DNA of 64,000 nt from Hemiscyllium ocellatum. Taxonomy: Eukaryota. The stretch lies in assembly GCF_020745735.1 (NCBI RefSeq), contig NW_026869102.1, positions 367 to 64,366 of the forward strand. The letters run 5' to 3'. The notes under the pieces were generated by a model. The model saw nothing but the letters and a program-made list of their open reading frames with translations, was not told the origin of the DNA and made no database searches. Of the stretch, positions 1-64,000 are shown in pieces. A program made the translations under genes and the position numbers. How positions within the stretch are numbered: position 1 is the stretch's first letter; every line of letters starts with the position of its first letter.

Positions 1-3000
1 CCCCCTCCCTATCTCCGTCACCCCCTACACCCCCTCCCTATCACCGTAACCCCCTCCCTATCACCGTAACCCCCTACACCCCCTCCCTATCACCGTAACC
101 TCCTCCCTATCACCGTAACCCCCTACACCCCCTCCCTATCTCCGTCACCCCCTACACCCCCTCCCTATCACCGTAACCCCCTACACCCCCTCCCCATCAC
201 CGTAACCCCCTACACCCCCTCCCCATCACCGTAACCCCCCTACACCCCCTCCCCATAACCCCCCTACACCCCCTCCCTATCTCCGTAACCCCCTCCCTAT
301 CACCGTAACCCCCTACACCCCCTCCCTATCACCGTAACCCCCCTACACCCCCTCCCTATCACCATCACCATCACCCCCTACACCCCCTCCCTATCACCAT
401 CACCATCACCCCCTACACCCCCTCCCTATCACCGTAAACCCCTCCCTATCACCATCACCCCCTACACCCCCTCCCTATCACCGTAAACCCCTCCCTATCA
501 CCATCACCCCTACACCCCCTCCCTATCACCATAATCCCATACACGCCCTCTGTACCCTCCCTACATCCCCCATTTCCGTCACCCCCTACACCCCCTCCCT
601 ATCACCGTAACCCCCTCCCTATCACCGTAACCACCTACACCCCCTCCCTATCTCCGTCACCCCCTCCCTATCTCCGTCACCCCCTCGACCCCCTATCTCC
701 GTCACCCCCTACACCCCCTCCCTATCTCCGTCACCCCCTCGACCCCCTCCCTATCTCCGTCACCCCCTCGACCCCCTCCCTATCTCCGTCACCCCCTCGA
801 CCCCCTCCCTATCACCGTAACCCCCCTACACCCCCTCCCTATCACCGTAACCCCCCTACACCCCCTCCCTATCACCGTAACCCCCCTACACCCCCTCCCT
901 ATCACCGTAACCCCCCTACACCCCCTCCCTATCACCGTAACCCCCCTACACCCCCTCCCTATCACCGTAACCCCCCTACACCCCCTCCCTATCACCGTAA
1001 CCCCCCTACACCCCCTCCCTATCACCATCACCATCACCCCCTACACCCCCTCCCTATCACCGTAAACCCCTCCCTATCACCGTCACCCCCTACACCCCCT
1101 CCCTATCACCGTAAACCCCTCCCTATCTCCGTCACCCCCTACTCCCCCTCCCTATCTCCGTCACCCCCTCGACCCCCTCCCTATCTCCGTCACCCCCTCG
1201 ACCCCCTCCCTATCTCCGTCACCCCCTCGACCCCCTCCCTATCTCCGTCACCCCCTCGACCCCCTATCTCCGTCACCCCCTACACCCCCTCCCTATCACC
1301 GTAACCCCCTACACCCCCTCCCTATCACCGTAACCCCCCTACACCCCCTCCCTATCTCCGTCACCCCCTCGACCCCCTATCTCCGTCACCCCCTACACCC
1401 CCTCCCTATCACCGTAACCCCCTACACCCCCTCCCTATCACCGTAACCCCCCTACACCCCCTCCCTATCACCGTAACCCCCCTACACCCCCTCCCTATCA
1501 CCGTAACCCCCCTACACCCCCTCCCTATCACCGTAACCCCCCTACACCCCCTCCCTATCACCGTAACCCCCCTACACCCCTCCCTATCACCATCACCCCT
1601 ACACCCCCTCCCTATCACCATCACCATCACCCCCTACACCCCCTCCCTATCACCGTAAACCCCTCCCTATCACCATCACCCCCTACACCCCCTCCCTATC
1701 ACCATAATCCCATACACGCCCTCTGTACCCTCCCTACACCCCCCATTTCCGTCACCCCCTACACCCCCTCCCTATCGCCGTCACCCCCTACACCCCCTCC
1801 CTATCACCGTCACCCCCCTGCACCCCCTCCCTATCACCGTCACCCCCTACACCCCCTCCCTATCACCATCACCATCACCCCCTACACCCCCTCCCTATCA
1901 CCGTAAACCCCTCCCTATCACCGTCACCCCCCTGCACCCCCTCCCTATCACCGTCACCCCTACACCCCCTCCCTATCACCATCACCATCACCCCCTACAC
2001 CCCCTCCCTATCACCGTAAACCCCTCCCTATCTCCGTCACCCCCTCGACCCCCTCCCTATCTCCGTCACCCCCTCGACCCCCTCCCTATCTCCGTCACCC
2101 CCTCGACCCCCTCCCTATCTCCGTCACCCCCTCGACCCCCTATCTCCGTCACCCCCTACACCCCCTCCCTATCACCGTAACCCCCTACACCCCCTCCCTA
2201 TCACCGTAACCCCCTACACCCCCTCCCTATCACCGTAACCCCCCTACACCCCCTCCCTATCACCGTAACCCCCCTACACCCCCTCCCTATCACCATCACC
2301 ATCACCCCCTACACCCCCTCCCTATCACCGTAAACCCCTCCCTATCACCGTCACCCCCTACACCCCCTCCCTATCCCTGTAACCCCCTACACCCCCTCCC
2401 TATCACCGTAACCCCCTACACCCCTCCCTATCACCATCACCCCCTACACCCCCTCCCTATCACCATAATCCCATACACGCCCTCTGTACCCTCCCTACAC
2501 CCCCCATTTCCATCACCCCCTACACCCCCTCCCTATCTCCGTCACCCCCTCCCTATCTCCGTCACCCCCTCCCTATCTCCGTCACCCACTACTCCCCCTC
2601 CCTATCACCGTAACCCCCCTACACCCCCTCCCTATCACCGTAACCCCCCTACACCCCCTCCCTATCACCGTAACCCTCTCCCTATCACCGTAACCCCCTA
2701 CACCTCCTCCCTATCACCGTAACCCCCCCTACACCCCCTCCCTATCAACGTAACCCCCATACACCCCCTCCCTATCAACGTAACCCCCATACACCCCCTC
2801 CCTATCTCCGTCACCCCATACACCCCCTCCCTATCTCCGTCACCCCCTACTCCCCCTCCCTATCTCCGTCACCCCCTACTCCCCCTCCCTATCCCTGTAA
2901 CCCCCTACACCCCCTCCCTATCACCGTAACCCCCTACACCCCCTCCCTATCTCCGTCACCCCTTCCCTATCTCCGTCACCCCCTACTCCCCCTCCCTATC

Positions 3001-6000
3001 TCCGTCACCCCCTAGACCCCCTCCCTATCTCCGTCACCCCTAGACCCCCTCCCTATCTCCGTCACCCCTAGACCCCCTCCCTATCTCCGTCACCCCCTAG
3101 ACCCCCTCCCTATCTCCGTCACCCCCTACACCCCCTCCCTATCACCGTAACCCCCTACACCCCCTCCCTATCTCCGTCACCCCTTCCCTATCTCTGTCAC
3201 CCCCTACACCCCCTCCCTATCACCGTCGCCCCCTACACCCTCTCCCTATCACCGTAACCCCCTCCCTATCACCGTCACCCCCTCCCTATCACCGTCACGC
3301 CCTACACCCCCTCCCTATCTCCGTCACCCCTAGACCCCCTATCACCGTCACCCCCTAGACCCCCTATCACCGTCGCCCCCTACGCCCCCTCCCTCTCTCT
3401 GTAACCCCCTACATCCCCTCCCTGTCCCTGTAACTCCCTACACCCCCTCCCTGTCCCTGTAACCCCTACACCCCCTCCCTGTCCCTGTAACCCCCTACAC
3501 CCCTCCCTGTCCCTGTAACCCCCTACACCCCCTCCCTGTCCCTGTAACCCCCTACACCCCCTCCCTATCACCGTCGCCCCCTACACCCCATCCCTATCTC
3601 CGTCACCCCTTCCCTATCTCCGTCACCCCCTAGACCCCCTCCCTATCTCCGTCACCCCTAGACCCCCTATCTCTGTAACCCCTCTACACCCCCTCTCTAT
3701 CTCTGTAACCCCCTACACCCCCTCCCTATCACCGTCACCCCTACACCCCCTCCCTATTACCGTAACACCCTACACCCCCTCCCTATTACCGTAACCCCCT
3801 CCCTATCACCGTCACCCCCTACACCCCCTCCCTATCACCGTAGCCCCCTCCCTATCACCGTCACCCCCTACACCCCCTCCCTATCTCCGTCACCCCCTAG
3901 ACCCCCTATCACTGTCACCACCTACACCCCCTCCCTATCACCATAACCCCCTAGACCCCCTCCCTATCTCCGTCACCCCCTAGACCCCCTATCACCGTCA
4001 CCCCCTAGACCCCCATCACCGTCGCCCCCTACGCCCCCTCCCTATCTCTGTCGCCCCTACGCCCCCTCCCTCTCTCTGTAACCCCCTACATCCCCTCCCT
4101 GTCTCTGTAACTCCCTACACCCCCTCCCTGTCCCTGTAACCCCCTACACCCCCTCCCTATCCCTGTAACCCCCCCACACCCCCTCCCTATCCCTGTAACC
4201 CCCCCACACCCCCTCCCTGTCCCTGTAACCCCCTACACCCCCTCCCTGTCCCTGTAACCCCCTACACCCCCTCCCTGTCCCTGTAACCCCCTACACCCCC
4301 TCCCTATCCCTGTAACCCCCCTACACCCCCTCCCTATCCCTGTAACCCCCCTACACCCCCTCCCTATCACCGTCGCCCCCTACACCCCCTCCCTATCTCC
4401 GTCACCCCTTCCCTATCTCCGTCATCCCCTAGACCCCCTCCCTATCTCCGTCACCCCTAGACCCCCTATCTCTGTAACCCCTCTACACCCCCTCCCTATC
4501 TCTGTAACCCCCTACACCCCCTCCCTATCACCGTCACCCCCTCCCTATCTCCGTCATCCCCTAGACCCCCTCCCTATCTCCGTCACCCCTAGACCCCCTA
4601 TCTCTGTAACCCCTCTACACCCCCTCCCTATCTCTGTAACCCCCTACACCCCCTCCCTATTACCGTAACCCCCTACACCCCCTCCCTATTACCGTAACCC
4701 CCTCCCTATCTCTGTAACCCCCTACACCCCCTCCCTATCCCTGTAACCCCCTACACCCCCTCCCTATCACCGTCGCCCCCTACACCCCCTCCCTATCTCC
4801 GTCACCCCTTCCCTATCTCCGTCATCCCCTAGACCCCCTCCCTATCTCCGTCACCCCCTAGACCCCCTATCTCTGTAACCCCTCTACACCCCCTCCCTAT
4901 TACCGTAACCCCCTACACCCCCTCCCTATCACCGTCACCCCCTACACCCCCTCCCTATCACCGTCACCCCCTCCCTATCACCGTCGCCCCCTACACCCCT
5001 TATCACCGTAACCCCCTACACCCCCTCCCTATCACCGTAACCCCCTCCCTATCACCGTCACCCCCTACACCCCCTCCCTATCTCCGTCACCCCCTAGACC
5101 CCCTATCACTGTCACCACCTACACCCCCTCCCTATCACCGTAACCCCCTAGACCCCCTCCCTATCTCCGTCACCCCCTAGACCCCCTCCCTATCTCCGTC
5201 ACCCCCTAGACCCCCTATCACCGTCGCCCCCTACGCCCCCTCCCTATCTCTGTCGCCCCCTACGCCCCCTCCCTCTCTCTGTAACCCCCTACATCCCCTC
5301 CCTGTCTCTGTAACTCCCTACACACCCTCCCTATCCCTGTAACCCCCTACACCCCCTCCCTATCCCTGTAACCCCCCTACACCCCCTCCCTATCCCTGTA
5401 ACCCCCCTACACCCCCTCCCTATCCCTGTAAACCCCTACACCCCCTCCCTATCCCTGTAACCCCCTACACCCCCTCCCTATCCCTGTAACCCCCCTACAC
5501 CCCCTCCCTATCCCTGTAACCCCCCTACACCCCCTCCCTATCCCTGTAACCCCCTACACCCCCTCCCTATCACCGTCACCCCCTACACCCCCTCCCTATC
5601 CCTGTAACCCCCTACACCCCCTCCCTATCACCGTCACCCCCTACACCCCCTCCCTATCCCTGTAACCCCCCTACACCCCCTCCCTATCCCTGTAACCCCC
5701 TACACCCCCTCCCTATCACCGTCACCCCCTACACCCCCTCCCTATCACCGTAACCCCCTCCCTATCACCGTCACCCCCTACACCCCCTCCCTATCTCCGT
5801 CACCCCCTACACCCCCTATCACCGTCACCCCCTAGACCCCCTATCACCGTCGCCCCCTACGCCCCCTCCCTATCTCTGTCGCCCCCTACGCCCCCTCCCT
5901 CTCTCTGTAACCCCCTACATCCCCTCCCTGTCTCTGTAACTCCCTACACCCCCTCCCTGTCCCTGTAACCCCCCCCACCCCCCCTCCCTGTCCCTGTAAC

Positions 6001-6365
6001 CCCCCCCCACCCCCCCTCCCTGTCCCTGTAACCCCCCCACACCCCCTCCCTGTCCCTGTAACCCCCTACACCCCCTCCCTATCCCTGTAACCCCCCCACA
6101 CCCCCTCCCTATCCCTGTAACCCCCCCACACCCCCTCCCTATCCCTGTAACCCCCCCACACCCCCTCCCTATCCCTGTAACCCCCCCACACCCCCTCCCT
6201 GTCCCTGTAACTCCCTACACCCCCTCCCTGTCCCTGTAACCCCCCCACACCCCCTCCCTGTCCCTGTAACCCCCTACACCCCCTCCCTATCTCTGTAACC
6301 CCCCCACACCCCCTCCCTGTCCCTGTAACCCCCTACACCCCCTCCCTATCCCTGTAACCCCCCAC
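1..6365. repeat. C-rich satellite with a 29-30 bp unit and higher-order substructure
   Basis: The basic unit is cccccctacaccccctccctatcaccgtaa with variants tctccgtca, ccctgtaa and cgacc. At 820-1020 there are exact 30 bp periods. Longer blocks recur, for example ataatcccatacacgccctctgtaccctccc at about 528, 1704 and 2463. The ORF-track ORFs here simply read through the repeats. Confidence 0.9.
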
Positions 6366-7059
6366 AATCCTTTGGCATCTCTGCGACATCCAATTCCGGC
6401 CTCTCAAGTATTTCCTGGTTTCCATGGCACCACCCGTGGGGCGGCTGTGCCTTTAGTTGCCTGTGGAGCCAAGTTCGAGAACTACCTCCCGAACCTCACA
6501 CCCCCCCCCGACCCCCGACCCTCACCCCCCCTCCCCCAAACCCAACTCTGAGCTATCTCACAGAGCCCTCGGCTGCTCGGTACGTTGTCTGATCTTACGC
6601 AGCCTGGAGATGGGAATCTGGGAAATGCTGTGTCACTGCTTTTCAGTGTTTGCCAAAAACAAACACATCGGGGTGGGGCACACACACAGAGGGGTAAGTC
6701 AGGCTCTCAACTCGTCCCAGTGTCTCCCACAGGGCCCCGTATGTCAGGCCTGGTCTTCATCAAATTTTAACTGGAATTCTCTGGCACAGACAGCAGGCAA
6801 AGCCAAAGCAACATTCACCAAAAGAACGGCAGATGCTGTAAATCAGAACCAGCGACAGGAATCACTGGGAAAGCTCATTGGCAGCATCTGTCAAGGGATC
6901 TCAGAGGTGACAGCTCTGAGGAAGGGTCACCCGGCTGGAAATGTTAACTCCAATTTCTCTGCACAGTGTACTGCCAGACCCGCTGAGATTTTCCAGTGAT
7001 TCCTGTTTCCAGCAAAAAAAATATTAACTGCTGACAAGGAGAAGTGAGATATGGTTCTT

Positions 7060-7545
7060 CAGACAAGAGTGGGGTGTGTGTGTGAGTGTGAGAGAGAGTG
7101 TGTGTGAGAGAGTGTGTGTGAGAGTGAGTGTGTGTATGTGAGAGTGAGTGTATGTGAGAGGGTGTGTGTGTGTGAGTGAGTGTATGTGAGAGTGAGTGTA
7201 TGTGAGAGTGAGTGTATGTGAGAGTGAGTGTATGTGAGAGTGAGTATATGAGAGGGTGTGTGTGTGTGTGAGAGTGAGTGTGTGTGAGAGAGAGTGAGTG
7301 TATATGAGAGGGTGTGTGTGTGAGAGAGAGTGAGTGTATATGAGAGGGTGTGTGTGTGAGAGAGAGTGAGTGTATATGAGAGGGCGTGTGTGTGAGTGTA
7401 TATGAGAGGGCGTGTATGTGAGAGAGTGGGTGTGTGTGTGAGTGAGTGTATATGAGAGGGTGTGTGTGTGTGAGAGTGAGTGTATGTGAGAGGGTGTGTG
7501 TGAGTGAGTGTATATGAGAGGGTGTGTGTGAGTGTGTTTTGAGGT
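7060..7545. repeat. GT/GA-rich simple repeat (gtgtgagagtgagtgtat-like units)
   Basis: Read directly from the sequence. It gives rise to the long artefactual HT/LS-rich ORFs at 7024-7949. Confidence 0.8.
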
Positions 7546-9404
7546 GTAGGGGGAGAGGAAAGTGGGAACAGGAAACTCTTGCTGAACCCTGACTGGACTG
7601 GAATGGTAGGGCAGGCTTGAGGGGCGGAATGGTCCCACAACAAACGCAGAAAGTGCTGGAGAAACTTTAGCGGGTGGGGCGGGGGAGACAAACAACTTTC
7701 TCCGTCAGCACAAAACTCCTCTTGGTCGGTGGGTGGGCGTGGGGGAACCGCTTTAGTTTCGCACTGATTTTTCAAGGGAGGAGGCCGAGACTCGCCCACC
7801 CAAGGCTCAGACACACTCTCTCTCTGCGAGGGTCGGTGTGTTCTGTCCCCAGGAGGGACTGCAAGGTGGGATTTGTGTGTGGGTTGGGTGGGGTGGGGAG
7901 GGGGGAAAGTTGGGGTCGGGGGGGGATCTCTCCCGCACAGATTACTCACAGAATAGTTTCCAAGCGGACGTTGCGACCTTTTCCTGTCGACTGTGTGCGC
8001 ATGCTTGGCATCGGTTCAAATCCTGAGGCTGAAATATCAAACACGAGTCACTTAAACATCCCCCACCCCACCTTCTCCCCTCCCCCCCCATACACCCTCG
8101 CATCACCCCCCCGCCCAGACAAAATCCCCACTCAGTTTGCTGAGGGCGACCCACCCCCGCGGAACTCCGACCTTTTCCTGTTGACCTGGGCTCGCTTTCT
8201 CCCCTCAGCTGGGGGGTTACCAATGGCGGCAGGGGCTTCCCAGAATGCAGCGGGCGCCTGAAGGTCCCCCATCTCCGAGACTGCACTGCTTGGAGTGGGG
8301 GAGGACAGAAAGGGGGGGGGGGGGGGGGGGGGCTGGTGTGTGGTGGGGATGGGGAAGGGAAGGGGACTTTGGTGCACCTTCGCTGCAGCCAATGCATCCA
8401 GTGTTGGGGGGTGGATGAGGGAGGCCGTTCAGCCCGTCTCTCCCTTCCCTTCCTATCCCATCCAGGTGGGTGGGCCACCGTGATGCCATTTCCCCTCACT
8501 GCTCCCAAGCCCCTTACCCACCTCCGCCCCCCTACTTCAGAGGGTGGTCACTGCACCGTCACGGTGCCCGTTCCGCCCGTCACCCGTGGAGCTGACCCTC
8601 CGAGGGAGCGACTCCCACCCCTCCCTCCCTCTCTCTCCCACCCCCCCTTCCAGGCCAGGGTTCAGTTCCCTCCCTGACCTCTGCCCGGTCCCTCAGCGCC
8701 TCCTTCAGCCCTTTCAGAGGACAGGCGGGGAAATCGAGGGAGGTCACTCGTGGGCCAGGCCTGGTGAACGGAGTGGCGTCGGGGGGGGGAAGGGGGGCAG
8801 TTCGCCTTCCCTGAAGAGGACACTGGGGATTCGAACCAGTACCGTTGCCACGGTCCTGAGACTTGCTTTCGTAGCATGGAAACAGACCCTTCAGCCCAAC
8901 CAGTCCATGCTGTGCATAAACCCGTCCCACCTCCAAACTTCATGGACGAACCTCAGCTTTGTTTCCAACATTGTAACGGTGCTCACTCGTTTTGTTAACT
9001 CACTCCCAGGCTGTGGGTGTCGATGGCTAAACCAGCATTTATTGCCCATCCCTAATTGCCCCAGAGGGGCATCGCTGTGGGTCTGGAGTCACGCGTAGGC
9101 CAGACCAGGAGAGGACATCAGTTTCTTTCCCTGAGGGACATGAGTGAACTCGATGGGCTTCCCTGACAATCGACTCATGATCATCACTAGATTCCTAATT
9201 CTTTTGGATTCAAATTCCAGCTTCCTGCTGTGCCAGGACTGGAACCCTGGGACATGACGTGGGTGAACAGACCGACAACGAAGCCACTGGACCCTCACCT
9301 CCCTCACACCCACCACCTCCTCCAGAAGCTCATTCACACACAAACCACCCTCTGTCTAAAAGATTCATCCTCAGGTCTTCTCGTTTTCACAAACTTTCTC
9401 CTTT

Positions 9405-9960
9405 CACAGAGTCACAGAGATGTACAGCACGGAACACAGACCCTTCAGTCCGACCTGTCCGTGCTGACCCAGTTATCCCAACCCAATCCATTCCCACCTG
9501 CCAGCACCCGGCCTCTATCCCTCCAAACCCTTCCTATTCCTATACCCACCCAAACGCCCCTTAAATGTTGCAGTTGTACCAGCCTCCACCACTTCCTCTG
9601 GCAGCACATTCCATACACGTACAACCCTCTGGGTGAAAAAATTACCCCTTAGGTCCCTTTTATATCTTTCCCCTCTCACCCTAAACCTATGCCCCTCTAG
9701 TTCTGGACTCCCTGACCCTAGGGAACAGACTTTGCCAATTTACCCTATCCATGCCCCTCATGATTTTGTAAACCTCTATAAGGTCACCCCTCAGCCTCTG
9801 ACACTCCAGGGAAAACAGCCCCAGCCTGTTCAGCCTCTCCCTGTAGCTCAGATCCTCCAATCCTGGGAACATCCTTGTAAATCTTTTCTGAACCCTTTCA
9901 AGTTTCACAACACCTTTCCGACAGGGAGGAGACCAGAATTACACGCAATATTCCAACAGT
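9405..9960 (-). mobile_element. L2/CR1-clade LINE 3' end (RT C-terminus plus 3' tail)
   Basis: Minus ORF 9687..9908 encodes ...LGLFSLECQRLRGDLIEVYKIMRG..., the conserved C-terminal end of L2/CR1 ORF2. The tail motif tacagcacggaac/aacagacccttc..gtcc is shared with many other copies in this window. Confidence 0.7.
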
Positions 9961-10534
9961 GGCCTAACCAATGTCCTGTACAGCCACAACATGACCTCCC
10001 AACTCATGTACTCAATACTCTGACCCACCTTAAAATGTTTCCCTTAGTCTTGAAGTCCCCCACCCTGGGTGAAAGACAACTACCATGAACACGACCTCTG
10101 CCAGTTATTATTTTATCGACTTCTCTAAGGTCACCCACAACTTCCTATATTCCAGTGCATAAAGTCCCAGCCTTTATTTATAGCTCCAACCCTCCATTTG
10201 TGGTAACATGCTGGTAAATCTCGCCTGAACCCTTTGGAGTTTGACAAACACCTTCCCATAACAGGGTGACCCAGAACGGGACACAGTACTCCTGAAGCTC
10301 AGTTGTAGATTTTATTCACGGAGTTGAAATTCCATTGGGCTGCTGGGATGAGATTTGAGCCGGTGTCCCCACCAGCGATAGCCTGACCCCACCCTGGACT
10401 GCAAATCGAGTGACCCGAACACTGTGTCAGCGTCTCCCTCCGATGGAACACACCTCCCTCACGCTGTCAGGAAGCACATTTCAGATACCTGCGTCCCCAT
10501 CGCTCCTTTCCCTGATCACCTCCCCTCACTTTAA

Positions 10535-10860
10535 GGTGGCCCAGTGGTTAGCACTGCTGCCTCACAGCACCAGGGACCTGGGTTCAATTCCCGCCTCAGG
10601 TGACTCGCTGTGTGGAGTTTGCACATTCTCCCCGTGTCTGCGTGGGTTTCCCGCGGGTGCTCCGGTTTCCTCCCACAGTCCAAAGATGTGCAGGTCGGGT
10701 GAATGGGCCGTGCTAAATTACCCATCGTGTTAGGTACATTAGTCAGAGGGAAATATCGGGTAGGATACTGGGTCTGGGTGGGTTACTCTTTGCAGGGTCA
10801 GTGTGGACTTGTTGGGCTGAAGGGCCAGTTTCCACACTGTAGGGAATCTCATCTAATCTA
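10535..10860 (+). mobile_element. tRNA-derived SINE (elasmobranch HE1-like)
   Basis: The tRNA-like head is ggtggcccagtggttagcactgctgcctcacagcaccagggacctgggttcaattcc. The conserved body is gtgtggagtttgcacattctccccgtgtctgcgtgggtttcc. The L2-like tail is ggacttgttgggc.gaagggcc.gtttccacactgta. Confidence 0.75.
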
Positions 10861-11694
10861 AACCTCCCTATCCCTCTGCTAAGTGTGGACACTTTCTCCC
10901 TCACCCTACTCCCTCCACATTGTGATTTTTCACCCGCACCCCTCCTCGATCAGATCTTCTCCAGGGGTTGGGGGGGGGTGTTGGGGTGCAGATCCCGGTG
11001 TTTCCAATCGATCCACATCACTGAAGACTCTCATACCCCAGGGAGGGAGAGGAGGGAGGTGTGGGAGGGACAGCATTCCCAGGAATCTTCTCCCGCCCCT
11101 CTCCACAACCTTGTAAAATTGGGTTTCCCAAGACTGGACACAATTCTCTAGCTGAGGATGAGCCAGTGTTTGACACCCACCCACTCTGTGGCCCTATTTG
11201 TAACCCACATTTAACCGTACCTTTATAAGCACCTTCAGTACTGTATGGTACATGTAGCAGAGGATCAGGTAGGGTAGACACTGAGAGTCTTTTCCCTAGG
11301 ATGATGATGTCAGTGTGTACTAGGGGGGGATAGAAACATACTGAGGGGTGATAGATTAAAGACAGATGTCAGACAGGTTCCTTACTCAGGGAGTGGGAAG
11401 GGTGAGGAATGTCCTACCTGCCACATTAGGGAAATTTAAACAATCCTTGGATAAGCAGATGGACGATGATGGGATAGTGTAGGGACACGGGCGTAGATTA
11501 GTTCCCAGCTCGGGCACAACATCGAGGGCCGAAGGGCCTGTTCTGTGCTGTATTGTTCTCTGGACTGTTCATTAACAGAACTCTGATCAGTAACCAGTCA
11601 GCACAGTCCGACAGGAATGATAACAGTTACTGCACAAGAAAGATTTGTTTGCAAAGGTTGATAACAAAGTGTGTAAACTGGGTGAATAAATTTG

Positions 11695-11707
11695 TCTATC
11701 CATCTTA

Positions 11708-11741
<34 letters not shown>

Positions 11742-11774
11742 GTCTCTCTCTCTCTCACACACACACACACAGTG

Positions 11775-11810
<36 letters not shown>

Positions 11811-11820
11811 AGGCTGTCTG

Positions 11821-11851
<31 letters not shown>

Positions 11852-11900
11852 GAGGCTGTCTGTCTCTCTCTCTCTCACACACACACACAGAGGCTGTCTG

Positions 11901-11931
<31 letters not shown>

Positions 11932-11982
11932 GAGGCTGTCTGTCTCTCTCTCTCTCACACACACACACACAGAGGCTGTCTG

Positions 11983-12013
<31 letters not shown>

Positions 12014-12020
12014 GAGGCTG

Positions 12021-12058
<38 letters not shown>

Positions 12059-12086
12059 GCTGTCTCTCTCTCACACACACACAGTG

Positions 12087-12119
<33 letters not shown>

Positions 12120-12240
12120 GAGGCTGTCTCTCTCTCTCTCTCTCACGCACACACATACACACACACACACACACATGCTTTCTGTCTCTCAGACATTCAC
12201 ACACAGTCTCTCTCTCTCACACACACGGTCTCTGTCTCTG

Positions 12241-12276
<36 letters not shown>

Positions 12277-12350
12277 CCACACACAGGCTTTCTCTCTCTC
12301 TCTCTCACGCACACACATACACACACATATGCTTTCTCTCTCTCACACAC
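11695..12350. repeat. compound (CA)n/(CT)n microsatellite with a period of about 60 bp
   Basis: Alternating acacac and ctctct runs separated by agaggctgtctgt. Confidence 0.85.
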
Positions 12351-12469
12351 AAAAAACAGCATCATGTGACCTCTCTGTCAAAAAGTGTTCAAATGTGACA
12401 ATCCAGACCCAGACCAAGCCCAGGCTGTTTCCCTACAAACATGGTATTGTTCCCGCTGTCAGTACCAGA

Positions 12470-12850
12470 TATTCACAGCACAGGGACCTCTACCAGGAGG
12501 TGCAGGATGGACATGGATGTCCAGTCCAGGAGGTTCAGGATGTACATGGATGTCCGGTTCAGGATGTACATGGATGTCCAGTCCAGGAGGTTCAGGATGG
12601 ACATGGATGTCCAGTCCAGGAGGTTCAGGATGTACATGGATGTCCAGTCCAGGATGTCCAGGATGTACATGGATGTCCAGTCCAGGATGTCCAGGATGTA
12701 CATGGATGTCCAGTCCAGGAGGTTCAGGATGGACATGGATGTCCAGTCCAGGAGGTTCAGGATGGACATGGATGTCCAGTCCAGGATGTTCAGGATGTAC
12801 ATGGATGTCCAGTCCAGGAGGTTCAGGATGTACATGGATGTCCAGTCCAG
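12470..12850. repeat. 33-34 bp minisatellite, about 11 copies
   Basis: The unit is caggatgtacatggatgtccagtccaggaggtt. ORFs 12329-12870 are repeat artefacts. Confidence 0.85.
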
Positions 12851-12959
12851 TGAGTGATGTTACTGGTTAATGAGTCTTTGTAACAAGGTTGGGTCTGAAC
12901 ATCCCCAGTTAGGAGAGCGATCGATGTCTGCTTCATGGTCACTGCCACTCGGTGATGCT

Positions 12960-13750
12960 CAGACCCGACGTGGAATCCCGTCTGCACTCACACTCACACT
13001 CACCCCAGCCCGGGCTTTCACACTCACACTCACCGCAGCCCGGACCGGGCGTTCACACTCACCCCAGCCCAGCTCGGGCTTTCACACTCACCCCAGCCCG
13101 GGCTTTCACACTCACACTCACCGCAGCCCGGACCGGGCTTTCACGCTCACCCCAGCGCAGCCCGGACCGGGCTTTCACGCTCACCCCAGCGCAGCCCGGA
13201 CCGGGCTTTCACGCTCACCCCAGCCCGGACCGGGCTTTCACGCTCACCCCAGCCCGGACCGGGCTTTCACGCTCACCCCAGCCCGGACCGGGCTTTCACG
13301 CTCACCCCAGCGCAGCCCGGACCGGGCTTTCACGCTCACCCCAGCCCGGACCGGGCTTTCACGCTCACCCCAGCCCGGACCGGGCTTTCACGCTCACCCC
13401 AGCCCGGACCGGGCTTTCACGCTCACCCCAGCCCGGACCGGGCTTTCACGCTCACACCAGCCCGGACCGGGCTTTCACGCTCACCCCAGCCCAGCCCGGA
13501 CCGGGCTTTCACGCTCACCCCAGCCCGGACCCGGCTTTCACACTCACCCCAGCCCAGCCCGGACCGGGCTTTCACACTCACCCCAGCCCAGCCCGGACCG
13601 GGCTTTCACACTCACACTCACCCCAGCCCGGACCGGCCTTTCACACTCACCCCACCCCAGCCCGGACCGGGCTTTCACACTCACCCCAGCCCGGACCGGC
13701 CTTTCACACTCACCCCACCCCAGCCCGGACCGGGCTTTCACACTCACGCC
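12960..13750. repeat. 30 bp GC-rich minisatellite, about 24 copies
   Basis: The unit is cccggaccgggctttcacgctcaccccagc. Confidence 0.85.
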
Positions 13751-13809
13751 CAGGTCCCGTCCGTCCCCCCCTCCCTGGGGACCTGGGCCGCCTCTGGAAT
13801 TTTAGTTTG

Positions 13810-14400
13810 GTCTCTTTTCGGGACATGGGACGATGGGCCCAGTCCAGACCGGTGTTGGTCACTGTCCACCTCTCCCCCCTCGCCCACCGCCCGGACACAC
13901 CCTGGCGTCCCCATTTACCACCGGGCGGTGGGGATCCCCAGGGGAGGGCTCTCTCTCTACGCGGGAGTCCTGCCCCTTTCTCTCGGGGATCTGGGGTGGA
14001 GGGTGCTGCATGCAGCGGTCCCCTGGAACCGCAGATTGCGGTGGTTCACGGACTCCCAGCCCAACTGCTTGTTCTGTGGCGCTGTGGAGTCCATGGACCA
14101 TGTGTATGTTGGGTGTGGGCGTCTGCACTCCCTCTTTGATTTTCCCAAAAACCTCCTCTGCTTTTGGTTGCACTTCAGTCCCACGCTCCTGATCTTCGGG
14201 CACCCGGTACGGAGGAGGGAGGGCAGGTCTGAAGACCTCCTCATGGGTCTGCTGCTGGGCCTGGCCAAACTGGCCATAAACTGGTCCAGGCAGCGGGCCG
14301 TGGAGGGGGTTGTTAGGGCCGACTGCCTGCCCCTCTTCCGCGGTTACGTTAGGGCCCGGGTGTCCACCAACACCCTGGAGTTGTTCAGGGAGAGGTGGGT
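13810..14400 (+). mobile_element. L1/Tx1-clade LINE ORF2 C-terminal fragment (5'-truncated)
   Basis: The ORF beginning at 13928 encodes ...NCLFCGAVESMDHVYVGCGRLHSLFDFP...LLIFG...LAKLAINWSRQ...LPLFRGYVRARV. The motif C-x2-C-x7-H-x4-C is the CCHC motif typical of the ORF2 C-terminus of L1-clade elements. Low-complexity tail DNA follows it. Confidence 0.5.
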
Positions 14401-16060
14401 GCCGCAGGGAGTGGCTACACACTTACACACACGCAGACCTGCACACATACCCCTACACCCACACACGCCCCCACACCTTCACACGCACACACCCCCACAC
14501 ACATCCCCACATCCTACACCCGCACCCCTACACGCCCCCACACCCTACACCCGCACACGCTCCCACACCTTCACACACCCCTACACCTTCACACACCCCT
14601 ACACCCTACACCCACACACACCCCCATACCTTCACACGCCCCCACACCCCCCCACACCCTACACCCACACACGCCCCCACACCCTACACCCGCACACCCT
14701 ACACCCCCACACCCTACACACACACACACCCCCACACCCTACACACACCCCCACACCCTACACCCACACACACCCCCACACCCTACACCCCCACACACCC
14801 CCACACCCTACACCCCCACACACCCCACACCCTACACCCCCACACACCCCCACACCCTACACCCCCACACACCCCCACACCCTACACCCACACACACCCC
14901 CACACCCTACACCCACACACACCCCCACACACCCTACACCCACACACACCCCCACACACCCTACACCCACACACACCCCCCCACACCCCCACACCCTCAC
15001 ACACCCCCACACCCTCACACCCTCACACACCCCCACACCCTCACACACCCCCACACGCCCCCACACGCCCCCACACCCTCACACACCCCCACACGCCCCC
15101 ATACCTTCACACGCCCCCACACCCTCACACGCCCCCACACCCTACACCCTACACCCTACACCCACATACGCCCCCATACCTTCACACGCCCCCACACCCA
15201 CACACGCCCCCACATCCTACACCCGCACCCTACACGCCCCCACACCCGCACCCTACACGCCCCCACACCCTACACCCACACCCTACACCCACCCCCACCC
15301 CATACCTTCACACGCCCCCACACCCTACACCCGCACCCCTACACCCACACACACTCCCCCTACACCCACCCACCACTACACCCATCCCCACACCCCCTCC
15401 ACCCCACCGCACACACACACACACCCCACTGCACCCACCCACCCACACACACCCCACTGCACCCACCCACCCACCCACACCCCACTGCACCCACCCACCC
15501 ACACACACACACCCCACTGCACCCACCCACCCACACACACACACCCCACTGCACCCACCCACCCACACACACACACCCCACTGCACCCACCCACACACCC
15601 ACACACACCCCACTGCACACACCCACACACACCCCACTGCACCCACCCACACACACCCCACTGCACCCACCCACCCACACACACCCCACTGCACCCACCC
15701 ACCCACCCACACACACCCCACTGCACCCACCCACCCACACACACCCCTCTGCACCCACCCACCCACACACACCCCTCTGCACCCACCCACCCACCCACAC
15801 ACACCCCACTGCACCCACCCACCCACCCACACACACCCCACTGCACCCACCCACACACACCCCACTGCACCCACCCACCCACCCACACACACCCCACTGC
15901 ACCCACCCACACACACCCCACTGCACCCACCCACCCACACACACCCCACTGCACCCACCCACCCACCCACACACACCCCACTGCACCCACCCACCCACCC
16001 ACACACACCCCACTGCACCCACCCACCCCCCCCGCCCCCCACACACACACACACACGAGA
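14400..16060. repeat. CA/C-rich low-complexity expansion (cacaccc.., cacccacccacacacaccccactg 27-28 bp units)
   Basis: Read directly from the sequence. It is the source of the artefactual 500-700 aa HT/PT-rich ORFs in the track. Confidence 0.85.
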
Positions 16061-16402
16061 AGAGTTAGTGTTTCTGGGCAGTACGATTGTTTTTAATGAG
16101 CACAATGAAACGAGTGGAAACTACAATTTTAAACAAAACGAACAGCGTTCTGCTCAGAAAACCCCATCACCCTGAAAGCCCCTTCCCTCCTGCAGACCGC
16201 CAGGGGGTTACAGATTGGATTTCCGTCTCCAATTCCCAGCACAGTAAGGTGTTCATCAGACAGCTCAAACACGTAATTCCTGTCATCTCAGGGCTCGCTG
16301 AAAAACCAAGAGGTCCATTCACAATCATCTCCATTTCCCCCTTTGGGACCTTGTCCTGCTTTATTTCCCTCCATCGCTCCCCCCCAACCCTTATTTTACT
16401 CA

Positions 16403-16582
16403 GTAGTTGCGCCGTTGAAAGATTCCTTTCGACCTCCCGGGACTGGGAATCTCATCCTGGTCCATCTCGAAGATATCCTTGCCAGTCTTCATCATCTGCT
16501 CCTCGATCTTCCGGTGGCGTTTCATGTCCAAGAGAACCTTATCCAGACGAGCCTGCCGCCCCTGGGTCCTGGTCGCGCTACC
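16403..16582 (-). CDS. candidate terminal coding exon of an unidentified gene (60 codons plus stop)
   Basis: A strong acceptor (polypyrimidine tract plus cagcag immediately before GGT) is followed by an open frame: [60 protein letters not shown] then TGA. The peptide is non-repetitive with charged-rich, high-complexity composition, unlike its repeat surroundings. I could not assign it to a gene family. Confidence 0.3.
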
Positions 16583-16679
16583 TGCTGGGGGGGGTGAGGG
16601 GGGCAGCAGAGAGGGCAGTTGGGGGGTGAGGGGGGCAGCAGAGAGGGCAGTGGGGGCAGAGAGAGATAGTGAGATGTGA

Positions 16680-17760
16680 TACACTCACCCCCATCCATTC
16701 CCCCACGATCCCGTGGGGTACACTCACACCCCCCTTACCCGTGGGGCACACTCACCCCACCCCCCCACGATCCCGTGGGGTACACTCACACCCCCCTTAC
16801 CCGTGGGGCACACTCACCCCACCCCCCCATTCCCCCACGATCCCGTGGGGTACACTCACACCCCCCTTCCCCGTGAGGCACACTCACCCCACCCCACCCC
16901 CCCCATTCCCCCTCGATCCCGTGGGGTACACTCACCACCCCCCCCCCAATCCCTCGTTTTCCCTGTGGTACACTCACACACACACCCCATTCCCCACGAT
17001 CCCTGTGGGGTACAGTCAGCCGACTTCCCTGCTCCCTACCCCACACCCTCACTCTCACCCGGGGTCAGTCTCACACCCCCTCACTCTCACCCGGGGTCAG
17101 TCCCACACCCAGACGCCCCCACACTCTCACCCGGGGTCAGTCCCACACCCCCTCACTCTCACCCGGGGTCAGTCTCACACCCAGACGCCCCCACGCCCCC
17201 TCACTCTCACCCGGGGTCAGTCCCACACCCAGACGCCCCCACGCCCCCTCACTCTCACCCGGGGTCAGTCTCACACCCAGACGCCCCCACGCCCCCTCAC
17301 TCTCACCCGGGGTCAGTCCCACACCCCCTCACTCTCACCCGGGGTCAGTCCCACACCCAGACGCCCCCACGCCCCCTCACTCTCACCCGGGGTCAGTCTC
17401 ACACCCAGACGTCCCTACACCCCCTCACTCTCACCCGGGGTCAGTCCCACACCCAGACGCCCCCACGCCCCCTCACTCTCACCCGGGGTCAGTCTCACAC
17501 CCAGACGCCCCCACGCCCCCTCACTCTCACCCGGGGTCAGTCTCACACCCAGACGCCCCCACACCCCCTCACTCTCACCCGGGGTCAGTCTCACACCCAG
17601 ACGGCCCTACACCCCCTCACTCTCACCCGGGGTCAATCTCACACCCAGACGCCCCTACACCCCCTCACTCTCACCCGGGGTCAGTCTCACACCCAGACGT
17701 CCCTACACCCCCTCACTCTCACCTGGGGTCCGTCTCACACCCAGGAACGACTTCTGTGGA
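16680..17760. repeat. two adjacent minisatellites (about 28 bp gatcccgtggggtacactcac.. units, then 48-60 bp tcactctcacccggggtcagtc.cacacccagacgcccccacgccccc units)
   Basis: Read directly from the sequence. ORFs 16669-17867 are artefacts. Confidence 0.85.
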
Positions 17761-17809
17761 GTCGGCTCATCTTCAAAATCAAACTCAGTAGGTACCTGAG
17801 GCCTAGAAC

Positions 17810-17947
17810 AGAGAGACAGGGAGAGGGGAGAATGATGTCCAGGACATACAGAGAGATAGAGAGATAGAGAGAGACAGAGACAGAGAGATATAGACAGAGA
17901 GAGAGAGAAAGAGAGACAGAGAGAGAGACAGAGAGAGAGACAGAGAC

Positions 17948-17978
<31 letters not shown>

Positions 17979-18110
17979 GAGAGAGACACACACATACAAA
18001 CAGCGAGAGAGAGAGACACACACAGAGGGGGGGGGGGGGAGACAGGGTGACAGAGAGAGGTAGAGAGACACAGAAAGGGAGGGAGACAGAGCGCGGGAGA
18101 GCGCAAGGTG
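17810..18110. repeat. GA-rich microsatellite (gagagacaga)n
   Basis: Read directly from the sequence. Confidence 0.85.
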
Positions 18111-18223
18111 GAGTTGGGAGGGGAGTCTTAGTGGGGGTCAGATAGGGGAAGGGGCAGGGAGAGGGGCAGGGGGAGGAGCAGAGTGGGGAATGAGGCGGTG
18201 TGCAGGGGCGAGGGGTTATCTTA

Positions 18224-18508
18224 CTTCTCTTCCTCCTCCTCTCCAGCCTCCTCCTCCTCCTCCACTTCCTCGTGTGTGGGGTTAGCCTCGGGTGTCGGTG
18301 GGCGACGGGGTAGGGGTCTGCAGCTCAGTTTGAGACTGCCCCCCTCCTCAGCGAGGGTCCCGTACAGGCGCAGGATCTCCTGTGGACTCGGAGTCCATGT
18401 CTCTGTGTCCTGGATCTCCTCGTCACTGCAGTCAATGCACCAGGATTCCTCCACATCCAGCATCAGCTCGGCCAGGCTGAGCACAGGGCCAGGCTCATCA
18501 ACCTGCAT
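18224..18508 (-). CDS. candidate stop-terminated coding exon with an acidic C-terminal tail (unidentified gene)
   Basis: A minus-strand acceptor, ctctccctag, sits just upstream. The ORF reads MQVDEPGPVLSLAELMLDVEESWCIDCSDEEIQDTETWTPSPQEILRLYGTLAEEGGSLKLSCRPLPRRPPTPEANPTHEEVEEEEEAGEEEEEK then TAA. It is non-repetitive and lies between simple repeats. Family unknown. Confidence 0.25.
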
Positions 18509-19334
18509 GGTCTGTCAGGGCCTGTCCACTAGGGAGAGCACCTGGACAGAGGGGGGGGAGAGAGAGGGGGAGAGAGTGAGGGAGAGACTGACCACAGGGG
18601 GAGAGAGTGACCGCACGGAGAGTGGGGGAAGAGAGTGACCGCAGGGAGAGGGAGAGAGTGACCGCAGGGAGGGGGAAGAGAGTGACCACAGGGAGATTGT
18701 TCACACTATCACTGCAGTCACATGCCCAGCTCCTCAGGAAGGATCATTCCCCACACACGCCATTCTCGGAGTCAATCCTGCCATCAGGTCCAGGGGATTA
18801 ATCGGTCATTAGTTTCACCAACACCATTTCTCTCGTGATTATCATCCGATTTATTTCCTCTCCTCCTTGTCCCCTCGTTTACTGTGCCATTTCGGAACAC
18901 CGTTAGAAGACGGAGGTTACATATTTATTCGGCATCTTTCCAAGTTGCCCATTACTACTTCACCAGCTCCATTCCCTCAGGGAACTATGTTCACTTTGGC
19001 TCCTCTCTTTAAAGAAGCTCTTGCTGTTCAGTTTTGTATTACTTACTGGTTTGCTCTCATAGATAAAGAGGGAGAAAGGATGTTATTTTCTGCTCATAAT
19101 CCCAATGGAATTAGTGCGGTCAGTGGTGATACTCTTGGCAGCCAGTAATATCCCAGGCAGACAGTAATAATTCTGACATTTACTGGAGTGACAGTAATAA
19201 TCCTAACATAAATAATCCTGACAGTAATAGCCCTGAACAGAAATAGCAGACAGTAATAATTCTGATATTACCGGAGTGACAGTAATAATCCTAACAGGAA
19301 TAATCCTGACAGTAATGAGTGCTATGCCTGGGAA

Positions 19335-19700
19335 TTTATGTTGCGGACATTTTGTCCCCTGTCCAGGTGACATCCTCAGTGCTTGGGAGTCTCCTGTGAA
19401 GCGCTTCTGTGATCTTTCCTCCAGCATTTATAGTGATTTGTATCTGCCTCTTCCGTTGTCAGTCCCAGCTGTCCGCTGCAGTGGTCGGTATATTGGGTCC
19501 AGGTCGATGTGCTTGTTGATTGAATCTGTGGACGAGTGCCATGCCTCTAGGAATTCCCTGGCTGTTCTCTGTTTGGCTTGTCCCATTATATAGTAGTGTT
19601 GTCCCAGTCGAATTCACGTTGCTGGTCTTCTGCGTGTGTGGCTACTGAGGATAGCTGGTCGTGTCGTTTGGTGGCTAGTTGGTGTTCATGGATGTGTATA
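19335..19700 (-). mobile_element. Penelope-like element (PLE) 3'-terminal fragment
   Basis: It is the reverse complement of the 3' region of the PLE at 23.3-23.66 kb (compare ORF 23239..23589). It contains a degenerate hammerhead-like core CUGAGGAUG...GGGGAC.AAAAUG. Confidence 0.5.
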
Positions 19701-19701
19701 C

Positions 19702-19995
19702 ATGGTGGCACAGTGGTTAGCACTGCTGTCTCACAGCGCCGGAGACCCGGGTTCAATTCCCGCCTCAGGCGACTGACTGTGTGGAGTTTGCACGTTCTCC
19801 CCGTGTCTGCGTGGGTTTCCTCCGGGTGCTCCGGTTTCCTGCCATAGTCCGAAGATGTGCGGGGTCAGGTGAATGGGCCGTGCCAAATTGCCCGTAGTGT
19901 TGGGTAAGGGGTAAACGTAGGGGTAGGGGTGGGTGGCGGGTCGGCGTGGACTTGTTGGGCCGAAGGGCCTGTTTCCACACTGTAAGCAATCGAAT
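19702..19995 (+). mobile_element. tRNA-derived SINE (HE1-like)
   Basis: The head is tggtggcacagtggttagcactgctgtctcacagcgccggagacccgggttcaattcc and the tail is ...ggacttgttgggccgaagggcctgtttccacactgtaag. Confidence 0.75.
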
Positions 19996-20091
19996 ACACA
20001 TATTAGATGGGAAAGCAACCAGCCCAACACGCACAAAAGTTGCATCGGGACTCTGTTGAGGAGGGCTGCGGCACACCAGAACTGCAAAAAG

Positions 20092-20549
20092 ATTAGATTA
20101 GATTACTTGCACAGTGTGGAAACAGGCCCTTCGGCCCAACAAGTCCACGCCGACCCGCCACCCACCCCTACCCCTAACCTAACACTACGGGCAATTTAGC
20201 ACGGCCCATTCACCTGACCTGCACATCTTTGGACTGTGGGAGGAAACCCACGCAGACACGGGGAGAACGTGCAAACTCCGCACAGTCAGTCGCCTGAGTC
20301 GGGAATTGAACCCGGGTCTCTGGCGCTGTGAGGCAGCAGTGCTAACCACCGTGCCACCCCACCCCTACCCCTACATATACCCCTTACCTAACACTAGGGG
20401 CAATTTAGCACGGCCAATTCACCTGACCCCGCACGTCTTTGGACCGTGGGAGGAAACCCACGCAGAAGAACGTGCAAACTCCGCACAGCCGGTCGCCTGA
20501 GTCGGGAATTGAACCCCTGGTCCCTGGCGCCGTGAGGCAGCAGTGCTAA
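20092..20549 (-). mobile_element. two adjacent tRNA-derived SINE copies (one full at 20092-20352, one partial at 20353-20549)
   Basis: The reverse-complement tRNA-like head ...ggaattgaacccgggtctctggcgctgtgaggcagcagtgctaaccaccgtgccacc is present twice. Confidence 0.7.
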
Positions 20550-20930
20550 CCCACCGTGCCGAAGGGGAACACCTCTACAACGTATTCGCCAAAGGCGGAT
20601 ACCCGCGCAACTTCATCAACAGATGCCGCAGGGACGAGGGCACGCCGCAGGGACGAGGGCACGCCGCAGGGACGAGGGCACGCCGCGAGCCAAAGGGGCT
20701 GGCCACACTCCCATACATCAGGAGCATTTCTGAACTGACCGCCAGACCGCGGTGACCACTAGGACTCATAACAGCACCCAAACCAACAGCCACCCTCAGG
20801 CAGGCACCCACCCACTCACCAGGACAAGGGACCCACCACCCAGCATGAGCAACCCCAATGCAGTGGGCAACACCCCAGTGCAAGCACTGCCCAGCACAAC
20901 CAGGAAGACAGCTGACCAGCCCCACCCGTG
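20550..20930 (+). mobile_element. PLE fragment (RT-EN linker region)
   Basis: It encodes EHLYNVFAKGGYPRNFINRCRRDEG...PKGLATLPYIRSISELTARP, matching EHLYKVFAKNGYPRNFINRCL...PKGLATLPYIRSVSELTARL of the PLE at 22.9-23.1 kb. Confidence 0.45.
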
Positions 20931-20984
20931 ACTGACAGCTGCCTGGACCAATGGGAGCCACGGATCCCCGGGGCTGGGTGGGTG

Positions 20985-21495
20985 GGGCCACCGAGGTAGC
21001 CAATGGGCGGCGGAGGCCTCCAAGGAAGTGGGCGGGATTGATTGATTGATTGCGCGCATGCGCACATTACCGACGCCGATACGGCAAGACCGGTGACTGG
21101 CGACGGGGGTCTATCCAATCCGAGGGGAGAGGAGGGAAGCCAATGGGAAGCGAGGTTGGGGTCGGCGGCGCCTCAGAGGCCGGACGCGCGCGGAGTGTCG
21201 AATGGCCGCTGGGACACGTGATCAGCAATGAGGCATCCGACGAATGGGAAAAGCGGGCTCGCCTCCGATTGACGGGCGGCCGCACCAACCGGAGGCAGAG
21301 TCTGGGCAGGAGTAAAGGGGCGTTCCTGAGCTGAGCGGCCAATGAGAGCGGTGTGAGGATGTGGCGGAGGACCAATAGGATGAGGCGCTCGGGCCGGGAG
21401 GAGGGCGGGGCTTTGATCAGATTTAAATCGGGCGGCGGTTGGGAGGCGGGAGGCGGCTCGTTGTGTTTAAAATAGCAGCAAACAGGTAAAAACCG
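20985..21495 (+). promoter_or_regulatory. copy A of the KIF22-type CCAAT-cluster promoter plus exon-1 module (orphan copy)
   Basis: There are at least five CCAAT/ATTGG boxes, GC boxes (gggcgg), the palindrome gcgcatgcgc, an E-box cacgtg, and two TTTAAA elements. It ends in ...gtgtttaaaatagcagcaaacag|gtaaaaacc, an exon end plus splice donor. It is near-identical to the modules at 50.09-50.6 and 59.8-60.3 kb. Confidence 0.45.
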
Positions 21496-22155
21496 GCCTT
21501 TTCCTGGTGTTATTTATTGTATCGCTTCCTCGGGCAGCTCTCTGCACCTTCTCCGCGTGAAAAAGTTGTTCCTTTGTAAATGTTTGACCTTTGACCCTCT
21601 GGTTCTTGCCCACTGACCCCCCCATGACCCTATAAACCTCTATAAGGTTATCCCTCAGCCTCCCCCCTTCAGCTCAAACCCTCCAACATCCTTGTGAACC
21701 TTTCCCCTCTCACCCTTAACCTGTGACCCTCTAGTTTTGTCCTCCCTCACCACCCCCTGAGGGATAATACCTTGACCCTTCACCTTATCCATGACCCCCA
21801 TGACCCTATTAACCTCTATAGGGTCATCCCTCAGCCTCTTCCCTTCAGCTCAGACCCTCTAACATCCTTGTGAACCTTTCCCCTTCCCACCATGAACCTG
21901 TACCTCTAGAGTCATAGAGATGTACAGCACGGAAACAGACCCTTCGGTCCAACCTGTCCGTGCTGACCCAGTTATCCCAACCCAATCCATTCCCACCTGC
22001 CAGCACCCGGCCTCTATCCCTCCAAACCCTTCCTATTCCTATACCCACCCAAACGCCCCTTAAATGTTGCAGTCGTACCAGCCTCCACCACTTCCTCTGG
22101 CAGCTCATTCCATACACGTACAACCCTCTGGGTAAAAAAGTTACCCCTTAGGTCC
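21496..22155. repeat. copy of KIF22 intron-1 proximal sequence with internal about 100 bp tandem repeats and an L2 3' tail
   Basis: It is the reverse complement of 49.49-50.09 kb. It contains the motif tacagcacggaaacagacccttcggtcc. Confidence 0.5.
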
Positions 22156-22159
22156 CTTT

Positions 22160-23660
22160 TATATCTTTTCCCCTCTCACCCTAAACCTATGCCCTCTAGT
22201 TCTGGGCTCCCTGACCTTACAGAACAGACTTTGCCTATTGACCCTATCCATGCCCCTCATTATTATGTAACCCTCTATAAGGTCACCCCTCAGCCTCTGA
22301 CGCTCCAGGGAAAACAGCCCCAGTCTGTTCAGCGTCTCCCCGTAGCTCCGATCCTCCAATCCTGGGAACATCCTTGTAAATGTAGTGAGGCATAAGTCCA
22401 GTAGTTTAAGTATGCCGTCTTTGTTGATAGGTTCCGCCTCCTGTTTTCTGCTATGTATGTCCAGTAGGTTGTCCACTACACACTTTACATTCAACAATCA
22501 GATATACGAACAAATCAACGGAACACCCATGGGATCACCAATCGCGGGACTCATAGCAGAGGCAGTTATGCAAAGGTTAGAACAAACAGCCCTACCACAA
22601 ATTCAACCCAAAGTCTGGGTCAGATATGTCGATGACACTTTCGTAATCATCAAAAACACGGAAATAGAAAAAACACACTGGATCATCAACGCCACACTCT
22701 CAGGCATCCGATTCACGAGAGAAGTAGAAAAGGATAGCCAACTCCCATTACTAGACGTGATAGTACAGAGAACACCAAACGGAGAATTCACCACAAGGGT
22801 ACACAGGAAAACAACACACACAGACCAAGTCCTAAACTATGAAAGTAACCACTCCAACACACACAAACGAAGCTGCATCAGGACACTATTCAAAAGAGCG
22901 ACAACACACTGCAGTACACCAGAACTGCGAAAAGAGGAAGAGGAACACCTATACAAGGTATTCGCCAAAAACGGATACCCGCGCAACTTTATCAACAGAT
23001 GCCTAAGAGAGAGACCACGGAACGAGGACATGCCACAACCAAAAGGACTAGCCACACTACCATACATCAGGAGCGTTTCAGAACTGACAGCCAGACTACT
23101 GCGACCCCTAGGACTCATAACGGCACACAAACCAACAGCCACGCTCAGACAACAACTTACTAGAACAAAGGAGCCAATACCCAACATGAGCAAAACTAAT
23201 GTAGTTTATAAAATACCATGCAAGGACTGCACAAAACACTATATAGGACAAACAGGAAGACAGCTAACAACCCGCATACATGAACACCAACTAGCCACGA
23301 AACGACACGACCAACTATCCCTAGTAGCCACACACTCCGACAACAAGCATAATGAATTCGACTGGGAAAACACTACTATCACAGGGCAAGCCAGACAGAG
23401 AACAGCCAGGGAATTCCTAGAGGCATGGCATTCATCCACAAATTCCATCAACAGACACATCGACCTGGACCCAATATACCAATCACTACAGCGGACAGCT
23501 GAAACTGACACCTGGAAGCGGCAAGGACAGACCACTATAAATGCCGGAAGAAACATCAAAGAAGCGCTTTGCAGGAGGCTCCACAGCACTGATGAGGTCT
23601 CCTAGCCAGGGGACGAAACGTTTGCAACAAAAACTTCCAGCTCGGCGAACAGAACCACTA
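22160..23660 (+). mobile_element. Penelope-like retroelement, 3' half (RT C-terminal part plus GIY-YIG endonuclease plus 3' tail)
   Basis: ORF 22385..23605 carries the RT motif YVDDTFVI and the GIY-YIG motif VVYKIPCKDCTKHYIGQTGRQLTTRIHEH. The GIY-YIG endonuclease is the hallmark of PLEs. Confidence 0.8.
23586..23626 (+). ncRNA. hammerhead ribozyme motif in the PLE 3' region
   Basis: CUGAUGAG at about 23589-23596 is followed by helix II GUCUCC..GGGGAC, then GAAAC at about 23615 and GUUUGC. This matches the HHR core. PLEs are known to carry HHRs. Confidence 0.45.
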
Positions 23661-24939
23661 CAGTTTGGAAGTGTTGCAGCCAAGTGATTAAAGGCCTGTT
23701 TTTGCAAACCTATTGTGTTCACTCTTCATTATCATTTGTGCTGTCACAGGGTGGGAGTAGGAGAAAGGTTTGGACAAGGTGGTGAGGGGAGACCCACCCT
23801 CTGAGATAACTGATGGGGAGCAACTAGGCCCTGGGGAAGTCAAACCACATTGACAGCAGGACTGACAGCCTGTGCTGCTGCTCAGCTAGTGTAGCTCCAA
23901 CACTGGCAGTGACCCAGTGGGGTGGTCAGCTATGTCCTTATATACAAAAAGCAGGACCGTTACTGCCCCTTCACTCTCCTCTTAACCATCCCCAATGTTA
24001 GCAATGCCAGGGCCACTCAGCTCAGTTGTGTTTCTGTGGATGACTCCACACTATGTTCCCATCAGTGTGCAGCAAAGATTGGCAGAGCTGTGGACAAGTT
24101 TCACTGGCCATTTAATGGTACAACAAGTTTTAATAAAGGATTTGCTAAAGACAAGAAACAAATGGTTAAAATACAATAGCAGTGACATGTGAGCTGAGGT
24201 GGAAATATACATTCTCAGCTCCATTCCATTCTGACAAGATTCATACTTTAATAACAAAGGAGAAGCCAGCTCTGAAACACTGATTGCTAATGGCCAGGAG
24301 GAAGGTTTAGACAGCAAACTAACAACAGGGGCCCTGACAGGCTCCCCCTCTCAGTCTGATGATTCCGTATGACCCCGTACAAAGCAGACACAGCACAGGC
24401 AGAGGGAAGAACAAGGACTGGAGATCGGAGTCGAGTGTTGGTAAAGTGGATGAACTGTTCAACCTCCAGGTATTCACCTCCCCATACAGCTCATCACATT
24501 GGCCTAGGGAATGGGCAATATAAGAATAGTTATTCAGTAAAAAGGTTTGGTTTTGATCATCACTGTCTGTTCAGTCGGGTGTGGGTCACCTCAATAGGAA
24601 CAGTATAGTAGGAGGCTATTCAGCCCTTTGAGCCTGATCTACCATTCAATATGAACATGTCTGACCATCCATCTCTGTCCCTGCTGTCTCACAACATTCC
24701 CCACCCCCCCTCCCCCCTCAGCACCAAGAGCTCCATCGGAATACTATCCCCTCGTTCACACATTCCATAGTGTAGCCTCAGCAGCTTCCTGGGACAGGAT
24801 TCCACAGGCTCCACCACTTTCTGGGGAAAGAGGCTTCTCCCCATTTCAGATCGGTAACACAATGACCTCTGGTTTCAGATTCCTGATCGGGAAGGTCCTG
24901 TGTTTATCCTGTCGGGTCCTGTTGGAGGTTTATAGGATC

Positions 24940-25320
24940 ATACAACATTTCCCGTACACCCCCAATAAATGCCAGCAAATGTCATCCTGAACCAATCTAA
25001 TCTCTTCTCAAATGTCAGTCCCACTATATCAGGAATCAGTCCAGGAAACGTTTGCTGCACTCCCTCCATAGTTATCCTCAGATAATGAGACCAAAACCCA
25101 GACACTATATTCCAGGTGCAGTCAGTATCATTATCTGTGCTCCTGGATTTGAAGACTCCTCTCCCTTTGGAGGCCTGCAAGCTTACTCTCAGGTGAGTGA
25201 TGTACAGACCCAGGTCCCGTGCCCCCCCAATCCCCCTTCCCAATTTATTGCTGTCCAGGTAATTCTCACATTTATCCACATCATACTGCATCTGCCATGC
25301 ATTGGTCTGCTCACTCAATG
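24940..25320 (-). mobile_element. degenerate L2 RT fragment
   Basis: Minus ORF 24938..25318 contains W.MQYDVDKCE, compare the L2 motif WQMEFNxDKCEV. Confidence 0.35.
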
Positions 25321-25624
25321 TGTCGAAACCACACTGTCAGAAGTCACACAATATCAAGCCACAGTCCAACAGGTTCATTTGGAATCTCAAGCTGAAGACA
25401 GTCCACCTGATGATGGGGCACCGCTCCCAAAGCTTGTGATTTCAAATAAACGGGTTGGATTTACAACCGGGTGTCACGTGATGTCTGATTCGGTCCATCC
25501 CAGTCCCACACCAGCACTGGCCAATCCACATCAAATCACACTGCATCTGTTCCCAGTCAGTGTTTATACAAAGCAAGGGTCACAAAGTCAGCATCAGGCC
25601 CTGCACACACTCTCCGATTCTTAC

Positions 25625-25681
25625 CCTCATGAAAGTGGACAGAGTTCTCAATGACATCCCAATCTTCTCCAGCTCCTCGAT
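25625..25681 (-). CDS. KIF22: KIF22 coding exon 13 (penultimate). The terminal exon is not located in this window or was not recognised
   Basis: Acceptor tgttctttcag, then IEELEKIGMSLRTLSTFMR, then donor gtaaga. Human: [20 protein letters not shown]. Confidence 0.6.
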
Positions 25682-27244
25682 CTGAAAGAACACAGCATCA
25701 ACTCGGGTTAAAGTGCTCAGTGTTGAGCAGAAACGGTACGTTTTACCTGGCACTTGTCCCACTCAGTCATTAGCTGGCTGATTCCCACCTCTCTTTTCCC
25801 TATTCCTGGGCTTCTCTCATTATTAGGAAATGGGATCTGGAGGTCACTGGCTGGGCCCAGCATTTCTTGCCTGTTCCAATGTGCTCCTTCAGAAAGTGGT
25901 GGGGAGCTGCCTTCTTGAACCACTACAATTGTGCCCCATGGATTGCCCCACAATGTCCTTGGGGAGACAGTGCCAGGAGTTTGACCCAGTGACACTGAAG
26001 AAATGGTGGCAGGAAGGTGAGAGGGTCAGAGGGGAACTTGCACAGGGTGGGGTTCCTGTGTGTCTGCCACCCTTGTCCTTCTGGACGGATGTGGTTGGGG
26101 GTTTGGAAGGTGTGGCCTAAGGAGTCTCATTGATAACGAATTCAGTAGCTGCAGAGTGTAGAGTCCAGTTACATGGAGCATTATAGAAAGGGGGAAAGTG
26201 GGAGAGGGCTCGGCAGAGGGGGACGTTTGTATTAACAAGTAATAGGTCAGAGTATGGAAAAGGATCAAGAGTCAAACTTCAGGTACAGCAGATATGGGGA
26301 CAACTCGGAGAAGGACAGTGGTCAGAGGGCTGAGGGTGTTCTACTTAAACACACAGTATACCAAACATATGGATATGTGTGGGAGTTAGAGGGAAAGTGA
26401 GGCTGGTGAAGAAGTAAAGGGAACAAAGAAATGGTGGGGATTTGGGACTTCCAGAAAGCCTTGGACAAGGTGCCACCCAAGCAGCTGCTACATAAGATAG
26501 GAGCCCATGGTGTTAGGGGATAGAGGATTGGCTGACTGGCAGAAGGCAAAACCTGGAGACACACGGGGCTATTTCAGGATGGCAGCTGGTGCTGACTGGA
26601 GCTCTACAGAGAGCCCATGTTGGGACCAAACCTATTGATGTTCTACGTTAACATCTGACAGAGGAACAAACAGCATTGTAGCTGGGGGGGGGGGGGGGGG
26701 GGGGGGGAACAACAGGACATGGATGTGCTGAGTCCACCTGGACAAAGATGTGTGGGTGAAATGCGTAGTTTGGTAGGAAGAGGTGTGGACTGTTTTCTAA
26801 CTGGGGAAAGGGAGTCCTACTTCAGGATTCTCTTCAGGTTGATAGTTAGGAAGGGAAATCCAATGTTCACCTTCATTACAAGGCAGCTCGAATACAACAA
26901 CAAGATACACTGCTGAGTATGTTGAACGCTCTGGTCAGACTGCATTTGGAATACTGTGAGCTGTATCGGAGGATGGCGGTGCTGGTAATGGAGGGGTCCA
27001 GAGGAGGTTTATAAGAATGAACAATCCCAGGGATGAAGAGCTTGTCACAGGAGGAGCAGTTGGGGACTCAGTGGATCATATAGAAGGATGGGGCAGAATA
27101 CTGGGAGATGGACAGAGTGGATGTGGAGAAGGTTCCTCAACCAGGAAGGACAAGGGCATGGTCTCAGTAAAGAGAAGGCAGGAGAATGAGATTGAGAAAC
27201 ATCAACCCATGACCAAATGCTGGAGTGGACTCAATGGGTAAGAG

Positions 27245-28920
27245 TGCCTAACCATGCTGTGGGTCATGTAGCAGGGCCAATCCCCCCAACCCCGAACACG
27301 GTGTGTCATGTAGTGGGACCAATCCCCCCCCAACCCCAAACACGGTGGGTCATGTAGTGGGGCCAATTCCCCCCAACCCCAAACACGGTGGGTCATGTAG
27401 TGGGACCAATTCCCCCCAACCCCGAACACAGTGGGTCATGTAGTGGGGCCAATTCCCCCCAACCCCAAACACGGTGGGTCATGTAGCAGGGCCAATTCCC
27501 CCCAACCCCAAACACGGTGGGTCATGTAGTGGGACCAATTCCCCCCAACCCCGAACACGGTGGGTCATGTAGCAGGGCCAATTCCCCCCAACCCCGAACA
27601 CGGTGGGTCATGTAGTGGGGCCAATTCCCCCCAACCCCAAACACAGTGGGTCATGTAGTGGGGCCAATTCCCCCCAACCCCAAACACGGTGGGTCATGTA
27701 GCAGGGCCAATCCCCCCAACCCCAAACACGGTGGGTCATGTAGTGGGGCCAATTCCCCCCAACCCCGAACACGGTGGGTCATGTAGTGGGGCCAATTCCC
27801 CCCAACCCCAAACACGGTGGGTCATGTAGCAGGGCCAATTCCCCCCAATCCCAAACACAGTGGGTCATGTAGTGGGGCCAATTCCCCCCAACCCCAAACA
27901 CAGTGGGTCATGTAGTGGGGCCAATTCCCCCCAACCCCAAACACGGTGGGTCATGTAGCAGGGCCAATTCCCCCCAATCCCAAACACAGTGGGTCATGTA
28001 GTGGGGCCAATTCCCCCCAATCCCAAACACAGTGGGTCATGTAGTGGGGCCAATTCCCCCCAACCCCGAACACAGTGGGTCATGTAGCCGGGCCAATTCC
28101 CCCCAACCCCGAACACGGTGGGTCATGTAGTGGGGCCAATTCCCCCCAACCCCGAACACAGTGGGTCATGTAGCAGGGCCAATTCCCCCCAATCCCAAAC
28201 ACAGTGGGTCATGTAGTGGGGCCAATTCCCCCCAATCCCAAACACAGTGGGTCATGTAGTGGGGCCAATTCCCCCCAACCCCGAACACAGTGGGTCATGT
28301 AGTGGGGCCAATTCCCCCCAACCCCGAACACAGTGGGTCATGTAGCCGGGCCAATTCCCCCCAACCCCGAACACGGTGGGTCATGTAGTGGGGCCAATTC
28401 CCCCCAACCCCGAACACAGTGGGTCATGTAGCAGGGCCAATTCCCCCCAATCCCAAACACAGTGGGTCATGTAGTGGGGCCAATTCCCCCCAATCCCAAA
28501 CACAGTGGGTCATGTAGTGGGGCCAATTCCCCCCAACCCCGAACACAGTGGGTCATGTAGTGGGGCCAATTCCCCCCAACCCCGAACACAGTGGGTCATG
28601 TAGCAGGGCCAATTCCCCCCAACCCCAAACACGGTGGGTCATGTAGCAGGGCCAATTCCCCCCAATCCCAAACACAGTGGGTCATGTAGTGGGGCCAATT
28701 CCCCCCAACCCCGAACACAGTGGGTCATGTAGTGGGGCCAATTCCCCCCAACCCCAAACACAGTGGGTCATGTAGTGGGGCCAATTCCCCCCAACCCCGA
28801 ACACGGTGGGTCATGTAGCGGGGCCAATTCCCCCCCAACCCCAAACACGGTGGGTCATGTAGTGGGGCCAATTCCCCCCAACCCCGAACACGGTGGGTCA
28901 TGTAGTGGGACCAATTCCCC
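27245..28920. repeat. 46-47 bp satellite (about 36 copies) inside the KIF22 intron between exons 12 and 13
   Basis: The unit is cacggtgggtcatgtagtggggccaattccccccaaccccaaa, with A/G and tag/cag variants. At 28920 it ends directly against a reverse-oriented SINE head. Confidence 0.9.
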
Positions 28921-28985
28921 TGGAATTGAACCTGGATCCCTCGTGCTGGGAGGTCGCAGTGCTAACCCCTGAGCCAGTGTACCAC
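28921..28985 (-). mobile_element. SINE tRNA-like head fragment
   Basis: ggaattgaacctggatccctcgtgctgggaggtcgcagtgctaacccctgagccagtgtaccacc is the reverse complement of a tRNA-derived SINE head. Confidence 0.5.
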
Positions 28986-29245
28986 CCTGTTTGACTGTTT
29001 CAGTTGCCCTTGGTTGATTCTCTCAGTCTAACCCGTGGATAGTGATCAGAAGCAGAGACTCTGGATTTACGTCCCTCCCTGCACTTCCCCCCCCCCCCGC
29101 CCCCCCCCCCCGCCCCCCCCTCACACAGGCTGACTGTAGAACAATGACTAGCTCTGGGGGAGTTTATGACCCACCCCTCCAACCCTAGGGAGCTGGCTGT
29201 GGGGATTCCCTTCCTGAATAGGAGGGGCTGTGGGAGATGAGATAC

Positions 29246-29437
29246 CTGACTGAAAGGTCCATTGTGTTCCCTCCAGCTCATGATGAGCCTGGCAGTCTTG
29301 TCCCCCACCCTTTGCAGGGTCTTCAGCTGCTTCAGGTCTCCGGTGTTGAGGATGTTCAGGATGTAATCCTTGCGTCTCTGAGTCAGTTCATGATCCACGG
29401 TCAGCTCAAACTCATTCTCCAAGTCACTGCTGCATTC
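29246..29437 (-). CDS. KIF22: KIF22 coding exon 12 (helix-hairpin-helix DNA-binding region)
   Basis: Acceptor ttttttttcag, then ECSSDLENEFELTVDHELTQRRKDYILNILNTGDLKQLKTLQRVGDKTARLIMSWREHNGPFSQ, then donor gtatct. Human: [58 protein letters not shown]. Confidence 0.85.
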
Positions 29438-30981
29438 CTGAAAAAAAAGAACGACCAGCTCACATGTTACCAGAATGTCCATCGCCACTTTCTCCCCCTG
29501 TCCCCCCTACACTGGGGGTGGGTGGGATGACAGGACTAAAACTGGGACAATGATTAAATGTGGCCAACAGACTGTCCCTGAGAGGAAGGAGTTGCATGAA
29601 CAATCTGACAGGGTACGTATGAGCTCCCCTTCCTGACAGTGGATTCAGAGCAGCCCTGATCACATGCTTTTCATTAAACAGGCACCAGGAGAGGGGCTTG
29701 TCTGCTTTCTAGCATGCTGGGGTTTTGATGCTGTCCGCAGTATCATTACTGCAGTCATAAAGAGGTTAAGGGTGATCTCGTTCACTAACATCAATGTGGT
29801 TTATGGCTGTTCTACTTGTCCTTTCACTTGCTTGCAGACTCTGAGCAGGACCCAGTTTGAGAGAGCAGTCCCCAATGTCCAGTGGTACACCACAGGGGTC
29901 AGTGCTTGGGACTCTTACTGTTTGTGATAACGGAGCAACAATGGAGAAGATGGTTAGTTTGTGGAGGACAGGAAGATGGGCTGATAACGAGAAGGAAGGT
30001 ATTCGGGGGATAGAAGTGGTCAGGTGGAATGGAACCGTGTAGAAATGGGAGATGATGCCCTTTGGAAGAAAGGACAAGACCAGAGAGTACTCTGAATGGC
30101 AGGACACGAGGAAGCTCAGAGGAACCTGAGGAACTTGGGGTGCTTGTCCAAAGGCCCCTGAAGGCAGTAAGACAGGTTCATATGGGGCAGGGGGGTGAAT
30201 TTAATCAGTGGGGGCATAGACTGTCCAAGCAGGGAGTTCACGGTGGAGCTCTATTCACCAATGTAAGCTCGCTGGTTGGTGTAGGGTAGGTATAGACACC
30301 CACTCTGGTAGATGTGACAATAAATACATCCACCAACTGTAATGAGCACTGCAGCAGGCTCGATGGCTTGTACAGCTTCCTTCTGTTCCCAAGTTCCTCA
30401 TTCCAATTGTTGTACAGAGATGGCCAAGGGGAGATTGGATTGAATTGAAAGGCCTGGATAGTGGGGATGAGAAGGGCTGTGTGTTAATGGTGAGGTTACA
30501 GAGACTGTTTTACCAACATTTGTGGGCAGGCTGTGGGCATCGTAGAGGAGGCTGGCATTTATTGCCAATCCCCAATTGCTGTGGCAGGTTGTGCCTGAAA
30601 GGGTTGTATAAGAAGATGGATTCTCAGCACATTTAAAAAAGGTGGTAGGATATGTCCCACAGCTGCCATACCCTGTGTGACTACAGGTCAAAAGCTGGAG
30701 AATGGCAGTAGGCAGATGTGGGTGTACCATAACCTGCTCCCCCATTGGGATCAGACAGTAAGGGGTTACCTTACAGAATCAGTAATACACAGGACAGATT
30801 CCAGCAGGGCTGACAGCTCACACTCATCTCTACAAGGGGGACCATGAATGGGAATTCCAGCTGGTTCACACAGGGAGAACCAGTCATGCTGGGTCTGTAC
30901 CCAGCTGGAGTTTCTGTGGAGGGGACAACCCCCACTCTCTTCCTGTAGCCTCCGGTCCATACTCTGGGTGGGAACACACAC

Positions 30982-31055
30982 CTTGTTATCCAGTTTCTCT
31001 TTCCTCTTCAGCACCAGCGTGTCGCCGGTTTTGAGTAACTGACCATTATCCAGAC
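30982..31055 (-). CDS. KIF22: KIF22 coding exon 11
   Basis: Acceptor ctgttgttccag, then (R)LDNGQLLKTGDTLVLKRKEKLDNK, then donor gtgtgt. Human: ..AEIHILKNKGRKRKLESL. An alternative upstream acceptor at about 31084 (tttcccagcccccag) would also be in frame if exon 10 is 1 nt longer. Confidence 0.55.
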
Positions 31056-31305
31056 CTGGAACAACAGGGAGAACACAGTCAGACCTGGGGGCTGGGAAAG
31101 AGAGAGAGATACAGTGGGAGAGATTGACATGGTCAGATCTGGCCAGGGGCCAGGGTTAGGGGCTGAGCTATGACCCAGCTACCCTGCTATCCCCCTCTCG
31201 CTCTCTCCCCCCCACTCCCCCCCTAACCTGTGACACCATGACTAAAGTCTGTATGTGTCCACACTCCCAGGTAACATGTCCCCACCAACAGAACACCTCA
31301 CTTAC

Positions 31306-31474
31306 GCTGTAGCGGTGTCACTATCGCCTGCTGTCTCGGCTTGGCCACTGAGCCTCTGCACAGAGCTCCAGGATGAATCCTGTTCAACAAGGTCTCCTTC
31401 CTCGGGGTTTGTCCCACTGCCGTTCCTTGCAAAGCGAGCACTTGCTCCAGCTGCTTCTGTCTCTGCTCCAGTTT
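31306..31474 (-). CDS. KIF22: KIF22 coding exon 10 (coiled-coil)
   Basis: Acceptor ttgaaatag, then KLEQRQKQLEQVLALQGTAVGQTPRKETLLNRIHPGALCRGSVAKPRQQAIVTPLQ, then donor gtaagtgagg. Human: RLKTKQKELEAKMLAQ...KKAVVMPLQ. The exact length (169 vs 170 nt) is uncertain from my manual counting. Confidence 0.65.
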
Positions 31475-31733
31475 CTATTTCAACACAAGGAAAGCAGGCA
31501 TGGACATTTCACAGACAGACCCTCTCCTGCACACACTGGCATTTCACCTCCGTCTGTAATATAATAGCGCTCTGAACATTTAACAACACTAACCCTGTCC
31601 TGTCCCTTATCCTCCAGGGGCCCTGTACTGAAACCAGGCTCCATCGTGAGACACATTTACCCCATGACCCTGGGCTGTTTATCCCCTACCCTCCTGGGTC
31701 TGGGTGCACCGAGCTGAATGTAAGGGGCCTTAC

Positions 31734-31917
31734 CTCTATCTGAAGCCTACTCTCCTCCACTTTTTTTAGGAGTTGGAGACGTTCCTCTTTGGGTGTTCCC
31801 AGTACTGGAAGACCATTCTTGCAGTGTTTCCGCAGCATCTTTTCCAGATTGGAAATTCGTTCCAACACGTCCGAGTCAAAGGCCTCTGGGTCATATTCTC
31901 CCGGCTTCAGGAAGGGG
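31734..31917 (-). CDS. KIF22: KIF22 coding exon 9
   Basis: Acceptor ctgatccag, then (S)PFLKPGEYDPEAFDSDVLERISNLEKMLRKHCKNGLPVLGTPKEERLQLLKKVEESRLQIE, then donor gtaagg. Human: ...MDPAMLERLLSLDRLL...[22 protein letters not shown]. Confidence 0.75.
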
Positions 31918-32904
31918 CTGGATCAGAACGTGGAACCAGTGAGACAGTGCCTTCACATCCCTCCCCTGTACTCTAACTCCCGTGCCCACCTTCCCCAATC
32001 TATCTGAAGATTTCACTCCCCAACAGTTGATGTGCTCTTCCAGTCCACCCTCATTATCTCCTGCTTTATTCTCTGTCCCACTGCATGCTGTGGGACTACT
32101 CCTGTCCAGATCTTCTCCCCCTTTATATTGCTTCCCCACACCCCCATGGATTCTGCATCGTCTGAATTAAGGCCATTTCTTGCCTTGGTATTGACGTTAT
32201 GCCATGCCAACAAAACCACCTACCACCCTTCCTGCTTGCCCTTTGGGATAAGTCACATGCCCTGAAAAATGGGAGATCCCAGCTTTGATCTGCTCATAAC
32301 CCCTAACTGCTCAGTCTCTCTGCAGGACCTCCTTTCCATTCCGAGCAGTCCATGTTGATCCTAACAACTGACTCCCCCATCTCTCACTCAGCTCTGCTCC
32401 AGCCTGGAGACTTCTTATTTTCCAATGTGTACACAGACCATCAGCATCACTTGCCAGATCAGCATTAATCCCCTAGTAGCCATTTGTGCAGAGTCACATG
32501 TAGGCCAGACTGGGTAAGGAAGGCAGATGGCCTTCTCTACAGGAGATCAGTGAACCAAATGGGCTTCTATCACACTCTATGGTTACATAGAGACAGTGTC
32601 ATACAGCAGGGAAACAGACCCTGTGGTTCAGCCAGTCCATGTCGAACATTAACCCCAAACTAAACTAGTCCCACCTGCCTGCTCCTGGCCCATATCCCAA
32701 ACTTTTCCGATTCACATACTTATCCAAGTGTCTTTTACACGTTGTAACTGTACCCAACCCACCATTTCCTCAAGTTCATTCCACAAGCAAACCACCCTCT
32801 ATGTCAAATAGTTGCCCCTCATATCATCTATAAATCTCTCACCTTAAAAAGGTGCCCCTAGTTTTGAAATCCTCCATCTTAGGGAAGAGACAACTACCAT
32901 TAAC

Positions 32905-33140
32905 TCGATCAATCCCTCCTCATTGTCTTATAAACCTCTATCAGGTCACCTCTCACCCTCCCACACGGGGGTGAAAATGAAACAGTCCCATCCTCTATGT
33001 AAAACTCAAACCCTTCCACACCCAGCATCGTCCTGGTAAATCTCTTCAGAAAGCTCACCACCTTTCTATAGGGAGGCACCGTTAGACTAGCCTTGATGAT
33101 GTCATTAACCATTGCACCAGACACACACACACACACCCCC
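32905..33140 (-). mobile_element. L2 3' end (RT C-terminus) inside a KIF22 intron
   Basis: Minus ORF 32909..33136 reads ...GRVRGDLIEVYKTMRRD. Confidence 0.6.
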
Positions 33141-33348
33141 CTTCAGGGGTTGTGCTCATGGCTACACGGAACACTATCTATCCCAGCTGCTATTAGAAAG
33201 GCCTAGTTGTTCATCTCACCTGAAAGCTTCTCACTCCAGTTTTGCTCACTGCCCTACGGTCCCCCATCTCATCTGGGGAACTTGCAAGAACCTCCATTGT
33301 TGGAGGGTCTGTAACACTGAGTCAGGCAGAGTGTCCTCCCCTCACCTA

Positions 33349-33463
33349 AACACCAGCTCCTCCGAGGAATCAGCACTCACAGACTCTCCTGATTTTGTTC
33401 TCTTGGCTGGATGTTGCAAACTTGAAGATGAACCTTCACAGGAACGCTTTGAAGGGCAAATGC
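33349..33463 (-). CDS. KIF22: KIF22 coding exon 8 (basic/serine-rich linker). This is a lower-confidence call
   Basis: Acceptor ttcctcgttcag and donor gtgagg, with phases (1 to 2) that connect exon 7 to exon 9 in frame. It encodes ...PSKRSCEGSSSSLQHPAKRTKSGESVSADSSEELVF, a KR-rich NLS-like stretch as in human ...PPEAKRARGPEEEE. Confidence 0.5.
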
Positions 33464-33607
33464 CTGAACGAGGAACGAATGAAAGAATATTTAAAAAGGC
33501 AGAAGCTGTGTGTCACTGCCACACTACGGGCAGCCGCTCCCCTGGACACCACTGTCACTTCACAGGGAATGTAGGGTTCCCTCCCCCACGGTTGTAACCA
33601 CACTTAC

Positions 33608-33761
33608 CGATAGGCTGGATGGTTTCCTGTGTGAAAGGACGGTTGACCACCAGCTTGGATTTGGCAGCAAAGTTGAGGGCGGTGAGCGTGTTAAAGTAGT
33701 ACTTGTATTCTGGAGCGATGTTAGTTATCATTACACTGTGGGCCGTGCCTCCCAGAGAATC
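33608..33761 (-). CDS. KIF22: KIF22 coding exon 7
   Basis: [51 protein letters not shown] plus G, then donor gtaagtg. Human: [50 protein letters not shown]. Confidence 0.8.
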
Positions 33762-34805
33762 CTACCACAAAACCAAACACAGCATTGGAAACAAAGCACG
33801 CGTGTGACATAGCAAGATCAGGGAGGGACAGAACAACAACATTTAAACCCACACACTGCAGGGCTGAACCACCCAGTTTACACCTTCATCTCCCCCTTTT
33901 ATACAAAGCCTTCTCAAAGCCCTAGTGAACCACATTCACTGCACCCCCCCCGCCCCCTTCCACCCCCCACCCTTATATCTCCCTGACCAGTCACATCCTT
34001 GACAAATCCGAGGAGGCTTCAGTGGGAGACTCACCAACCTCAAGGACATTTAAATGGTCATTGGATAAACAGATGGATTATAATGGAAGAGTGTGAGATC
34101 GACCTGCTTCAGATTGGTTCCACAGGGTCAGCACAACATCAAGGGCTGAGGGAGTGGACTGCGCTGTCATGGTCTACATTCTACTTGTCAAGAGTGATTT
34201 CCCTTTTGTAAATCCATACTGACACTGTCCGGTCCTCTCACAGTTTCCTGATACTCTATTCAGTCTTATACAATGGACTGAGAAATTTTCCCCACCACTG
34301 ACATCAGGCTGACTGGTCAGAAGCTCCCCCTCCAGTCTGTGGGAACTAGTCCAGAGTCAATATAATCTTGGGATAGGATCACCTGGGTACAAAATTGGTT
34401 GGCGGTAGGAGACAGAATGGTGGCCAAGGGGATGTTTTTGGGGACTGGAGGCCAGTGAACACAGGAATCAGTTCTGGATCCACTGCTGTCTCATGTACAT
34501 AAATGATTGGGATGAGAATACAGGAGACACAGTTAATATTTTTGCAGGTGACACCAAGATTGAGGGTATAGTGGACAGTGAAGGTTATCCAGGAGTACAG
34601 TGGGATCTTTCTCAGCTAGGCCAAGGAGAGGCAGACAGAGTTTATCTTAGATAAATGTGAGCGATTGCATTTTTGCGAGGTAAATCAGGGCAGGGCTTAC
34701 ACAGATAACAGGAAGTGTTGATGAACAAAGACACCTAGGGGTCCAGATAATAATGTCTTGGAAATGGCATCATAAATAGAGAGTGAAGGCAGCATTTTTT
34801 TTTTA

Positions 34806-35115
34806 GATTAGATTACTTACAGTGCGGAAACAGGCCCTTCAGCCCAACAAGTCCACACCGACCCGCCGAAGCGCAACCCACCCATACCCCTACATATACC
34901 CCATACCTAACACTATGGGCAATTTAGCATGGCCAATTCACCTGACCCGCACATCTTTGGACTGTGGGAGGAAACCGGAGCACCCGGAGGAAACCCACCC
35001 AGACACGGGGAGAACGTGCAAACTCCACACAGTCAGTCGCCTGAGGCGGGAATTGAACCCAGGTCCCTGGCGCTGTGAGGCAGCAGTGCTAACCACTGTG
35101 CCACCGTGCCGCCCT
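34806..35115 (-). mobile_element. tRNA-derived SINE (HE1-like)
   Basis: Full reverse-complement copy: ttacagtgcggaaacaggcccttcagcccaacaagtcc...ggaattgaacccaggtccctggcgctgtgaggcagcagtgctaaccactgtgccacc. Confidence 0.75.
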
Positions 35116-35129
35116 TTGGCTGGGACAGG

Positions 35130-37700
35130 AATGGTTGGTGCAGGTTCCAGCATTTAGATGTTTCAGTGAGAACAGAGAAGATGGTAAAAGAGGGGGAGGT
35201 GTGGCATTGTTGGTCAAAGACAGTATTACAGTTGCAGGAATGATGTTTAGGGACTCGTCAACTGAGGTAGTATGGGCTGAGGTTAGAAACAGGAAAGGAG
35301 AGGTCACCCTGTTGGGAGTTTTCTGTATATCGCCAATGAGAGAGCGAGAGCGACTATAGAGGAGTCAGTTTTTGTCCAGTGTGTGCAGGAGGGTTTCCTG
35401 ACAGTGTGTAGACAGGCCAACAAGGGGTGAGGCCACATTAGATTTGGTACTGGGTAATGAGCCCAGCCAGGTGTTAGACTTGGAAGTAGGTGAGCACTTT
35501 GGTGATAGCGATCACAATTCTGTTATGTTTACTGTAGTGATAGAAAGGGATAGGTGTATACCTCTGGGCAAGAGCTACAGCTGGGGGAAAGGCAATTACA
35601 ATACGATTAGGCAAGATTTAGGAAGCACAGGATGGGGGAAGGAACCTGCAGAGGATAGGCACGTTAGAAAGGTGGAGCTATTCAAGGAAATGCTCCTGTG
35701 TGTCCTAGATAGGTATGTACCTGTCAGACAGGGAGGAAGCTGTAGAGCACAGGAGCCATGGTTTACAAAGGAAGTGGAATCTCTGGTCAAGAGAAAGAAG
35801 GCAGCTTATGTTAGGATGAGATGTGAAGGCTCAGTTAGGGCACTTGAAGGTTACAAGGTAGCCAGGAAAGAACTAAAGAGAGAGCTCAGAAGAGCCAGGA
35901 GGGGACATGAGAAGTTGTTGGTGGATAGGATCAGGATAAACCCGAAGGCTTTCTATAGGTATTTAAGGAATGAAAAGAATTCCGAGTGTTAGATTACGGC
36001 CTATCAAGGAGAGTAGTGAGAAGCTGTGTGACGAGTCAGGGGAGTTAGGGAAAGCACTAAATGAATATTTTTCGACAGTATTCACTCGAGAAAATGACAA
36101 TATTGTAGAGGAGAATACTGAGATACAGGCTACTAGACTAGGTGGGATTGAGGTTCACGAGGAAGAGGTATTAGAAATCCTGCAGTGTGTGAAAATAGAT
36201 AAGTCCCCTGGGCCGGATGGGTTTTATCCTAGGATCATCTGGGAAGCCAGGGAGGAGATTGCCGAGCCTTGGGCATTGATCTTTAAATCGTCATTGTCTA
36301 CAGGAATAGTGCCAGAAGATTGTAGGAGAGCAAATGTGGTTCCCCTGTTCAAGAAGGGGAGTAGAGACAACCCTGGTAATTATAGACCAGTGAGCCTCAC
36401 TTCAGTTGTTGGTAAAGTGTTGGAAAAGGTTAGAAGAGATAGGATTTATAATCATCTAGAAAAGAATTTGATTAGGGATAGTCAGCACAGTTATGTGAAG
36501 GGTAGGTCGTGCCTCACAAACCTCATTGAGTTCTTTGAGAAGATGACCAGACAGGTAGATGAGAGTAAACCGGTTGATGTGGTGTATATGGATTTCAGCA
36601 AGGCGTTCGATAAGGTTCCCCACAGTCGGCTGTTGTACAAATTGCGGAGGAATGGGATTGTGGGAGATACAGTAGTTTGGATCAGTAATTGGCTTGCTGA
36701 AAGAAGACAGAGGGTGGTGGTTGATGGGAAATGTTCATCCTGGAACTCAGTTACCAGTGGTGTACCGTAAAGGTCGGTGTTGGGTCCACTGCTGTTTGTC
36801 ATTTTTATAAACGACCTGGTTGGCAGTATAGAAGGGTGGGTTAGTAAGTGTGCAGGTGACACCAAGGTCGGTGGAGTTGTGGATAGTGCTGAAGAATGTT
36901 GTAGGTTACAGAGAGGCATAGATAAGCTGCAGAGCTGGTCTGAGAGGTGGAAAATGGAGTTTAATGCAGACAAACATGAGGTGATTCACTTCGGTGGGAG
37001 TAACCGGAATGCAAAGTACTGGGTGAATGGTAAGATTCTTGGTCGTGTCGATGAGCAGAGAGATCTGTGTCCAGGTAATGTTCTATGTTCGACATGTTTG
37101 CCTTTGTTGGTCAAAGCACCGAGTGCAGAAGTTGGCACGTTGCGGCTGGACCGGACATTGGTGAAGCTACTTTTGGAGTACTGCATACAATTCTGGTTGC
37201 TGTTATAGGAAGGATTGTGTAAAGTACAGAAACAAATTTACCAGCATGTTACCTGAATGGAGGATTTGAATTATAAGGAGAGATGGGATGGGCTGGGACT
37301 TTTTCACTGGGAGACAGAAAGATTGAGGACTGACCTTAGGGGTATTTAAGGTTATGAGGGACACAGACAAGGTGAGTAGCAACAGTCTTGCCCATAGTGC
37401 AGGGGAGTACAAAACCAGAGGGCATCGGCTTAAGGTGGGTATGGAGAGATTCCAAAAGGGACAACTTCACCCCCACTCCACAGAGAACGGTGTGGATATG
37501 GAATGAACTGCGAGAGGCCGTGGTAAATGCAGACACAGTTACAATATTTCAGAGACATTTACACAGGTACGTGAATGGGAAAGGTTCCGAGGGATGTGGG
37601 TAAGGTACAGGCAGATTGGTAAACGCGATCAGTGTGGAGGAGTTGGACAGAAGGGTTTGACAACTCAGTGCCGGGTTGGAGATGATCAGGCCCGGAGCAT
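35130..37700 (+). mobile_element. near-full-length L2/CR1-clade LINE (APE endonuclease plus RT), frameshifted, inside a KIF22 intron
   Basis: ORFs 35135-35992 encode the endonuclease (GGGVALLVKDSITV..., EVTLLGVFCISP). ORFs 35970-37208 encode the RT (..PGPDGFYPRIIWEAREEIAEPWALIFKSSL.., ..VYMDFSKAFDKVPHSRLL.., [20 protein letters not shown].., ..WQMEFNADKHEV..). The 3' tail ends ..ELREAVVNADTV. Confidence 0.75.
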
Positions 37701-39470
37701 TTTATTGGCCTTTAATCCCATCAATTTCCCCAACACCCATTGCCGTAGTAATACAGATTTCCCTCCATCCGTCCGTCCCTCCCTCCCTCCCTCTCACTTG
37801 ACCTTGCCCTCCCCAACATTTTCGGGACATGATTGAGGCCTTCCTTTGTGAAGGCAGAACCAAAATGCAGATTGAAATGAAGAACTGAATGGTGAGGATC
37901 TGAAACACAAACCCAGACGTTGGCTGCAGAGCTGAGGCTAAATGAACCAGACTGTCTGATATCCATGAACAAACCCATCAACTCCCACCGTATCGATGGT
38001 GCTACATTCTGCAGTGGGGCTCAGAACTGTCCACCTTTCTCCTCAACCATATTGAGGACAGGGCCCTTAGCCATGTCTGATCCATTTCCCAGACACCTGC
38101 CCTTACCCCTGGATGTTTCCCCCTTCCCCCTGATAACAATATAGTCCACACCCCACCCCTCCCTCCCCAAACCCTCACTTTCTACTCCACCAGGCTGTGT
38201 CCCAGAGGAACAAAAGCTGCCATTTCCCCCACCTCTTGCCATCTCCCTGGTCAGCATTCCACAGGGACTGTTCCCTCCAGTCCACTCCTCCTCCATGACC
38301 AACACCTCCCCATACTACTGCAGGAGGTACAACCCTTGCCAATTTTACCTTCCTCCCTCCTCATTACCCACAGTCTCAGACATACCTTCCAGGTGCAGAG
38401 TCATTTCCCTGCACTTTGTTGAATCTGGTCTACTGTATTTGCTGCTTACAACACAGTCTGCTCTACATTGGTGTCCCCAAACACAGACTGGTGACTGCCT
38501 TGTAAAACACCCATGTTCTGTCCATAAAAACAACTCCGCTTGGAGTTGCCTGCCAGTTCAACACCCCAGTGTCTCCTGGCCAATGTTCCAGTCTCCAGCA
38601 CACTGCAGCACTGCAGTCAGACTCGATGCAAGTTGGAGAACACCAACTTCCCTTTTACCTGGTGACCGGAGAACCTTCATTGAGGTTGACTATTTCAGAG
38701 CATGTCTATGACCCAGCCACTAACCCTAATGGCCACCCTCCAGCACACAGTCACCCCATTTTTACCCACTCCGTCCTCATTATTACCCATCCTCCTTCTC
38801 CGCTTCCCTACCTTACCAACAATCCCTTTGCCTACCCACTTGTTGCTCTAAATTCTGTCCCCCCCCTATCTGCTCACTCCTTCCTGCCCCACTCCCTGGC
38901 ATCATTTACCTCCCTGCTATCAGTTCTGAAGGGTTACTGGAACCCTGTTCACTCTCCACTGATGCTGCCTGACCTGCAGTTTCTCCAGCAAGTTGTGTGT
39001 TTGTGCATTCTGTATTAATTGGTCTGTCATCTTTCTTCCTCATTAATTGCCGTCTGACTCAAAGGGACCTACACTGGCCGTCACTAACCCTTTCTTTGCA
39101 CAGCTTTTACAACCAGTTTCCATGTTCCCCACAAGCTTCATCTCATCTGGTAATCGATTCCTTCACCCTGCTTTGCAGAAATCTAACCTGGTCCCAGCCT
39201 TCAGGTCTGATCCTTACTTTAGCCAAAGTGTATGCCCCCTCCTTGGATGTAATTCCCCTGATTAGCCATGGTTGGACTAGCTTTCACGTTGGTCATTTCA
39301 TTGCCCAAGACCAATGAACAAGGCTGACCGTTTCCCCCATGTACATTCCAAAATGTTTGTCATTATCTACATCATTGCTAGCTCATGCCATTATTGTTTC
39401 CTCGATTTCAATTCAGGGGCCTAGTCTCTGACTCAACGACATCACTCTCCACCTTCAATCAGGAATGCTA

Positions 39471-39701
<231 letters not shown>

Positions 39702-40567
39702 TCATGACACAGTGACAACATCAGCATGTCCCAAGCCAATCCACAAGCTGAGCAAATCCTCCTTTTATACCCTTCACTTTATTGTAAAGCAGCAATCTGA
39801 TCCCAACATACATGTAGCTGACCGTTACAAACACGAGTTTGAGGAAGCATTCAGAAATAAGGGGAGGGTTTTTCATGAGAGAGTGTTGATTGGTGACTCA
39901 GGACCATTTGAGGGGGAGGAAGACACCAAAGATGAATTCAAAAGGATACAGGCAGCAAGTGAGGATGGAAGAGAAAAACAGAAGGAGAGTCTATCTCAGG
40001 TGTTCACTGCACAGCTGGGAAGGCAGCTGTACTACACTGTTGCTGTGGAGAAGTCTCAGACACACGCATGGCTCTATGCTGTCAGAATTCAGGGAGAAGT
40101 TTAGGAATTAGTAGGCAGCTTCAGAATGGAGTCAGGAGAGGTGCTGGGACATGGGCAGAATGCTACCTGTAAACTGAAGACGTCTGAGAGCTTCAGTTTT
40201 TCAGATTAGCTGGGAGAGTGAGGACTGAAAACCTCAAAGGAGAATTAGTTTAATGCAGAAGAAACAAGCTCGAAGATGAGAAAGTCCAGAGGTAGTACTG
40301 GCTTGGTGAAGCTAGCTGTCAGTGAAGAGCTGGAGCTAAGCTGTTTGCCAAATGTTAATCATGGATGTTAGCTATATGTTACACATGTAGTGTCAAATGG
40401 TTAAAAGTGTACAATCTGTTTATCCCATGTTAGAACAGAATAACACTCTTGGGGCTGTTTTTTAAAATCATTGAAGTTGGATATAATAATTTGTTTATTT
40501 GAAAGTTACTAGGCAGGTACCCGAACATGTCTTGACATCAAAGTGGCAAATACAGCAGTGAACGTAC

Positions 40568-40677
40568 CGGATACCTTCATTCCCGGTCCTGCGATTATCC
40601 TCCGATCCTGCCAGGTCAATGAGGTAGAGTTTCCCTGTCAGCTCTCGGAATGGTGCCTCTTGCTGCAATTTCACCAC
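40568..40677 (-). CDS. KIF22: KIF22 coding exon 5 (switch II DLAGSE)
   Basis: VVKLQQEAPFRELTGKLYLIDLAGSEDNRRTGNEGI plus CG, then donor gtacgt. Anchored to ORF 40495..40800. Confidence 0.85.
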
Positions 40678-41079
40678 CTGCAACAGAACCAGTATTCGAT
40701 CAGAGCAAGAGTGGTGGCTGAGCGTCCTAACCAAGCAACATTCATTCTGGCAGAGGGAGGGACAGGGGCACGGGGAGAGACAGAGAGAGACACAGAGCAC
40801 TGAGGGAAGACAGCAAGGTGGTGGAGGGTGGTTGGGAAGAGTTTGAAGTGGAGTTACACACTGTGCACAACTGGAGAGAGAGTGAGGGTGATCTTTCAGC
40901 CTCAGGCCTGAGCGATGTGGTTAAAGCCCTTAATGTAGCACTTATTGATACAGCATTTACAGGATGAAAGAGAAAGAAAGTGTGCCGAGAGAGAGAGAGA
41001 GAGAGAGAGACAGGCCACGAGGGTGTGAGCACCAGAAAGATAATTGAAAGAGCAACAAAGGGACCCGACATAGCTGGAC

Positions 41080-41289
41080 CTTAATCAGGAGCACAGAGTG
41101 GCTGCGACTGGACCGACAATTCAACTTGGTGCTGGCTGTGGTCCGTCTTTGTGTGGCTGGCAGAAAGAACTGCTCAAACTCCACGAAGCTGGTGATGCGC
41201 TGCTGTGTCAGGTCGGGGACGAAGATGTTCTTGTCTTGGTCCTCTCGAATCGCCAAGTCTTGGTGCGTGGTCTCCAGTAGATCCAACAC
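41080..41289 (-). CDS. KIF22: KIF22 coding exon 4 (switch I SSRSHS)
   Basis: [70 protein letters not shown]. Anchored to ORF 40957..41460. Confidence 0.9.
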
Positions 41290-41716
41290 CTGAGAGACGT
41301 TGGAAATGTTACCATCCTCCAAAAGGCTGCTGGGAGAGTGCAGGGAACTGTGGGATACGAGGGGGTGGGGGTGCACAAGGTGTGTGTGTTTGAGAGCATG
41401 TGTGTGTGCGTGTGTGTGTATTGCAGGAATTGAGCACCACAGAGATAGGAGAAGGACCACACGTCCATAAACCGGAGCTGTTCACCACACGGGCAGGATG
41501 CAGGAGAAAGCATGGCACACTGTGCTCCCAGGGACGCTGGCTCTTTATGACAATTGGTACCAGTTTTGTGGTCACCATTATTGTTTTATTTCTTGGATTT
41601 GTCATTTGTCTGACTCATTGAAGTGGAATCCCCAGTGTCTGAGGTAGGATTTGAACCTGAATCTCTGAATTAATGTCCCTCTCCCCAACCTAACCAGGAC
41701 AACAAAGACGACTCAC

Positions 41717-41877
41717 CTTCTCCTGGTAGATCTCCAAGTAGGACATTGTCACATTAAATCTCCAGGAAGGTCCACACAGCTGGTCACTCTGCTCCTGCAC
41801 CATGCGAAATATGTCCAGCAGAGAACGAGGGACCACTCCGGGCTGTTTGGGACTGCCCAGCATGGTGTGGGTCTTAC
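41717..41877 (-). CDS. KIF22: KIF22 coding exon 3 (P-loop)
   Basis: (G)[53 protein letters not shown], then donor gtgagtc. The coordinates are anchored to ORF 41690..41896. Confidence 0.9.
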
Positions 41878-42545
41878 CTATCAATGAGAAAAACAAATAA
41901 AGACAGGAGAGGGGAATATGGACAGATCGGAGATGGCCCAGGGAATCCCTCGTGGACTCAACCTGTAAGCCTCTCGATTTGTCCCAGAGATCGTACCCTT
42001 TGGTAGTCTGGAATAAAAATACCTCGAACAGACAGTTTAGGTTAACCCCTTGATGTAACAGTTTAACATAACACTGATACCTATAAGCTAAACTAACTAG
42101 GTTGTAATAACCCAGGAGAGTAGGAGATCAGCTCTTCAAGAGCCCTGACAGGGTACTGTGCTGAACGGTCACTAACTGACTTCCTTTATACAAAAACCCT
42201 GCACATTCTTAACTAGACAGGTAACAGTGAAGGACAATAATTGGGGAGAGAAGTTAGTTGAGAGAGTTTTGTTTCAAGGCCAGAATCAACCAGTTATTTA
42301 TTTCACAAAGGAACAGCCGTGAATGCTATCACTGTGTTCTGTTGACACAGATTCACTGATGTCCTTCATGACCTTAACCTCCCTGCCTGTCTATTTTCTG
42401 GTGTGCAGCAAGTGTGTTTGACAATGCAACATGACATTTTAGTCTAAATGTTGAAGGACAGGTTTTAAGGCTGTCGGCTGTGTGAGGAGGCTGGTCACTA
42501 AGGAAAGAGGCAGGACAGTGGACAGTCACTCACTCACTCACTCAC

Positions 42546-42673
42546 CTGCTCCCGTAGGGCCATAGGCAAAGACACTGGCATTCTGTCCATTCAGGACATG
42601 GGATAGGATCGGTTTCACTGAATTCACATAGATCTCCAGCTGTGAGGTGTCATCACCATAAAAAGCATCGAAG
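42546..42673 (-). CDS. KIF22: KIF22 coding exon 2
   Basis: Acceptor ctgtctctcag, then (N)[42 protein letters not shown] plus G, then donor gtgagtg. Human: [43 protein letters not shown]. Confidence 0.85.
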
Positions 42674-43499
42674 CTGAGAGACAGGAGGAGGTGAGGTTTA
42701 GTACACTGAAGGGTCCAGCTGTTTCACAGACTGATACATTAATGTTGAATTAGGCAGTAAACGTCTGTGTGATTTACCATTGTAAATCGAGGGTTTAGCA
42801 CAAATGCCAAATTTCCACCTTTCCCTGTCCACAGGCAAACTCAGGAGTGCAGAGGAACCCAAACTCCATTTCTTTAAATAAACCAAACTAAAAGCAACAA
42901 CTGCCCATTGGGGTGATTGCAACATGAACCAAAACCAAAGACTAACGACAGAAATAGAATTAAAATAACGTTGGCTGGGGAAAACAGCGCGCAGCTGGTC
43001 TGAAGAACTTCAGAAAGGTTCAGTACAAATTCAGGACAGTAATCATGAACACTTTTATAACGTCCTTTTGCAAAAAGCCATCACCGTTTCCAAATGTAAT
43101 TTGCCACAAGTGTCCAGCTCAGCAAGTTAAATCAGACAAGTGAAATGTGACTGGTGCTCACAAACACCTCCGTTGTCATCACGTGGACACCCAGCTGTAG
43201 ACATAAACGTGAAGAGGTGAGCTTGCTACTTACCTACATGAGGAAGACCTACAAAGCCTTGCTTCCTCCACACCGGATGCTCAAAGAGCAGGTATCTGCC
43301 GCTGAAGTGATTCCTTAAGAATATGAAGAGAGGGTGCACCCTCCCACAACCTGCAGATATGTAGTTAGATTCCAAAAGGAAGACAGTGTTTTCTTTCCCC
43401 AAATATTAGAAAAATGAAACTGAGAAACCCTTCCCCTCCAACCACACCCAAGGCACCATCACACTATAACAAGAGCCCTACAGGGTTTTGATGACTAAT

Positions 43500-45150
43500 A
43501 ATATCCCTACTTAGAGTCAGAGAGATGGACAGCACGGAAACAGACCCTTCGCTCCATCCCGAACAAATAGCCTAACCTAATCTCGTCCCATTTGTCAGCA
43601 CTAGGCCCATTTGCCTCAAACCCTTCCTATTCATATACCCATCCAGATGCCTTTTAAAATGCTCCAATCGTACCAGCCTCCACCACTTCCTCTGGCAGCT
43701 CATTCCATACATGCATCATCCTCTGGCTGAAACAGTTGCCCCTTAGATCCCTTTTATATCTTTCCCCTCTCACCCGAAACCGCTGACCTCTAGTTCTGGA
43801 CTCCTCCATCCCAGGGAAAAGACTTGGCCTATTACCCCTATCCACACCCATCGTGATTTTATAAACCTCCATAAAGTCACCCCTTCAGTCTCCGACGCTC
43901 CAGGGGAAACAGCCCCACCTATTCAGCCTTTCCCTACAGCTCAAACCCTGGCAACATCCATCTTTCCAATAGGAAGGAGATCAGAACTGCATGCAATATT
44001 CCAACAGTGGCCTAACCAATGTCCTGTCCAGCCACAACATGACCCTCCCAACTCCTATACTTAACACTCTGCCCTACAAAGGAAAGCATACCAAACACCT
44101 TCTTCACTATCCTATCCACTTGGGACCCCACTTTCAAGGAGCTATGAACCTGCACTGTTGTTCTACAACACTCTTGGACCTTACCATTAAGCGTATAAGT
44201 CCTGCTAAGATTTGCTTTCCCCAAAATGCAGCACCTCACGTTTACCCAAGTTAAACTCCATCTGCCACTCCTCAGCCCATTGGCCCAGCTGATCAAGATC
44301 CCATTGTAATCTGAGGTAACCTACTTCACTGTCCACTACACCTCCAATTATGGTGTCACCATCCAACTATACCTCCTACGTTCACATCCAAATCATTTAT
44401 ATAAATGCCGAAAAGTAGTGGTCCCAGCACCGATCCTTGTGGCACTCCACTGGGCACAGGCATCCAGTCTGAAAAACAACCCTCCACCACCACCCTCTGT
44501 CTTCTCCCTTCAAGCCTGTTCTGGATCCAAATGGCTAGTTCTCCCTGTATTCCATGAGATCTAACCTTGCTAACCAGTCTCCCATGGGGAACCTTGGGAA
44601 ACACCTTACTGAAGTCCATATAGATCACGTCCACTGCTCTGCCCTCCTTTGGGACCAACAGGCCTGGGTTCAAATCCCACTTGTCCCAGAAACTTTTATT
44701 AGCGCCTCTGAACAAGCGAATTACCAAACATTGAACCAAATACTAAAATGTACAAGCAAAATTAAGTAAGAGCATGTTAAGGTCAAAATGTTAGTGGATG
44801 GGGAACTGATGAGCCCCAGCCAGAAGCCAGCTCTTAAATACAACTTACTCTTGATCAACTCTGGAGCTATTCCGGCATACCTTTCAAACAAACATCACTT
44901 CCAGGCCGACACTCTCTGGATGGAGGTGAAGGGAGGAGTCTGCTGGCTTGCAACGCTGAGCGATACCAACAGCATGTCCCAATCTCTCTCCACAGGAACG
45001 TTTTCCCAAGCCTCCACAACCCAGCCCAGAGTGACCAGATGTTTCAGGATTAAATTCCATCTGCCACTTCTCTGCCAAGTCTCCACCCTATCCATCTATC
45101 TATTTATCTCTATCCCACTGAATCCTTTGGCCATCTCAGGATGGTGAGGA
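43500..45150 (-). mobile_element. L2-clade LINE fragments (3' end at 43500-43980, RT plus 3' portion at 43990-45150) in KIF22 intron 1
   Basis: Minus ORFs 43654..43872 (..MEVYKITMGVDRGN..), 44012..44296, 44356..44739 ([50 protein letters not shown]...[21 protein letters not shown]), and 44895..45095. Confidence 0.65.
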
Positions 45151-45293
45151 GGGGTATTATCACTGCTGAGTGTTAACTCGGATCTCTGCAATTGTGCTCT
45201 GTTCTGACCTTACAGCCACATCAGTCCCAGCCAGGAGGTGGTGGGACGGTGGGCATGGGTCTGTCAGTGTAGGGGCACCTGTAGGACACTCAC

Positions 45294-45507
45294 TTGTACT
45301 GCATGGATTCTGTCCGGCTCCTCCAGTTCACAAGCTCCAGCGAGCGGGTGTCCAGGCCACGCACACAGGGGCCCTCCTGCTGCTCATCCTCTGTGGACTG
45401 GTAGGGTCGGAGCCGGACCACCACCTTCACCCGGGGGTGATGGGAACTGGCCATCTTCCTAAAGGGCTGCACATCCGCAGGAGGTAGGTTAGACATTGTC
45501 AACTGCA
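45294..45507 (-). CDS. KIF22: KIF22 first coding exon (ATG at about 45496)
   Basis: MSNLPPADVQPFRKMASSHHPRVKVVVRLRPYQSTEDEQQEGPCVRGLDTRSLELVNWRSRTESMQY plus AA, then donor gtgagtg. Compare human KIF22 ...[41 protein letters not shown]. Confidence 0.85.
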
Positions 45508-46789
45508 CTGGATGGAGAAAGAGAGAAAAAGATAAAAACAGTTAATAATATGGTCATTACTGCTGAGGGAGAGCTTGTTGGATGTGAGTACCACTGGCTG
45601 ACCCAGCATTTACCAGCCATCTCTCATTGCCCCTTGAGAAGATGGTGGTCAGCTCCCTCTTTGAACCACTGCAGTCCATGTGCTGTAGGTAAACCCACAA
45701 TGCCCTGAGGGAAGGATTTCCAGGATTTTGATCCAACACCACTGAAGGAACGGCGACGTATTCCAAATCTCGATGGTGAGGGGCACGGAGGGGAACTTGC
45801 AGGGGGTGGAGTTCCCATGTATCTGCAGCCCTTGTCCTTCTCAATGGAAGGGGCCACAGGTTTGGAAGGTGTTGGTGCAGGAGCTTTGGCAAACTCCTGC
45901 AGTGCACCTTGTAGATGATACACACTGCTGCTGGTAGTGGAGAGTGTGGATGTGGTACCAGTCAAGTTACTTTGTTCAGGTTAGGGGTCAAGCCTCAAGT
46001 GTTGGAGCTGTGCCCATCCAGACAAGTGGGGAATATTCTATCACACTCCCACCTTGTACTTGGTAAACATTAGACAGGCTTTGGGGAAGCCAGGAGCTGA
46101 ATTACTGGCTGTAGGGTTCCCAGTTTCTGATCTGTTCGAGTAACCGCAGTATTTGTATGGAGAGTCCAGTTCAGCTTCTGATAAAAGGTAACCCCCAGGA
46201 TGTTGGTAGCGGGGGATTCTATGATAGCAACACCACCGAATGTCACGAGGCAGTGGTTAGATTGTCTCCAATAGGAGAGTCATTGCCTAGCACTTGTGCA
46301 ATGCGAATATCACTTGCCACTTGTCAGCCCAAACCTGAACAGAATCCAGGTCTTGTTGCTTCTGGACTGCTTCAGTATCTAAGAAGTTGTGAAAGCTGCT
46401 GAACATTGTGCACTCATTGGCCAACGTCCCCACTTCTGACCTTACAGCAGAGACAAGGTCAGCGATAAAGCAGCTGAAGCTGGTTGGCTCCAGGGCATGA
46501 TCCTCAGGAGGTCCTCCAGGCATGTCCTGGAATTGAGAGGACTGGCCTCCTATGTGCCAGGGAAGTTCTCCATCCCCATCGATTCCAGTTTTACCCAGGC
46601 TCCTTGATGCCACACTTGGTCAAACGTGTCCTTGATGGGGTGTGGGTTGGCAGTGCCTTGAAAGCAGGGTCACAGGTACACAGGAGGGGGTGAAGGCAGC
46701 ATTAAGTACACTTGCCTTTACGAGTCAGTGCATTTAGTCCAGGGGTCATGGCATCAAAATTGGTGGGGTAGTGAACAATGAAGAAAGTT

Positions 46790-47500
46790 CAGAGTCCAAC
46801 AGGACCTTGAACAGATTGGCAGATGGAGTTTAATCTAGATAAGTGTAAGATGTTGCATTTTTGGAAAGGCAAACCAGGGCATGACTGATGTACTTAATGG
46901 TGACGTCCTGGGAGTGTTCCCCTGGGGGTACAGGTTCATTGTTCCTTGAAAGTGGAGTCGCAGTAAGATCGGATAGCAAAGGCCGAATTTGGCCTTTATT
47001 GGGCAGGATATGGAGTATAGAAGGTGGGAGGTCACCTCACAGCTGTACACTGGGACATGGGTTTTAGAAGGGGGAAGTGGAATCAGATTGAAACTTACAG
47101 GATACTGACCAGACTGGACAGAGTGGATGTTGGGAAGACGTTCCCATTGACAGGAGAGACTGGGACCCAAGGGCACAGCCTTAGACTAAAGGGAAGACCC
47201 TGTAGTACTGAGAGAAGGAGAAACTTCTTCCAGCCAGAGAGTGGGGAATCTATGGAGGCCAGGTCATTGGGCACATTTAAATCAGTGATAGATAAGTTCT
47301 TGATTGCCAAAGGGGATCAAAGGTTACAGAGAGAAAGCAAGAAAATGGGGTTGAAAGACCCATCAGCCACGATCAACTGACACAGCAGACTCGATGGGCA
47401 GAATGGCCTAATTTCTGCTCCAATGTCTTACAATCAGGCCGCATTTGGAATGCGGTGTTCGATTCTGGTCTCCCTGCTCCAGGAAGGATATTGTTAAACT
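46790..47500 (+). mobile_element. L2 3' end (plus orientation)
   Basis: It contains WQMEFN-type RT-end coding DNA (ggcagatggagtttaatctagataagtgtaag) followed by a 3' tail. The terminal region 63480-64000 is its reverse complement. Confidence 0.6.
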
Positions 47501-47929
47501 TGGAAAGGGTTCAGGAAAGCCTTACACGGAGGCTGTCAGGCTTTGAGGTATGGGAAGAGGCTGGGGGGTGGCAACGTATAGAGGTTCATAAAGGTCACAG
47601 GTATCATATACAAGGTGTACAGTCAAGCACTATTGCTCAGGGGAGGCCAAAACTAGAGGGGTATAGGTTTGAGGTGAGAGGGGGAAAGATTAACAAGGAT
47701 GTTGGAAGGTTTGAGCTTTAGGGAGAAGCTGAGGGCTGACCTTCGAGAGGAGTATAGGGTCATTGATAAGGTGAAGGGTCAAGGTCTTTTCCCTCAGGAC
47801 AAGGTGAGCGAAGACAAAATTAGAGAGAATGCTGAGGGACAGGATGTACATGTCTTTGGAAAGGCAAGGACTGATTTGGGATAGTCAGCATGGCTTTGTG
47901 CGTGGGAAATCCTGTCTCACAAACTTGAT

Positions 47930-49480
47930 TGAGTTTTTTTGAAGAAACAACAAAGAAGACTGATGATGGCAGAGCAGTAGATGTGATCTATATGGACTCC
48001 AGTAAGGCGTTCGACAAGGATCCCCATAGGAGACTGATTAGCAAGGTTAGATCTCATGGAATACAGGGAGAACTAGCCATTTGGATACAGAACTGGTTCG
48101 AAGGTAGAAGACAGAGGGTGGTGGTGGAGGCTTGGGAAAACATTCCCGTGGAGAGCGATTGGGACATGCTGTTGGTATCGCTCTGCGTTGCAAGCCAGCA
48201 GACCCCTCCCTTCACCTCCATCCAGAGAGTGTCGGCCTGGAAGTGATGTTTGTTTGAAAGGTATGCCGGAATAGCTCCAGAGTTGATTGAGAGTAAGTTG
48301 TATTTAAGAGCTGGCTTCTGGCTGGGGCTCATCAGTTCCCCATCCACTAACATTTTGACCTTAACATGCTCTTACTTACATTTGCTTGTACATTTTAGTA
48401 TTTGGTTCAATGTTTGGTAATTCACTTGTTCAGAGGCGCTAATAAAAGTTTCTGGGACAAGTGGGATTTGAACCCAGGCCTGTTGGTCCCGAAGGAGGGC
48501 AGAGCAGTGGACGTGATCTATATGGACTTCAGTAAGGTGTTTCCCAAGGTTCCCCATGGGAGACTGGTTAGCAAGGTTAGATCTCATGGAATACAGGGAG
48601 AACTAGCCATTTGGATCCAGAACTGGCTCAAAGGTAGAAGACAGAGGGTGGTGGTGGAGAGTTGTTTTTCAGACTGGAGGCCTGTGACCAGTGGAGCGCC
48701 ACAAGGATCGGTGCTGGGCCCTCTACTTTGTCATTTACGTAAATGATTTGAATGCGAGCATAAGAGGTACAGTTAGTAAGTTTGCAGATGATACCAAAAT
48801 TGGAGGTGTAGTGGACAGCAAAGAGGGTTACCTCAGATTACAACAGGATCTGGACCAGGTGGGCCAATGGGCTGAGAAGTGGCAGATGGAGTTTAATTCA
48901 GATAAATGTGAGGTGCTGCATTTTGGGAAAGCAAATCTTAGCAGGACTTATACACTTAATGGTAAGGTCCGAGGGAGTATTGCTGAACAAAGAGACCTTG
49001 GAGTGCAGGTGCATAGCTCCTTGAAAGTGGAATTGCAGGGAGATAGGATAGTGAAAACGTTTGTAATGCTTTCCTTTATTGGTCAGAGTATTGAGTACAG
49101 GAGTTGGGAGATCATGTTGCGGCTGTGCAGGACATTGGTTCGGCCACTGTTGGAACTGCGTGCAATTCTGGTCTCCTCCCTGTCAGAAAGACATTGCGAA
49201 ACTTGAAAGGGTTCAGAAAAGATTTACAAGGATGTTGCCAGGATTGGAGGATCTGAGCTACAGGGAGAGGCTGAACAGGCTGGGGCTGTTTTCCCTGGAG
49301 GGTCAGAGGCTGAGGGGTGACCTTATAGAGGTTTACAAAATTATGAGGGGCATGGATAGGAGAAATAGACCAAGTCTGTTCAATAGGGTCAGGGAGTCCA
49401 GAACTAAAGGGGCATAGGTTTAGGGTGAGGGGGGAAAAGGTATAAAAGGGACCTAAGGAGGTAACTTTTTTACCCAGAGG
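47930..49480 (+). mobile_element. L2-clade LINE RT plus 3' end fragment
   Basis: ORFs 47929..48246, 48402..48746 and 48691..49206 (..DDTKIGGVVDSKEGYLRLQQDLDQVGQWAEKWQMEFNSDKCEVLHFGKANLSRTYTLNGK..), and 49079..49417 (..LGLFSLEGQRLRGDLIEVYKIMRGMDR). Confidence 0.7.
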
Positions 49481-49489
49481 AAGTGGTGG

Positions 49490-50088
49490 AGGCTGGTACA
49501 ACTGCAACATTTAAGGGGCGTTTGGGTGGGTATAGGAATAGGAAGGGTTTGGAGGGATAGAGGCCGGGTGCTGGCAGGTGGGAATGGATTGGGTTGGGAT
49601 AACTGGGTCAGCACGGACAGGTTGGACCGAAGGGTCTGTTTCCGTGCTGTACATCTCTATGACTCTAGAGGTACAGGTTCATGGTGGGAAGGGGAAAGGT
49701 TCACAAGGATGTTAGAGGGTCTGAGCTGAAGGGAAGAGGCTGAGGGATGACCCTATAGAGGTTAATAGGGTCATGGGGGTCATGGATAAGGTGAAGGGTC
49801 AAGGTATTATCCCTCAGGGGGTGGTGAGGGAGGACAAAACTAGAGGGTCACAGGTTAAGGGTGAGAGGGGAAAGGTTCACAAGGATGTTGGAGGGTTTGA
49901 GCTGAAGGGGGGAGGCTGAGGGATAACCTTATAGAGGTTTATAGGGTCATGGGGGGGTCAGTGGGCAAGAACCAGAGGGTCAAAGGTCAAACATTTACAA
50001 AGGAACAACTTTTTCACGCGGAGAAGGTGCAGAGAGCTGGCCGAGGAAGCGATACAATAAATAACACCAGGAAAAGGCCGGTTTTTAC
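49490..50088. repeat. KIF22 intron-1 proximal repeat (about 100 bp internal tandem units plus an L2 tail). It is also present at 21.5-22.15 and 59.1-59.69 kb
   Basis: Near-identical blocks (ggggcgtttgggtgggtataggaataggaagggtttggagggatagaggccgggtgctggcaggtggg...) occur in all three places, always adjacent to the promoter/exon-1 module. Confidence 0.6.
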
Positions 50089-50130
50089 CTGTTTGCTGCT
50101 ATTTTAAACACAACGAGCCTCCTCCCGCCT
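50089..50130 (-). other. KIF22: putative non-coding KIF22 exon 1 (5' UTR). The 5' boundary (TSS) is not determined
   Basis: The minus strand reads ...gtgtttaaaatagcagcaaacag|gtaaaaacc (donor). It lies 4.6 kb upstream of the first coding exon. That exon begins with a strong acceptor, ctttttctctctttctccatccag|TGCAGTTGACAATG. Confidence 0.35.
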
Positions 50131-50870
50131 CCCAACCGCCGCCCGATTTAAATCTGATCAAAGCCCCGCCCCCCCGGCCTGAGCGCCTCATCCTATTGGT
50201 CCTCCGCCACATCCTCACACCGCTCTCATTGGCCGCTCAGCTCAGGAACGCCCCTTTACTCCTGCCCAGACCCTGCCTCCGGTTGGTGCGGGCGCCCGTC
50301 AATCGTAGGCGAGCCCGCTTTTCCCATTCGTCGGATGCCTCATCGCTGATCACGTGTCCCAGCGGCCATTGGACACTCCGCGCGTGTCCGGCCTCTGAAG
50401 CCCCGCCGCCTCCAACTTTGCTGTTGCTTCTCGTCTCATCCTAACGCCCGCCCTCCTGGCCCCATCCTCACTTTCCATTGGCTACCCTTCTCCCCCATCG
50501 GATTGGATGGACTCGTTGCCAGTCATTGGTCTTGCCGTATCAACGTCGGTAATGCCTCGCGCGAAACCAATCAATCCCGCCCACTTCCCGGAGTCCTCCG
50601 CCAACCATTGGCTCCTTCTGTAGCTCCCCAGCGTTATGTGATTCCTATTGGTCCAGACACCTATCAGTCATCTCCAAACTGCCGCCTGCTGCCGCCGCCC
50701 TCTATCAATCAATCCTATGAAGATGACCCTCCCCGCACAGGCCCTCACTCTTTATTGGCTGTTCACGGTGTCAATCGGCCGGCCCCTGCGCGCCATTGGG
50801 CCGTCGCCGCAGCCCATCAGTGTAGGGGGCGTGGTGGGACCCTCCTGTCTCCCGCCCACATTGAGCCTCC
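50131..50870 (-). promoter_or_regulatory. KIF22: KIF22 promoter, a CCAAT-box cluster (at least 10 boxes) with GC boxes and TTTAAA (CHR-like) elements (copy B)
   Basis: It is the reverse complement of copy A, extended distally with further CCAAT boxes (gaccaatagg, gcccaatggcg, cagccaataaag, gattgattgatag). The CpG content is retained. Dense NF-Y plus CHR architecture is typical of G2/M genes such as kinesins. Confidence 0.45.
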
Positions 50871-51049
50871 AGTTGAAGGTGTGGTGGGTGTTGTGGAACT
50901 AACTGTCGAACAGTTGGGATGGTATGAGATGTCTGAAGAAGCTATACCACGTGTCACATTGGCAGTGCATGCTGAATATCAAGCCAAGGATCTGGAACCC
51001 ATGTCCAAATGCTTGATGCCGCTAACTGATTGGGTTTAGACTTAGTTAC

Positions 51050-54000
51050 CCAGCTTACAATATTCACCCTTTGTTGAAGCTTATAGAATCCTGTACCTTG
51101 GATGCTGCCTGACCTGCTGTGCTTTTCCAGCATTTTCAGCTCTGATACTCCAGCATCTGCAGACCTCACTTTCTCCCAGAATTATGTACAGGACAACTGA
51201 CAAGGTGCTACTGGAACATCGGCAGATTGAAAGGTTCCATGGCAGGGAAAAGACAGACCATCTACAGGCTGCAGCGATGCTTGATACTCTACCAGATACC
51301 TTGTGGTCAGCAGGTTCGACGGACGTTGGTCACTGCCAACACGTCACACCAATCACATTCCATTTAATAGACCACACTCCAATTTGGCAGAGACAATACC
51401 CACACAAACCAGAGGCTGAAGCTGGCATTGCCGACACAGTTGAAGGATGTAGGGATACTAGCATCAGTAGCATCAAAGCAGTAGGGGTGCTAGAATCCTC
51501 CCAGTCAGCCTGGAACACTCCTATCTTACCTGTAGAGAAGCAGAATACAGGCAAATATAGGATGGTGCATGATCTTAGACGGATCAATAGAGTCGTTTCT
51601 ACTCCAACAGTTCCAGTCTCAAACCCCTTACACTGCGATGTCTGAGCTGACCCCTGACCATAAGTGGTTCTCGTGCATTGATCTGGCCAACGCGTTCTTC
51701 TGTTTGCCCCGAGCTGATCATTTGAGGGACATTTTTTCGTTCACATACAAAGGCCAACAACTTCGTTATACAAGGGTCCCTCAAGGATTCATTTTGTCGC
51801 TTGGGGTGTTTAATCAGGTACTGAAACAGCAGCTGAAGGATCTGACGCTCCCAAACAGGGTGGTATTGATCCAGTATGTGGATGATATTCTTTTGACGGC
51901 ACCCGACCATGTTTCTTGTTTGGCAGCTACAAAGTTGTTGCTGCTTCTCCTGTATAACAGTGGTTTCAAAGTTTCATGGGCTAAATTGCAATGTTGCAGA
52001 CAAACAGTGTCTTTTTTGGGTAGAGTTATTTCCGCTAAGGGAACAGGTGTGTCTCCGTCCCATAGATCCTCCATTCTGCATCATACCAAACCAGTCACTG
52101 TAAAAGACATGCTCATTTCTTGGGTTGGCAGGATACAGTAGACAATTCGTTGCATTATATGGGGAGCTCACTTTCCCTCTAAAGGGCCATGGTAAATGAA
52201 CAAGGTATGAGAAATTTGTCAGCCCATTTGCAGTGGACCACGGAGAGAGACGAAAGTTTCATATCTCTTAAACAGGCCCTAACGCGGGCTGCTGATTTAG
52301 CGGTCCTGGATTACAAAGAGCCATTTTTCCTCTATTTCTGAAAAAGTACATACAATAAATGGCATTCTTTTTCAGAAAAAAGGGGGTGGCAGGCAGGTGC
52401 TAATGTATGTAAGTGTTACCCTTGACCCAATAGGAGGACAGACACCCACCATGTACAAGACATGCAGCAGGGGTAACAAAAATTCTCCAAAAGGTAGCAC
52501 ATAGTCATGGGCGATTCACTAACAGTACTGACGACATTATATTATAGTGGCCAATGTGAACTCAACAGCCTTCACAATGGCATCACTGCAGCAAACCAGG
52601 TTAGAGAAAATCCTGAATGCACCACATAATTTTTACACATGAAGAATTAACATGGCTGATAACATGGGAGAAAGAGAGCCACATATGTGCCCTTTCCTCA
52701 CACAGACGTCAAAATTAGGGCAGATTTACAGGCAATTCCATTAGTAGACCCAGAAGAAGCGCTGTTCACAGATGGTTGCTGTTACAGACATCCCACTTAG
52801 CTTTAATGTCCATTAGAAGCTCAGTAAACTATCACAGGGTTCACCCCGTACGAGCTAACAGGGCAGCAGTTCCCAGGACCAGGAGCTGGAATACAGATGT
52901 TAGAGGAAGGAGGAGCCTCTCTATGGTACAAACCTTATTATGACCAACTAACAGCTTTGGTCTCAGCTTTCTCCACACAGGTTGGTTCAGGAAAGGGGGA
53001 CCTACAGAGCCAGGCACCATCTACCACAGACTGGGTCCTGTGGAAGGTGAACAAATGGAAAAGGTCGGAGCCACGGTGGGCAGGACCTTACAAGGTGGTG
53101 GAAAGGACATCTCATGTGGTCTGACGACAGGGGAAAGGAGAAAGCTGTTACCATTGGAGCCAGTGTGCAGCTACGGAACCGCCAATGAGAACTCTAGAAC
53201 AAATAAGAACAGAAAGAGTAGAAGGGTCTTTAACTTTTAACTTTTGTGCAAAGGATATCATGTCTATCTTTGTAACTAGCCCACATTACCCCAGGCTGTT
53301 GGGGTTGGGAGTTTTTGCTATTATTTTATGGATAAGTGTTATGCCACTGTTAATAAGGGTATCAACCGCAAGGGACAAACAGACGAGGGAGAAAGTCCCA
53401 GGAATAAGAGATCAACAGGACAAGAGATGGACAGATGTTTAAGGGAGGCAGGGAGCCGGGTGCACAGACATGATAAAACGGGTGGTACAACATACCAGTT
53501 TGACTTGTGCCAAGTAATAGACTGTGGCCAAAATACAGGGAGCTGGAGGGAGTATGATGTATACCTTTGCATCTACACCATTGATTATCACCCATGCCCA
53601 TCGTGGGATGATGTATTAACATGGACTGGGGTACAATGGACACCTAAGAAGTTGTCACCCTCGGATAATAGATGGGAAGTTCAAGACCATGTGAGCCTGA
53701 CTAAGGGATCATTCCTCAGAGCTTAAAAAATCCACTCTTGTTAACCCTGACAAAATTCGACACTAACCCTGGTCCCAAAGAGGTACAGATTTACTGAGGG
53801 AGTGATGATAGAAGCTTTTATTTTGTAATAGATGTGGATACCATGGGACTAGTGACGGTAAACCTTAGTGGACCCTCCTACGAACCAGCCACAAACCGAA
53901 AACACAACAAGCATGGTGGTAGAACCAAGTTCAGGAGTTGTGACAGTAGACTATAACAACCTCCTGAGAAGGGACATTATTACATTAGCCACCTGGTATG

Positions 54001-54540
54001 GGGATAAGAACGTACGGCTGGACTGGATGACAGCGACCGCAATCTCAATGAATAGGAGTAATTGTGTCGCGTGTTCCTCAGCCAGGCCAACCCTATTTAC
54101 CACCCCAGCCCCATTGTTCCCTAATGTAGACCCAGCAGGATTTCACTGCATGATGGCTCTCACCATGCAGGCAGACCCCCCCAAATTGTACCACCTTAAG
54201 TGTTATTTTTCCTCCTGTAAAGAATTCCATGTTACCTCCAGTGTTTACCCCAAGGGCCAACAATTACACTTGTTTCACTTAAAGATCGAATACAGTCTTG
54301 GGAGACATGCCCACTGACTGGTGTCAGGATACGATTAATGTAACCGGCTGGCAGAATGCTAGCACAATGGTTTGGGCCAGAGCTGATCTTTTTTGGTACT
54401 GTGGAGATAGATCCCTACAGATTAGTCTACCTCCAGATTGGGCTGGAACCTGTGCAATGGTCAGGCTAGGGGTACCCTGAACACTTAGAAAGACTACAGG
54501 GACTAGATCAGCATGCACGAATACGCAGGGATCTGTTTGA
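51050..54540 (+). mobile_element. endogenous retrovirus internal fragment (class I gamma/epsilon-like; partial pro-pol, IN C-terminus, env SU). No LTRs or gag were recognised
   Basis: ORF 51184..51645 encodes ...SAWNTPILPVEKQNTGKYRMVHDLRRINRVV, the gammaretrovirus-type RT N-terminus. ORF 51569..52141 carries ..LIQYVDDILLTAP.. (the YVDD motif). ORF 52897..53124 carries ..RWAGPYKVVERTSHVV (IN C-terminus). ORFs 53868..54480 are env-like, with the CVAC (CXXC) motif and ..LFWYCGDRSLQISLPPDWAGTCAMV. Confidence 0.75.
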
Positions 54541-54633
54541 TGTCACATCTGGCTCAACCACTTACACAGATGCAGGAAGTGTTCCTCGCGGTGTACCTGA
54601 TGAATATAAGTTGGCAGACCAGCACAATTGAAA

Positions 54634-54834
54634 ATGTCTAACCTACCTCCTGCGGATGTGCAGCCCTTTAGAAGATGGCCGCTTCCCATCACCGCTGGGT
54701 GAAGGTGGTGGTCCGGCTCCGACCCTACCAGTCCACAGAGGGCGAGCAGCAGGAGGGCCCCTGTATGCGTGGCCTGGACACCCGCTCGCTGGAGCTTGTG
54801 AACTGGAGGAGCCGGACAGAATCCATGCAGTACA
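54634..54834 (+). pseudogene. KIF22: inverted pseudo-copy of the KIF22 first coding exon
   Basis: Near-identical to the reverse complement of 45294-45496. It has a 1 bp deletion (ttaggaag to ttagaag), which frameshifts the reading frame, and a mutated donor (gtgagt to gtgact). The flanking intron sequence is also duplicated (54543-54960 matches 45170-45510). Confidence 0.8.
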
Positions 54835-54959
54835 AGTGACTGTCCTACAGGTGCCCCAACACTGACAGACCCATGCCCACCATCCCACCACCTCCTGGCT
54901 GGGACTGATGTGGCTATAGGGTCAGAACAGAGCACAATTGCAGAGATCACAGTTAACAC

Positions 54960-57125
54960 TCAGCAGTGATAATACCCCTTCTCACCATCCTGAGATGGCC
55001 AAAGGATACAGTGGGATAGAGATAAATTCAAAGTTTGGGAGTAGATTTGTAGCTCGGGTACTCGTTGTGGTTCTGTTCGCTGAGCTGGGAGTTTGTGTTG
55101 AAAACTACTGACACCCAGAAGCGGCAGAGACAAGCCACTATAAATGCCGGAGGAAACATCACAGAAGCGCTTCATAGGAGGCTCCCAAGCACTAAGGATG
55201 TCACCTAGAAAGGGGACGAAACATTTGCAACACAAACTCCCAGCTCAGCTAACAGAACCACAACGAGCACCCGAGCTACAAATCTTCTCCCAAACTTTGA
55301 ACACCTACGGGCGAGAGACGCCAAGACAAGCCAGGAAATGGGAATCCTATGCCAACCACCTAAGCCCCACACACGAACAACTCCAGTTCCTGCATCAACG
55401 CTGAAGGATGAGAATCCTTCCACCATGTGTCAGATACAGACCACCAGTCAACAATTCACAAGCCAGGGACACAGCCAGACAGAACGGACTCAGGATGATC
55501 CAGGTAATGATTCCAGACGCTCACAGACTTCACAAATACAGACAAGAAATTGCACACCAAAAATCATTAATTTCAAAAACCACCAATCAGGAATGGACCC
55601 AGACCGTAGAACAGGCCGTAGTACCAAACAGGACTACACACCACATAAAAACAGTGCTAAAAGAAAAGTGGCCAAACTAACAACGAAGACACCACAACAC
55701 ACACCTGGGTTAAAAACCTCTCCCACAGACACGGAAAGAACAATACTGGCCAAGGGACTCAACTACAACCACAGGAACACCAAGACAGCAGACTTCCTAG
55801 CAGCACTAGAATGCACACTCGGGAACAATGGATTGACAGAAGAGACACCAAACAGCGAGACAAAGTATCGTACCTCTGATAACAAGGAAAAGACACTCTC
55901 AACACCAAGGAGAGAGAAGTACTAAAATCACTAAGAAATGATAGGAACGTAATCGTGCTGCCAGCAGACAAAGGCAGAATGACAGTCATACTGGACAAAG
56001 CAGAGTACATCCAAAAGGCACAACTACTTGCAGATACCAACATCTACCCAAAGAGAGAGTCTGACCCCACCCCACAGCTCACCAATAGGATAAACACACT
56101 GAGGAATCTACAAAAAAACGGACAGATAACCAGGTCTGACCTACAAAGAATGAAACCGGAAAGGAACACCACCCCCAGATTCTATGGACTACCTAAAGTA
56201 CACAAACCAGACATCCCACTCAGACCCATAGTATCACTACCAGGGACACCATCACACAAACTGGCTAAAGAGCTACAGCAGAAACTGAAACACCTGATCA
56301 GCAGATCCAAACAATCTATACAATCAACAGGAATTCTTGGACATCAGAAATATACACAGACAAGGAAGAAACCATGGTCTCATTCGATGTAATGGCACTG
56401 TTCACCTCTATCGACAAAACCCTAGCCAGAGAAACAATATCCAACCTGCAGGACATACAGAACAGACAACAGGACGTTGAACCTATTAACAAAGACGGCA
56501 TACTTAAACTACTGGACCTGTGCCTCACAACACACTTCACATTCAACAACCAGATATACGAACAAATCAACAGAACACCCATGGGCTCACCGATCTCTGG
56601 ACTCACAGCAGAAGCAGTAATGCAAAGGTTAGAACAAACAGTCTTACTGCAAATACAACCCAAACTCTGGGTCAGATATGTGGGTGACACCTTTGTAATC
56701 ATTAAAAACAGAAATAGAGAACACACACCGGATCATCAACGCCACCCTCACAGGAATCTGATTCACGAGAGAGGAAGAAAAGGACAAACAGCTCCCATTC
56801 CTAGACGTGATGGTACAGAGAACACCGAATGGAGAATTCACTACAAAGGTATACAGGAAAGCCACACACACAGACTAAGTCCTGAACTATGAAAGCAACC
56901 ACCCCAACCCACACAAACAAAATTGCATCAGGACACTATTCAAAAGGGCCACAACATGCTGCAGCACACCAGAACTACAAAAAGAGGAACACAAGGTATT
57001 CACCAAAAACAGATACTCGCACAATTTCATCAACAGATGCCTAAGGGAGAGACAACGGAACGAGGACATGCCGCAACCCAAGTTGAAAGGGTTCTAAAAA
57101 GATTTGAAAGATATAAAGGGACCTA
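54960..57125 (+). mobile_element. degenerate Penelope-like element (3' tail of one copy at 54960-55300, then an RT region with frameshifts)
   Basis: ORFs 55955..56892 encode ..HFTFNNQIYEQINRTPMGSPISGLTAEAVMQRLEQTVLLQIQPKLWVRYVGDTFVIIKN.., the PLE RT (compare 22.4-22.7 kb). At 55.17-55.22 there is a mutated hammerhead-like core (CUAAGGAUG). Confidence 0.6.
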
Positions 57126-57129
57126 AGGG

Positions 57130-57360
57130 GCAACTGTTTCACCCAGAGGGTGATGCATGTATGGAATGAGCTGCCAGAGGAAGTGGAGGAGGCTGGTACG
57201 ATTGGAACATTTAAAAGGCATCTGGATGGGTATATGAATAGGAAGGGTTTGAGGCAAATGGGACAAGATTAGGTTAGTCTATTTGGTCAGGATGGACTGA
57301 AGGGTCTGTTTCCGTGCTGTACATCTCTGACTCTAAGTAGGGATATTACTAGTAATCAAA
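57130..57360 (+). mobile_element. L2 3' tail
   Basis: ..ggaagtggaggaggctggtacgattggaacatttaaaaggcatctggatgggtatatgaataggaagggtttgag...gtctgtttccgtgctgtacatctctgactc. It is the reverse complement of 43500-43700, so it belongs to the inverted duplication. Confidence 0.6.
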
Positions 57361-57374
57361 ACCCTGAGGGGCTC

Positions 57375-57537
57375 TTGTTATAATGTGATGGTGCCTTGGG
57401 TGTGTGGGGGGGGGGGGGAAAAACACGTCACAGCTGGAATTCAGTATGTGAATTCAGTGAAACCGATCCTATCCCATGTCCTGAATGGACAGAATGCCAG
57501 TGTCTTTGCCTATGGCCCTACGGGAGCAGGTGGGTGA
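57375..57537 (+). pseudogene. KIF22: inverted pseudo-copy of KIF22 coding exon 2 (diverged 5' part with a G-rich insertion, intact 3' part plus donor)
   Basis: ..tatgtgaattcagtgaaaccgatcctatcccatgtcctgaatggacagaatgccagtgtctttgcctatggccctacgggagcag|gtgggtgagtg matches exon 2 at 42546-42640. The flanking intron (57545-57945) matches 42130-42545 in reverse complement. Confidence 0.75.
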
Positions 57538-57952
57538 GTGACTGTCCACTGTCCTGCCTCTTTCCTTAGTGACCAGCCCCCTCAGAGCCTACAGCCTTAA
57601 AACCTGTCCTTTAACATTTAGACTAAAATGTCATGTTGCATTGTCAAACACACTTGCTGCACACCAGAAAATAGACAGGCAGGGAGGTTAAGGTCATGAA
57701 GGACATCAGTGAATCTGTGTCAACAGAACACAGTGATAACATTCACAGCTGTTCCTTTGTGAAATTAATAACTGTTTGATTCTGGCCTTGAAACAAAACT
57801 ATCAATTAACTTCTCTCCCCAATTATTGTCCTTCACTGTTGTCTGTCTAGTTAAGAATGCGCAGGGTTTTTGTAAACCTTCTTGTATAAAGGAAGACAGT
57901 TTGGGACCGTTCAGCACAGTACCCCGTCAGGGTTGTAGAAGAGCTGATCTCC

Positions 57953-58151
57953 CCACTAGAGACCACGCACCAAGACTTGGTGATTCGAGGGGACCAAGAC
58001 AAGAACATCTCCGTCCCCGACCTGACACAGCAGCACATCACCAGCTTCGTGGAGTTTGAGCAGTTCTTTCTGCCAGCCACACAGACAGACCACAGCCTGC
58101 ACCAAGTTGAATTGTCGGTCCAGTCGCAGCCACTCTGTGCTCCTGATTAAG
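57953..58151 (+). pseudogene. KIF22: inverted pseudo-copy of KIF22 coding exon 4 (switch I). Exon 3 is deleted
   Basis: It matches 41080-41282 in reverse complement, with a 2 bp deletion (acaaagacggacc to acagacagacc) that frameshifts it. A deletion spanning original 41290-42120 removes the GKTHTM exon. Homology ends about 10 bp after the exon donor. Confidence 0.75.
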
Positions 58152-58779
58152 GTCCAGCTAAGACGGGGCAGCCCATTGCTGTCGGGTCCTGTATTCTGGT
58201 TAGCCCGTTCCCCGGGGTTTCCACCCACGGGTGAATCCATTAACAGCGCCGTTGCCAGGCTTCCTCTCAAACCTGCGCCCGTAGACCCTCGGCTCACCGC
58301 AGGGCTGGAAGTGACCGCTGTTCCTCACCCTGCCATCTCCCGCCTGCAGCCTCCCGGGTGTTGCCTGGTGGTAGTATCCACCCTCAGGGCCTGGGAGCCT
58401 CCCCAGGGGCCGGGAGGAGCTGCCTTCACTTCCCAGAGCCCGGCCCGCGGGCCGATAGTATCCACTGTCCCCTCCGCCTCCACCACCGCCGTCTTAACGC
58501 CGGACAGTAGTTTGTACCAACGCCATTGGCTGAGCCCAGGCTCCTGTGTTCATCCACCTCACGATTGACCGAGTTCTCCATGTCCCTCTTCAGCACCGTA
58601 TCTGTTACACAGCCCCAGACCTACAGGCAGGGAGACAGACAGACAGACAACACCTGGGCATTGACACCAGAGAGACAGGCCACTGAAGGCAGCTACCATC
58701 ATACTTCCCTCCATCAGTCAGAGCATCAATTCTCGGAGGTGGGACATCCTGCTGGTCGGGTATAACAGGCAGGGGTGTG

Positions 58780-59050
58780 GGCTGGGGGGGGGAACGAGGG
58801 GAAGAGCACGGGGGGAGGGGAGTGGGAGGGAAGAGAGAACAGTGCTGGGGCGGGAGGGAAAGAGGGGAGACAGCAGAGGAGTGGAGGGGGGAAAGGGGGG
58901 AGGGTAGGGGAGTGGAGGGGGGAGAAAGGAGGGAGGGGACAGTGCAGGTGGGAGTGAAGGGACAGTGGGGTGCAAACGATTGGGGAGGGGGGGTTTAAGG
59001 GAAAGAGAGGACCGTGGGGGTGGGGGGCGGAAGGGAAGAGAGTTTGTGAG
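58780..59050. repeat. purine (GA/GGA)-rich low-complexity tract
   Basis: Read directly from the sequence. ORFs 58718-59119 are artefacts. Confidence 0.8.
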
Positions 59051-59689
59051 ATGTGGTACACTCACTTCCCCCTCCCTCCCTTCTGGAGGGAGTGGTGGAG
59101 GCTGGGACGACTGCAACATTTAAGGGGCGTTTGGGTGGGTATAGGAATAGGAAGGGTTTGGAGGGATAGAGGCCGGGTGCTGGCAGGTGGGAATGGATTG
59201 GGTTGGGATAACTGGGTCAGCACGGACAGGTTGGACCGAAGGGTCTGTTTCCGTGCTGTACATCTCTATGACTCTAGAGGTACAGGTTCATGGTGGGAAG
59301 GGGAAAGGTTCACAAGGATGTTAGAGGGTCTGAGCTGAAGGGAAGAGGCTGAGGGATGACCCTATAGAGGTTAATAGGGTCATGGATAAGGTGAAGGGTC
59401 AAGGTATTATCCCTCAGGGGGTGGTGAGGGAGGACAAAACTAGAGGGTCACAGGTTAAGGGTGAGAGGGGAAAGGTTCACAAGGATGTTGGAGGGTTTGA
59501 GCTGAAGGGGGGAGGCTGAGGGATAACCTTATAGAGGTTTATAGGGTCATGGGGGGGTCAGTGGGTAAGAACCAGAGGGTCAAAGGTCAAACATTTACAA
59601 AGGAACAACTTTTTCACGCGGAGAAGGTGCAAAGAGCTGCCCGAGGAAGCGATACAATAAATAACACCAGGAAAAGGCATAGTTTCCGG

Positions 59690-60292
59690 CCGGTTTTTAA
59701 CCTGTTTGCTGCTATTTTAAACACAACGAGCCTCCTCCCGCCTCCCAACCGCCGCCCGATTTAAATCTGATCAAAGCCCCGCCCTCCTCCCGGCCCGAGC
59801 GCCAGCGCCTCGCCTTCCATTGGCTACCCTCCGGGAGGTGGGCGGGGGTGATTGGTTGCGCGCGCGGGGCATTACCGACGTTGATACGGCAAGAGCAGTG
59901 ACTGGCAACGGGTTTATCCAATCCGATGGGGGAGAAGGGGTAGCCAATGGGAAGCGAGGTTAGGGCCGGGAGTGCGGGTGTTGGGGGGGGGTGAGAGTTG
60001 GAGGCGGCGGGGCCTCAGAGGCCGGACACGCGCGGAGTGCCCAATGGCCGCTGGGCCACGTGATCCGCGGTGAGGCATCCGATTGACGGGCGGCCGGACC
60101 AACCAGAGGCAGGTACTGGGTAAAGGGGCGTTCCTGAGCTGAGCGGCCAATGAGAGCGGTGTGGGGATGCGGCGGAGGACCAATAGGACGAGGCGCTCGC
60201 GCTCGGGGGGGGCGGGGCTTTGGTCAGATTTAAATCGGGCGGCGGTTGGGAGGCGGGAGGAGGCTCGTTGTGTTTAAAATGGCAGCAAACAG
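59690..60292. promoter_or_regulatory. copy C of the promoter plus exon-1 module, arranged as a head-to-head palindrome
   Basis: 59690-59805 carries exon 1 plus the proximal promoter in minus orientation (..cctgtttgctgctattttaaacacaacgagcc..gatttaaatctgatcaaagccccgcc). 59810-60292 carries the full CCAAT-cluster promoter plus exon 1 in plus orientation, ending ..gtgtttaaaatggcagcaaacag|gtaaaaacc at about 60292. Confidence 0.5.
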
Positions 60293-60339
60293 GTAAAAAC
60301 CGGCCTCTTACCTGGTGTTATTTATAGTAATCTGAGGTC

Positions 60340-62060
60340 ACTGTACACTACACCCATTATGGTGTCACCATCCAACTATATCCCCTACATTCACATCCAA
60401 ATCATGTATATAAATGACAAATTAGTGGACCCAGCACCGATCCTTGTGGCGCTCCACTGGGCACAGGCCTCCAGTCTGAACAACAACTCTCCACCACCAC
60501 CCTCTGCCTTTCCCTACAGCTCAAACCCTGGCAACATCCATCTTTCCAATAGGAAGGAGATCAGAACTGCATGCAATATTCCAACAGTGGCCTAACCAAT
60601 GTCCTGTCCAGCCACAACATGACCCTCCCAACTCCTATACTTAACACTCTGCCCTACAAAGGAAAGCATACCAAACACCTTCTTCACTATCCTATCCACT
60701 TGGGACCCCACTTTCAGGGAGCTATGAACCTGCACTGTTGTTCTACAACACTCTCGGACCTTACCATTAAGCGTATAGGTCCTGCTAAGATTGGCTTTCC
60801 CCAAAATGCAGCACCTCAAGTTAAACTCCATCTGCCACTCCTCAGCCCACTGGCCCAGCTGATCAAGATCCCATTGTAATCTGAGGTAACCTACTTCACT
60901 GTCCACTACACCTCCAATTATGGTGTCACCATCCAACTATACCTCCTACGTTCACATCCAAATCATTTATATAAATGCCGAAAAGTAGTGGACCCAGCAC
61001 CGATCCTTGTGGTGCTCCACTGGGCACAGGACTCCAGTCTGAACAACAACCCTCCACCGCCACCCTCTGTCTTTCCCTACAGCTCAAACCCTGGCAACAT
61101 CCATCTTTCCAATAGGAAGGAGATCAGAACTGCATGCAATATTCCAACAGTGGCCTAACCAATGTCCTGTCCAGCCACAACATGACCCTCCCAACTCCTA
61201 TACTTAACACTCTGCCCTACAAAGGAAAGCATACCAAACACCTTCTTCACTATCCTATCCACTTGGGACCCCACTTTCAAGGAGCTATGAACCTGCACTG
61301 TTGTTCTACAACACTCTCGGACCCTACCATTAAGCGTATAGGTCCTGCTAAGATTTGCTTTCCCCAAAATGCAGCACCTCACGTTTACCCAAGTTAAACT
61401 CCATCTGCCACTCCTCAGCCCATTGGCCCAGCTGATCAAGATCCCATTGTAATCTGAGGTAACCTACTTCACTGTCCACTACACCTCCAATTATGGTGTC
61501 ACCATCCAACTATACCTCCTACGTTCACATCCAAATCATTGATATAAATGCCGAAAAGTAGTGGACCCAGCACCGATCCTTGTGGCACTCCACTGGGCAC
61601 AGGCCTCCAGTCTGAAAAACATCTCTCCACCGCCACCCTCTGTCTTTCCCTACAGCTCAAACCCTGCCAACATCCATCTTTCCAATAGGAAGGAGATCAG
61701 AACTGCATGCAATATTCCAACAGTGGCCTAACCAATGTCCTGTCCAGCCACAACATGACCCTCCCAACTCCTATACTTAACACTCTGCCCTACAAAGGAA
61801 AGCATACCAAACACCTTCTTCACTATCCTATCCACTTGGGACCCCACTTTCAAGGAGCTATGAACCTGCACTGTTGTTCTACAACACTCTCAGACCTTAC
61901 CATTAAGCGTATAGGTCCTGCTAAGATTGGCTTTCCCCAAAATGCAGCACCTCACGTTTACCCAAGTTAAACTCCATCTGCCACTCCTCAGCCCATTGGC
62001 CCAGCTGATCAAGATCCCATTGTAATCTGAGGTAACCTACTTCACTGTCCACTACACCTC
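60340..62060 (-). repeat. tandem triplication (about 573 bp unit) of an L2 3'-end fragment
   Basis: Identical ORFs recur with a period of about 570 bp: 60571, 61134 and 61707 on plus, and 60592 and 61155 on minus (..FGKANLSRTYTLNGKVRECCRTTVQVHSSLKVGSQVDRIVKKVFGMLSFVGQSVKYRSWEGHVVAGQD = L2 RT C-terminal region). The boundary motif gtcactgtccactacacctccaattatggtgtcacc occurs at about 60340, 60895, 61468 and 62035. Confidence 0.8.
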
Positions 62061-62069
62061 CAATTATGG

Positions 62070-63050
62070 TGTCACCATCCAACTATACCTCCTACATTCA
62101 CATCCAAATCATTTATATAAATGCCGAAAAGTAGTGGACCCAGCACCGATCCTTGTGACACTCCACTGGGCACAGGCCTCCAGTCTGAAAAACAACTCTC
62201 CACCACCACCCTCTGTCTTCTCCCTTCAAGCCTGTTCTGGATCCAAATGGCTAGTTCTCCCTGTATTCCATGAGATCTAACCTTGCTAACCAGTCTCCCA
62301 TGGGGAACCTTGGGAAACACCTTACTGAAGGCCATATAGATCACGTCCACTGCTCTGCCCTCCTTCGGGACCAACAGGCCTGGGTTCAAATCCCACTTGT
62401 CCCAGAAACTTTTATTAGCGCCTCTGAACAAGCGAATTACCAAACATTGAACCAAATACTAAAATGTACAAGCAAAAGTAAGTAAGAGCATGTTAAGGTC
62501 AAAATGTTAGTGGATGAGCCCCAGCCAGAAGCCAGCTCTTAAATACAACTTACACTCGATCAACTCTGGAGCTATTCCGGCATACCTTTCAAACAAACAT
62601 CACTTCCAGGCCGACACTCTCTGGACGGAGGTGAAGGGAGGAGTATGCTGGCTTGCAACGCAGAGTGATACCAACAGCATGTCCCAATCTCTCTCCACAG
62701 GAACATTTTCCCAAGCCTCCACCACCACCCTCTGTCTTCTACCTTCGAACCAGTTCTGTATCCAAATGGCTAGTTCTCCCTGTATTCCATGAGATCTAAC
62801 CTTGCTAATCAGTCTTCTATGGGGATCCTTGTCGAACGCCTTACTGGAGTCCATATAGATCACATCTACTGCTCTGCCATCATCAGTCTTCTTTGTTGCT
62901 TCTTCAAAAAACTCAATCAAGTTTGTGAGACAGGATTTCCCACGCACAAAGCCATGCTGACTATCCCAAATCAGTCCTTGCCTTTCCAAAGACATGTACA
63001 TCCTGTCCCTCCTCATTCTCTCTAATTTTGTCTTCCCTCACCTTGTCCTG
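62070..63050 (-). mobile_element. L2 RT fragment continuous with the tandem array
   Basis: Minus ORFs 62072..62455 and 62600..63016 (..[79 protein letters not shown]..). Confidence 0.7.
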
Positions 63051-63142
63051 AGGGAAAAGACCTTGACCCTTCACCTTATCAATGACCCTATACTCCTCTC
63101 AAAGGTCAACCCTCAGCTTCTCCCTAAAGCTCAAACCTTCCG

Positions 63143-63450
63143 TGGGTGGCATGGTGGTTAGCACTGCTGCCTCACAGCGCCAGAGACCCGGGTTCAATTC
63201 CCGACTCAGGCGACTGACTGTGTGGAGTTTGCACGTTCTCCCCGTGTCTGCGTGGGTTTCCTCCGGGTGCTCCGGTTTCCTCCCACAGTCCAAAGATGTG
63301 CGGGTCAGGTGAATTGGCCATGCTAAATTGCCCGTAGTGTTAGGTAAGGGGTAAATATAGGGGTATGGGTGGGCTGCACTTCGGTGGGTCGGTGTGGACT
63401 TGTTGGGCCGAAGGGCCTGTTTCCACACTGTAAGTAATCTAACCTAATCC
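63143..63450 (+). mobile_element. tRNA-derived SINE (HE1-like)
   Basis: gtgggtggcatggtggttagcactgctgcctcacagcgccagagacccgggttcaattcccg...ggacttgttgggccgaagggcctgtttccacactgtaag. Confidence 0.75.
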
Positions 63451-63479
63451 TTGTTAATCTTTCCCTTTCTCACCTCAAA

Positions 63480-64000
63480 CCTATACCCCTCTAGTTTTGG
63501 CCTCCCCTGAGCAATAGTGCTTGACTGTACACCTTGTATATGACCCCTGTGACCTTTATGAACCTCTATACGTTGCCACCCCCCAGCCTCTTCCCATACC
63601 TCAAAGCCTGACAGCCTCACTTGTAAGTCTTTCCTGAACCCTTTCCAAGTTTAGCAATATCCTTCCTGGAGCAGGGAGACCAGAATCGAACACCGCATTC
63701 CAAATGCGGCCTGATTGTAAGACGTTGGAGCAGAAATTAGGCCATTCAGCCCATCGAGTCTGCTGTGTCAGTTGATCGTGGCTGATGGGTCTTTCAACCG
63801 CATTTTCCTGCTTTCTCTCTGTAACCTTTGATCCCCTTTGGCAATCAAGAACTTATCTATCACTGATTTAAATGTGCCCAATGACCTGGCCTCCATAGAT
63901 TCCCCACTCTCTGGCTGGAAGAAGTTTCTCCTTCTCTCAGTACTACAGGGTCTTCCCTTTAGTCTAAGGCTGTGCCCTTGGGTCCCAGTCTCTCCTGCCA
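63480..64000 (-). mobile_element. L2 3' end (reverse complement of 46.9-47.45 kb)
   Basis: Shared sequence: cagaatcgaacaccgcattccaaatgcggcctgattgtaagac...ggccattc.gcccatcgagtctgctgtgtcagttgatcgtggctgatggg. Confidence 0.6.

Follow-up and report, generated by a model that had tools for sequence, protein, structure and literature searches.

Within 64,000 nucleotides of the genome of the epaulette shark, Hemiscyllium ocellatum (the whole stretch, hereafter the window), a CCAAT-rich CpG-island module occurs in four copies, A, B, C-left and C-right, ending in ...aaacag/gtaaaa (the slash marks the exon-intron junction). This raises the question of what the module is and how it came to be repeated beside KIF22. 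The claim of a first-pass annotation that the same module recurs is borne out by self-BLAST and alignment, with the three other copies at 81.5-98.0% identity to B. We consider it likely that the module is the conserved core promoter of elasmobranch KIF22 together with a non-coding exon 1, and that it was copied by fold-back duplication. The working KIF22 promoter, which drives the intact gene in the window, is very probably B.

Table. Positions of the module copies, KIF22 and related features in the window
Feature	Coordinates	Strand	Basis or remarks
Module A, solo promoter plus exon 1 (predicted)	20929-21485	+	self-BLAST, alignment; CHR 21422-21427; CCAAT 21339, 21372
Intron 1 remnant after A	21486-22381	+	alignment to the intron of B
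KIF22 gene 1	24474-45507	-	ATG exon 45507-45294 to stop 24474; 14 coding exons, 636 aa
KIF22 intron 1	45508-50088	-	starts with a TE-derived ~176-bp tandem repeat
Module B, probable promoter plus predicted non-coding exon 1 of KIF22 gene 1	50089-50880	-	self-BLAST, alignment; 11 CCAAT boxes
CHR of B, TTTAAA then tcgggcggCGGTTGgg	50147-50152	-	position conserved across elasmobranchs
ATGGAAA/GT, start codon and donor of alternative first exon	50470-50478	-	NCBI isoform X1, MEM/QLTMSNL...
Partial KIF22 pseudogene	54619-58167	+	self-comparison, tblastn; between B and C
C-left, whole block	59086-59835	-	last ~100 bp of promoter, exon 1 end 59702, 617 bp of intron-1 repeat; CHR 59760-59765
C-left module, truncated	59702-59835	-	self-BLAST, alignment
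Inverted repeat C-left/C-right	59695-60299		arms 59695-59787 and 60207-60299
C-right module	59836-60292	+	self-BLAST, alignment; CHR 60229-60234; CCAAT 60147, 60180
C-right, whole block	59836-60329	+	near-full promoter with internal deletions, exon 1 end 60292, then 37 bp of intron 1
Inverted colinear copy of KIF22 intron 1	61677-63997	+	downstream of C-right, continues past the window edge

Module B and the first exon of KIF22

The gene that follows B is KIF22: a 14-exon model matches H. ocellatum XP_060679272.1 with 100% identity and coverage, and all of its introns are GT-AG. The placement and orientation of B as the KIF22 promoter, proposed in the first-pass annotation, agree with this model and with isoform X1, which starts inside B. 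Exon 1 of B is followed by a donor GT at 50088-50087, and intron 1 closes with a polypyrimidine tract and an AG at 45509-45508. The ATG had been placed at about 45507; that position is the first base of the exon after this AG, and the ATG itself is at 45496-45494.

Since X1 begins MEM/QLT, a sequence ...ATGGAAA/GT must join 45507, and the sole such site in the window is the one in B; the junction joins 50472 to 45507, and acceptor 45507 is thus used in the annotation. The X1 start and donor overlap a CCAAT box inside B, and A and C-right have GC in place of the GT. This alternative donor was absent from the first-pass annotation. The non-coding exon 1 claimed there, joined by splicing to the acceptor by the ATG, would fit the structure conserved in elasmobranchs and is implied by X1. 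Donor 50089 is presumably used; the one annotated splice that we reconstructed, that of X1, uses donor 50472, not 50089, and the CHR-proximal exon might be less used in H. ocellatum than the distal exon.

We compared the locus with the KIF22 orthologues of Stegostoma, Scyliorhinus, Heterodontus and Hemitrygon (46-72 kb each). One CpG island, laid out as in B, lies upstream of KIF22 in each of these four other elasmobranchs. The composite of TTYRAA, 2-30 nt and CGGTTG occurs exactly once per orthologous locus (n = 4), always on the KIF22 sense strand and 1.4-8.6 kb upstream of the ATG, and four times in our window. The aligned CHR reads TTTGAA in Stegostoma and Heterodontus, TTCGAA in Scyliorhinus, TTCAAA in Hemitrygon and TTTAAA in Hemiscyllium. 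All five species share the downstream CGGTTG, a GTAA donor 47-75 nt past the CHR and, 0-11 nt ahead of the ATG, a polypyrimidine-AG acceptor. Phylogenetic conservation holds for the CHR and for both the donor and the acceptor of the non-coding first exon. In the four sharks CCAAT boxes precede the CHR by 34-83 nt; the ray Hemitrygon has three that are reversed in orientation and more distant, 171-237 nt upstream. Both of the CHR-like TTTAAA elements reported earlier are present in every copy, but only the first occupies the conserved CHR position; the second (-20) is ATTAAA in Stegostoma and absent from the other compared species.

Counts of CCAAT/ATTGG were tested against 2000 dinucleotide shuffles per copy, and the clustering claimed for each copy was confirmed: A has 6 in 557 bp (shuffle mean 1.44, reached in 9 of 2000 shuffles), B has 11 in 793 bp (2.22, reached in none of 2000) and C has 7 in 603 bp (1.48, reached in 3 of 2000). 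The boxes within a copy lie almost all on one strand (6/6 in A, 10/11 in B, 5/6 in C-right), and the proximal pair is spaced by 33 bp at -147/-114 in A, -145/-112 in B (50232-50228 and 50199-50195) and -146/-113 in C-right; Stegostoma has boxes at -153 and -122. CCAAT density is not diagnostic by itself, since a 43-bp satellite at 27259-28920 forms the densest cluster of the window. CpG o/e is 0.8-1.1 in all copies versus 0.2-0.4 in the flanks, which marks the copies as CpG islands, and each also contains several GGGCGG boxes. In A, B and C-right a TTTAAA precedes the exon-1 donor by 64-65 nt, with equal spacing by coordinates in C-left; its nearness to the TSS is judged by this short distance to the donor, the TSS itself being a predicted one. 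The element GCGCATGCGC, said to be in each copy, was found in A alone (21054).

By its sequence, the module has what is expected of a CHR-type promoter: a hexamer near the predicted TSS, conservation and upstream NF-Y boxes, of which such promoters typically carry two or three at a spacing of about 33 bp. We propose a promoter of the TATA-less CpG-island type that carries several NF-Y (CCAAT) boxes, including a pair at 33-bp spacing. In it, a CHR ~50 bp past the proximal CCAAT would be the site for LIN54 of the MuvB core (DREAM, MMB, FOXM1-MuvB), and a short non-coding exon 1 would be spliced to the acceptor shortly before the ATG. If shark KIF22 behaves like its mammalian counterpart and other late cell-cycle genes, NF-Y would provide basal activation and the CHR would mediate G0/G1 repression and permit activation in G2/M; NF-Y and MuvB binding and cell-cycle regulation are accordingly what we would predict for shark KIF22. 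Table 1 of PMC4176359 lists human KIF22 as a late cell-cycle gene whose CHR is conserved, and Table 1 of PMC4705690 lists it as a DREAM-bound, p53-repressed CHR gene; LIN54/MuvB and NF-Y binding and peak expression in G2/M are reported for it (PMC4176359, PMC4705690). Functional CHR variants include TTTAAA, TTCGAA and TTCAAA (PMC4176359, PMC4705690); TTTAAA and TTCGAA bind DREAM, TTTAAA is a validated strong variant, and CHRs are located on or near the TSS (PMC4176359). With its conservation in elasmobranchs and the listing of human KIF22 as a CHR/DREAM gene, the NF-Y plus CHR architecture does appear to fit KIF22, as had been suggested.

Copies of the module and the sequence around them

A and B are 98.0% identical over 952 bp (21149-22100 versus 50422-49474), with identity of just 81.5% in the distal part (20994-21161 versus 50616-50460). 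C-left (59803-59086) has the orientation of B and is 95.6% identical to it over 50187-49477; C-right (59829-60329) is inverted and matches B at 85-91%. A common exon end followed by gtaaaaacc had been described for every copy; agcagcaaacag/gtaaaaacc is exact in A and B, whereas C-right has ggcagcaaacag/gtaaaaacc, with one mismatch, and C-left a 1-base insertion that gives the poorer donor cag/gttaaa. Over 414 aligned columns, copy-specific substitutions are fewest in B (10), with 22 in A and 21 in C-right. CpG depletion is small and equal among the copies, all of which keep a CpG o/e near 1. The mosaic divergence of the copies suggests gene conversion.

The upstream part of A is ~230 bp shorter than that of B, and A faces gene 1 from its 3' side, with the stop codon ~3 kb away. 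Its intron remnant is 99.7% identical to the intron of B over 21486-22100 and 91% over 22125-22381, with no KIF22 exon behind it. Copy C combines one full copy with another that is cut short ~100 bp before the exon. It had been described as a head-to-head palindrome, and we rejected a perfect palindrome or cruciform: the two gapless 93-nt arms, 96% complementary, are separated by a spacer of 419 nt. The strongly negative folding energy (z = -16.6) comes from these arms, not from a spacer-free palindrome, and the idea that copy C forms a hairpin is weak because of the spacer.

A and C had both been called orphans. This holds for A, which is solo, and probably not for C-right, which is followed by colinear KIF22 intron 1: 61677-63141 corresponds to 49191-47704 (91% identity) and 63447-63997 to 47700-47151 (98%), so that B with intron 1 is colinear with C-right and the sequence after it over ~4 kb at 91-98%. 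A second KIF22 gene, XP_060679273.1 (gene 2), is annotated on the same 430-kb contig, with a protein that differs from that of gene 1 at 9 of 636 residues (~98.6% identity). The intron copy at 61677-63997 would then be the 5' part of gene 2, and C-right most likely drives this gene beyond the right end of the window, a link extrapolated from in-window sequence and the shared contig.

The partial KIF22 pseudogene between B and C was absent from the first-pass annotation. It contains a copy of the ATG exon (54619-55027; 410 bp, 94.9%) with a 1-bp deletion and an altered donor. The copy of the second coding exon (42673-42546) is partial and lies at about 57415-57531, the third coding exon is missing, and the fourth (41289-41080) is represented at 57955-58167, with its frame lost in tblastn. 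Gene 2 and the pseudogene carry different substitutions. Along the window, successive KIF22-derived pieces switch strand, as A (+), gene 1 with B (-), pseudogene (+), C-left (-) and C-right (+). The copies qualify as a segmental duplication, defined by colinear copies of at least 1 kb at 90% identity or more with non-repeat sequence included. These features are consistent with a history in which the 5' end of KIF22 was copied several times in the epaulette shark by local inverted (fold-back) duplications, and A and C-left are best explained as remnants.

It is quite improbable, in our judgment, that A and C-left are instead promoters of the CHR/NF-Y type that are maintained and hypomethylated, are active in G2/M and modulate KIF22 dosage. 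If they were, A would give an antisense transcript converging on the 3' end of KIF22 and C-left an antisense transcript into the pseudogene, the two would act by such transcripts or by titrating MuvB/NF-Y, and fold-back amplification would be ongoing.

Alternative explanations of the repeated module

The distal first exon (ATG 50478, donor 50472, X1) could be the working one, with the TSS in the distal CCAAT cluster and the exon ending at 50089 an intronic relic. We regard this as unlikely, even though the sole reconstructed annotated splice joins 50472 to 45507 and B alone has a GT at this donor. Isoform X2 has all of the X1 coding exons yet starts at the exon-2 ATG, and so needs a different 5' exon; the unit of CHR, CGGTTG and GTAA donor is conserved in five species and intact in B, and the paralogous copies have no donor of the X1 type. 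To the notion that a mobile element (an LTR, a Helitron-captured fragment or another TE promoter) carries the module and lies near KIF22 by chance, we give almost no credence. Several copies inside 40 kb, the one TE-derived repeat that follows every copy and the abundance of LINE, PLE and ERV sequence in the region would suit it. From the window and the four orthologous loci, a TE-borne promoter was nonetheless rejected: the ends of the copies all differ, with no common termini, the copies form part of longer blocks colinear with KIF22 intron 1 and exons, an Rfam search gave no match, and the locus of each of the four other elasmobranchs has a single core, placed and oriented orthologously upstream of KIF22.

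An assembly artefact, in which A, C, the pseudogene and gene 2 are uncollapsed haplotypes or products of fold-back chimeric reads, also seems highly improbable. The contig is unplaced and satellite-rich, the first ~18 kb of the window being mostly minisatellite arrays, and gene 2 is flagged LOW QUALITY PROTEIN; some of the structure may for these reasons reflect assembly error. Chimeric long reads typically give inverted junctions, and identity between the intron segments of A and B reaches 99.7%. Artefactual duplicates are, however, expected to be ~100% identical over their whole length, whereas here the copies diverge by 2-17%, show many indels and are each truncated at points of their own, the pseudogene has lost an exon and carries a frameshift, and the proteins of genes 1 and 2 differ at 9 sites. 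At these sites the residue of related sharks is found in gene 2 at three and in gene 1 at two, and four are unpolarised. By typical shark heterozygosity, the divergence of the two genes is far beyond allelic variation. We retain fold-back duplication of a conserved KIF22 promoter as the likely explanation.

Comparison with known promoters and amplicons

The shark module resembles CHR-type late cell-cycle promoters in being a TATA-less CpG island with a CCAAT pair 33 bp apart and a CHR, TTTAAA as in CCNB1, ~50 bp downstream of CCAAT in the expected TSS region. Further likenesses are that the CHR is kept as TTTGAA, TTCGAA, TTCAAA or TTTAAA and that the mammalian orthologue is DREAM-bound (PMC4176359, PMC4705690). 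Unlike those promoters, it has no recognisable CDE beside the CHR, none being evident 4 nt upstream, and its island has up to 11 CCAAT boxes. The first exon of shark KIF22, as read from sequence alone, is non-coding and spliced 1.4-8.6 kb downstream. In human KIF22 the ATG is in the first exon. A second likeness is to vertebrate promoters in which the TALE (Pbx/Prep) DECA motif adjoins NF-Y sites (PMC6023610). Judged from motif matches and counts alone, TGAYTGACRG decamers lie among the distal CCAAT boxes of the KIF22 island in sharks (five in Heterodontus, three in Scyliorhinus, one in Stegostoma, and one just upstream of A), whereas B and C-right of Hemiscyllium have only degenerate GATTGAC/T forms, unlike the full motif.

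The duplications themselves resemble inverted segmental duplications and palindromic amplicons, with lengths of 0.7 to >4 kb, identities of 91-99.7% and the alternating order +,-,+,-,+; the back-to-back junction in C and the decayed partial pseudogene recall fold-back amplicons. Unlike palindromic amplicons, the shark arms are short and TE-interrupted, and those in C flank a 419-nt spacer. Breakage-fusion-bridge cycles or template switching are possible candidates for the mechanism. The kind of promoter is one already known, and its fold-back amplification is lineage-specific.

The probable KIF22 promoter and its first exon

Copy B, one of four copies of a module consisting of a CCAAT-rich CpG-island promoter and a short non-coding exon 1 (see table), is very probably the promoter of KIF22, and three independent lines, position, annotation and comparative genomics, agree on this assignment. 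We modeled the KIF22 gene of the window (gene 1) by tblastn with KIF22 fragments and placed the splice sites by hand. Gene 1 lies on the minus strand and has 14 coding exons for 636 aa, running from the ATG at 45496 to the stop at 24474, with every intron GT-AG. Along its whole length the model matches H. ocellatum KIF22 isoform X2 (XP_060679272.1, on a 430,011-bp contig) with 100% identity. This match required the full 636-aa model; a protein search with a 237-aa patchwork query recovered only proteins no longer than 413 aa, none of them a shark orthologue. The 90% cluster of XP_060679272.1 also contains isoform X1 of gene 1 (XP_060679271.1) and a second KIF22 on the same contig, gene 2 (XP_060679273.1), which is flagged 'LOW QUALITY PROTEIN' and differs from gene 1 at 9 of 636 residues.

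The ATG exon starts at 45507, directly after a long polypyrimidine tract and AG. Copy B sits 4.6 kb upstream on the sense strand and is the sole CpG island between this exon and the next KIF22-derived sequence. The N terminus of X1 reads MEMQLTMSNL, with QLT coded by the first bases of the ATG exon, so the upstream exon must end in ...ATGGAAA followed by GT. ATGGAAAGT occurs once in the window, at 50478-50470 on the minus strand, within copy B and overlapping a CCAAT box, which indicates that the annotation pipeline spliced an exon inside copy B to the acceptor at 45507. Isoform X2 has coding exons identical to those of X1 and starts at the exon-2 ATG; it therefore needs a different 5' exon, for which the exon ending at 50089 is the obvious candidate. 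The X1 donor AAA/GTGAGG (50470-50478; slashes mark exon ends) is present in copy B only. Copies A (21143-21151) and C-right (59947-59955) read AAGCGAGG, and a single C-to-T change within a CCAAT-box region appears to be the origin of a first exon that is peculiar to copy B and carries an ATG of its own.

The first-pass annotation had placed the module at three places; direct reading of these places, self-BLAST and alignment found it four times. The claimed richness in CCAAT/ATTGG boxes held up, with 6 boxes in A, 11 in B and 7 in C (C-left plus C-right) versus means of 1.44, 2.22 and 1.48 in dinucleotide shuffles; the observed counts were attained in 9, 0 and 3 of 2000 shuffles, respectively. 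Within each copy the boxes show a nearly complete single-strand bias, and all copies are CpG islands (CpG observed/expected 0.8-1.1 versus 0.2-0.4 around them). CCAAT density alone proves little, since the window's densest cluster belongs to a 43-bp satellite in a KIF22 intron near the 3' end, each unit of which carries GGGGCCAATTCCCC (up to 17 boxes per 500 bp). GCGCATGCGC, reported earlier for every copy, was found in copy A alone. An Rfam search of the window gave no match and no RNA gene.

Module copies, pseudogene exons and repeats in the window
Feature	Coordinates	Strand	Remarks
Copy A	20929-21485	+	exon 1 ends at 21485
Copy B	50880-50089	-	exon 1 ends at 50089
Copy C-left	59835-59702	-	exon 1 ends at 59702
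Copy C-right	59836-60292	+	exon 1 ends at 60292
Partial KIF22 pseudogene	between B and C	+	copies of coding exons
Pseudogene, ATG-exon copy	54619-55027	+	94.9%, 1-bp deletion
Pseudogene, second-coding-exon copy	~57415-57531	+	partial
Pseudogene, fourth-coding-exon copy	57955-58167	+	
Minisatellites	1-17744		29-bp unit x 228 at 1-6366; GC skew -0.88 (extreme)
Further C-rich minisatellites	7076-7536, 11714-12083, 12493-12850, 13024-13753, 14456-16056, 16700-17744		
43-bp satellite	27259-28920		38.7 copies, 93% matches; between exons 29437-29246 and 25681-25625
Reverse-transcriptase ORF	35135-37208		LINE-type by eye; inside KIF22 intron
Retrovirus-like element	51184-54618	+	RT-type ORFs (YVDDILL motif); ORF env-like by eye
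Reverse-transcriptase ORF	55338-56892		Penelope-like by eye (motif LPKVHKPDIPLRPIVS); between pseudogene exons
Tandem array	60338-62225		~570-bp repeat fragments, 94-96% between units

A core promoter compared among elasmobranchs

We compared the orthologous KIF22 loci of Chiloscyllium plagiosum (L001), Stegostoma tigrinum (L002), Scyliorhinus canicula (L003), Heterodontus francisci (L004) and the stingray Hemitrygon akajei (L005). In L001 an assembly gap (N run at ~5865-6635) falls exactly at the expected promoter, and this locus was usable for the synteny of intron 1 and not for the promoter. All four of the other loci carry a CpG island with CCAAT boxes upstream of KIF22, followed by a core sequence: gagaTTTGAAtcgggcggCGGTTGgg...aaacag/gtaaac in Stegostoma, cagaTTCGAAtacggtggCGGTTGgg...tcacg/gtaaat in Scyliorhinus, taaaTTTGAAtctg...ggCGGTTGgt...cggcg/gtaatt in Heterodontus and cagaTTCAAAcgtcccatCGGTTGtg...gatag/gtaata in Hemitrygon, against cagaTTTAAAtcgggcggCGGTTGgg...aaacag/gtaaaa in Hemiscyllium. 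BLASTN of copy B against Scyliorhinus gave no match, and the homology was seen only through motif search and local alignment. A TTYRAA-type hexamer (CHR, a candidate DREAM/MuvB site) followed after 2-30 nt by CGGTTG occurs exactly once in each of L002-L005 (46-72 kb each) and four times in the window, and the hexamer lies 47-75 nt from the donor. In the four sharks the proximal CCAAT box is 34-64 nt upstream of the hexamer and the next one up to 83 nt upstream, the two being spaced by 33 bp in Hemiscyllium and 31 bp in Stegostoma; in the ray Hemitrygon the boxes are reverse-oriented and stand 171-237 nt upstream. A polypyrimidine tract with AG ends within 0-11 nt of the ATG in all five species.

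The conserved donor and acceptor together make a short non-coding exon 1, spliced to the ATG exon, a conserved elasmobranch structure. This comparative evidence, read from sequence, supports the earlier proposal that KIF22 has a probable G2/M-type promoter with a spliced non-coding exon. An alternative is that the distal exon of X1 (donor 50472) is the only first exon and takes the place of the conserved one; we consider this exon possible as an addition to the conserved exon rather than a replacement for it. Two CHR-like TTTAAA elements had been proposed for each copy: the first stands at the conserved hexamer position, but the second, 20 nt before the donor, is not conserved and reads ATTAAA in Stegostoma. 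We rejected this second element (TTTAAAATAG) as a TATA box, since a start site ~30 nt downstream would be intronic. All five species have an invariant CGGTTG, placed 8-27 nt downstream of the CHR (in the window at 21436-21441, 50138-50133, 59751-59746 and 60243-60248). On the opposite strand it reads CAACCG, resembling the MYB site YAACNG, and it could belong to the initiator region or act as a B-MYB site. The comparison yields a clean definition of the shark core promoter, consisting of CCAAT boxes, CHR, CGGTTG and a short non-coding exon.

Origin of the extra copies

The extra copies are pieces of duplicated KIF22 5' sequence and not independent elements. Downstream of C-right and a TE array, 61677-63141 matches intron 1 at 49191-47704 (91%) and 63447-63997 matches it at 47700-47151 (98%), with the copy continuing past the window edge; an inverted copy of the promoter together with exon 1 and intron 1 would show just this order and orientation. 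A copy of exon 2 would then be expected ~1.65 kb past the edge. Given this intron-1 copy and the presence of gene 2 on the contig, C-right is likely the promoter of gene 2, and the description of copy C as an orphan probably does not apply to it. The tandem array within this intron-1 copy is related to 43923-45021 and 48120-49191. Of the promoter, C-left retains only the last ~100 bp, which are followed by exon 1, whose donor is weakened (gttaaa), and by 617 bp of intron. Copy A has a promoter ~230 bp shorter upstream than that of B, exon 1 and ~0.9 kb of intron 1; it is oriented towards the 3' end of gene 1, and no KIF22 exon was found downstream of it. One TE-derived repeat directly follows the module in A, B and C-left, and C-right retains 37 bp of intron before other repeats. 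The pseudogene between B and C lacks the third coding exon, and it is not gene 2, as its substitutions differ from those of XP_060679273.1. The five KIF22-derived pieces alternate in orientation (+,-,+,-,+), as expected from repeated fold-back duplication. The retrovirus-like element ends exactly at the start of the pseudogene ATG-exon copy, where KIF22 homology begins within ~3 nt of the exon-2 acceptor position.

Copy C had been described as a head-to-head palindrome potentially able to form a hairpin. Its two promoters do face away from each other, and it contains gapless 93-nt arms with 96% complementarity, but the 419 nt between the arms mean that C is not a true palindrome. As single-stranded DNA it folds strongly (z = -16.6); a hairpin or cruciform at C is a weak proposition. 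We also rejected the idea that one large and perfect palindrome is centred near 50065, which lies midway between the two ATG-exon copies: apart from the exon copy, there are no inverted matches of 45.5-50 kb to 50-54.6 kb.

Aligning the copies to date the duplications, as had been suggested, gave divergences but no single date, because the divergence of A from B is a mosaic (K2P of 0.003 for intron, 0.04 for proximal promoter and 0.17 for distal promoter sequence). Gene conversion among the copies is likely. Copies A, B and C-right share 29 CpG sites, with 2-3 lost per copy and sites kept equally; private substitutions number 10 in B versus 22 in A and 21 in C-right, which fits B as the most constrained copy. 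Continued hypomethylation and recent conversion are each compatible with the CpG retention in A and C-left.

Two other accounts of the multiple copies deserve consideration. An assembly artefact is unlikely, because indels and truncations are distinct among the copies, which differ by 2-17%, and because the pseudogene has decayed; some caution stays, since the scaffold is unplaced and rich in satellites. That a transposable element carried the promoter about is contradicted by the single orthologous copy in each of four other genomes and by the KIF22-colinear context of the copies. The window is repeat-heavy vertebrate DNA, and C-rich minisatellite arrays make up much of its first 17.7 kb. The downstream neighbour of KIF22 in Stegostoma and Heterodontus has a NUFIP2 Pfam domain; exons of such a gene were not found in the 24 kb downstream of KIF22 in the window. 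The upstream neighbour in Chiloscyllium plagiosum is a divergently oriented PITH-domain gene, not seen in the Hemiscyllium window and not called within 10 kb upstream in Stegostoma. In tblastx of the downstream flanks of Stegostoma and Heterodontus and the upstream flanks of Chiloscyllium and Stegostoma against the window, only repeats matched. The ancestral neighbours are not visible in it.

Cell-cycle control and relation to known promoters

The canonical CHR is TTTGAA, with TTTAAA (CCNB1) and TTCGAA (BUB1) as validated variants and TTCAAA as a functional inverse; TTTGAA and TTTAAA bind DREAM best in vitro, and CHRs lie on or very near the transcription start site, ~45% of them reverse-oriented (PMC4176359; PMC4705690). 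Human KIF22 is listed among late cell-cycle genes whose CHR is conserved (PMC4176359, Table 1) and among 210 DREAM-bound, p53-repressed CHR genes (PMC4705690, Table 1). From sequence and orthology, the best-supported mechanism is one in which NF-Y would provide basal promoter activity and the CHR would confer cell-cycle control, through DREAM repression in G0/G1 and MMB/FOXM1-MuvB activation in G2/M. The NF-Y and CHR design of the KIF22 promoter is common to sharks, a ray and mammals, implying conservation since early jawed vertebrates.

The promoter type was already known and the gene already annotated; the amplification is a lineage-specific structural curiosity, and current understanding of cell-cycle transcription is unchanged by these results. 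They document that in the epaulette shark, which serves as a developmental model species, the KIF22 5' end has undergone an inverted amplification specific to its lineage. Annotators should take account of two KIF22 genes, a partial pseudogene and two solo promoters, the last of which offer a natural experiment in how an isolated cell-cycle promoter behaves.

The distal KIF22 islands also contain, among their CCAAT boxes, the TALE (Pbx/Prep) DECA-type motif TGAYTGACRG, with five occurrences in Heterodontus (L004 5290-5490), three in Scyliorhinus (L003 7950-8390) and one each in Stegostoma (L002 5720) and at the edge of copy A (window 20929); copies B and C-right of Hemiscyllium have only degenerate GATTGAC/T forms in its place. 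This mix of TGAYTGACRG and CCAAT boxes in shark KIF22 islands recalls the pairing of DECA sites with NF-Y in zebrafish (PMC6023610).

Follow-up and report, generated by a model that had tools for sequence, protein, structure and literature searches.

An intact-looking hammerhead core at the 3′ end of a Penelope-like element (PLE) in the shark Hemiscyllium ocellatum raises the question whether this core still belongs to a ribozyme or has been kept, or left behind, for other reasons. We addressed this in a stretch of 64,000 nucleotides (contig NW_026869102.1, positions 367 to 64,366, forward strand), here called the window. An earlier note on this DNA, made from the sequence alone, had pointed out the element, and all strings and coordinates given there are present in the sequence. 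Our analysis favors, with a probability of roughly 85%, a dead-on-arrival copy of a canonical PLE with C-terminal endonuclease, whose 3′ end carries the minimal type-I hammerhead of its family.

A 5′-truncated Penelope-like element

The segment 22381-23661 is a 5′-truncated PLE, termed copy A. Its plus-strand ORF (22385..23605, 406 aa) contains YVDD, followed by VVYKIPCKDCTKHYIGQTGR and RIHEH (Table 1). The earlier note had described a reverse transcriptase (RT) with YVDD fused to a GIY-YIG endonuclease, and the ORF, the Pfam matches and the identity to a known PLE protein bear this out. The Pfam RVT_1 profile scored 29.4 bits (E 8.2e-7), just below the cut-off of 29.6 because only profile positions 109-169 of 205 are present, and the GIY-YIG profile gave a weak match (E 0.021). 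The ORF shares 57% identity with residues 347-697 of P0008, a full-length 705-aa PLE ORF, and among the 555 homologues found for the copy A ORF several have RVT_1 and GIY-YIG matches. Two cysteines between GIY and YIG are part of the CCHH signature of PLE endonucleases (PMC8557442), which copy A carries at 23201-23287 (VVYKIPCKDCTKHYIGQTGR...RIHEH). The endonuclease residues Y, C, Y-G-T-G, E-H, R and E were invariant in 15 relatives. The linker of Neptune and Nematis PLEs contains a CX2-5CxxC Zn-finger-like motif (PMC8557442), and no such motif could be read in linker residues 150-272 of copy A. Its absence would suggest a Penelope/Poseidon-like element, a provisional clade assignment from a single character.

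The coding remnant comprises the RT from motif 4 onward, the linker and the GIY-YIG domain, in 377 codons free of frameshifts and stops. Of the RT only the C-terminal half is present, without motifs 1-3, and the protein lacks the N-terminal domain. Copy A thus lacks P0008 residues 1 to ~346, while another piece in the window, copy E, covers residues ~81-571 with frameshifts; the window holds no autonomous copy.

The 5′ end of copy A is rearranged. The first 30 ORF codons are not PLE coding sequence, since they lie in a 91-bp inverted RT piece (22381-22471), and sense homology to PLEs begins at ~22474; the truncation point falls inside the RT. Translated from the minus strand, the inverted piece reads as an RT stretch (..LLDIHSRKQEAEPINKDGILKLLDLCLTT) that lies directly upstream of HFTFN in intact relatives. 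It matches residues ~58-89 of P0002, and tblastn gave a minus-strand match at 22381-22488. In direct orientation, 22474-23043 matches 56526-57081 by blastn. About 7 nt (CACTACA) are common to both sides of the inversion junction. LINE-1 twin priming yields 5′ inversions, and the 5′ topology of copy A resembles it: in both, the antisense of the segment just upstream precedes sense sequence that continues to the 3′ end, and the two parts share a few nucleotides where they meet. Such a mechanism would be our inference from this topology; a difference is that the element is a PLE, whose enzyme nicks and extends both strands (PMC11167929).

At the 3′ end, three independent copies stop at the same terminal base (window 23661, L001 4448, L005 3902), where the homology to other copies also ends. 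We found no target-site duplication, or other half of an interrupted repeat, around copy A, and a tRNA search of 19-24 kb found none.

Table 1. Coordinates of the PLE features in the window.
Feature	Position	Strand	Basis or remark
Copy A, inverted 5′ segment	22381..22471	-	blastn to 56532..56442 in reverse
Copy A, sense PLE coding remnant	22474..23605	+	Pfam, homologues, P0008 alignment
RT motif FTFNNQIYEQ	22484	+	
RT motif GTPMGSP	22520	+	
RT motif YVDD	22625-22636	+	
GIY-YIG endonuclease	23201-23260	+	two Cys between GIY and YIG
RIHEH	23273-23287	+	
Stop TAG	23603-23605	+	
Minimal type-I hammerhead motif	23586..23625	+	direct reading, descriptor, covariance models
Helix I	23586-88 with 23623-25		GCA with UGC
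Core C3-A9	23589-95		CUGAUGA
Extra unpaired G between A9 and G10.1	23596		
Helix II	23597-602 with 23609-14		GUCUCC with GGGGAC; 6 bp, one G.U
Loop 2	23603-08		UAGCCA
G12 A13 A14 A15.1	23615-18		GAAA
C15.2 G16.2 U16.1 U17	23619-22		
Predicted cleavage site	between 23622 and 23623		39 nt before element terminus
Copy A, 3′-terminal 39 nt past predicted cut	23623..23661	+	no optional tail
Copy C, endonuclease C-terminus (A-equivalent 23275-23640) and decayed hammerhead (19338-19387)	19328..19694	-	blastn, 83% to A
Fragment F, linker region (A-equivalent 22937-23276)	20555..20941	+	blastn and tblastn, 71% nt identity
Fragment D, short inverted 3′-terminal PLE piece	55027..55104	-	blastn, B query 95-172 to 55104..55027, 95% identity
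Copy B, upstream pseudo-LTR of partial tandem	55107..55301	+	blastn
Copy E, 5′ UTR and ORF of tandem unit after B	55302..57151	+	tblastn; 85% nt identity to A

The hammerhead motif of copy A is of the minimal type

Direct reading of 23589-23619 gives CTGATGAG-GTCTCC-TAGCCA-GGGGAC-GAAAC. The intact catalytic core claimed for copy A was confirmed, with CUGAUGA, GAAA, U16.1 and U17 all in place: the motif has 11 of 11 invariant core nucleotides, the G10.1-C11.1 pair, an unpaired nucleotide after A9 and a cleavable U17. Two details of the earlier description have to be corrected. Rather than following the stop, the motif contains it: the TAG sits inside loop 2, and helix I and the core are encoded by the final 13 codons. 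Nor is the core canonical, given the extra nucleotide between A9 and G10.1, the short helix I and the lack of a helix III in cis. Instead of forming a helix III, A15.1-C15.2 runs directly into G16.2-U16.1, which creates the palindrome ACGU within the 8-nt palindrome AAACGUUU. The architecture agrees with the features given for minimal hammerheads of metazoan PLEs (PMC4209133) and identifies the motif as a “minimal” PLE hammerhead (Cervera & De la Pena 2014), a class for which dimer dependence would be expected. Copy A is therefore intact in sequence and, judged by its sequence, putatively competent for cleavage.

Helix I has three contiguous pairs (GCA/UGC) followed by A.A, against a typical PLE length of 4-5 bp (2 bp in D. 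virilis). Its third pair covaries among related shark families (G-C, U-A, C-G). In helix II a seventh pair, U-A, is possible. A predicted distal GGAGG/CUUCC stem is present in A, L001 and L003; we considered it as a closing stem of helix I and dropped it because it is absent from L004 and L006. Relative to the hemiscylliid consensus, changes in copy A are confined to N7, the bulge, loop 2, the flanks and position 10.4, where an A.G mismatch of the consensus is a U.G pair in copy A. The ViennaRNA minimum-energy structure of the monomer kept helix I, helix II and the distal stem, but paired the core nucleotides, and homodimer cofolding gave a domain-swapped helix II and not a hammerhead dimer. 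These folds are uninformative, because the hammerhead core lies outside what the energy models capture.

Covariance models and a descriptor detect the motif

Rfam at gathering threshold gave no hammerhead match in the whole window, and none of Hammerhead_1, HH9, HH10, II or 3 matched at E<=10 within 23400-23800. The earlier note had proposed such a search as a check. The same search also missed nine control loci with clear PLE hammerheads, so its negative outcome is uninformative for the minimal class and rules out the canonical class only. Rfam scans evidently miss the whole minimal PLE hammerhead class, and the absence of a match should not be taken to mean “no ribozyme”.

We used a strict descriptor of the minimal hammerhead and two purpose-built covariance models. 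The descriptor matched once in the window and in none of 300 dinucleotide shuffles; the motif of copy A is more than chance. Across 87 loci it matched 29 times on the endonuclease-coding strand vs 4 times on the opposite strand. Covariance model R2, trained on 17 distant metagenomic PLE hammerheads and no shark sequence, had copy A as its top match in the window (30.4 bits; E 1.5e-5, with E-values to be taken as rough), and model R1 scored it at 44.1 bits (E 6e-10). In 24 PLE hammerheads 89% of cells were paired, a percentage inflated because the descriptor that chose these sequences demands pairing, and double-sided changes numbered 81 vs 25.5 in shuffles. The unpaired nucleotide, G10.1-C11.1 and a long helix II form a layout common to these 24 hammerheads. 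In PLE families with inverted copies in one locus, homology ends 45-51 nt past the predicted cut.

Other PLE insertions carry decayed hammerheads

The window contains three PLE insertions, which together display the typical anatomy of PLEs, with a pseudo-LTR tandem, an adjacent inverted copy, a 37-bp tail and 5′ inversions. In canonical PLEs a pseudo-LTR arises from a partial tandem, and an inverted, 5′-truncated copy often lies next to it. The further PLE pieces announced in the earlier note were all recovered, as copies C, F, D and B and a plus-strand piece at ~55.6-57.15 kb within copy E (Table 1). The insertion at 55.0-57.15 kb consists of D in inverted orientation, the pseudo-LTR B and the ORF E, and counts as a PLE tandem, unlike the solo truncated copy A. 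Copy B contains the last ~33 ORF codons, a decayed hammerhead (55184-55233), the 3′ terminal segment and a 37-bp tail (55265-55301). In copy E, tblastn with P0008 gave matches over 55713-57151 in frames 3, 2, 1 and 2, covering residues ~81-571 with at least three frame changes, and the copy is 3′-truncated at ~57151. A partial tandem with a 55-nt terminal redundancy was also found on the TARA scaffold L004. The 37-bp tail occurs in B and D, is absent from A, L001 and L005, and forms a separate inverted module in L006.

The core of copy B at 55192 reads CTAAGGATG, with G5->A and G16.2->A as lesions that make it catalytically dead (R2: 15.7 bits, E 0.18). Copy C, whose core on the minus strand at 19.38 kb reads CTGAGGATG, carries G12->A (CAAAAU), C15.2->U and U1.1->C and is catalytically dead because of G12->A (R2: 12.3 bits, E 1.7). 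The contrast between one intact and two decayed cores, as drawn in the earlier note, thus stands for B and C, but part of its reasoning does not: CUGAGGAUG (CUGAGGA) had been taken for a mutated core. CUGAGGA fits CUGANGA and is the family consensus in Chiloscyllium and Rhincodon; CUGAGGAU, the family consensus in related sharks, is a valid core with N7=G.

Fragment F has its breakpoint within ~3 nt of where copy C starts, though on the other strand, which makes them two halves of one rearranged insertion. Its topology is like LINE-1 twin priming, but an 865-bp palindromic spacer separates C and F.

Fragment D adjoins copy B head to head; one of its ends lies within 2-3 nt of the predicted cleavage site (relative start -2/-3), and the other coincides with that of the 37-bp tail. 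Reverse transcription of the 3′ fragment released by hammerhead self-cleavage could have produced it, a reading that we consider improbable. If correct, D would be a genomic footprint of minimal hammerhead cutting in vivo, and a short cleaved 3′ fragment that retains the RT initiation site would be usable as a template. A rule that inverted PLE copies start at the cleavage site was rejected: in related loci, the starts of seven further inverted copies lie 25-113 nt upstream of the predicted cut, which leaves fragment D an isolated case.

Relatives and age of copy A

Of six independent copies (Chiloscyllium, Stegostoma and a TARA scaffold), five retain all core nucleotides, with protein identity down to ~57%. 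In the sixth copy (L006 at 523) the sole difference is C15.2->U. Outside sharks, the nearest relatives of the copy A protein are flatworm PLEs, a closeness that may reflect the sampling of the databases. Against Chiloscyllium copies we obtained a dN/dS of 0.22-0.24 for copy A, which reflects selection on active elements and not on the copy A locus, since the copies in the comparison are paralogous. No break in the frame interrupts the 375 aligned codons. The low ratio (~0.22) and the unbroken frame would argue for a relatively young insertion. Truncation and rearrangement at its 5′ end mean that copy A was dead on arrival, and its nucleotide divergence from each of the other copies found is 14-17%. 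Recent activity of the family in this genome, which the earlier note had deduced, is therefore plausible and unproven.

Alternative explanations for the conserved core

The motif could have been kept for reasons other than ribozyme activity. One possibility is that the conserved block is C-terminal coding sequence (..EALxRRL..) or an RT binding or initiation site, with the hammerhead-like core as a by-product. Indeed, the motif shares sequence with the final 13 codons, and the ALHRRL/ALCRRL peptide is conserved in three shark families; moreover, RT initiation in the Anolis element occurs near the ORF/pLTR junction and its hammerhead mutants still insert (PMC11167929). A coding constraint does not explain why L004 keeps the core 445 nt past the stop, or why the frame in L003 and L005 reads through the motif with no TAG in loop 2. 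Distant PLE families with unrelated flanks keep the boxes, the bulge and helix II with compensatory changes, and the substitutions of copy A avoid all catalytic positions. We regard this explanation as improbable. Somewhat more weight, though still well on the unlikely side, goes to a chance or relic motif that is inactive even in master copies, the minimal hammerheads of shark PLEs being fossils of an ancestral ribozyme. The low in vitro activity of metazoan minimal hammerheads (PMC4209133), a helix I of just 3 bp, the A.G mismatch in helix II of the hemiscylliid consensus and the mutations in two of the three window copies would all fit such fossils. Chance is contradicted by the shuffles, none of which matched the descriptor, and a fossil would hardly retain an intact core in five of six independent copies while the proteins diverge to ~57% identity; the mutated copies (B/E, C/F) are also those with frameshifts or rearrangements.

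The ORF of copy A is 100% identical to LOC132813914, which NCBI annotates as a protein-coding gene. One could thus think of a domesticated, PLE-derived host gene of 358-406 aa, with the hammerhead as a regulatory ribozyme in the 3′ UTR or near the stop, and the annotation, the unbroken frame and a dN/dS below 1 agree with this. We rejected it as a reading of the intact ORF and give it hardly any credence, because copy A has neither RT motifs 1-3 nor the N-terminal domain, its 5′ end consists of an inverted fragment, and the copies behind the dN/dS value are paralogous insertions with different flanks. An orthologous locus was not found. In the annotation of the epaulette shark, LOC132813914 should accordingly be listed as a truncated PLE remnant and not as a host gene. 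The family hammerhead at the end of a dead PLE copy remains our preferred reading.

Proposed function of the motif

In active master copies the hammerhead is thought to process transcripts with pseudo-LTRs. By analogy with studied PLE hammerheads, cutting by the minimal motif would require pairing between two copies in trans, such as those in the two pseudo-LTRs of one tandem transcript. Alternatively, the protein of the element itself might help cleavage. Both options have precedents: minimal hammerheads of metazoan PLEs cleave as dimers, with low activity in vitro (PMC4209133), and cleavage in the Poseidon element of Anolis is assisted by protein and abolished by C3G or G8C (PMC11167929). 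In the latter, cleavage is not required for insertion, and no RNA-seq ends were found at the cut site (PMC11167929). Dimer dependence and a biological role of the copy A motif would likewise be presumed from this analogy. The 4-bp intermolecular helix III is weak, which counts against cleavage. Since the locus has neither a partner hammerhead nor the 5′ part of the element, the copy A hammerhead is most likely inert, a young relic.

Comparison with known PLE hammerheads

Minimal hammerheads of metazoan PLEs have been described in Schistosoma (Cercyon), fish (Xena/Poseidon/Neptune), coelacanth and Xenopus (PMC4209133), and minimal hammerheads are also the subject of Lunse, Weinberg & Breaker (2016, as cited in PMC6765202). 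Copy A has in common with the metazoan PLE motifs the CUGANGA and GAAA boxes, the unpaired nucleotide that separates A9 from G10.1, the G10.1-C11.1 pair, a helix II of 6-7 bp, a short helix I, the lack of a loop 3 and the palindromic 15.2/16.2; like them, the shark motif sits in the PLE terminal repeat. Genomic copies of the motif mostly occur singly, in truncated PLEs (PMC4209133), as in copy A. However, its host is an orectolobiform shark, which the PLE hammerhead papers cited here do not mention, its helix I has 3 bp instead of 4-5 bp, and in the shark family the ORF runs into the motif with its C-terminal codons and its stop. Canonical type-I hammerheads (Rfam RF00163, Hammerhead_1, and RF02275, HH9), such as Schistosoma Sm-alpha and the newt satellite, share with copy A the 11-nt core and the type-I topology with helix I open, whereas copy A lacks both the helix III hairpin and the loop1-loop2 tertiary contacts and has one additional nucleotide behind A9.

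As PLE minimal hammerheads have been known since 2014, copy A is ordinary and conceptually nothing new. The sole possible exception would be the cleavage-site-anchored fragment D, if it were part of a genome-wide pattern. The window nevertheless offers a compact worked example of PLE anatomy in cartilaginous fish, intact and dead ribozyme cores included.

The Poseidon element of Anolis carolinensis (PAc; PMC11167929) and the shark element both combine an ORF for RT and GIY-YIG, pseudo-LTR tandems and a hammerhead at the ORF boundary. Both have an optional tail of 30-40 bp, which marks alternative RT start sites (PMC11167929). Cleavage of PAc has been demonstrated and is protein-assisted and C3/G8-dependent (PMC11167929), whereas the shark element is known from sequence. 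The PAc hammerhead overlaps the ORF start, with the cut 26 nt after the ATG (PMC11167929), while the shark hammerhead overlaps the ORF end; the distance from a shark-type hammerhead to the ORF start of the next unit downstream ranges from ~250 nt (copy B/E) to ~320 nt (L004).

Structure and class of the hammerhead

We assigned the hammerhead of copy A, one of three PLE insertions in the window, by reading the sequence by hand. In this reading a helix III hairpin is absent, because G16.2-U16.1 comes straight after A15.1-C15.2. Since the ACGU of the motif, which lies inside AAACGUUU, is a palindrome, helix III is possible only between two copies. [quoted passage not shown] The hammerhead of copy A agrees with this description point for point. 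We consider it a genuine PLE min-HHR (probability about 0.85), a shark addition to a well-described kind.

Positions of the PLE insertions, the copy A hammerhead (hand reading) and neighbouring repeats in the window
Feature	Position	Strand	Remark
Insertion 1: copy A	22381-23661		
YVDD	22625-22636	+	in ORF 22385..23605
GIY-YIG core	23201-23260	+	VVYKIPCKDCTKHYIGQTGR, RIHEH after it
Helix I	23586-88 with 23623-25	+	GCA with UGC
Core	23589-95	+	C3 U4 G5 A6 U7 G8 A9
Extra G	23596	+	
Helix II	23597-602 with 23609-14	+	GUCUCC with GGGGAC
Loop 2	23603-08	+	UAGCCA, stop codon inside
G12 A13 A14 A15.1	23615-18	+	
C15.2 G16.2 U16.1 U17	23619-22	+	
Predicted cut	between 23622 and 23623	+	
Insertion 2: C	19328-19694	-	
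Insertion 2: F	20555-20941	+	
Copy C hammerhead	19338-19387	-	dead
C/F spacer palindrome	19695-20560		arms 19704-19823/20239-20358 (96%), 19918-19983/20111-20176 (100%)
Insertion 3: D	55027-55104	-	inverted terminal fragment
Insertion 3: B	55107-55301		pseudo-LTR: ORF end, dead hammerhead, 37-bp "tail" (55265-55301)
Copy B hammerhead	55184-55233		dead
Insertion 3: E	to 57151		5' UTR and ORF residues ~81-571, frameshifts
Interspersed repeat, abundant	22101-22381		abuts PLE 5' end
	9602-9882		
	49222-49480	-	
	43696-43942		
Same repeat, weaker copies	21.7, 49.8, 59.4 kb		

Rfam gave no match at the gathering threshold in the whole window and no hammerhead at E<=10 in 23400-23800. The earlier note had named the lack of a covariance match as evidence against its hammerhead, and that is indeed what was found. 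Nine control loci with clear PLE min-HHRs likewise yielded no hammerhead, however, and the test is therefore invalid for this class. A min-HHR descriptor matched once in the window and never in 300 dinucleotide shuffles. We surveyed the window together with 80 metagenomic loci, gathered by endonuclease-domain homology only, and six loci around homologous proteins. The descriptor matched 29 times on the coding strand and four times on the opposite one, and for at least three of these four the same locus also holds the plus-strand hammerhead of which they are an inverted copy. Across an alignment of 24 motifs, helices I and II were paired in 89% of cells and double-sided changes numbered 81, versus 25.5 in shuffles, a count to be read with the caveat that the descriptor selecting these motifs required pairing. 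A covariance model from all 24 motifs gave copy A 44.1 bits. With a second model, built from 17 distant metagenomic motifs only, copy A was the top match of the window (30.4 bits, E ~1.5e-5); PLE piece B reached 15.7 bits (E 0.18), and piece C reached 12.3 bits (E 1.7).

Intact and decayed copies

The contrast between an intact motif and mutated copies at 55.2 and 19.4 kb, claimed in the earlier note, is present, but for reasons other than those given there. "CUGAGGAUG" represents the consensus of the family and no lesion, since CUGAGGA fits CUGANGA and is seen in Chiloscyllium and Rhincodon. The consensus in three Chiloscyllium loci (L001, L005, L006) and one of Rhincodon (L002) reads CUGAGGA-U-GUCACC...GGGGAC-GAAAC-GUU, the U being unpaired. 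What renders copy C dead is G12->A (CAAAAU), found together with C15.2->U and U1.1->C; in copy B the lethal changes are G5->A (CUAAGGA) and G16.2->A. Copy A departs from the consensus at N7 (G->U), the bulge (U->G), loop 2, the flanks and 10.4 (A->U), where the A.G mismatch of the consensus becomes a U.G pair; the more distant metagenomic locus L004 has A-U there. No catalytic position is altered in copy A, despite 14-16% divergence from the consensus-bearing shark copies. The third helix-I pair shows covariation across the wider shark family, being G-C in copy A, U-A in Stegostoma locus L003 and C-G in L006.

L004 (TARA Oceans, TARA_SAMEA2731702_METAG-scaffold_7324) carries a complete 705-aa PLE ORF, 57% identical to the shark element. 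Its 55-nt terminal redundancy (1-55 = 2881-2935, 100% identical) indicates a 2880-nt unit, either tandem or circular. The hammerhead lies 445 nt past the stop and ~320 nt ahead of the next ORF start, and the overlap of hammerhead and stop is therefore a family-specific detail rather than a constraint. Short tandem repeats lie between stop and hammerhead in this locus. A different, second min-HHR family (CUGAUGA-a-GGGC-UUUU-GCCC-GAAAC-GUC, helix II of 4 bp) occurs in L006 (Chiloscyllium punctatum) as an inverted pair at 2626 (+) and 4401 (-) flanking the PLE remnant, and probably comes from a PLE or retrozyme of another family.

The protein and the 5' end of copy A

The ORF 22385..23605 (+) is 100% identical to LOC132813914, an annotated protein of the epaulette shark Hemiscyllium ocellatum, the source of the window. 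Of RVT_1, Pfam detected no more than the C-terminal half (E 8.2e-7, profile positions 109-169 of 205), and its GIY-YIG match was weak (E 0.021). Because copy A covers only residues 347-697 of the 705-aa full-length relative P0008, it is a 5'-truncated PLE. Its endonuclease has the CCHH signature of PLE endonucleases, two Cys between GIY and YIG plus HEH (PMC8557442). [quoted passage not shown] A database search returned 555 homologues, the closest from orectolobiform sharks (Chiloscyllium 84-86%, Rhincodon 69%, Stegostoma 61-64%), followed by marine metagenome contigs (57-60%) and flatworm PLE-like proteins (44-55%). The nearest named non-shark relatives are proteins of trematodes and cestodes (Opisthorchis, Clonorchis, Trichobilharzia, Sparganum, Spirometra), not other vertebrates, which may reflect database sampling or parasite-host horizontal transfer. 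A few among 120 PLE-like database proteins gave weak tblastn matches at 36750-37187 (+), 44214-44457 (-), 48684-49059 (+) and 60658-62173 (-), likely chimeric gene models or RT fragments from retroelements of other families.

PLE coding sequence is absent from the initial 30 codons of the mechanical ORF. In self-comparison of the window, 22474-23043 aligns directly with 56526-57081, and 22381-22471 aligns in reverse with 56532..56442. Since the minus strand of 22381-22471 also encodes ..EAEPINKDGILKLLDLCLTT, as in the PLE relative P0002, and was picked up by tblastn on that strand, it is a reversed RT piece; in intact relatives this stretch directly precedes HFTFN. The junction has ~7 nt in common, and the topology reads as a twin-priming-type 5' inversion. 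No target-site duplication was found around copy A. Directly upstream sits an unrelated interspersed repeat, with copies at 9.6, 43.7 and 49.3 kb; because these carry on differently, the PLE junction is placed at 22380/22381. On its minus strand the repeat encodes ..LGLFSLERQRLRGDLIEGYIIMRGMDRV.., which we take to resemble the C-terminus of a CR1/L2-type LINE ORF2.

Architecture, age and activity

The 3' end of copy A is the same base as in L001 and L005. In the second insertion, the breakpoints of C and F coincide at the A-equivalent 23275/6 on opposite strands, and the 865 bp between them form a near-perfect palindrome built of SINE-like repeats. These repeats contain GGGTTCAATTCCCGCC, and ARAGORN found no tRNA in the spacer. 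The third insertion has the textbook PLE layout of partial tandem, neighbouring inverted 5'-truncated copy and optional 30-40 bp tail (PMC8557442, PMC11167929). Fragment D, which adjoins B, runs from a point 2-3 nt away from the predicted cut to the end of the 37-bp tail, and could be cDNA of the 3' cleavage product. However, none of seven other inverted copies from related loci begins at the cut; their starts lie 25-113 nt upstream of it. We regard the start of D as a single coincidence that does not extend to these copies.

Aligned to the Chiloscyllium copies, copy A has no stop and no frameshift across 375 codons. A dN/dS of 0.22-0.24 (dS 0.31) indicates that the divergence stems mostly from functional lineages and that copy A has been decaying relatively briefly. 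This fits a fairly young insertion, with which dN/dS is compatible while giving no date. Copy A itself was dead on arrival. Insertions 2 and 3 are clearly old. In tandem master copies, by analogy with studied PLE hammerheads (PMC4209133, PMC6765202, PMC11167929), the motif would cut pseudo-LTR-containing transcripts after U17, and cleavage would require either the protein of the element itself or another copy acting in trans. We see an even chance that the exact copy A sequence, as a dimer or assisted by protein, would show detectable cleavage. The motif is most likely inert at its present locus, since neither an intact partner nor the element's 5' half is present, and any role at this site is very improbable. 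The observation of the earlier note is real and its interpretation holds in part; recent activity of the family is plausible rather than demonstrated.

Just downstream of the PLE tail in L003 (Stegostoma tigrinum), 4266-4362 gave a sub-threshold Rfam mir-3202 match (42.8 bits versus a gathering score of 90, E 2.9e-6), probably a repeat-derived hairpin. Between two PLE insertions of the window, the GC-rich stretch 20950-21480 contains several CCAAT-box-like motifs (ccaatggg, gccaatggg, ggccaatgag, gaccaatagg) and a TTTAAA element, and resembles a host-gene promoter of the CpG-island type.

Follow-up and report, generated by a model that had tools for sequence, protein, structure and literature searches.

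An inverted partial copy of the KIF22 5′ region, probably an unprocessed pseudogene fragment, lies head-to-head with the intact gene in Hemiscyllium ocellatum

We asked how parts of a KIF22 gene come to recur in inverted orientation close to the gene itself, and whether the second set of exons has any role, in a stretch of 64 000 nucleotides of Hemiscyllium ocellatum DNA (the whole stretch analyzed, here called the window). The recurrence had been proposed from the letters alone, and self-BLAST of the window against its reverse complement bore it out, with the KIF22 5′ region on the minus strand (41064–45511) giving four collinear inverted blocks on the plus strand (54619–58167), at E values of about 1e-92 to 0, far above chance. 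The span of 41080–58151 assigned in that sequence-only reading was right and corresponds to the outer exon edges. The copy is found about 9 kb upstream of the intact gene, head-to-head with it and separated by a 9.1-kb spacer. With a probability of roughly 80% for the explanation as a whole, we consider that a local inverted partial duplication at the DNA level gave an unprocessed pseudogene fragment, and that function is carried by the parent gene, which is still intact.

Table 1. Positions of the parent gene, the copy and the transposable elements (TEs) in the window
Feature	Position	Strand	Basis or detail
Whole parent KIF22, 14 coding exons	24480–45496 (3′ end approximate)	−	636-aa model, Kinesin and HHH_3
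Parent arm (first coding exon to exon 4, introns 1–3), duplication source	41064–45511	−	BLAST blocks; tblastn with shark KIF22 (P0042)
Parent coding exon 1 (CDS part; ATG 45496; donor GTGAGT from 45293)	45294–45496	−	Exon mapping
Parent exon 2 (ends ...GPTGA-G, first P-loop part)	42546–42673	−	Exon mapping
Parent exon 3 (KTHTMLGSP...; P-loop Lys-Thr)	41717–41877	−	No BLAST match in copy
Parent exon 4 (switch I, SSRSH)	41080–41289	−	Exon mapping
Old LINE in parent intron 1	43512–45021	−	Tail 43512–43764 older than duplication
Spacer: young LINE (RT domain) with CpG-rich 3′ extension	47148–50670	+	96–99% identical to other window copies
Spacer: ERV-like pol and downstream ORFs	51046–54317	+	RVT_1 E 2e-20; weak match to MLV integrase C-terminal domain
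Copy block 1: pseudo-exon 1 (54634–54835), 190 bp of intron 1; −1 frameshift 54671; donor GTGACT at 54836	54619–55027 (parent 45511–45102)	+ (inverted)	Alignment; 410 bp, 94.9%, E 0
Penelope-like retroelement fragment in intron 1 of copy, missing from parent	55027–57105	+	78-bp inverted end pieces 55027–55104 and 55224–55301; RT fragment 56.3–56.9 kb
Copy block 2: CR1/L2-type LINE tail and 78 bp of unique intron-1 flank, common to both arms	57106–57412 (parent 43764–43433)	+ (inverted)	Alignment; 332 bp, 87% with gaps counted, E 3e-99
Copy block 3: pseudo-exon 2 (57423–57529), 5′-truncated, +2 frameshift 57443–57444; about 420 bp of intron 2	57423–57952 (parent 42650–42123)	+ (inverted)	Alignment; 542 bp, 91% with gaps counted, E 0
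Copy block 4: pseudo-exon 4 (57955–58151), 5′-truncated, −2 frameshift 58083; about 15 nt of intron 4	57955–58167 (parent 41278–41064)	+ (inverted)	Alignment; 215 bp, 94.9%, E 5e-92

The parent exons were mapped by tblastn with a shark KIF22 query (P0042), and splice sites were canonical (GT-AG) where checked. The encoded protein has a complete kinesin motor (Pfam Kinesin, E 6e-100, profile positions 1–325 of 327), followed at residues 574–615 of the 636-aa model by HHH_3, a C-terminal helix-hairpin-helix DNA-binding domain (E 1.9e-7, 31.5 bits at a cut-off of 27). Its best solved structure was KIF22 (PDB 6nje, E 2.4e-146, with the next kinesin at 1e-60), and its top database relatives were all vertebrate KIF22 or 'kinesin-like protein', those from sharks being Pristiophorus and Mustelus. 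Motor, HHH_3, structure and relatives all agree with the initial identification of the gene as KIF22 (kinesin-10). Alignment with Pristiophorus KIF22 placed the true start codon at the upstream ATG (45496), and the P-loop GPTGAGKT was found to be split between exons, with GPTGAG in exon 2 and Lys-Thr in exon 3.

Divergence between the arms was the same throughout, with K2P values of 0.044–0.058 in every block and 69 differences over 1445 aligned bases in total, which fits one duplication event. The surviving 1445 bp make up roughly a third of the original 4448 bp and, at 95.2% substitution identity, make the pair a segmental duplication by the usual operational definition (≥1 kb, ≥90% identity), although split by later deletions into four short blocks of 213–516 bp. 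Coding sequence had diverged by 3.4% versus 5.5% elsewhere, matching the expectation for one constrained and one free lineage. There were 13 non-synonymous and 4 synonymous coding changes, a near-neutral ratio in small numbers, and at all five non-synonymous sites that could be polarized against Pristiophorus or Mustelus KIF22 the parent had kept the ancestral residue and the change was in the copy.

The copy carries three frameshifts in its coding parts. Two of them had been recognized from the letters alone, namely a 1-bp deletion at 54671, which disrupts the coding frame solely by virtue of the true start lying at the upstream ATG, and a 2-bp deletion at 58083; the third, a 2-bp insertion at 57443–57444 in pseudo-exon 2, had been missed. 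The reported change of the exon-1 donor from GTGAGT to GTGACT was confirmed, and weakens it. Three large deletions took exon 3 together with the acceptor of exon 2 and the first part of exon 4, leaving pseudo-exon 2 without its first 23 nt and acceptor and pseudo-exon 4 without its first 11 nt and acceptor; CTACT microhomology marks the block 3/block 4 junction, at the exon-3 deletion, and no deletion junction coincides with a splice site. As to the P-loop, said to have been removed together with its exon, exon 3 is indeed gone but only Lys-Thr was lost with it, GPTGAG being kept in the copy. Homology ended near the exon-4 donor, as had been noted, at about 15 nt beyond it.

The copy could be aligned with intron sequence over 190 bp and 307 bp in intron 1, about 420 bp in intron 2 and about 15 nt in intron 4. 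These introns, together with the LINE tail and its 78-bp unique flank present in both arms, indicate that genomic DNA, already carrying the LINE, served as the template of the copy. No A-rich, poly(A) or microsatellite tail followed position 58167, and the two flanks had neither a target-site duplication nor any common k-mer of 7 nt or longer. The kept introns and the lack of an A-rich tail and of target-site duplications do not fit a processed pseudogene or retrocopy. The equal block divergence, the kept introns, the common LINE tail and flank, the disabling indels and deletions and the 13:4 ratio all agree with what had been suggested at the outset, that is, an inverted segmental duplication of the 5′ part of KIF22 followed by decay.

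The 9.1-kb spacer consists mostly of a young LINE and an ERV fragment. The LINE, being so similar to its relatives, is younger than the arms; for the ERV-like element no LTR pair was found. The arms had also been described as roughly symmetric about a point near 50 kb, and their midpoints do fall at 49.6–50.1 kb, but this symmetry is incidental and reflects no designed palindrome, since the LINE and ERV inserted later into the spacer. The Penelope-like retroelement within the copy is 3′-truncated relative to its relative at 22346–23602, which requires a later deletion. In the parent, the middle 1 kb of the intron-1 LINE was 97–100% identical to a LINE at 61.6–62.7 kb, probably through gene conversion.

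We infer the following order of events. A KIF22 5′ segment of about 4.4 kb, beginning shortly before the start codon, ending shortly after exon 4 and retaining its introns, would have been duplicated at the DNA level through replication template switching or break repair, and placed inverted and head-to-head a few kilobases upstream of the parent. The copy would never have been a complete gene and, having presumably no function of its own, would have evolved free of constraint since, gaining its three frameshifts, the weakened donor and mostly non-synonymous substitutions. It would also have received a Penelope-like retroelement and lost, through three or more deletions on the kilobase scale, exon 3, the acceptor of exon 2, the beginning of exon 4 and most of the LINE in intron 1. 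The young LINE and the ERV would later have expanded the spacer to its present length. The mechanism itself is unreadable from the original junctions, because TEs obscure them. At either end the duplicated segment stops no more than about 15 nt from an exon edge, which plain DNA duplication does not predict and which would occur by chance at about 0.2–1%, as estimated post hoc. The placement and orientation of the copy, and its being taken as unexpressed, rest on this one assembly.

Those ends, adjoining exon edges or the start of a transcript-like unit, would be better accommodated if a nascent, mostly unspliced KIF22 transcript, covering the sequence from close to the 5′ end to slightly beyond exon 4, had been reverse-transcribed by the RT of a local retroelement and the cDNA captured at a nearby break, with the internal deletions representing RT template jumps. 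The short microhomology at a deletion junction, the orientation of the retroelement inside the copy, which is that of the KIF22 pieces, and the crowding of the locus with RT-encoding LINE, ERV and Penelope-like elements are all compatible with such an origin. We nonetheless regard it as quite improbable, since intron sequence was kept (about 190 and 300 bp from intron 1, about 420 bp from intron 2 and about 15 nt from intron 4), the ends carry no poly(A), microsatellite tail or target-site duplication, landing 9 kb from the parent is not expected of ordinary retroposition, and the 3′ truncation of the retroelement agrees with a DNA deletion at a later time rather than with a template jump. An assembly error, slightly less improbable, would mean that a diverged KIF22 fragment exists in the genome but was wrongly joined beside KIF22 via flanking LINE copies. 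Such copies, of 0.5–1.5 kb and 95–98% identity, do lie on both sides of the fragment (47148–50670, 59086–59803 and 61600–64000), and a KIF22 contig of Mustelus asterias breaks inside exon 4. However, the 64-kb window holds no N, each repeat is joined to its neighbors by unique sequence, and long minisatellite arrays were resolved (6.4 kb of 29-bp units, 1.7 kb of 43-bp units), implying a long-read assembly with reads spanning 1-kb repeats. Fold-back chimeras and haplotig duplication, recognizable by near-identical arms and gaps at the joins, were excluded by the divergence of about 5%, the arm-specific insertions and deletions with differing TE content, and the lack of N. The earlier alternative that the assembler had collapsed two loci is likewise not favored, given the approximately 5% substitutions, the arm-specific TE insertions, the kilobase deletions, the gap-free sequence and the resolved 29-bp array.

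Whether the copy could act on its parent as RNA was also considered. The original suggestion of antisense or hairpin RNA was imprecise, as the copy's own sense strand yields KIF22-sense RNA; antisense or hairpin RNA would be physically possible only with a minus-strand transcript through the copy or, for a hairpin, through both arms. Computed folding of an arms-only construct gave almost full pairing (396 of 409, 496 of 530 and 208 of 213 nt), with unbroken helices of 92–153 bp. A regulatory locus of this kind would have a putative minus-strand transcript starting beyond the right end of the copy, for instance in a GC-rich, CCAAT-containing stretch at 58.2–58.55 kb that might be the KIF22 promoter itself, and running through the copy in antisense into KIF22, so that the arms pair as dsRNA and affect KIF22 expression through endo-siRNAs, ADAR recruitment or disturbed splicing. 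Compatible with this, neither CpG island nor promoter motif was seen in the 1.6 kb immediately before the first coding exon (the motif scan being uninformative), a polypyrimidine tract and CAG precede that exon and suggest an upstream non-coding exon, and the unique stretch adjoining the copy shows a CpG o/e of about 0.6 and, on the minus strand, AGCCAATGG. There is precedent elsewhere in the esiRNAs documented from pseudogene inverted repeats, such as psi-PPM1K (PMC3616710), and in the enrichment of vertebrate genomes for expressed, structurally stable inverted duplicates (PMC5398296). We still judge a regulatory locus about as improbable as an assembly error, as the copy decays neutrally, with large deletions and a 2-kb retroelement insertion that leave arm integrity unpreserved, the arms lack excess conservation or homogenization, the loop of the hairpin would be 9 kb of TEs, and no Rfam family matched. 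Least likely of all is a putative KIF22 promoter with a non-coding first exon at about 58.3–58.55 kb on the minus strand, which would place the pseudo-copy inside KIF22's own first intron. Were that so, each KIF22 pre-mRNA would carry the antisense counterpart of coding exons 1, 2 and 4 ahead of the real exons, the resulting 200–500-bp dsRNA stems over coding sequence would offer a built-in target for ADAR editing, processing by Dicer or interference with splicing, and a mitotic kinesin would be autoregulated.

An inverted partial duplication decayed into an unprocessed pseudogene fragment thus remains our preferred explanation, and the copy shares with other such fragments a genomic source with introns, a location near its parent, partial extent, frameshifts, lost splice sites and neutral substitution; it differs in nothing essential, although its blocks are short (215–540 bp) and its segment ends unusually near exon edges. 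Large sex-chromosome palindromes (amplicons) have intact arms, typically >99% identical and homogenized by arm-to-arm gene conversion. The present locus resembles them in having two inverted arms and a spacer, but its arms are uniformly about 5% diverged with arm-specific deletions and TE insertions, and a homogenized palindrome was thereby ruled out. Fold-back priming and FoSTeS/MMBIR are replication-based routes to inverted duplications; a local inverted copy near its source and a short microhomology at an internal junction are in line with these, whereas here the primary junctions are lost among TEs and unique sequence. Loci of the psi-PPM1K type (PMC3616710) and vertebrate inverted duplicates (PMC5398296) likewise have reverse-complementary arms derived from a protein-coding gene, giving dsRNA if co-transcribed. 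In those cases, however, transcription and small RNAs were demonstrated, whereas the KIF22 locus is known from its sequence, has a 9-kb loop, and has as one arm the functional gene itself instead of a second pseudogene arm.

The copy is an ordinary kind of feature, a dead duplicate, relevant mainly to gene annotation. Gene predictors and protein-to-genome aligners can draw the opposite-strand pseudo-exons 1, 2 and 4 into KIF22 models, a spurious 'KIF22-like' gene call is possible, and mappers will divide reads between the two arms. Any bearing on gene regulation would require that the copy be co-transcribed with KIF22. The locus otherwise provides a dated snapshot of TE-driven remodeling in a cartilaginous-fish genome, shaped by duplication, invasion by a retroelement, deletions of kilobase size and gene conversion between LINEs.

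When the window was compared by BLAST with its own reverse complement, four collinear inverted blocks with E-values of 5e-92 to 0 were found to link minus-strand 41064-45511, in the 5' region of KIF22, to plus-strand 54619-58167. This self-alignment, which had been suggested as a check by an earlier sequence-only reading, confirmed with minor corrections the inverted KIF22 duplication proposed there. A word-7 BLAST of the window gave no fifth collinear piece between the two arms, and past the exon-4 block no arm homology was seen (Smith-Waterman score of 15, compared with 12.8 ± 1.6 for shuffled sequences). An extension of the homology by about 40 nt, drawn by eye, would need a 19-nt insertion together with a 24-nt deletion and was not significant.

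Inverted blocks shared by the KIF22 arm and its copy, and transposable elements in the copy, in the spacer and elsewhere in the window
Feature	Parent arm (minus strand)	Copy or element	Description
Block 1	45511-45102	54619-55027	410 bp, 94.9% identity; pseudo-exon 1 at 54634-54835 (+), plus 190 bp of intron 1
Block 2	43764-43433	57106-57412	87% identity counting gaps; CR1/L2-type LINE (C-terminal end of its coding region, and tail) with 78 bp of unique flank
Block 3	42650-42123	57423-57952	91% identity counting gaps; starts 23 nt inside exon 2, followed by about 420 bp of intron 2
Block 4	41278-41064	57955-58167	94.9% identity; starts 11 nt inside exon 4, ends about 15 nt past its donor (AAG/GTCCAG)
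Penelope-like retroelement of the copy		55027-57105	78-bp inverted end pieces; 3'-truncated
Penelope-like relative		22346-23602	419-aa ORF (stop to stop) with RT domain and a GIY-YIG-like motif (VVYKIPCKDCTKHYIGQTG) read by eye, without a Pfam score
Spacer LINE		47148-50670	with CpG-rich 3' extension
ERV-like internal region		51046-54317	same strand as the copy and directly upstream of it; RVT_1 E 2e-20

The minus-strand arm is part of an intact KIF22 gene. Fourteen coding exons were traced, from a start codon at 45496 (MSNLPPADVQPFRKMASS...), which alignment with Pristiophorus KIF22 favored over an internal Met, to a stop near 24.48 kb, and all of the splice sites read directly (11 acceptors and 11 donors) had canonical AG/GT. 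The resulting 636-aa model contains a complete Kinesin domain (profile 1-325 of 327, E 6e-100) as well as an HHH_3 domain, and its assembled motor region matched the solved KIF22 motor (6nje) with an E-value of 2.4e-146, as compared with about 1e-60 at best for other kinesins. Database relatives of the product were KIF22 orthologues, with the sharks Mustelus asterias and Pristiophorus japonicus giving the nearest matches to its C-terminal part, which marks the window as chondrichthyan and probably elasmobranch. The P-loop GPTGAGKT is divided across exons, having GPTGAG in exon 2 and Lys-Thr in exon 3. A late intron, between exons at about 29.2 and 25.6 kb, holds a 43-bp tandem repeat (27259-28920, 38.7 copies, 93% matches).

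The copy carries several disabling changes, including those named in the sequence-only reading: a 1-bp deletion at 54671, which lies between codons 12 and 14 and is thus a true coding frameshift, a 2-bp deletion at 58083 in pseudo-exon 4, and a pseudo-exon 1 donor mutated to GTGACT from the GTGAGT of the parent. In addition, pseudo-exon 2 has a +2 insertion at 57443-57444 and has lost its acceptor, since block 3 begins within the exon. Between blocks 2 and 3 the parent has 783 bp and the copy 10 bp, and between blocks 3 and 4 the corresponding figures are 845 bp and 2 bp, with CTACT found on both sides of the latter junction. Lost with those 845 bp were what remained of intron 2, all of exon 3 and of intron 3, and the first part of exon 4; the P-loop exon had been described as removed, which holds for exon 3 with its Lys-Thr, whereas GPTGAG survives in pseudo-exon 2. 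The homology does end beside the exon-4 donor, as had been noted, but at about 15 nt rather than about 10. Cryptic splicing was rejected as a source of the deletions, the junctions not being GT...AG and none resembling splice sites. Even after correction of the frame, Pfam detected motor-domain fragments only, and the copy cannot encode a kinesin.

Counting substitutions only, the K2P distances of blocks 1 to 4 were the same in all (0.051, 0.058, 0.046 and 0.044), with 69 differences in 1445 bp for the arms in total (K2P 0.049). Coding sites differed at 17 of 504 positions (3.4%) as against 52 of 941 (5.5%) elsewhere (Fisher p = 0.07), which is the pattern expected when the copy alone can change at coding sites. 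Thirteen of the coding differences were non-synonymous and four synonymous, and at all five non-synonymous sites that could be polarized (V45, and E16, F23, R49 and S53 as numbered within exon 4) Pristiophorus or Mustelus KIF22 agreed with the parent and not with the copy. The uniform K2P, the frameshifts and the 13:4 ratio support the main proposal of the sequence-only reading, an inverted duplication followed by decay, and are consistent with a single event and subsequent neutral decay of the copy. If neutral sites are assumed to change at 0.5-1e-9 per site per year, the duplication would date back some tens of millions of years. Exon DNA of the window is only about 80-85% identical to that of Mustelus, which makes the duplication far more recent than the divergence from that shark.

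Within the copy, a Penelope-like retroelement with an RT fragment (RVT_1), 85% similar to its relative in the window, occupies the 2079 bp that separate block 1 from block 2. Its 3' truncation is not a product of target-primed insertion, and a later deletion must therefore have taken the 3' end of the retroelement together with the LINE body (43764-45021 in the parent) from the copy. The LINE itself was present in intron 1 before the duplication, as its flank is common to both arms while the match of other family members in the window stops where the LINE does (parent 43512, copy 57335). In the 9.1-kb spacer between parent arm and copy, 1.6 kb is old sequence and the remainder a LINE and an ERV-like pol region, the last of these having a weak match to the MLV integrase C-terminus, downstream ORFs without Pfam matches, and no detected LTR pair. 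With 96-99% identity to other window copies, the spacer LINE is less diverged from them than the two KIF22 arms from one another, and was therefore inserted after the duplication. The original spacer was thus much shorter, and the symmetry of the arms about a point near 50 kb, although present, is incidental.

Three LINE copies (43512-45021, 47148-49667 and 60338-64000) displayed mosaic identity. Against the copy at 61.6-62.7 kb, the intron-1 LINE reached 97-100% identity over its middle 1 kb but only about 89% over the 5' 85 nt and about 80% over the tail. Identity of the spacer LINE to the right-hand copy was 96-99% as far as 48646 and dropped to 83-89% beyond. This mosaicism suggests that local LINEs have undergone ectopic gene conversion with one another; the end of the putative conversion tract coincides with the end of collinear homology to the donor LINE. 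A unit of about 570 bp that comes from the 3' part of the LINE body stands in tandem triplicate at 60338-62228 (94-98% identity), and two partial copies of the LINE 3' extension form an inverted repeat at 59.65-60.33 kb. Three CpG-island-like stretches (49901-50800, 59501-60400 and 20901-21700; GC 0.58-0.60, CpG o/e 0.81-0.84) are copies of one LINE 3' extension and not gene promoters. A SINE-like family of about 300 bp has five members (10535-10858, 19704-19994, 20088-20359, 34803-35105 and 63145-63447; 83-95% identity), one of which interrupts the right-hand LINE; it had no tRNA or Rfam match and also occurs in a Mustelus asterias contig at about 85% identity. A 29-bp C-rich minisatellite (consensus CCCCCTCCCTATCACCGTCACCCCCTACA, about 228 copies, GC skew near -0.85) fills positions 1-6366 and continues past the left end of the window. 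C-rich and CA-rich minisatellites, with periods ranging over 12-144 bp, cluster at 11700-17800; their composition is CpG-island-like, and no convincing gene was seen there among ORFs of at least 90 aa.

With regards to origin, the retained introns, the pre-existing LINE with its flank and the position of the copy beside its source point to a DNA-level event, for example by replication template switching or break repair, and not to retroposition; no poly(A), tail or target-site duplication was found at the copy ends. Primary junctions are not interpretable, with the ERV on the left of the copy and unique GC-rich sequence on its right. An RNA-templated origin is kept as a rival of low probability, because both ends of the duplicated segment adjoin exon edges, the left one at a candidate acceptor 15 nt before the ATG and the right one 15 nt past the exon-4 donor, for which a rough post-hoc estimate gives a chance of 0.2-1%. 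Transduction of the KIF22 fragment by the ERV was rejected for want of an LTR pair, and a retroviral insertion is not expected beside its source. Nor is such a pair formed by the direct repeats (95.5%) at 49477-50187 and 59086-59803, which are LINE 3' ends that are seen also at 20929-22381 with a different 5' truncation. LINE 3' transduction was likewise discarded, since the copy neither ends in a 3' tail nor has a LINE immediately upstream. A fold-back chimera or a haplotig duplication produces near-identical arms, whereas here about 5% divergence, a 2-kb retroelement and three deletions of kilobase scale set the arms apart, which argues against an assembly artefact. A mis-join through the LINE repeats of 0.5-1.5 kb that surround the copy is unlikely, as the window holds only A, C, G and T, without gaps, and its resolved 6.4-kb (29-bp) and 1.7-kb (43-bp) arrays imply long reads able to span such repeats. 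No independent assembly of the junctions was found: neither the ORFs that span 54619 and 58167 nor the ERV and Penelope-like ORFs gave any record on exact look-up. A protein search with exons 1-4 gave no chondrichthyan N-terminal KIF22 with a contig, and the orthologous 5' locus is absent from the single shark contig obtained, which starts inside exon 4. That Mustelus asterias contig (CAXOWL010001919.1, 66 kb) carries KIF22 exons 5-14 and ends 75 nt inside exon 4 (1-77), at about the same place as the duplication end in the window; this could be coincidence or a repeat boundary in Mustelus too.

The copy and the parent are arranged head-to-head. It had been proposed that the copy could give antisense RNA, but transcription in its own sense would yield KIF22-sense RNA; the antisense image, followed by the real exons, would occur in a minus-strand transcript that begins on the right of the copy. 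Constructs of the arms only had 396 of 409, 496 of 530 and 208 of 213 nt paired, and the perfect helices in them measured 92-153 bp. No CpG island lies in the 1.6 kb immediately upstream of the first coding exon, which has a polypyrimidine tract and CAG in front of it. Adjoining the copy, a unique GC-rich stretch at 58168-58560 (GC 0.61-0.67, CpG o/e 0.53-0.65) contains a AGCCAATGG box and GT-donor-like sites on its minus strand and is a candidate promoter or first exon. Scans of both candidate upstream regions for CCAAT, CHR, Sp1, TATA and donor motifs were uninformative, and Rfam and tRNA scans of the whole window found nothing. Regulation of KIF22 by hairpin or antisense RNA from both arms is possible but unlikely. 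Inverted repeats of pseudogenes that give rise to esiRNAs have been described elsewhere, as have stable inverted duplicates that are expressed (PMC3616710, PMC5398296), but the heavy decay of the copy speaks against the arms having been kept intact by selection.

The locus thus holds a partial, inverted KIF22 pseudogene of the unprocessed type, lying in an interval rich in transposable elements. We found no report of a KIF22 inverted pseudogene in the literature; the copy is a further case of a well-known kind, the unprocessed pseudogene. It is of low general interest and matters chiefly as a caution for annotation and read mapping.

Follow-up and report, generated by a model that had tools for sequence, protein, structure and literature searches.

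A truncated class I endogenous retrovirus fragment adjoining an inverted KIF22 duplicate in the shark Hemiscyllium ocellatum

A fragment of a class I endogenous retrovirus (ERV), lacking LTRs and truncated at both ends, was found in a 64,000-nucleotide stretch of Hemiscyllium ocellatum DNA (contig NW_026869102.1, here called the window), where its env ends at four bases shared with an inverted partial copy of KIF22. The fragment was probably an inert and already decayed element, passively broken by microhomology-mediated joining in a rearrangement-prone locus; in this reading, the order of events is deduced from branch lengths and the joining mechanism from the structure of the junction.

The extent of the fragment was determined by comparison with ERV copies of Chiloscyllium plagiosum and C. 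punctatum (L005, L004, L001 and L002). With the C. plagiosum provirus L005 it was collinear at L005 positions 5996–6217, 6377–7957, 8862–9311 and 9373–10780, and L004, L001 and L002 were likewise collinear with it. The L005 ORFs carry RVP, RVT_1, rve, MLVIN_C and a TLV_coat-type Env, and the window follows the order PR-RT-RNase H-IN-env of that provirus from the linker between protease (PR) and reverse transcriptase (RT) to the start of the transmembrane subunit (TM). When the L005 ORFs were used as tblastn queries, many stops and repeated frame changes were observed in the window copy. Approximately 4 kb is gone from its 5′ end (LTR, gag and PR) and about 1.2 kb from its 3′ end (most of TM and the LTR). 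Searches with L001–L005 (blastn at word sizes 11 and 7, and tblastx) found nothing in the 64 kb that matched the LTRs, gag or TM of this family. In detail, the LTRs of L002, L003 and L005 had no similarity anywhere in the window, no flanking LTRs with a target-site duplication were seen, and a gag with a CCHC knuckle, which L005 has (zf-CCHC E=6e-7), was absent from the window. Since LTRs are absent and both ends are provirus-internal, the element is a fragment rather than a complete provirus.

Table 1. Features of the ERV fragment and of the DNA adjoining it (positions in the window)
Feature	Position	Strand	Evidence or remarks
CCAAT-rich, GC-rich promoter-like DNA adjoining the left end of the ERV	50400–50874	−	8 CCAAT boxes in 476 bp
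Whole ERV-derived fragment, both ends truncated, LTR-less, decayed	50875–54622	+	Collinearity with Chiloscyllium proviruses
Putative CNPase-like 2H phosphoesterase domain, C-terminal half, between protease and RT	50875–51096	+	Second HxT motif is RVTL
SINE-like insertion, 81 bp, 5′-truncated, inside the ERV	51097–51177	+	12-bp target-site duplication 51085–51096 / 51178–51189
Reverse transcriptase, one frameshift near 51627	51190–52110	+	YVDD 51875–51886; RVT_1 E=2.2e-23
Heavily degraded remnants of the RT connection and RNase H, ending at the deletion junction 52797	52111–52797	+	RT_RNaseH_2 E=1.6e-9
Integrase (IN), C-terminal part	52797–53240	+	89.6% DNA identity to L005 8862–9311
env: signal region, complete surface subunit (SU), cleavage site, first ~31 aa of TM	53245–54622	+	Homologue alignment; ends ...KLADQ
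Right junction, CCAG present in both parental sequences (ERV env and KIF22 intron)	54619–54622	+	Three-way comparison
KIF22 partial copy B, block 1: 3′ end of intron 1, ATG exon (54675–54839), start of next intron	54619–55027	+
KIF22 copy B, remainder: exon 2 (57445–57531), disrupted exon 4 (57935–58166), exon 3 missing	57106–58167	+	K2P 0.044–0.064 to copy A

An initial annotation had placed a class I ERV internal region at 51050–54640, with a YVDD-bearing RT, an IN C-terminus and an env SU containing CXXC, and had recorded neither LTRs nor gag. All of this content was recovered on the plus strand by profile matches (RVT_1, RT_RNaseH_2 and, weakly, MLVIN_C) and by Env homologues; YVDD and the CXXC motif were both located, and the search for LTR, gag and TM sequences agreed on what is missing. 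The ERV was thus correctly recognised within those limits, but the limits themselves had to be moved to the positions in Table 1, a correction to one fragment whose importance beyond annotation is small.

At the left end of the fragment, the putative 2H domain, which has two HxT motifs when intact, would be kept only as its C-terminal half, and the second motif is degenerate. By Pfam alone this CNPase-like domain was not significant and the env SU was not recognised; assigning them took a homology search together with a structure model. The SINE-like insert that follows is flanked by the duplication AGAATCCTGTAC/AGAATTATGTAC and is missing at the matching site of L004. L005 has an independent nearby insertion of the same SINE-like repeat with a duplication of its own, and the core of the repeat was also found in L001, L004 and L005. 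The RT was 83–90% identical in amino acids to that of L005, and in the PDB it came closest to MLV/XMRV RT (1e-48 to 1e-50), followed by foamy virus (1e-35) and HIV (~1e-11). The RNase H region is in far poorer condition, with 8–11 stops within HSPs against L005, and an internal deletion of ~0.9 kb lies at its end; L005 positions 7958–8861, covering the last part of RNase H and the bulk of IN, have no counterpart in the window, a segment that in L005 includes an assembly gap. The remaining IN C-terminus was 82% identical to L005 in amino acids, and its match to MLVIN_C was weak (E=0.006–0.01).

The env translation matched Chiloscyllium gamma-type Env with E=3e-111 and 70% identity, and teleost gamma-type Env with 43–47% identity over 93% of the query. 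The CXXC of the SU is CVAC at 54063–54074, within the block NCVACSSARPTLFTTPAP, which is largely conserved although some homologues deviate. A furin-type SU/TM cleavage site, RIRR, is found at 54518–54529 and aligns with RIRR, RKRR and RRRR in homologues. Past KLADQ, the homologues continue with IAAGFENLP... and then with an immunosuppressive-type region (ISD) and CX6CC, while DNA homology of the window to L001, L002 and L005 stops at 54622. The window env, ending ~31 aa into TM, consequently contains neither an ISD-like motif nor CX6CC; the TM motifs LDMLLAEKGGVC and CSMFGDQCC are carried by the homologues P0115, P0116, P0118, P0119 and P0123, of which P0116 and P0123 match the TLV_coat profile.

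The DNA to the right of env is derived from KIF22. The real gene (copy A), which encodes a kinesin-10, lies on the minus strand, with collinear exons from 45433 to 29234 that include the kinesin motor domain, and its concatenated exons match KIF22 across vertebrates with E=1e-154. Copy B (54619–58167, plus strand) is the reverse complement of 45511–41064, a source 9.1 kb away. Its first block was 95% identical to the reverse complement of 45102–45511 (K2P 0.051), in agreement with tblastn using KIF22 proteins, and the divergence between copies A and B was uniform over four blocks (K2P 0.044–0.064), with indels present. Copy B is a genomic duplicate that keeps introns and is inverted relative to the real gene, and it is a pseudogene fragment, reduced to exons 1 and 2 plus an exon 4 that is disrupted. 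The KIF22-like exon downstream of the ERV belongs to this inverted pseudogene fragment.

In the three-way comparison of the right junction, ERV homology ended at 54622 and KIF22 homology began at 54619, leaving the 4-bp overlap; at a random join, at least four shared bases are expected with a chance of 0.016. Nine of the 13 bases following CCAG matched KIF22 copy A without gaps, whereas three gaps were needed to align the same 13 bases with ERV env. A run of the ERV on to 54637 with small deletions was also considered, and was left as an ambiguity beside the gap-free fit to KIF22 copy A. The cluster of four mismatches past CCAG could be explained by filler DNA, or by a true junction as much as 14 bp to the right. 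The earlier view that env is truncated against the inverted KIF22 pseudo-exon holds, but the cut it proposed, at 54636|54637, is 14 bp too far right.

The left end of the fragment touches DNA of a different kind. The density of CCAAT boxes there (Table 1) compares with 3 per kb window-wide, and a promoter-like core is common to this DNA and to copies near 20.9–21.4 kb and 59.8–60.3 kb, so that three promoter-module copies are present in the locus, one of them internally inverted. The promoter-like DNA at the ERV is probably part of the real, minus-strand KIF22 gene (~45460 down to ~29230), for which it is a predicted promoter. It had been proposed that the 5′ side of the ERV adjoins promoter copy B. 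CCAAT-rich DNA does touch the ERV, but the homology shared among the promoter copies ends near 50670, 205 bp short of it.

Further inverted or duplicated junctions were found in the locus without any ERV. A segmental origin for all of the duplications was rejected, as many of the blocks are dispersed repeat families that occur also in unrelated Chiloscyllium loci (43.9–45.0, 47.1–49.7, 57.1–57.3, 59.09–59.28, 60.3–64, 9.4–10 and 21.9–22.4 kb); locus-specific duplication was accepted for the promoter modules and the KIF22 blocks alone. With these, the KIF22 promoter region provides a small, well-resolved case in which inverted rearrangement recurred and left a microhomology junction.

The private branch of the ERV was 0.06–0.095 substitutions per site, a figure that includes an unquantified share of viral divergence before integration, against ~0.025 for each KIF22 copy. 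Because the private branch is longer than the per-copy KIF22 divergence, the branch lengths suggest that the ERV is older than the KIF22 duplication and was already present and simply broken, an order read from one assembly of one individual. Among the hits of a KIF22 protein search, no closely related shark orthologue came with a contig.

In the history that we favour, a provirus would have inserted itself upstream of the promoter of shark KIF22 and antisense to that gene, and would then have decayed, gaining the SINE insertion and the internal deletion. Both of its ends may later have been lost through non-homologous rearrangements in the repeatedly rearranged locus. At the right end, the interior of env would have been joined by the CCAG microhomology to the inverted 5′ part of KIF22, just upstream of the splice acceptor of the ATG exon; the join may have been made by a template switch during the inverted duplication, or subsequently, when microhomology mediated a deletion. 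In this history the ERV would have been a passive substrate, providing no homology and no break related to integration; lacking an LTR, it would also contribute no promoter. The presence of CCAG in both parents and the inversion of the copied segment relative to its nearby source (a fold-back arrangement) are both consistent with microhomology-mediated joining, of which the four shared bases are a suggestive sign. A point against this history is that one provirus would have been truncated twice independently, each time with loss of an LTR, whereas a single complex event would take fewer steps.

Microhomology-mediated inverted duplications and deletions (fold-back template switching, FoSTeS/MMBIR and MMEJ) provide the closest comparison. 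The locus resembles them in that part of a gene was copied in inverted orientation to a site 9.1 kb away, and in having a 4-bp junction microhomology, a local excess of mismatches beside the junction and other inverted structures nearby. It differs from them in that the event here is old (~5% divergence) and known from one assembly alone, and in that its mechanism is indistinguishable from a later simple deletion.

The strongest competing explanation, although we consider it unlikely, is a single complex replication-based event (MMBIR, FoSTeS or chromoanasynthesis-like) in which the ERV is a templated insertion that never integrated at this site. A 3′ end stalled in the KIF22 promoter region would have moved to an ERV elsewhere and copied 3.7 kb of its interior; a second switch, at CCAG, would have placed the 3′ end on the other strand of intron 1 of KIF22, after which exons 1–4 would have been copied backwards. 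Such a path needs the fewest local events, and it fits the provirus-internal ends of the ERV with no LTR, gag or TM nearby, the microhomology and inverted orientation at the right junction, the mismatches clustered just past it and the other fold-back-like structures in the locus. However, the ERV copy seems to predate the duplication of KIF22 and has its own SINE insertion and internal deletion; a donor could have had both, but none is known. The microhomology evidence for this path comes from one of the two junctions, the right one, and templated insertions of kilobase size between loci are uncommon. A broader form of this idea has serial template switching occur at a promoter with CCAAT/ATTGG-rich modules that would have triggered fold-back rearrangements time and again in the lineage of this shark; it is given the same low weight.

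An assembly artefact, in which a multi-copy ERV amid duplicated, repeat-rich sequence led to a chimeric join absent from the animal itself, is improbable. The region is indeed dense with dispersed repeats and near-identical blocks (97–99% identity), and exact-product look-ups for four window ORFs, two spanning junctions and two from KIF22 exons, returned none of them in public assemblies or read-set assemblies; the absence of the junction-spanning ORFs would fit a false join. All that these empty look-ups show, however, is that no gene was called with exactly these ORFs. Moreover, the window contains no N or gap, the 4-bp junction overlap is clean, and the KIF22 copies, ~5% apart with indels, are not collapsed haplotypes.

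Still harder to sustain is an active role of the ERV, in which ectopic recombination between ERV copies or faulty repair at the integration site would have made the inverted KIF22 duplication. The initial annotation had proposed such a mechanistic link, supported by nothing more than the fact that the ERV and the KIF22 copy end side by side. Both junctions join ERV-internal to non-ERV sequence, and for this reason neither ERV–ERV ectopic recombination nor integration-site repair is supported. Ectopic recombination predicts ERV or LTR sequence with long identity on both sides, but the partner at the right junction is a KIF22 intron sharing only the four bases, and no second ERV or LTR copy of the family was found within the window. 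Repair at an insertion site is disfavoured because LTR ends would be expected, yet the ends lie in the PR-RT linker and in TM. The ERV is also probably older than the duplication, and the other inverted junctions of the locus carry none. What stands of the earlier proposal is that a rearrangement breakpoint lies inside the ERV; that the ERV caused it is not supported. A transposable element adjoining the edge of a duplication should accordingly not be read as causation.

Retroviral transduction, in which a recombinant virus captured KIF22 downstream of env in the manner of oncogene capture, would explain why the KIF22 fragment directly follows env in the same orientation, but it is effectively refuted and was rejected since the copy retains introns, with a splice acceptor remnant, and it further spans 3.5 kb with intronic TEs and has no LTR after it.

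Cartilaginous-fish ERVs with gamma-type Env (ERVs-GTE) have already been described (bioRxiv 10.1101/2021.11.23.469661), and the statement that env-bearing ERVs of chondrichthyans are rarely characterised is therefore outdated. The Chiloscyllium copies used here are of this kind, and the window copy is like them in its DNA identity of 84–90%, in its collinearity from the PR-RT linker to TM, and in the SU block NCVACSSARPTLFTTPAP and RxRR cleavage site. These relatives carry LTRs, gag with a CCHC knuckle, PR, IN, and TM with ISD-like and CX6CC motifs; unlike them, the window copy has the ~0.9-kb internal deletion, a private SINE insertion and host gene DNA at both ends. According to the summary in PMC4977317 of Basta et al. 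(2009), teleost class I (epsilon-like) retroviruses carry a cellular CNPase-type domain. The window RT was 50–67% identical to teleost ERV RTs, but the host here is a shark, and the putative domain would be present only as its C-terminal half with the degenerate RVTL motif. Membership in a fish lineage with a CNPase-like pol domain and a gamma-type Env is the best explanation of these features, and the similarity ranking supports a class I, gamma/epsilon-like assignment, in which the term epsilon-like is taken from the literature. Shark copies in a CNPase-carrying lineage known from teleosts would add one more host group for the captured domain, which may be useful. Among viruses with solved structures, the gammaretroviruses MLV and XMRV are the nearest relatives of the window RT, and they share with the window ERV an MLV-type IN C-terminal domain (a weak match), a TLV_coat-type Env with CXXC in SU and, in the TM of its relatives, CX6CC; the similarity is distant only, and the window ERV differs from them in its extra, putative CNPase-like domain and its fish host lineage.

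The window is DNA of a shark. The stretch at ~50.9–54.6 kb was found to be a + strand retroviral pol–env region carrying many stops and frameshifts, and the nearest protein and DNA relatives of the window's repeats came from Chiloscyllium punctatum, C. plagiosum and Hemiscyllium ocellatum. Pfam searches detected RVT_1 (E = 2.2e-23), RT_RNaseH_2 (E = 1.6e-9) and, weakly, an MLV-type integrase C-terminal domain in pol. Compared with solved structures, the ERV RT was nearest to MLV/XMRV RT (1e-48 to 1e-50), and farther from those of foamy virus (1e-35) and HIV (~1e-11). No Pfam match was obtained for the env translation; homology search matched it to a C. punctatum protein at E = 3e-111, and full-length teleost Env proteins with TLV_coat showed 43–47% identity over 93% of its length. 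The RVT_1 and Env matches confirm the class I-like ERV pol–env assignment of the initial annotation. Alignment with homologues showed a complete SU, with the CXXC motif (CVAC, 54063–54074) in a largely kept block, and an RIRR cleavage site at 54518–54529, followed by ~31 TM residues ending in ...KLADQ. Beyond this point the homologues have IAAGFENLP, an immunosuppressive-domain-like motif and CX6CC.

The shark Env was 43–50% identical, over nearly full length, to those of the spiny-rayed teleosts Echeneis, Myripristis and Scomber (P0116, P0118, P0119, P0122). Judged from sequence, this likeness would fit reports that percomORF-type Env clusters with ERVs of cartilaginous fishes, and would also fit cross-class transmission. 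Close relatives of the ERV RT/Env also appeared under bacterial names (P0008, P0067 and P0156, from a Plesiomonas shigelloides MAG, Escherichia coli and an Aeromonas salmonicida MAG), most likely representing fish host DNA that contaminates bacterial assemblies.

Regions around related genes served as comparison DNA, and the C. plagiosum locus L005 was a fairly complete provirus carrying gag (CCHC knuckle), PR, RT, RNase H, IN, env and LTR pieces. The ERV fragment and L005 were collinear (see table), so the limits of the element are 50875–54622, not 51050–54640; the element initially placed here is real, with its left limit off by 175 bp and its right limit by 14–18 bp. An internal deletion of ~0.9 kb at 52797 took out most of IN together with the terminal part of RNase H, and tblastn of the L005 ORFs against the window gave repeated frame changes and many stops. 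Inside the ERV, an 81-bp SINE-like insertion (51097–51177) lies between AGAATCCTGTAC and AGAATTATGTAC; it is absent in the related Chiloscyllium locus L004, and L005 gained this repeat independently, only a few bases off and flanked by a separate duplication. LTR, gag, PR core and distal TM of this family were found nowhere in the 64 kb, in line with the initial description of an ERV lacking recognisable LTRs or gag.

Coordinates of the ERV blocks, the KIF22 copy B exons and the CCAAT-rich modules
Feature	Window position	Strand	L005 position	Identity to L005
ERV block	50875–51096	+	5996–6217	86%
ERV block	51201–52797	+	6377–7957	88.5%
ERV block	52797–53240	+	8862–9311	89.6%
ERV block	53244–54622	+	9373–10780	84%
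Copy B ATG exon	54675–54839	+		
Copy B exon 2	57445–57531	+		
Copy B exon 4, disrupted	57935–58166	+		
CCAAT-box-rich, GC-rich module with adjoining ~0.9 kb	20929–22100			
Same module, second copy	49474–50670			
Same module, third copy	59086–60329			

Between PR and RT, L005 and several teleost relatives carry a domain of ~160 aa with two HxT motifs. Sequence searches gave hints only (LigT_PEase, E = 0.25; 2_5_RNA_ligase2, E = 0.12), the sole PDB match was CNPase (E = 2.1), and an AlphaFold model from the teleost relatives had a mean pLDDT of 75. These results agree with the CNPase-carrying fish retroviruses reported by Basta et al. (2009), as cited in PMC4977317. The window ERV starts in the C-terminal half of this domain, retaining one motif as RVTL. 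Gamma-type Env ERVs have been catalogued in six cartilaginous fishes, with >500 copies in three of them and 46 orthologous groups in Chiloscyllium (bioRxiv 10.1101/2021.11.23.469661), and shark ERV diversity was described earlier (PMC4977317, PMC6001957); the window ERV is therefore an ordinary element of an already known kind.

KIF22 was mapped by tblastn with KIF22 proteins, which were found through the exon. The gene (copy A) runs along the minus strand, 45433 to 29234, and looks complete; its joined exons match KIF22 across vertebrates (E = 1e-154). The inverted partial copy B occupies 54619–58167 on the + strand; exon 3 is absent, and 55028–57105 is taken up by an RT-bearing retroelement (RVT_1, E = 6e-8; motif YGLPKVHK...PLRPIVS). 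K2P distances between the copies were 0.044–0.064 over four aligned blocks, consistent with a single old duplication. The retroelement begins with an inverted repeat (~55028–55310) exactly where copy A/copy B homology stops, and related pieces at 22474–23040 and 23504–23658 have the 3′ part ahead of the 5′ part. A tandem array of ~40 units of 43 bp each (27146–28920, 92–95% identity) follows closely downstream of 29234, the last KIF22 exon found.

The right junction was read by comparing ERV relatives (...GGCAGACCAG followed by ATAGCAGCAGGATTTGAGAAT), the window (...GGCAGACCAG followed by CACAATTGAAAATGTCTAACC) and the reverse complement of copy A (...TCTCCATCCAG followed by TGCAGTTGACAATGTCTAACC). 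ERV homology runs to 54622 and KIF22 homology starts from 54619, so env is indeed truncated against the inverted KIF22 copy, as first noticed; the shared bases, CCAG (54619–54622), are common to both parents, and at least four shared bases at a random join have a chance of 0.016. In copy A the junction point is the end of a polypyrimidine tract resembling the ATG exon's splice acceptor. Of the 13 bases after CCAG (54623–54635), nine match copy A and four differ, so that the junction can be placed only within 54619–54637. Locally, these mismatches exceed the 5% background (P ~0.003–0.016, post hoc); they could have come from error-prone synthesis there, from filler DNA or by chance. At the left end, ERV sequence begins abruptly at 50875 (...GCCTCCAGTT followed by GAAGGTGTGG).

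Each end of the ERV fragment lies inside the provirus and abuts non-ERV DNA, and the best reading is that an ERV upstream of the KIF22 promoter was cut back by non-homologous rearrangements. The ERV private branch, measured from the node joining the Chiloscyllium copies, was 0.06 (RT) to 0.095 (env) substitutions per site vs. ~0.025 per KIF22 copy, suggesting that the ERV is older than the KIF22 duplication, unless much of its branch is pre-integration divergence. An old and already decaying provirus would have lain upstream of the KIF22 promoter, at a locus prone to inverted rearrangement, and been trimmed there; microhomology would have linked env to the inverted KIF22 copy, and the join would either date from the inverted duplication itself, as its template-switch junction, or be the scar of a later deletion. 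Two rival readings keep a low probability: copying of the ERV interior from another locus in one complex replicative event and, somewhat less likely, misassembly. Because both ends are internal and lie against non-ERV DNA, LTR–LTR recombination is excluded, as are events linked to the integration ends, and homologous exchange between ERV copies gains no support. The initially proposed causal link between ERV and rearrangement is not supported. Retroviral transduction of KIF22 was rejected since the copy keeps introns. Overall, what lies here is an ERV remnant of an ordinary kind, within a rearranged region.

The DNA left of the ERV (50400–50874) is rich in GC and holds 8 CCAAT boxes within 476 bp vs. 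3 per kb window-wide, and its core is common to two further modules (~20.9–21.4 and ~59.8–60.3 kb). CCAAT-rich DNA does adjoin the ERV, as annotated for promoter copy B, but the homology among modules stops at ~50670, 205 bp short of it. Two of the three module copies were 98% identical over 946 bp, vs. 95% for the KIF22 copies, and the third (59–60 kb) is internally inverted around 59.80–59.83 kb; a recent duplication, gene conversion or an effect of the assembly could lie behind this. Many other apparently duplicated blocks were dispersed repeats that are also present in unrelated Chiloscyllium loci. From the end of copy B to the third module runs a unique GC-rich (~61%) stretch, 58168–59085, with no match elsewhere in the window. 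A 573-bp unit repeated about three times in tandem (60338–62225) belongs to a larger family, also at 43923–45021 and 48120–49191, whose copies occur in both orientations at 97–98% identity, and at ~70% in unrelated Chiloscyllium loci. Positions 1–6500 hold ~6 kb of C-rich tandem repeats (unit ~29 bp, GC 63%) with extreme strand asymmetry (GC skew ~-0.88).
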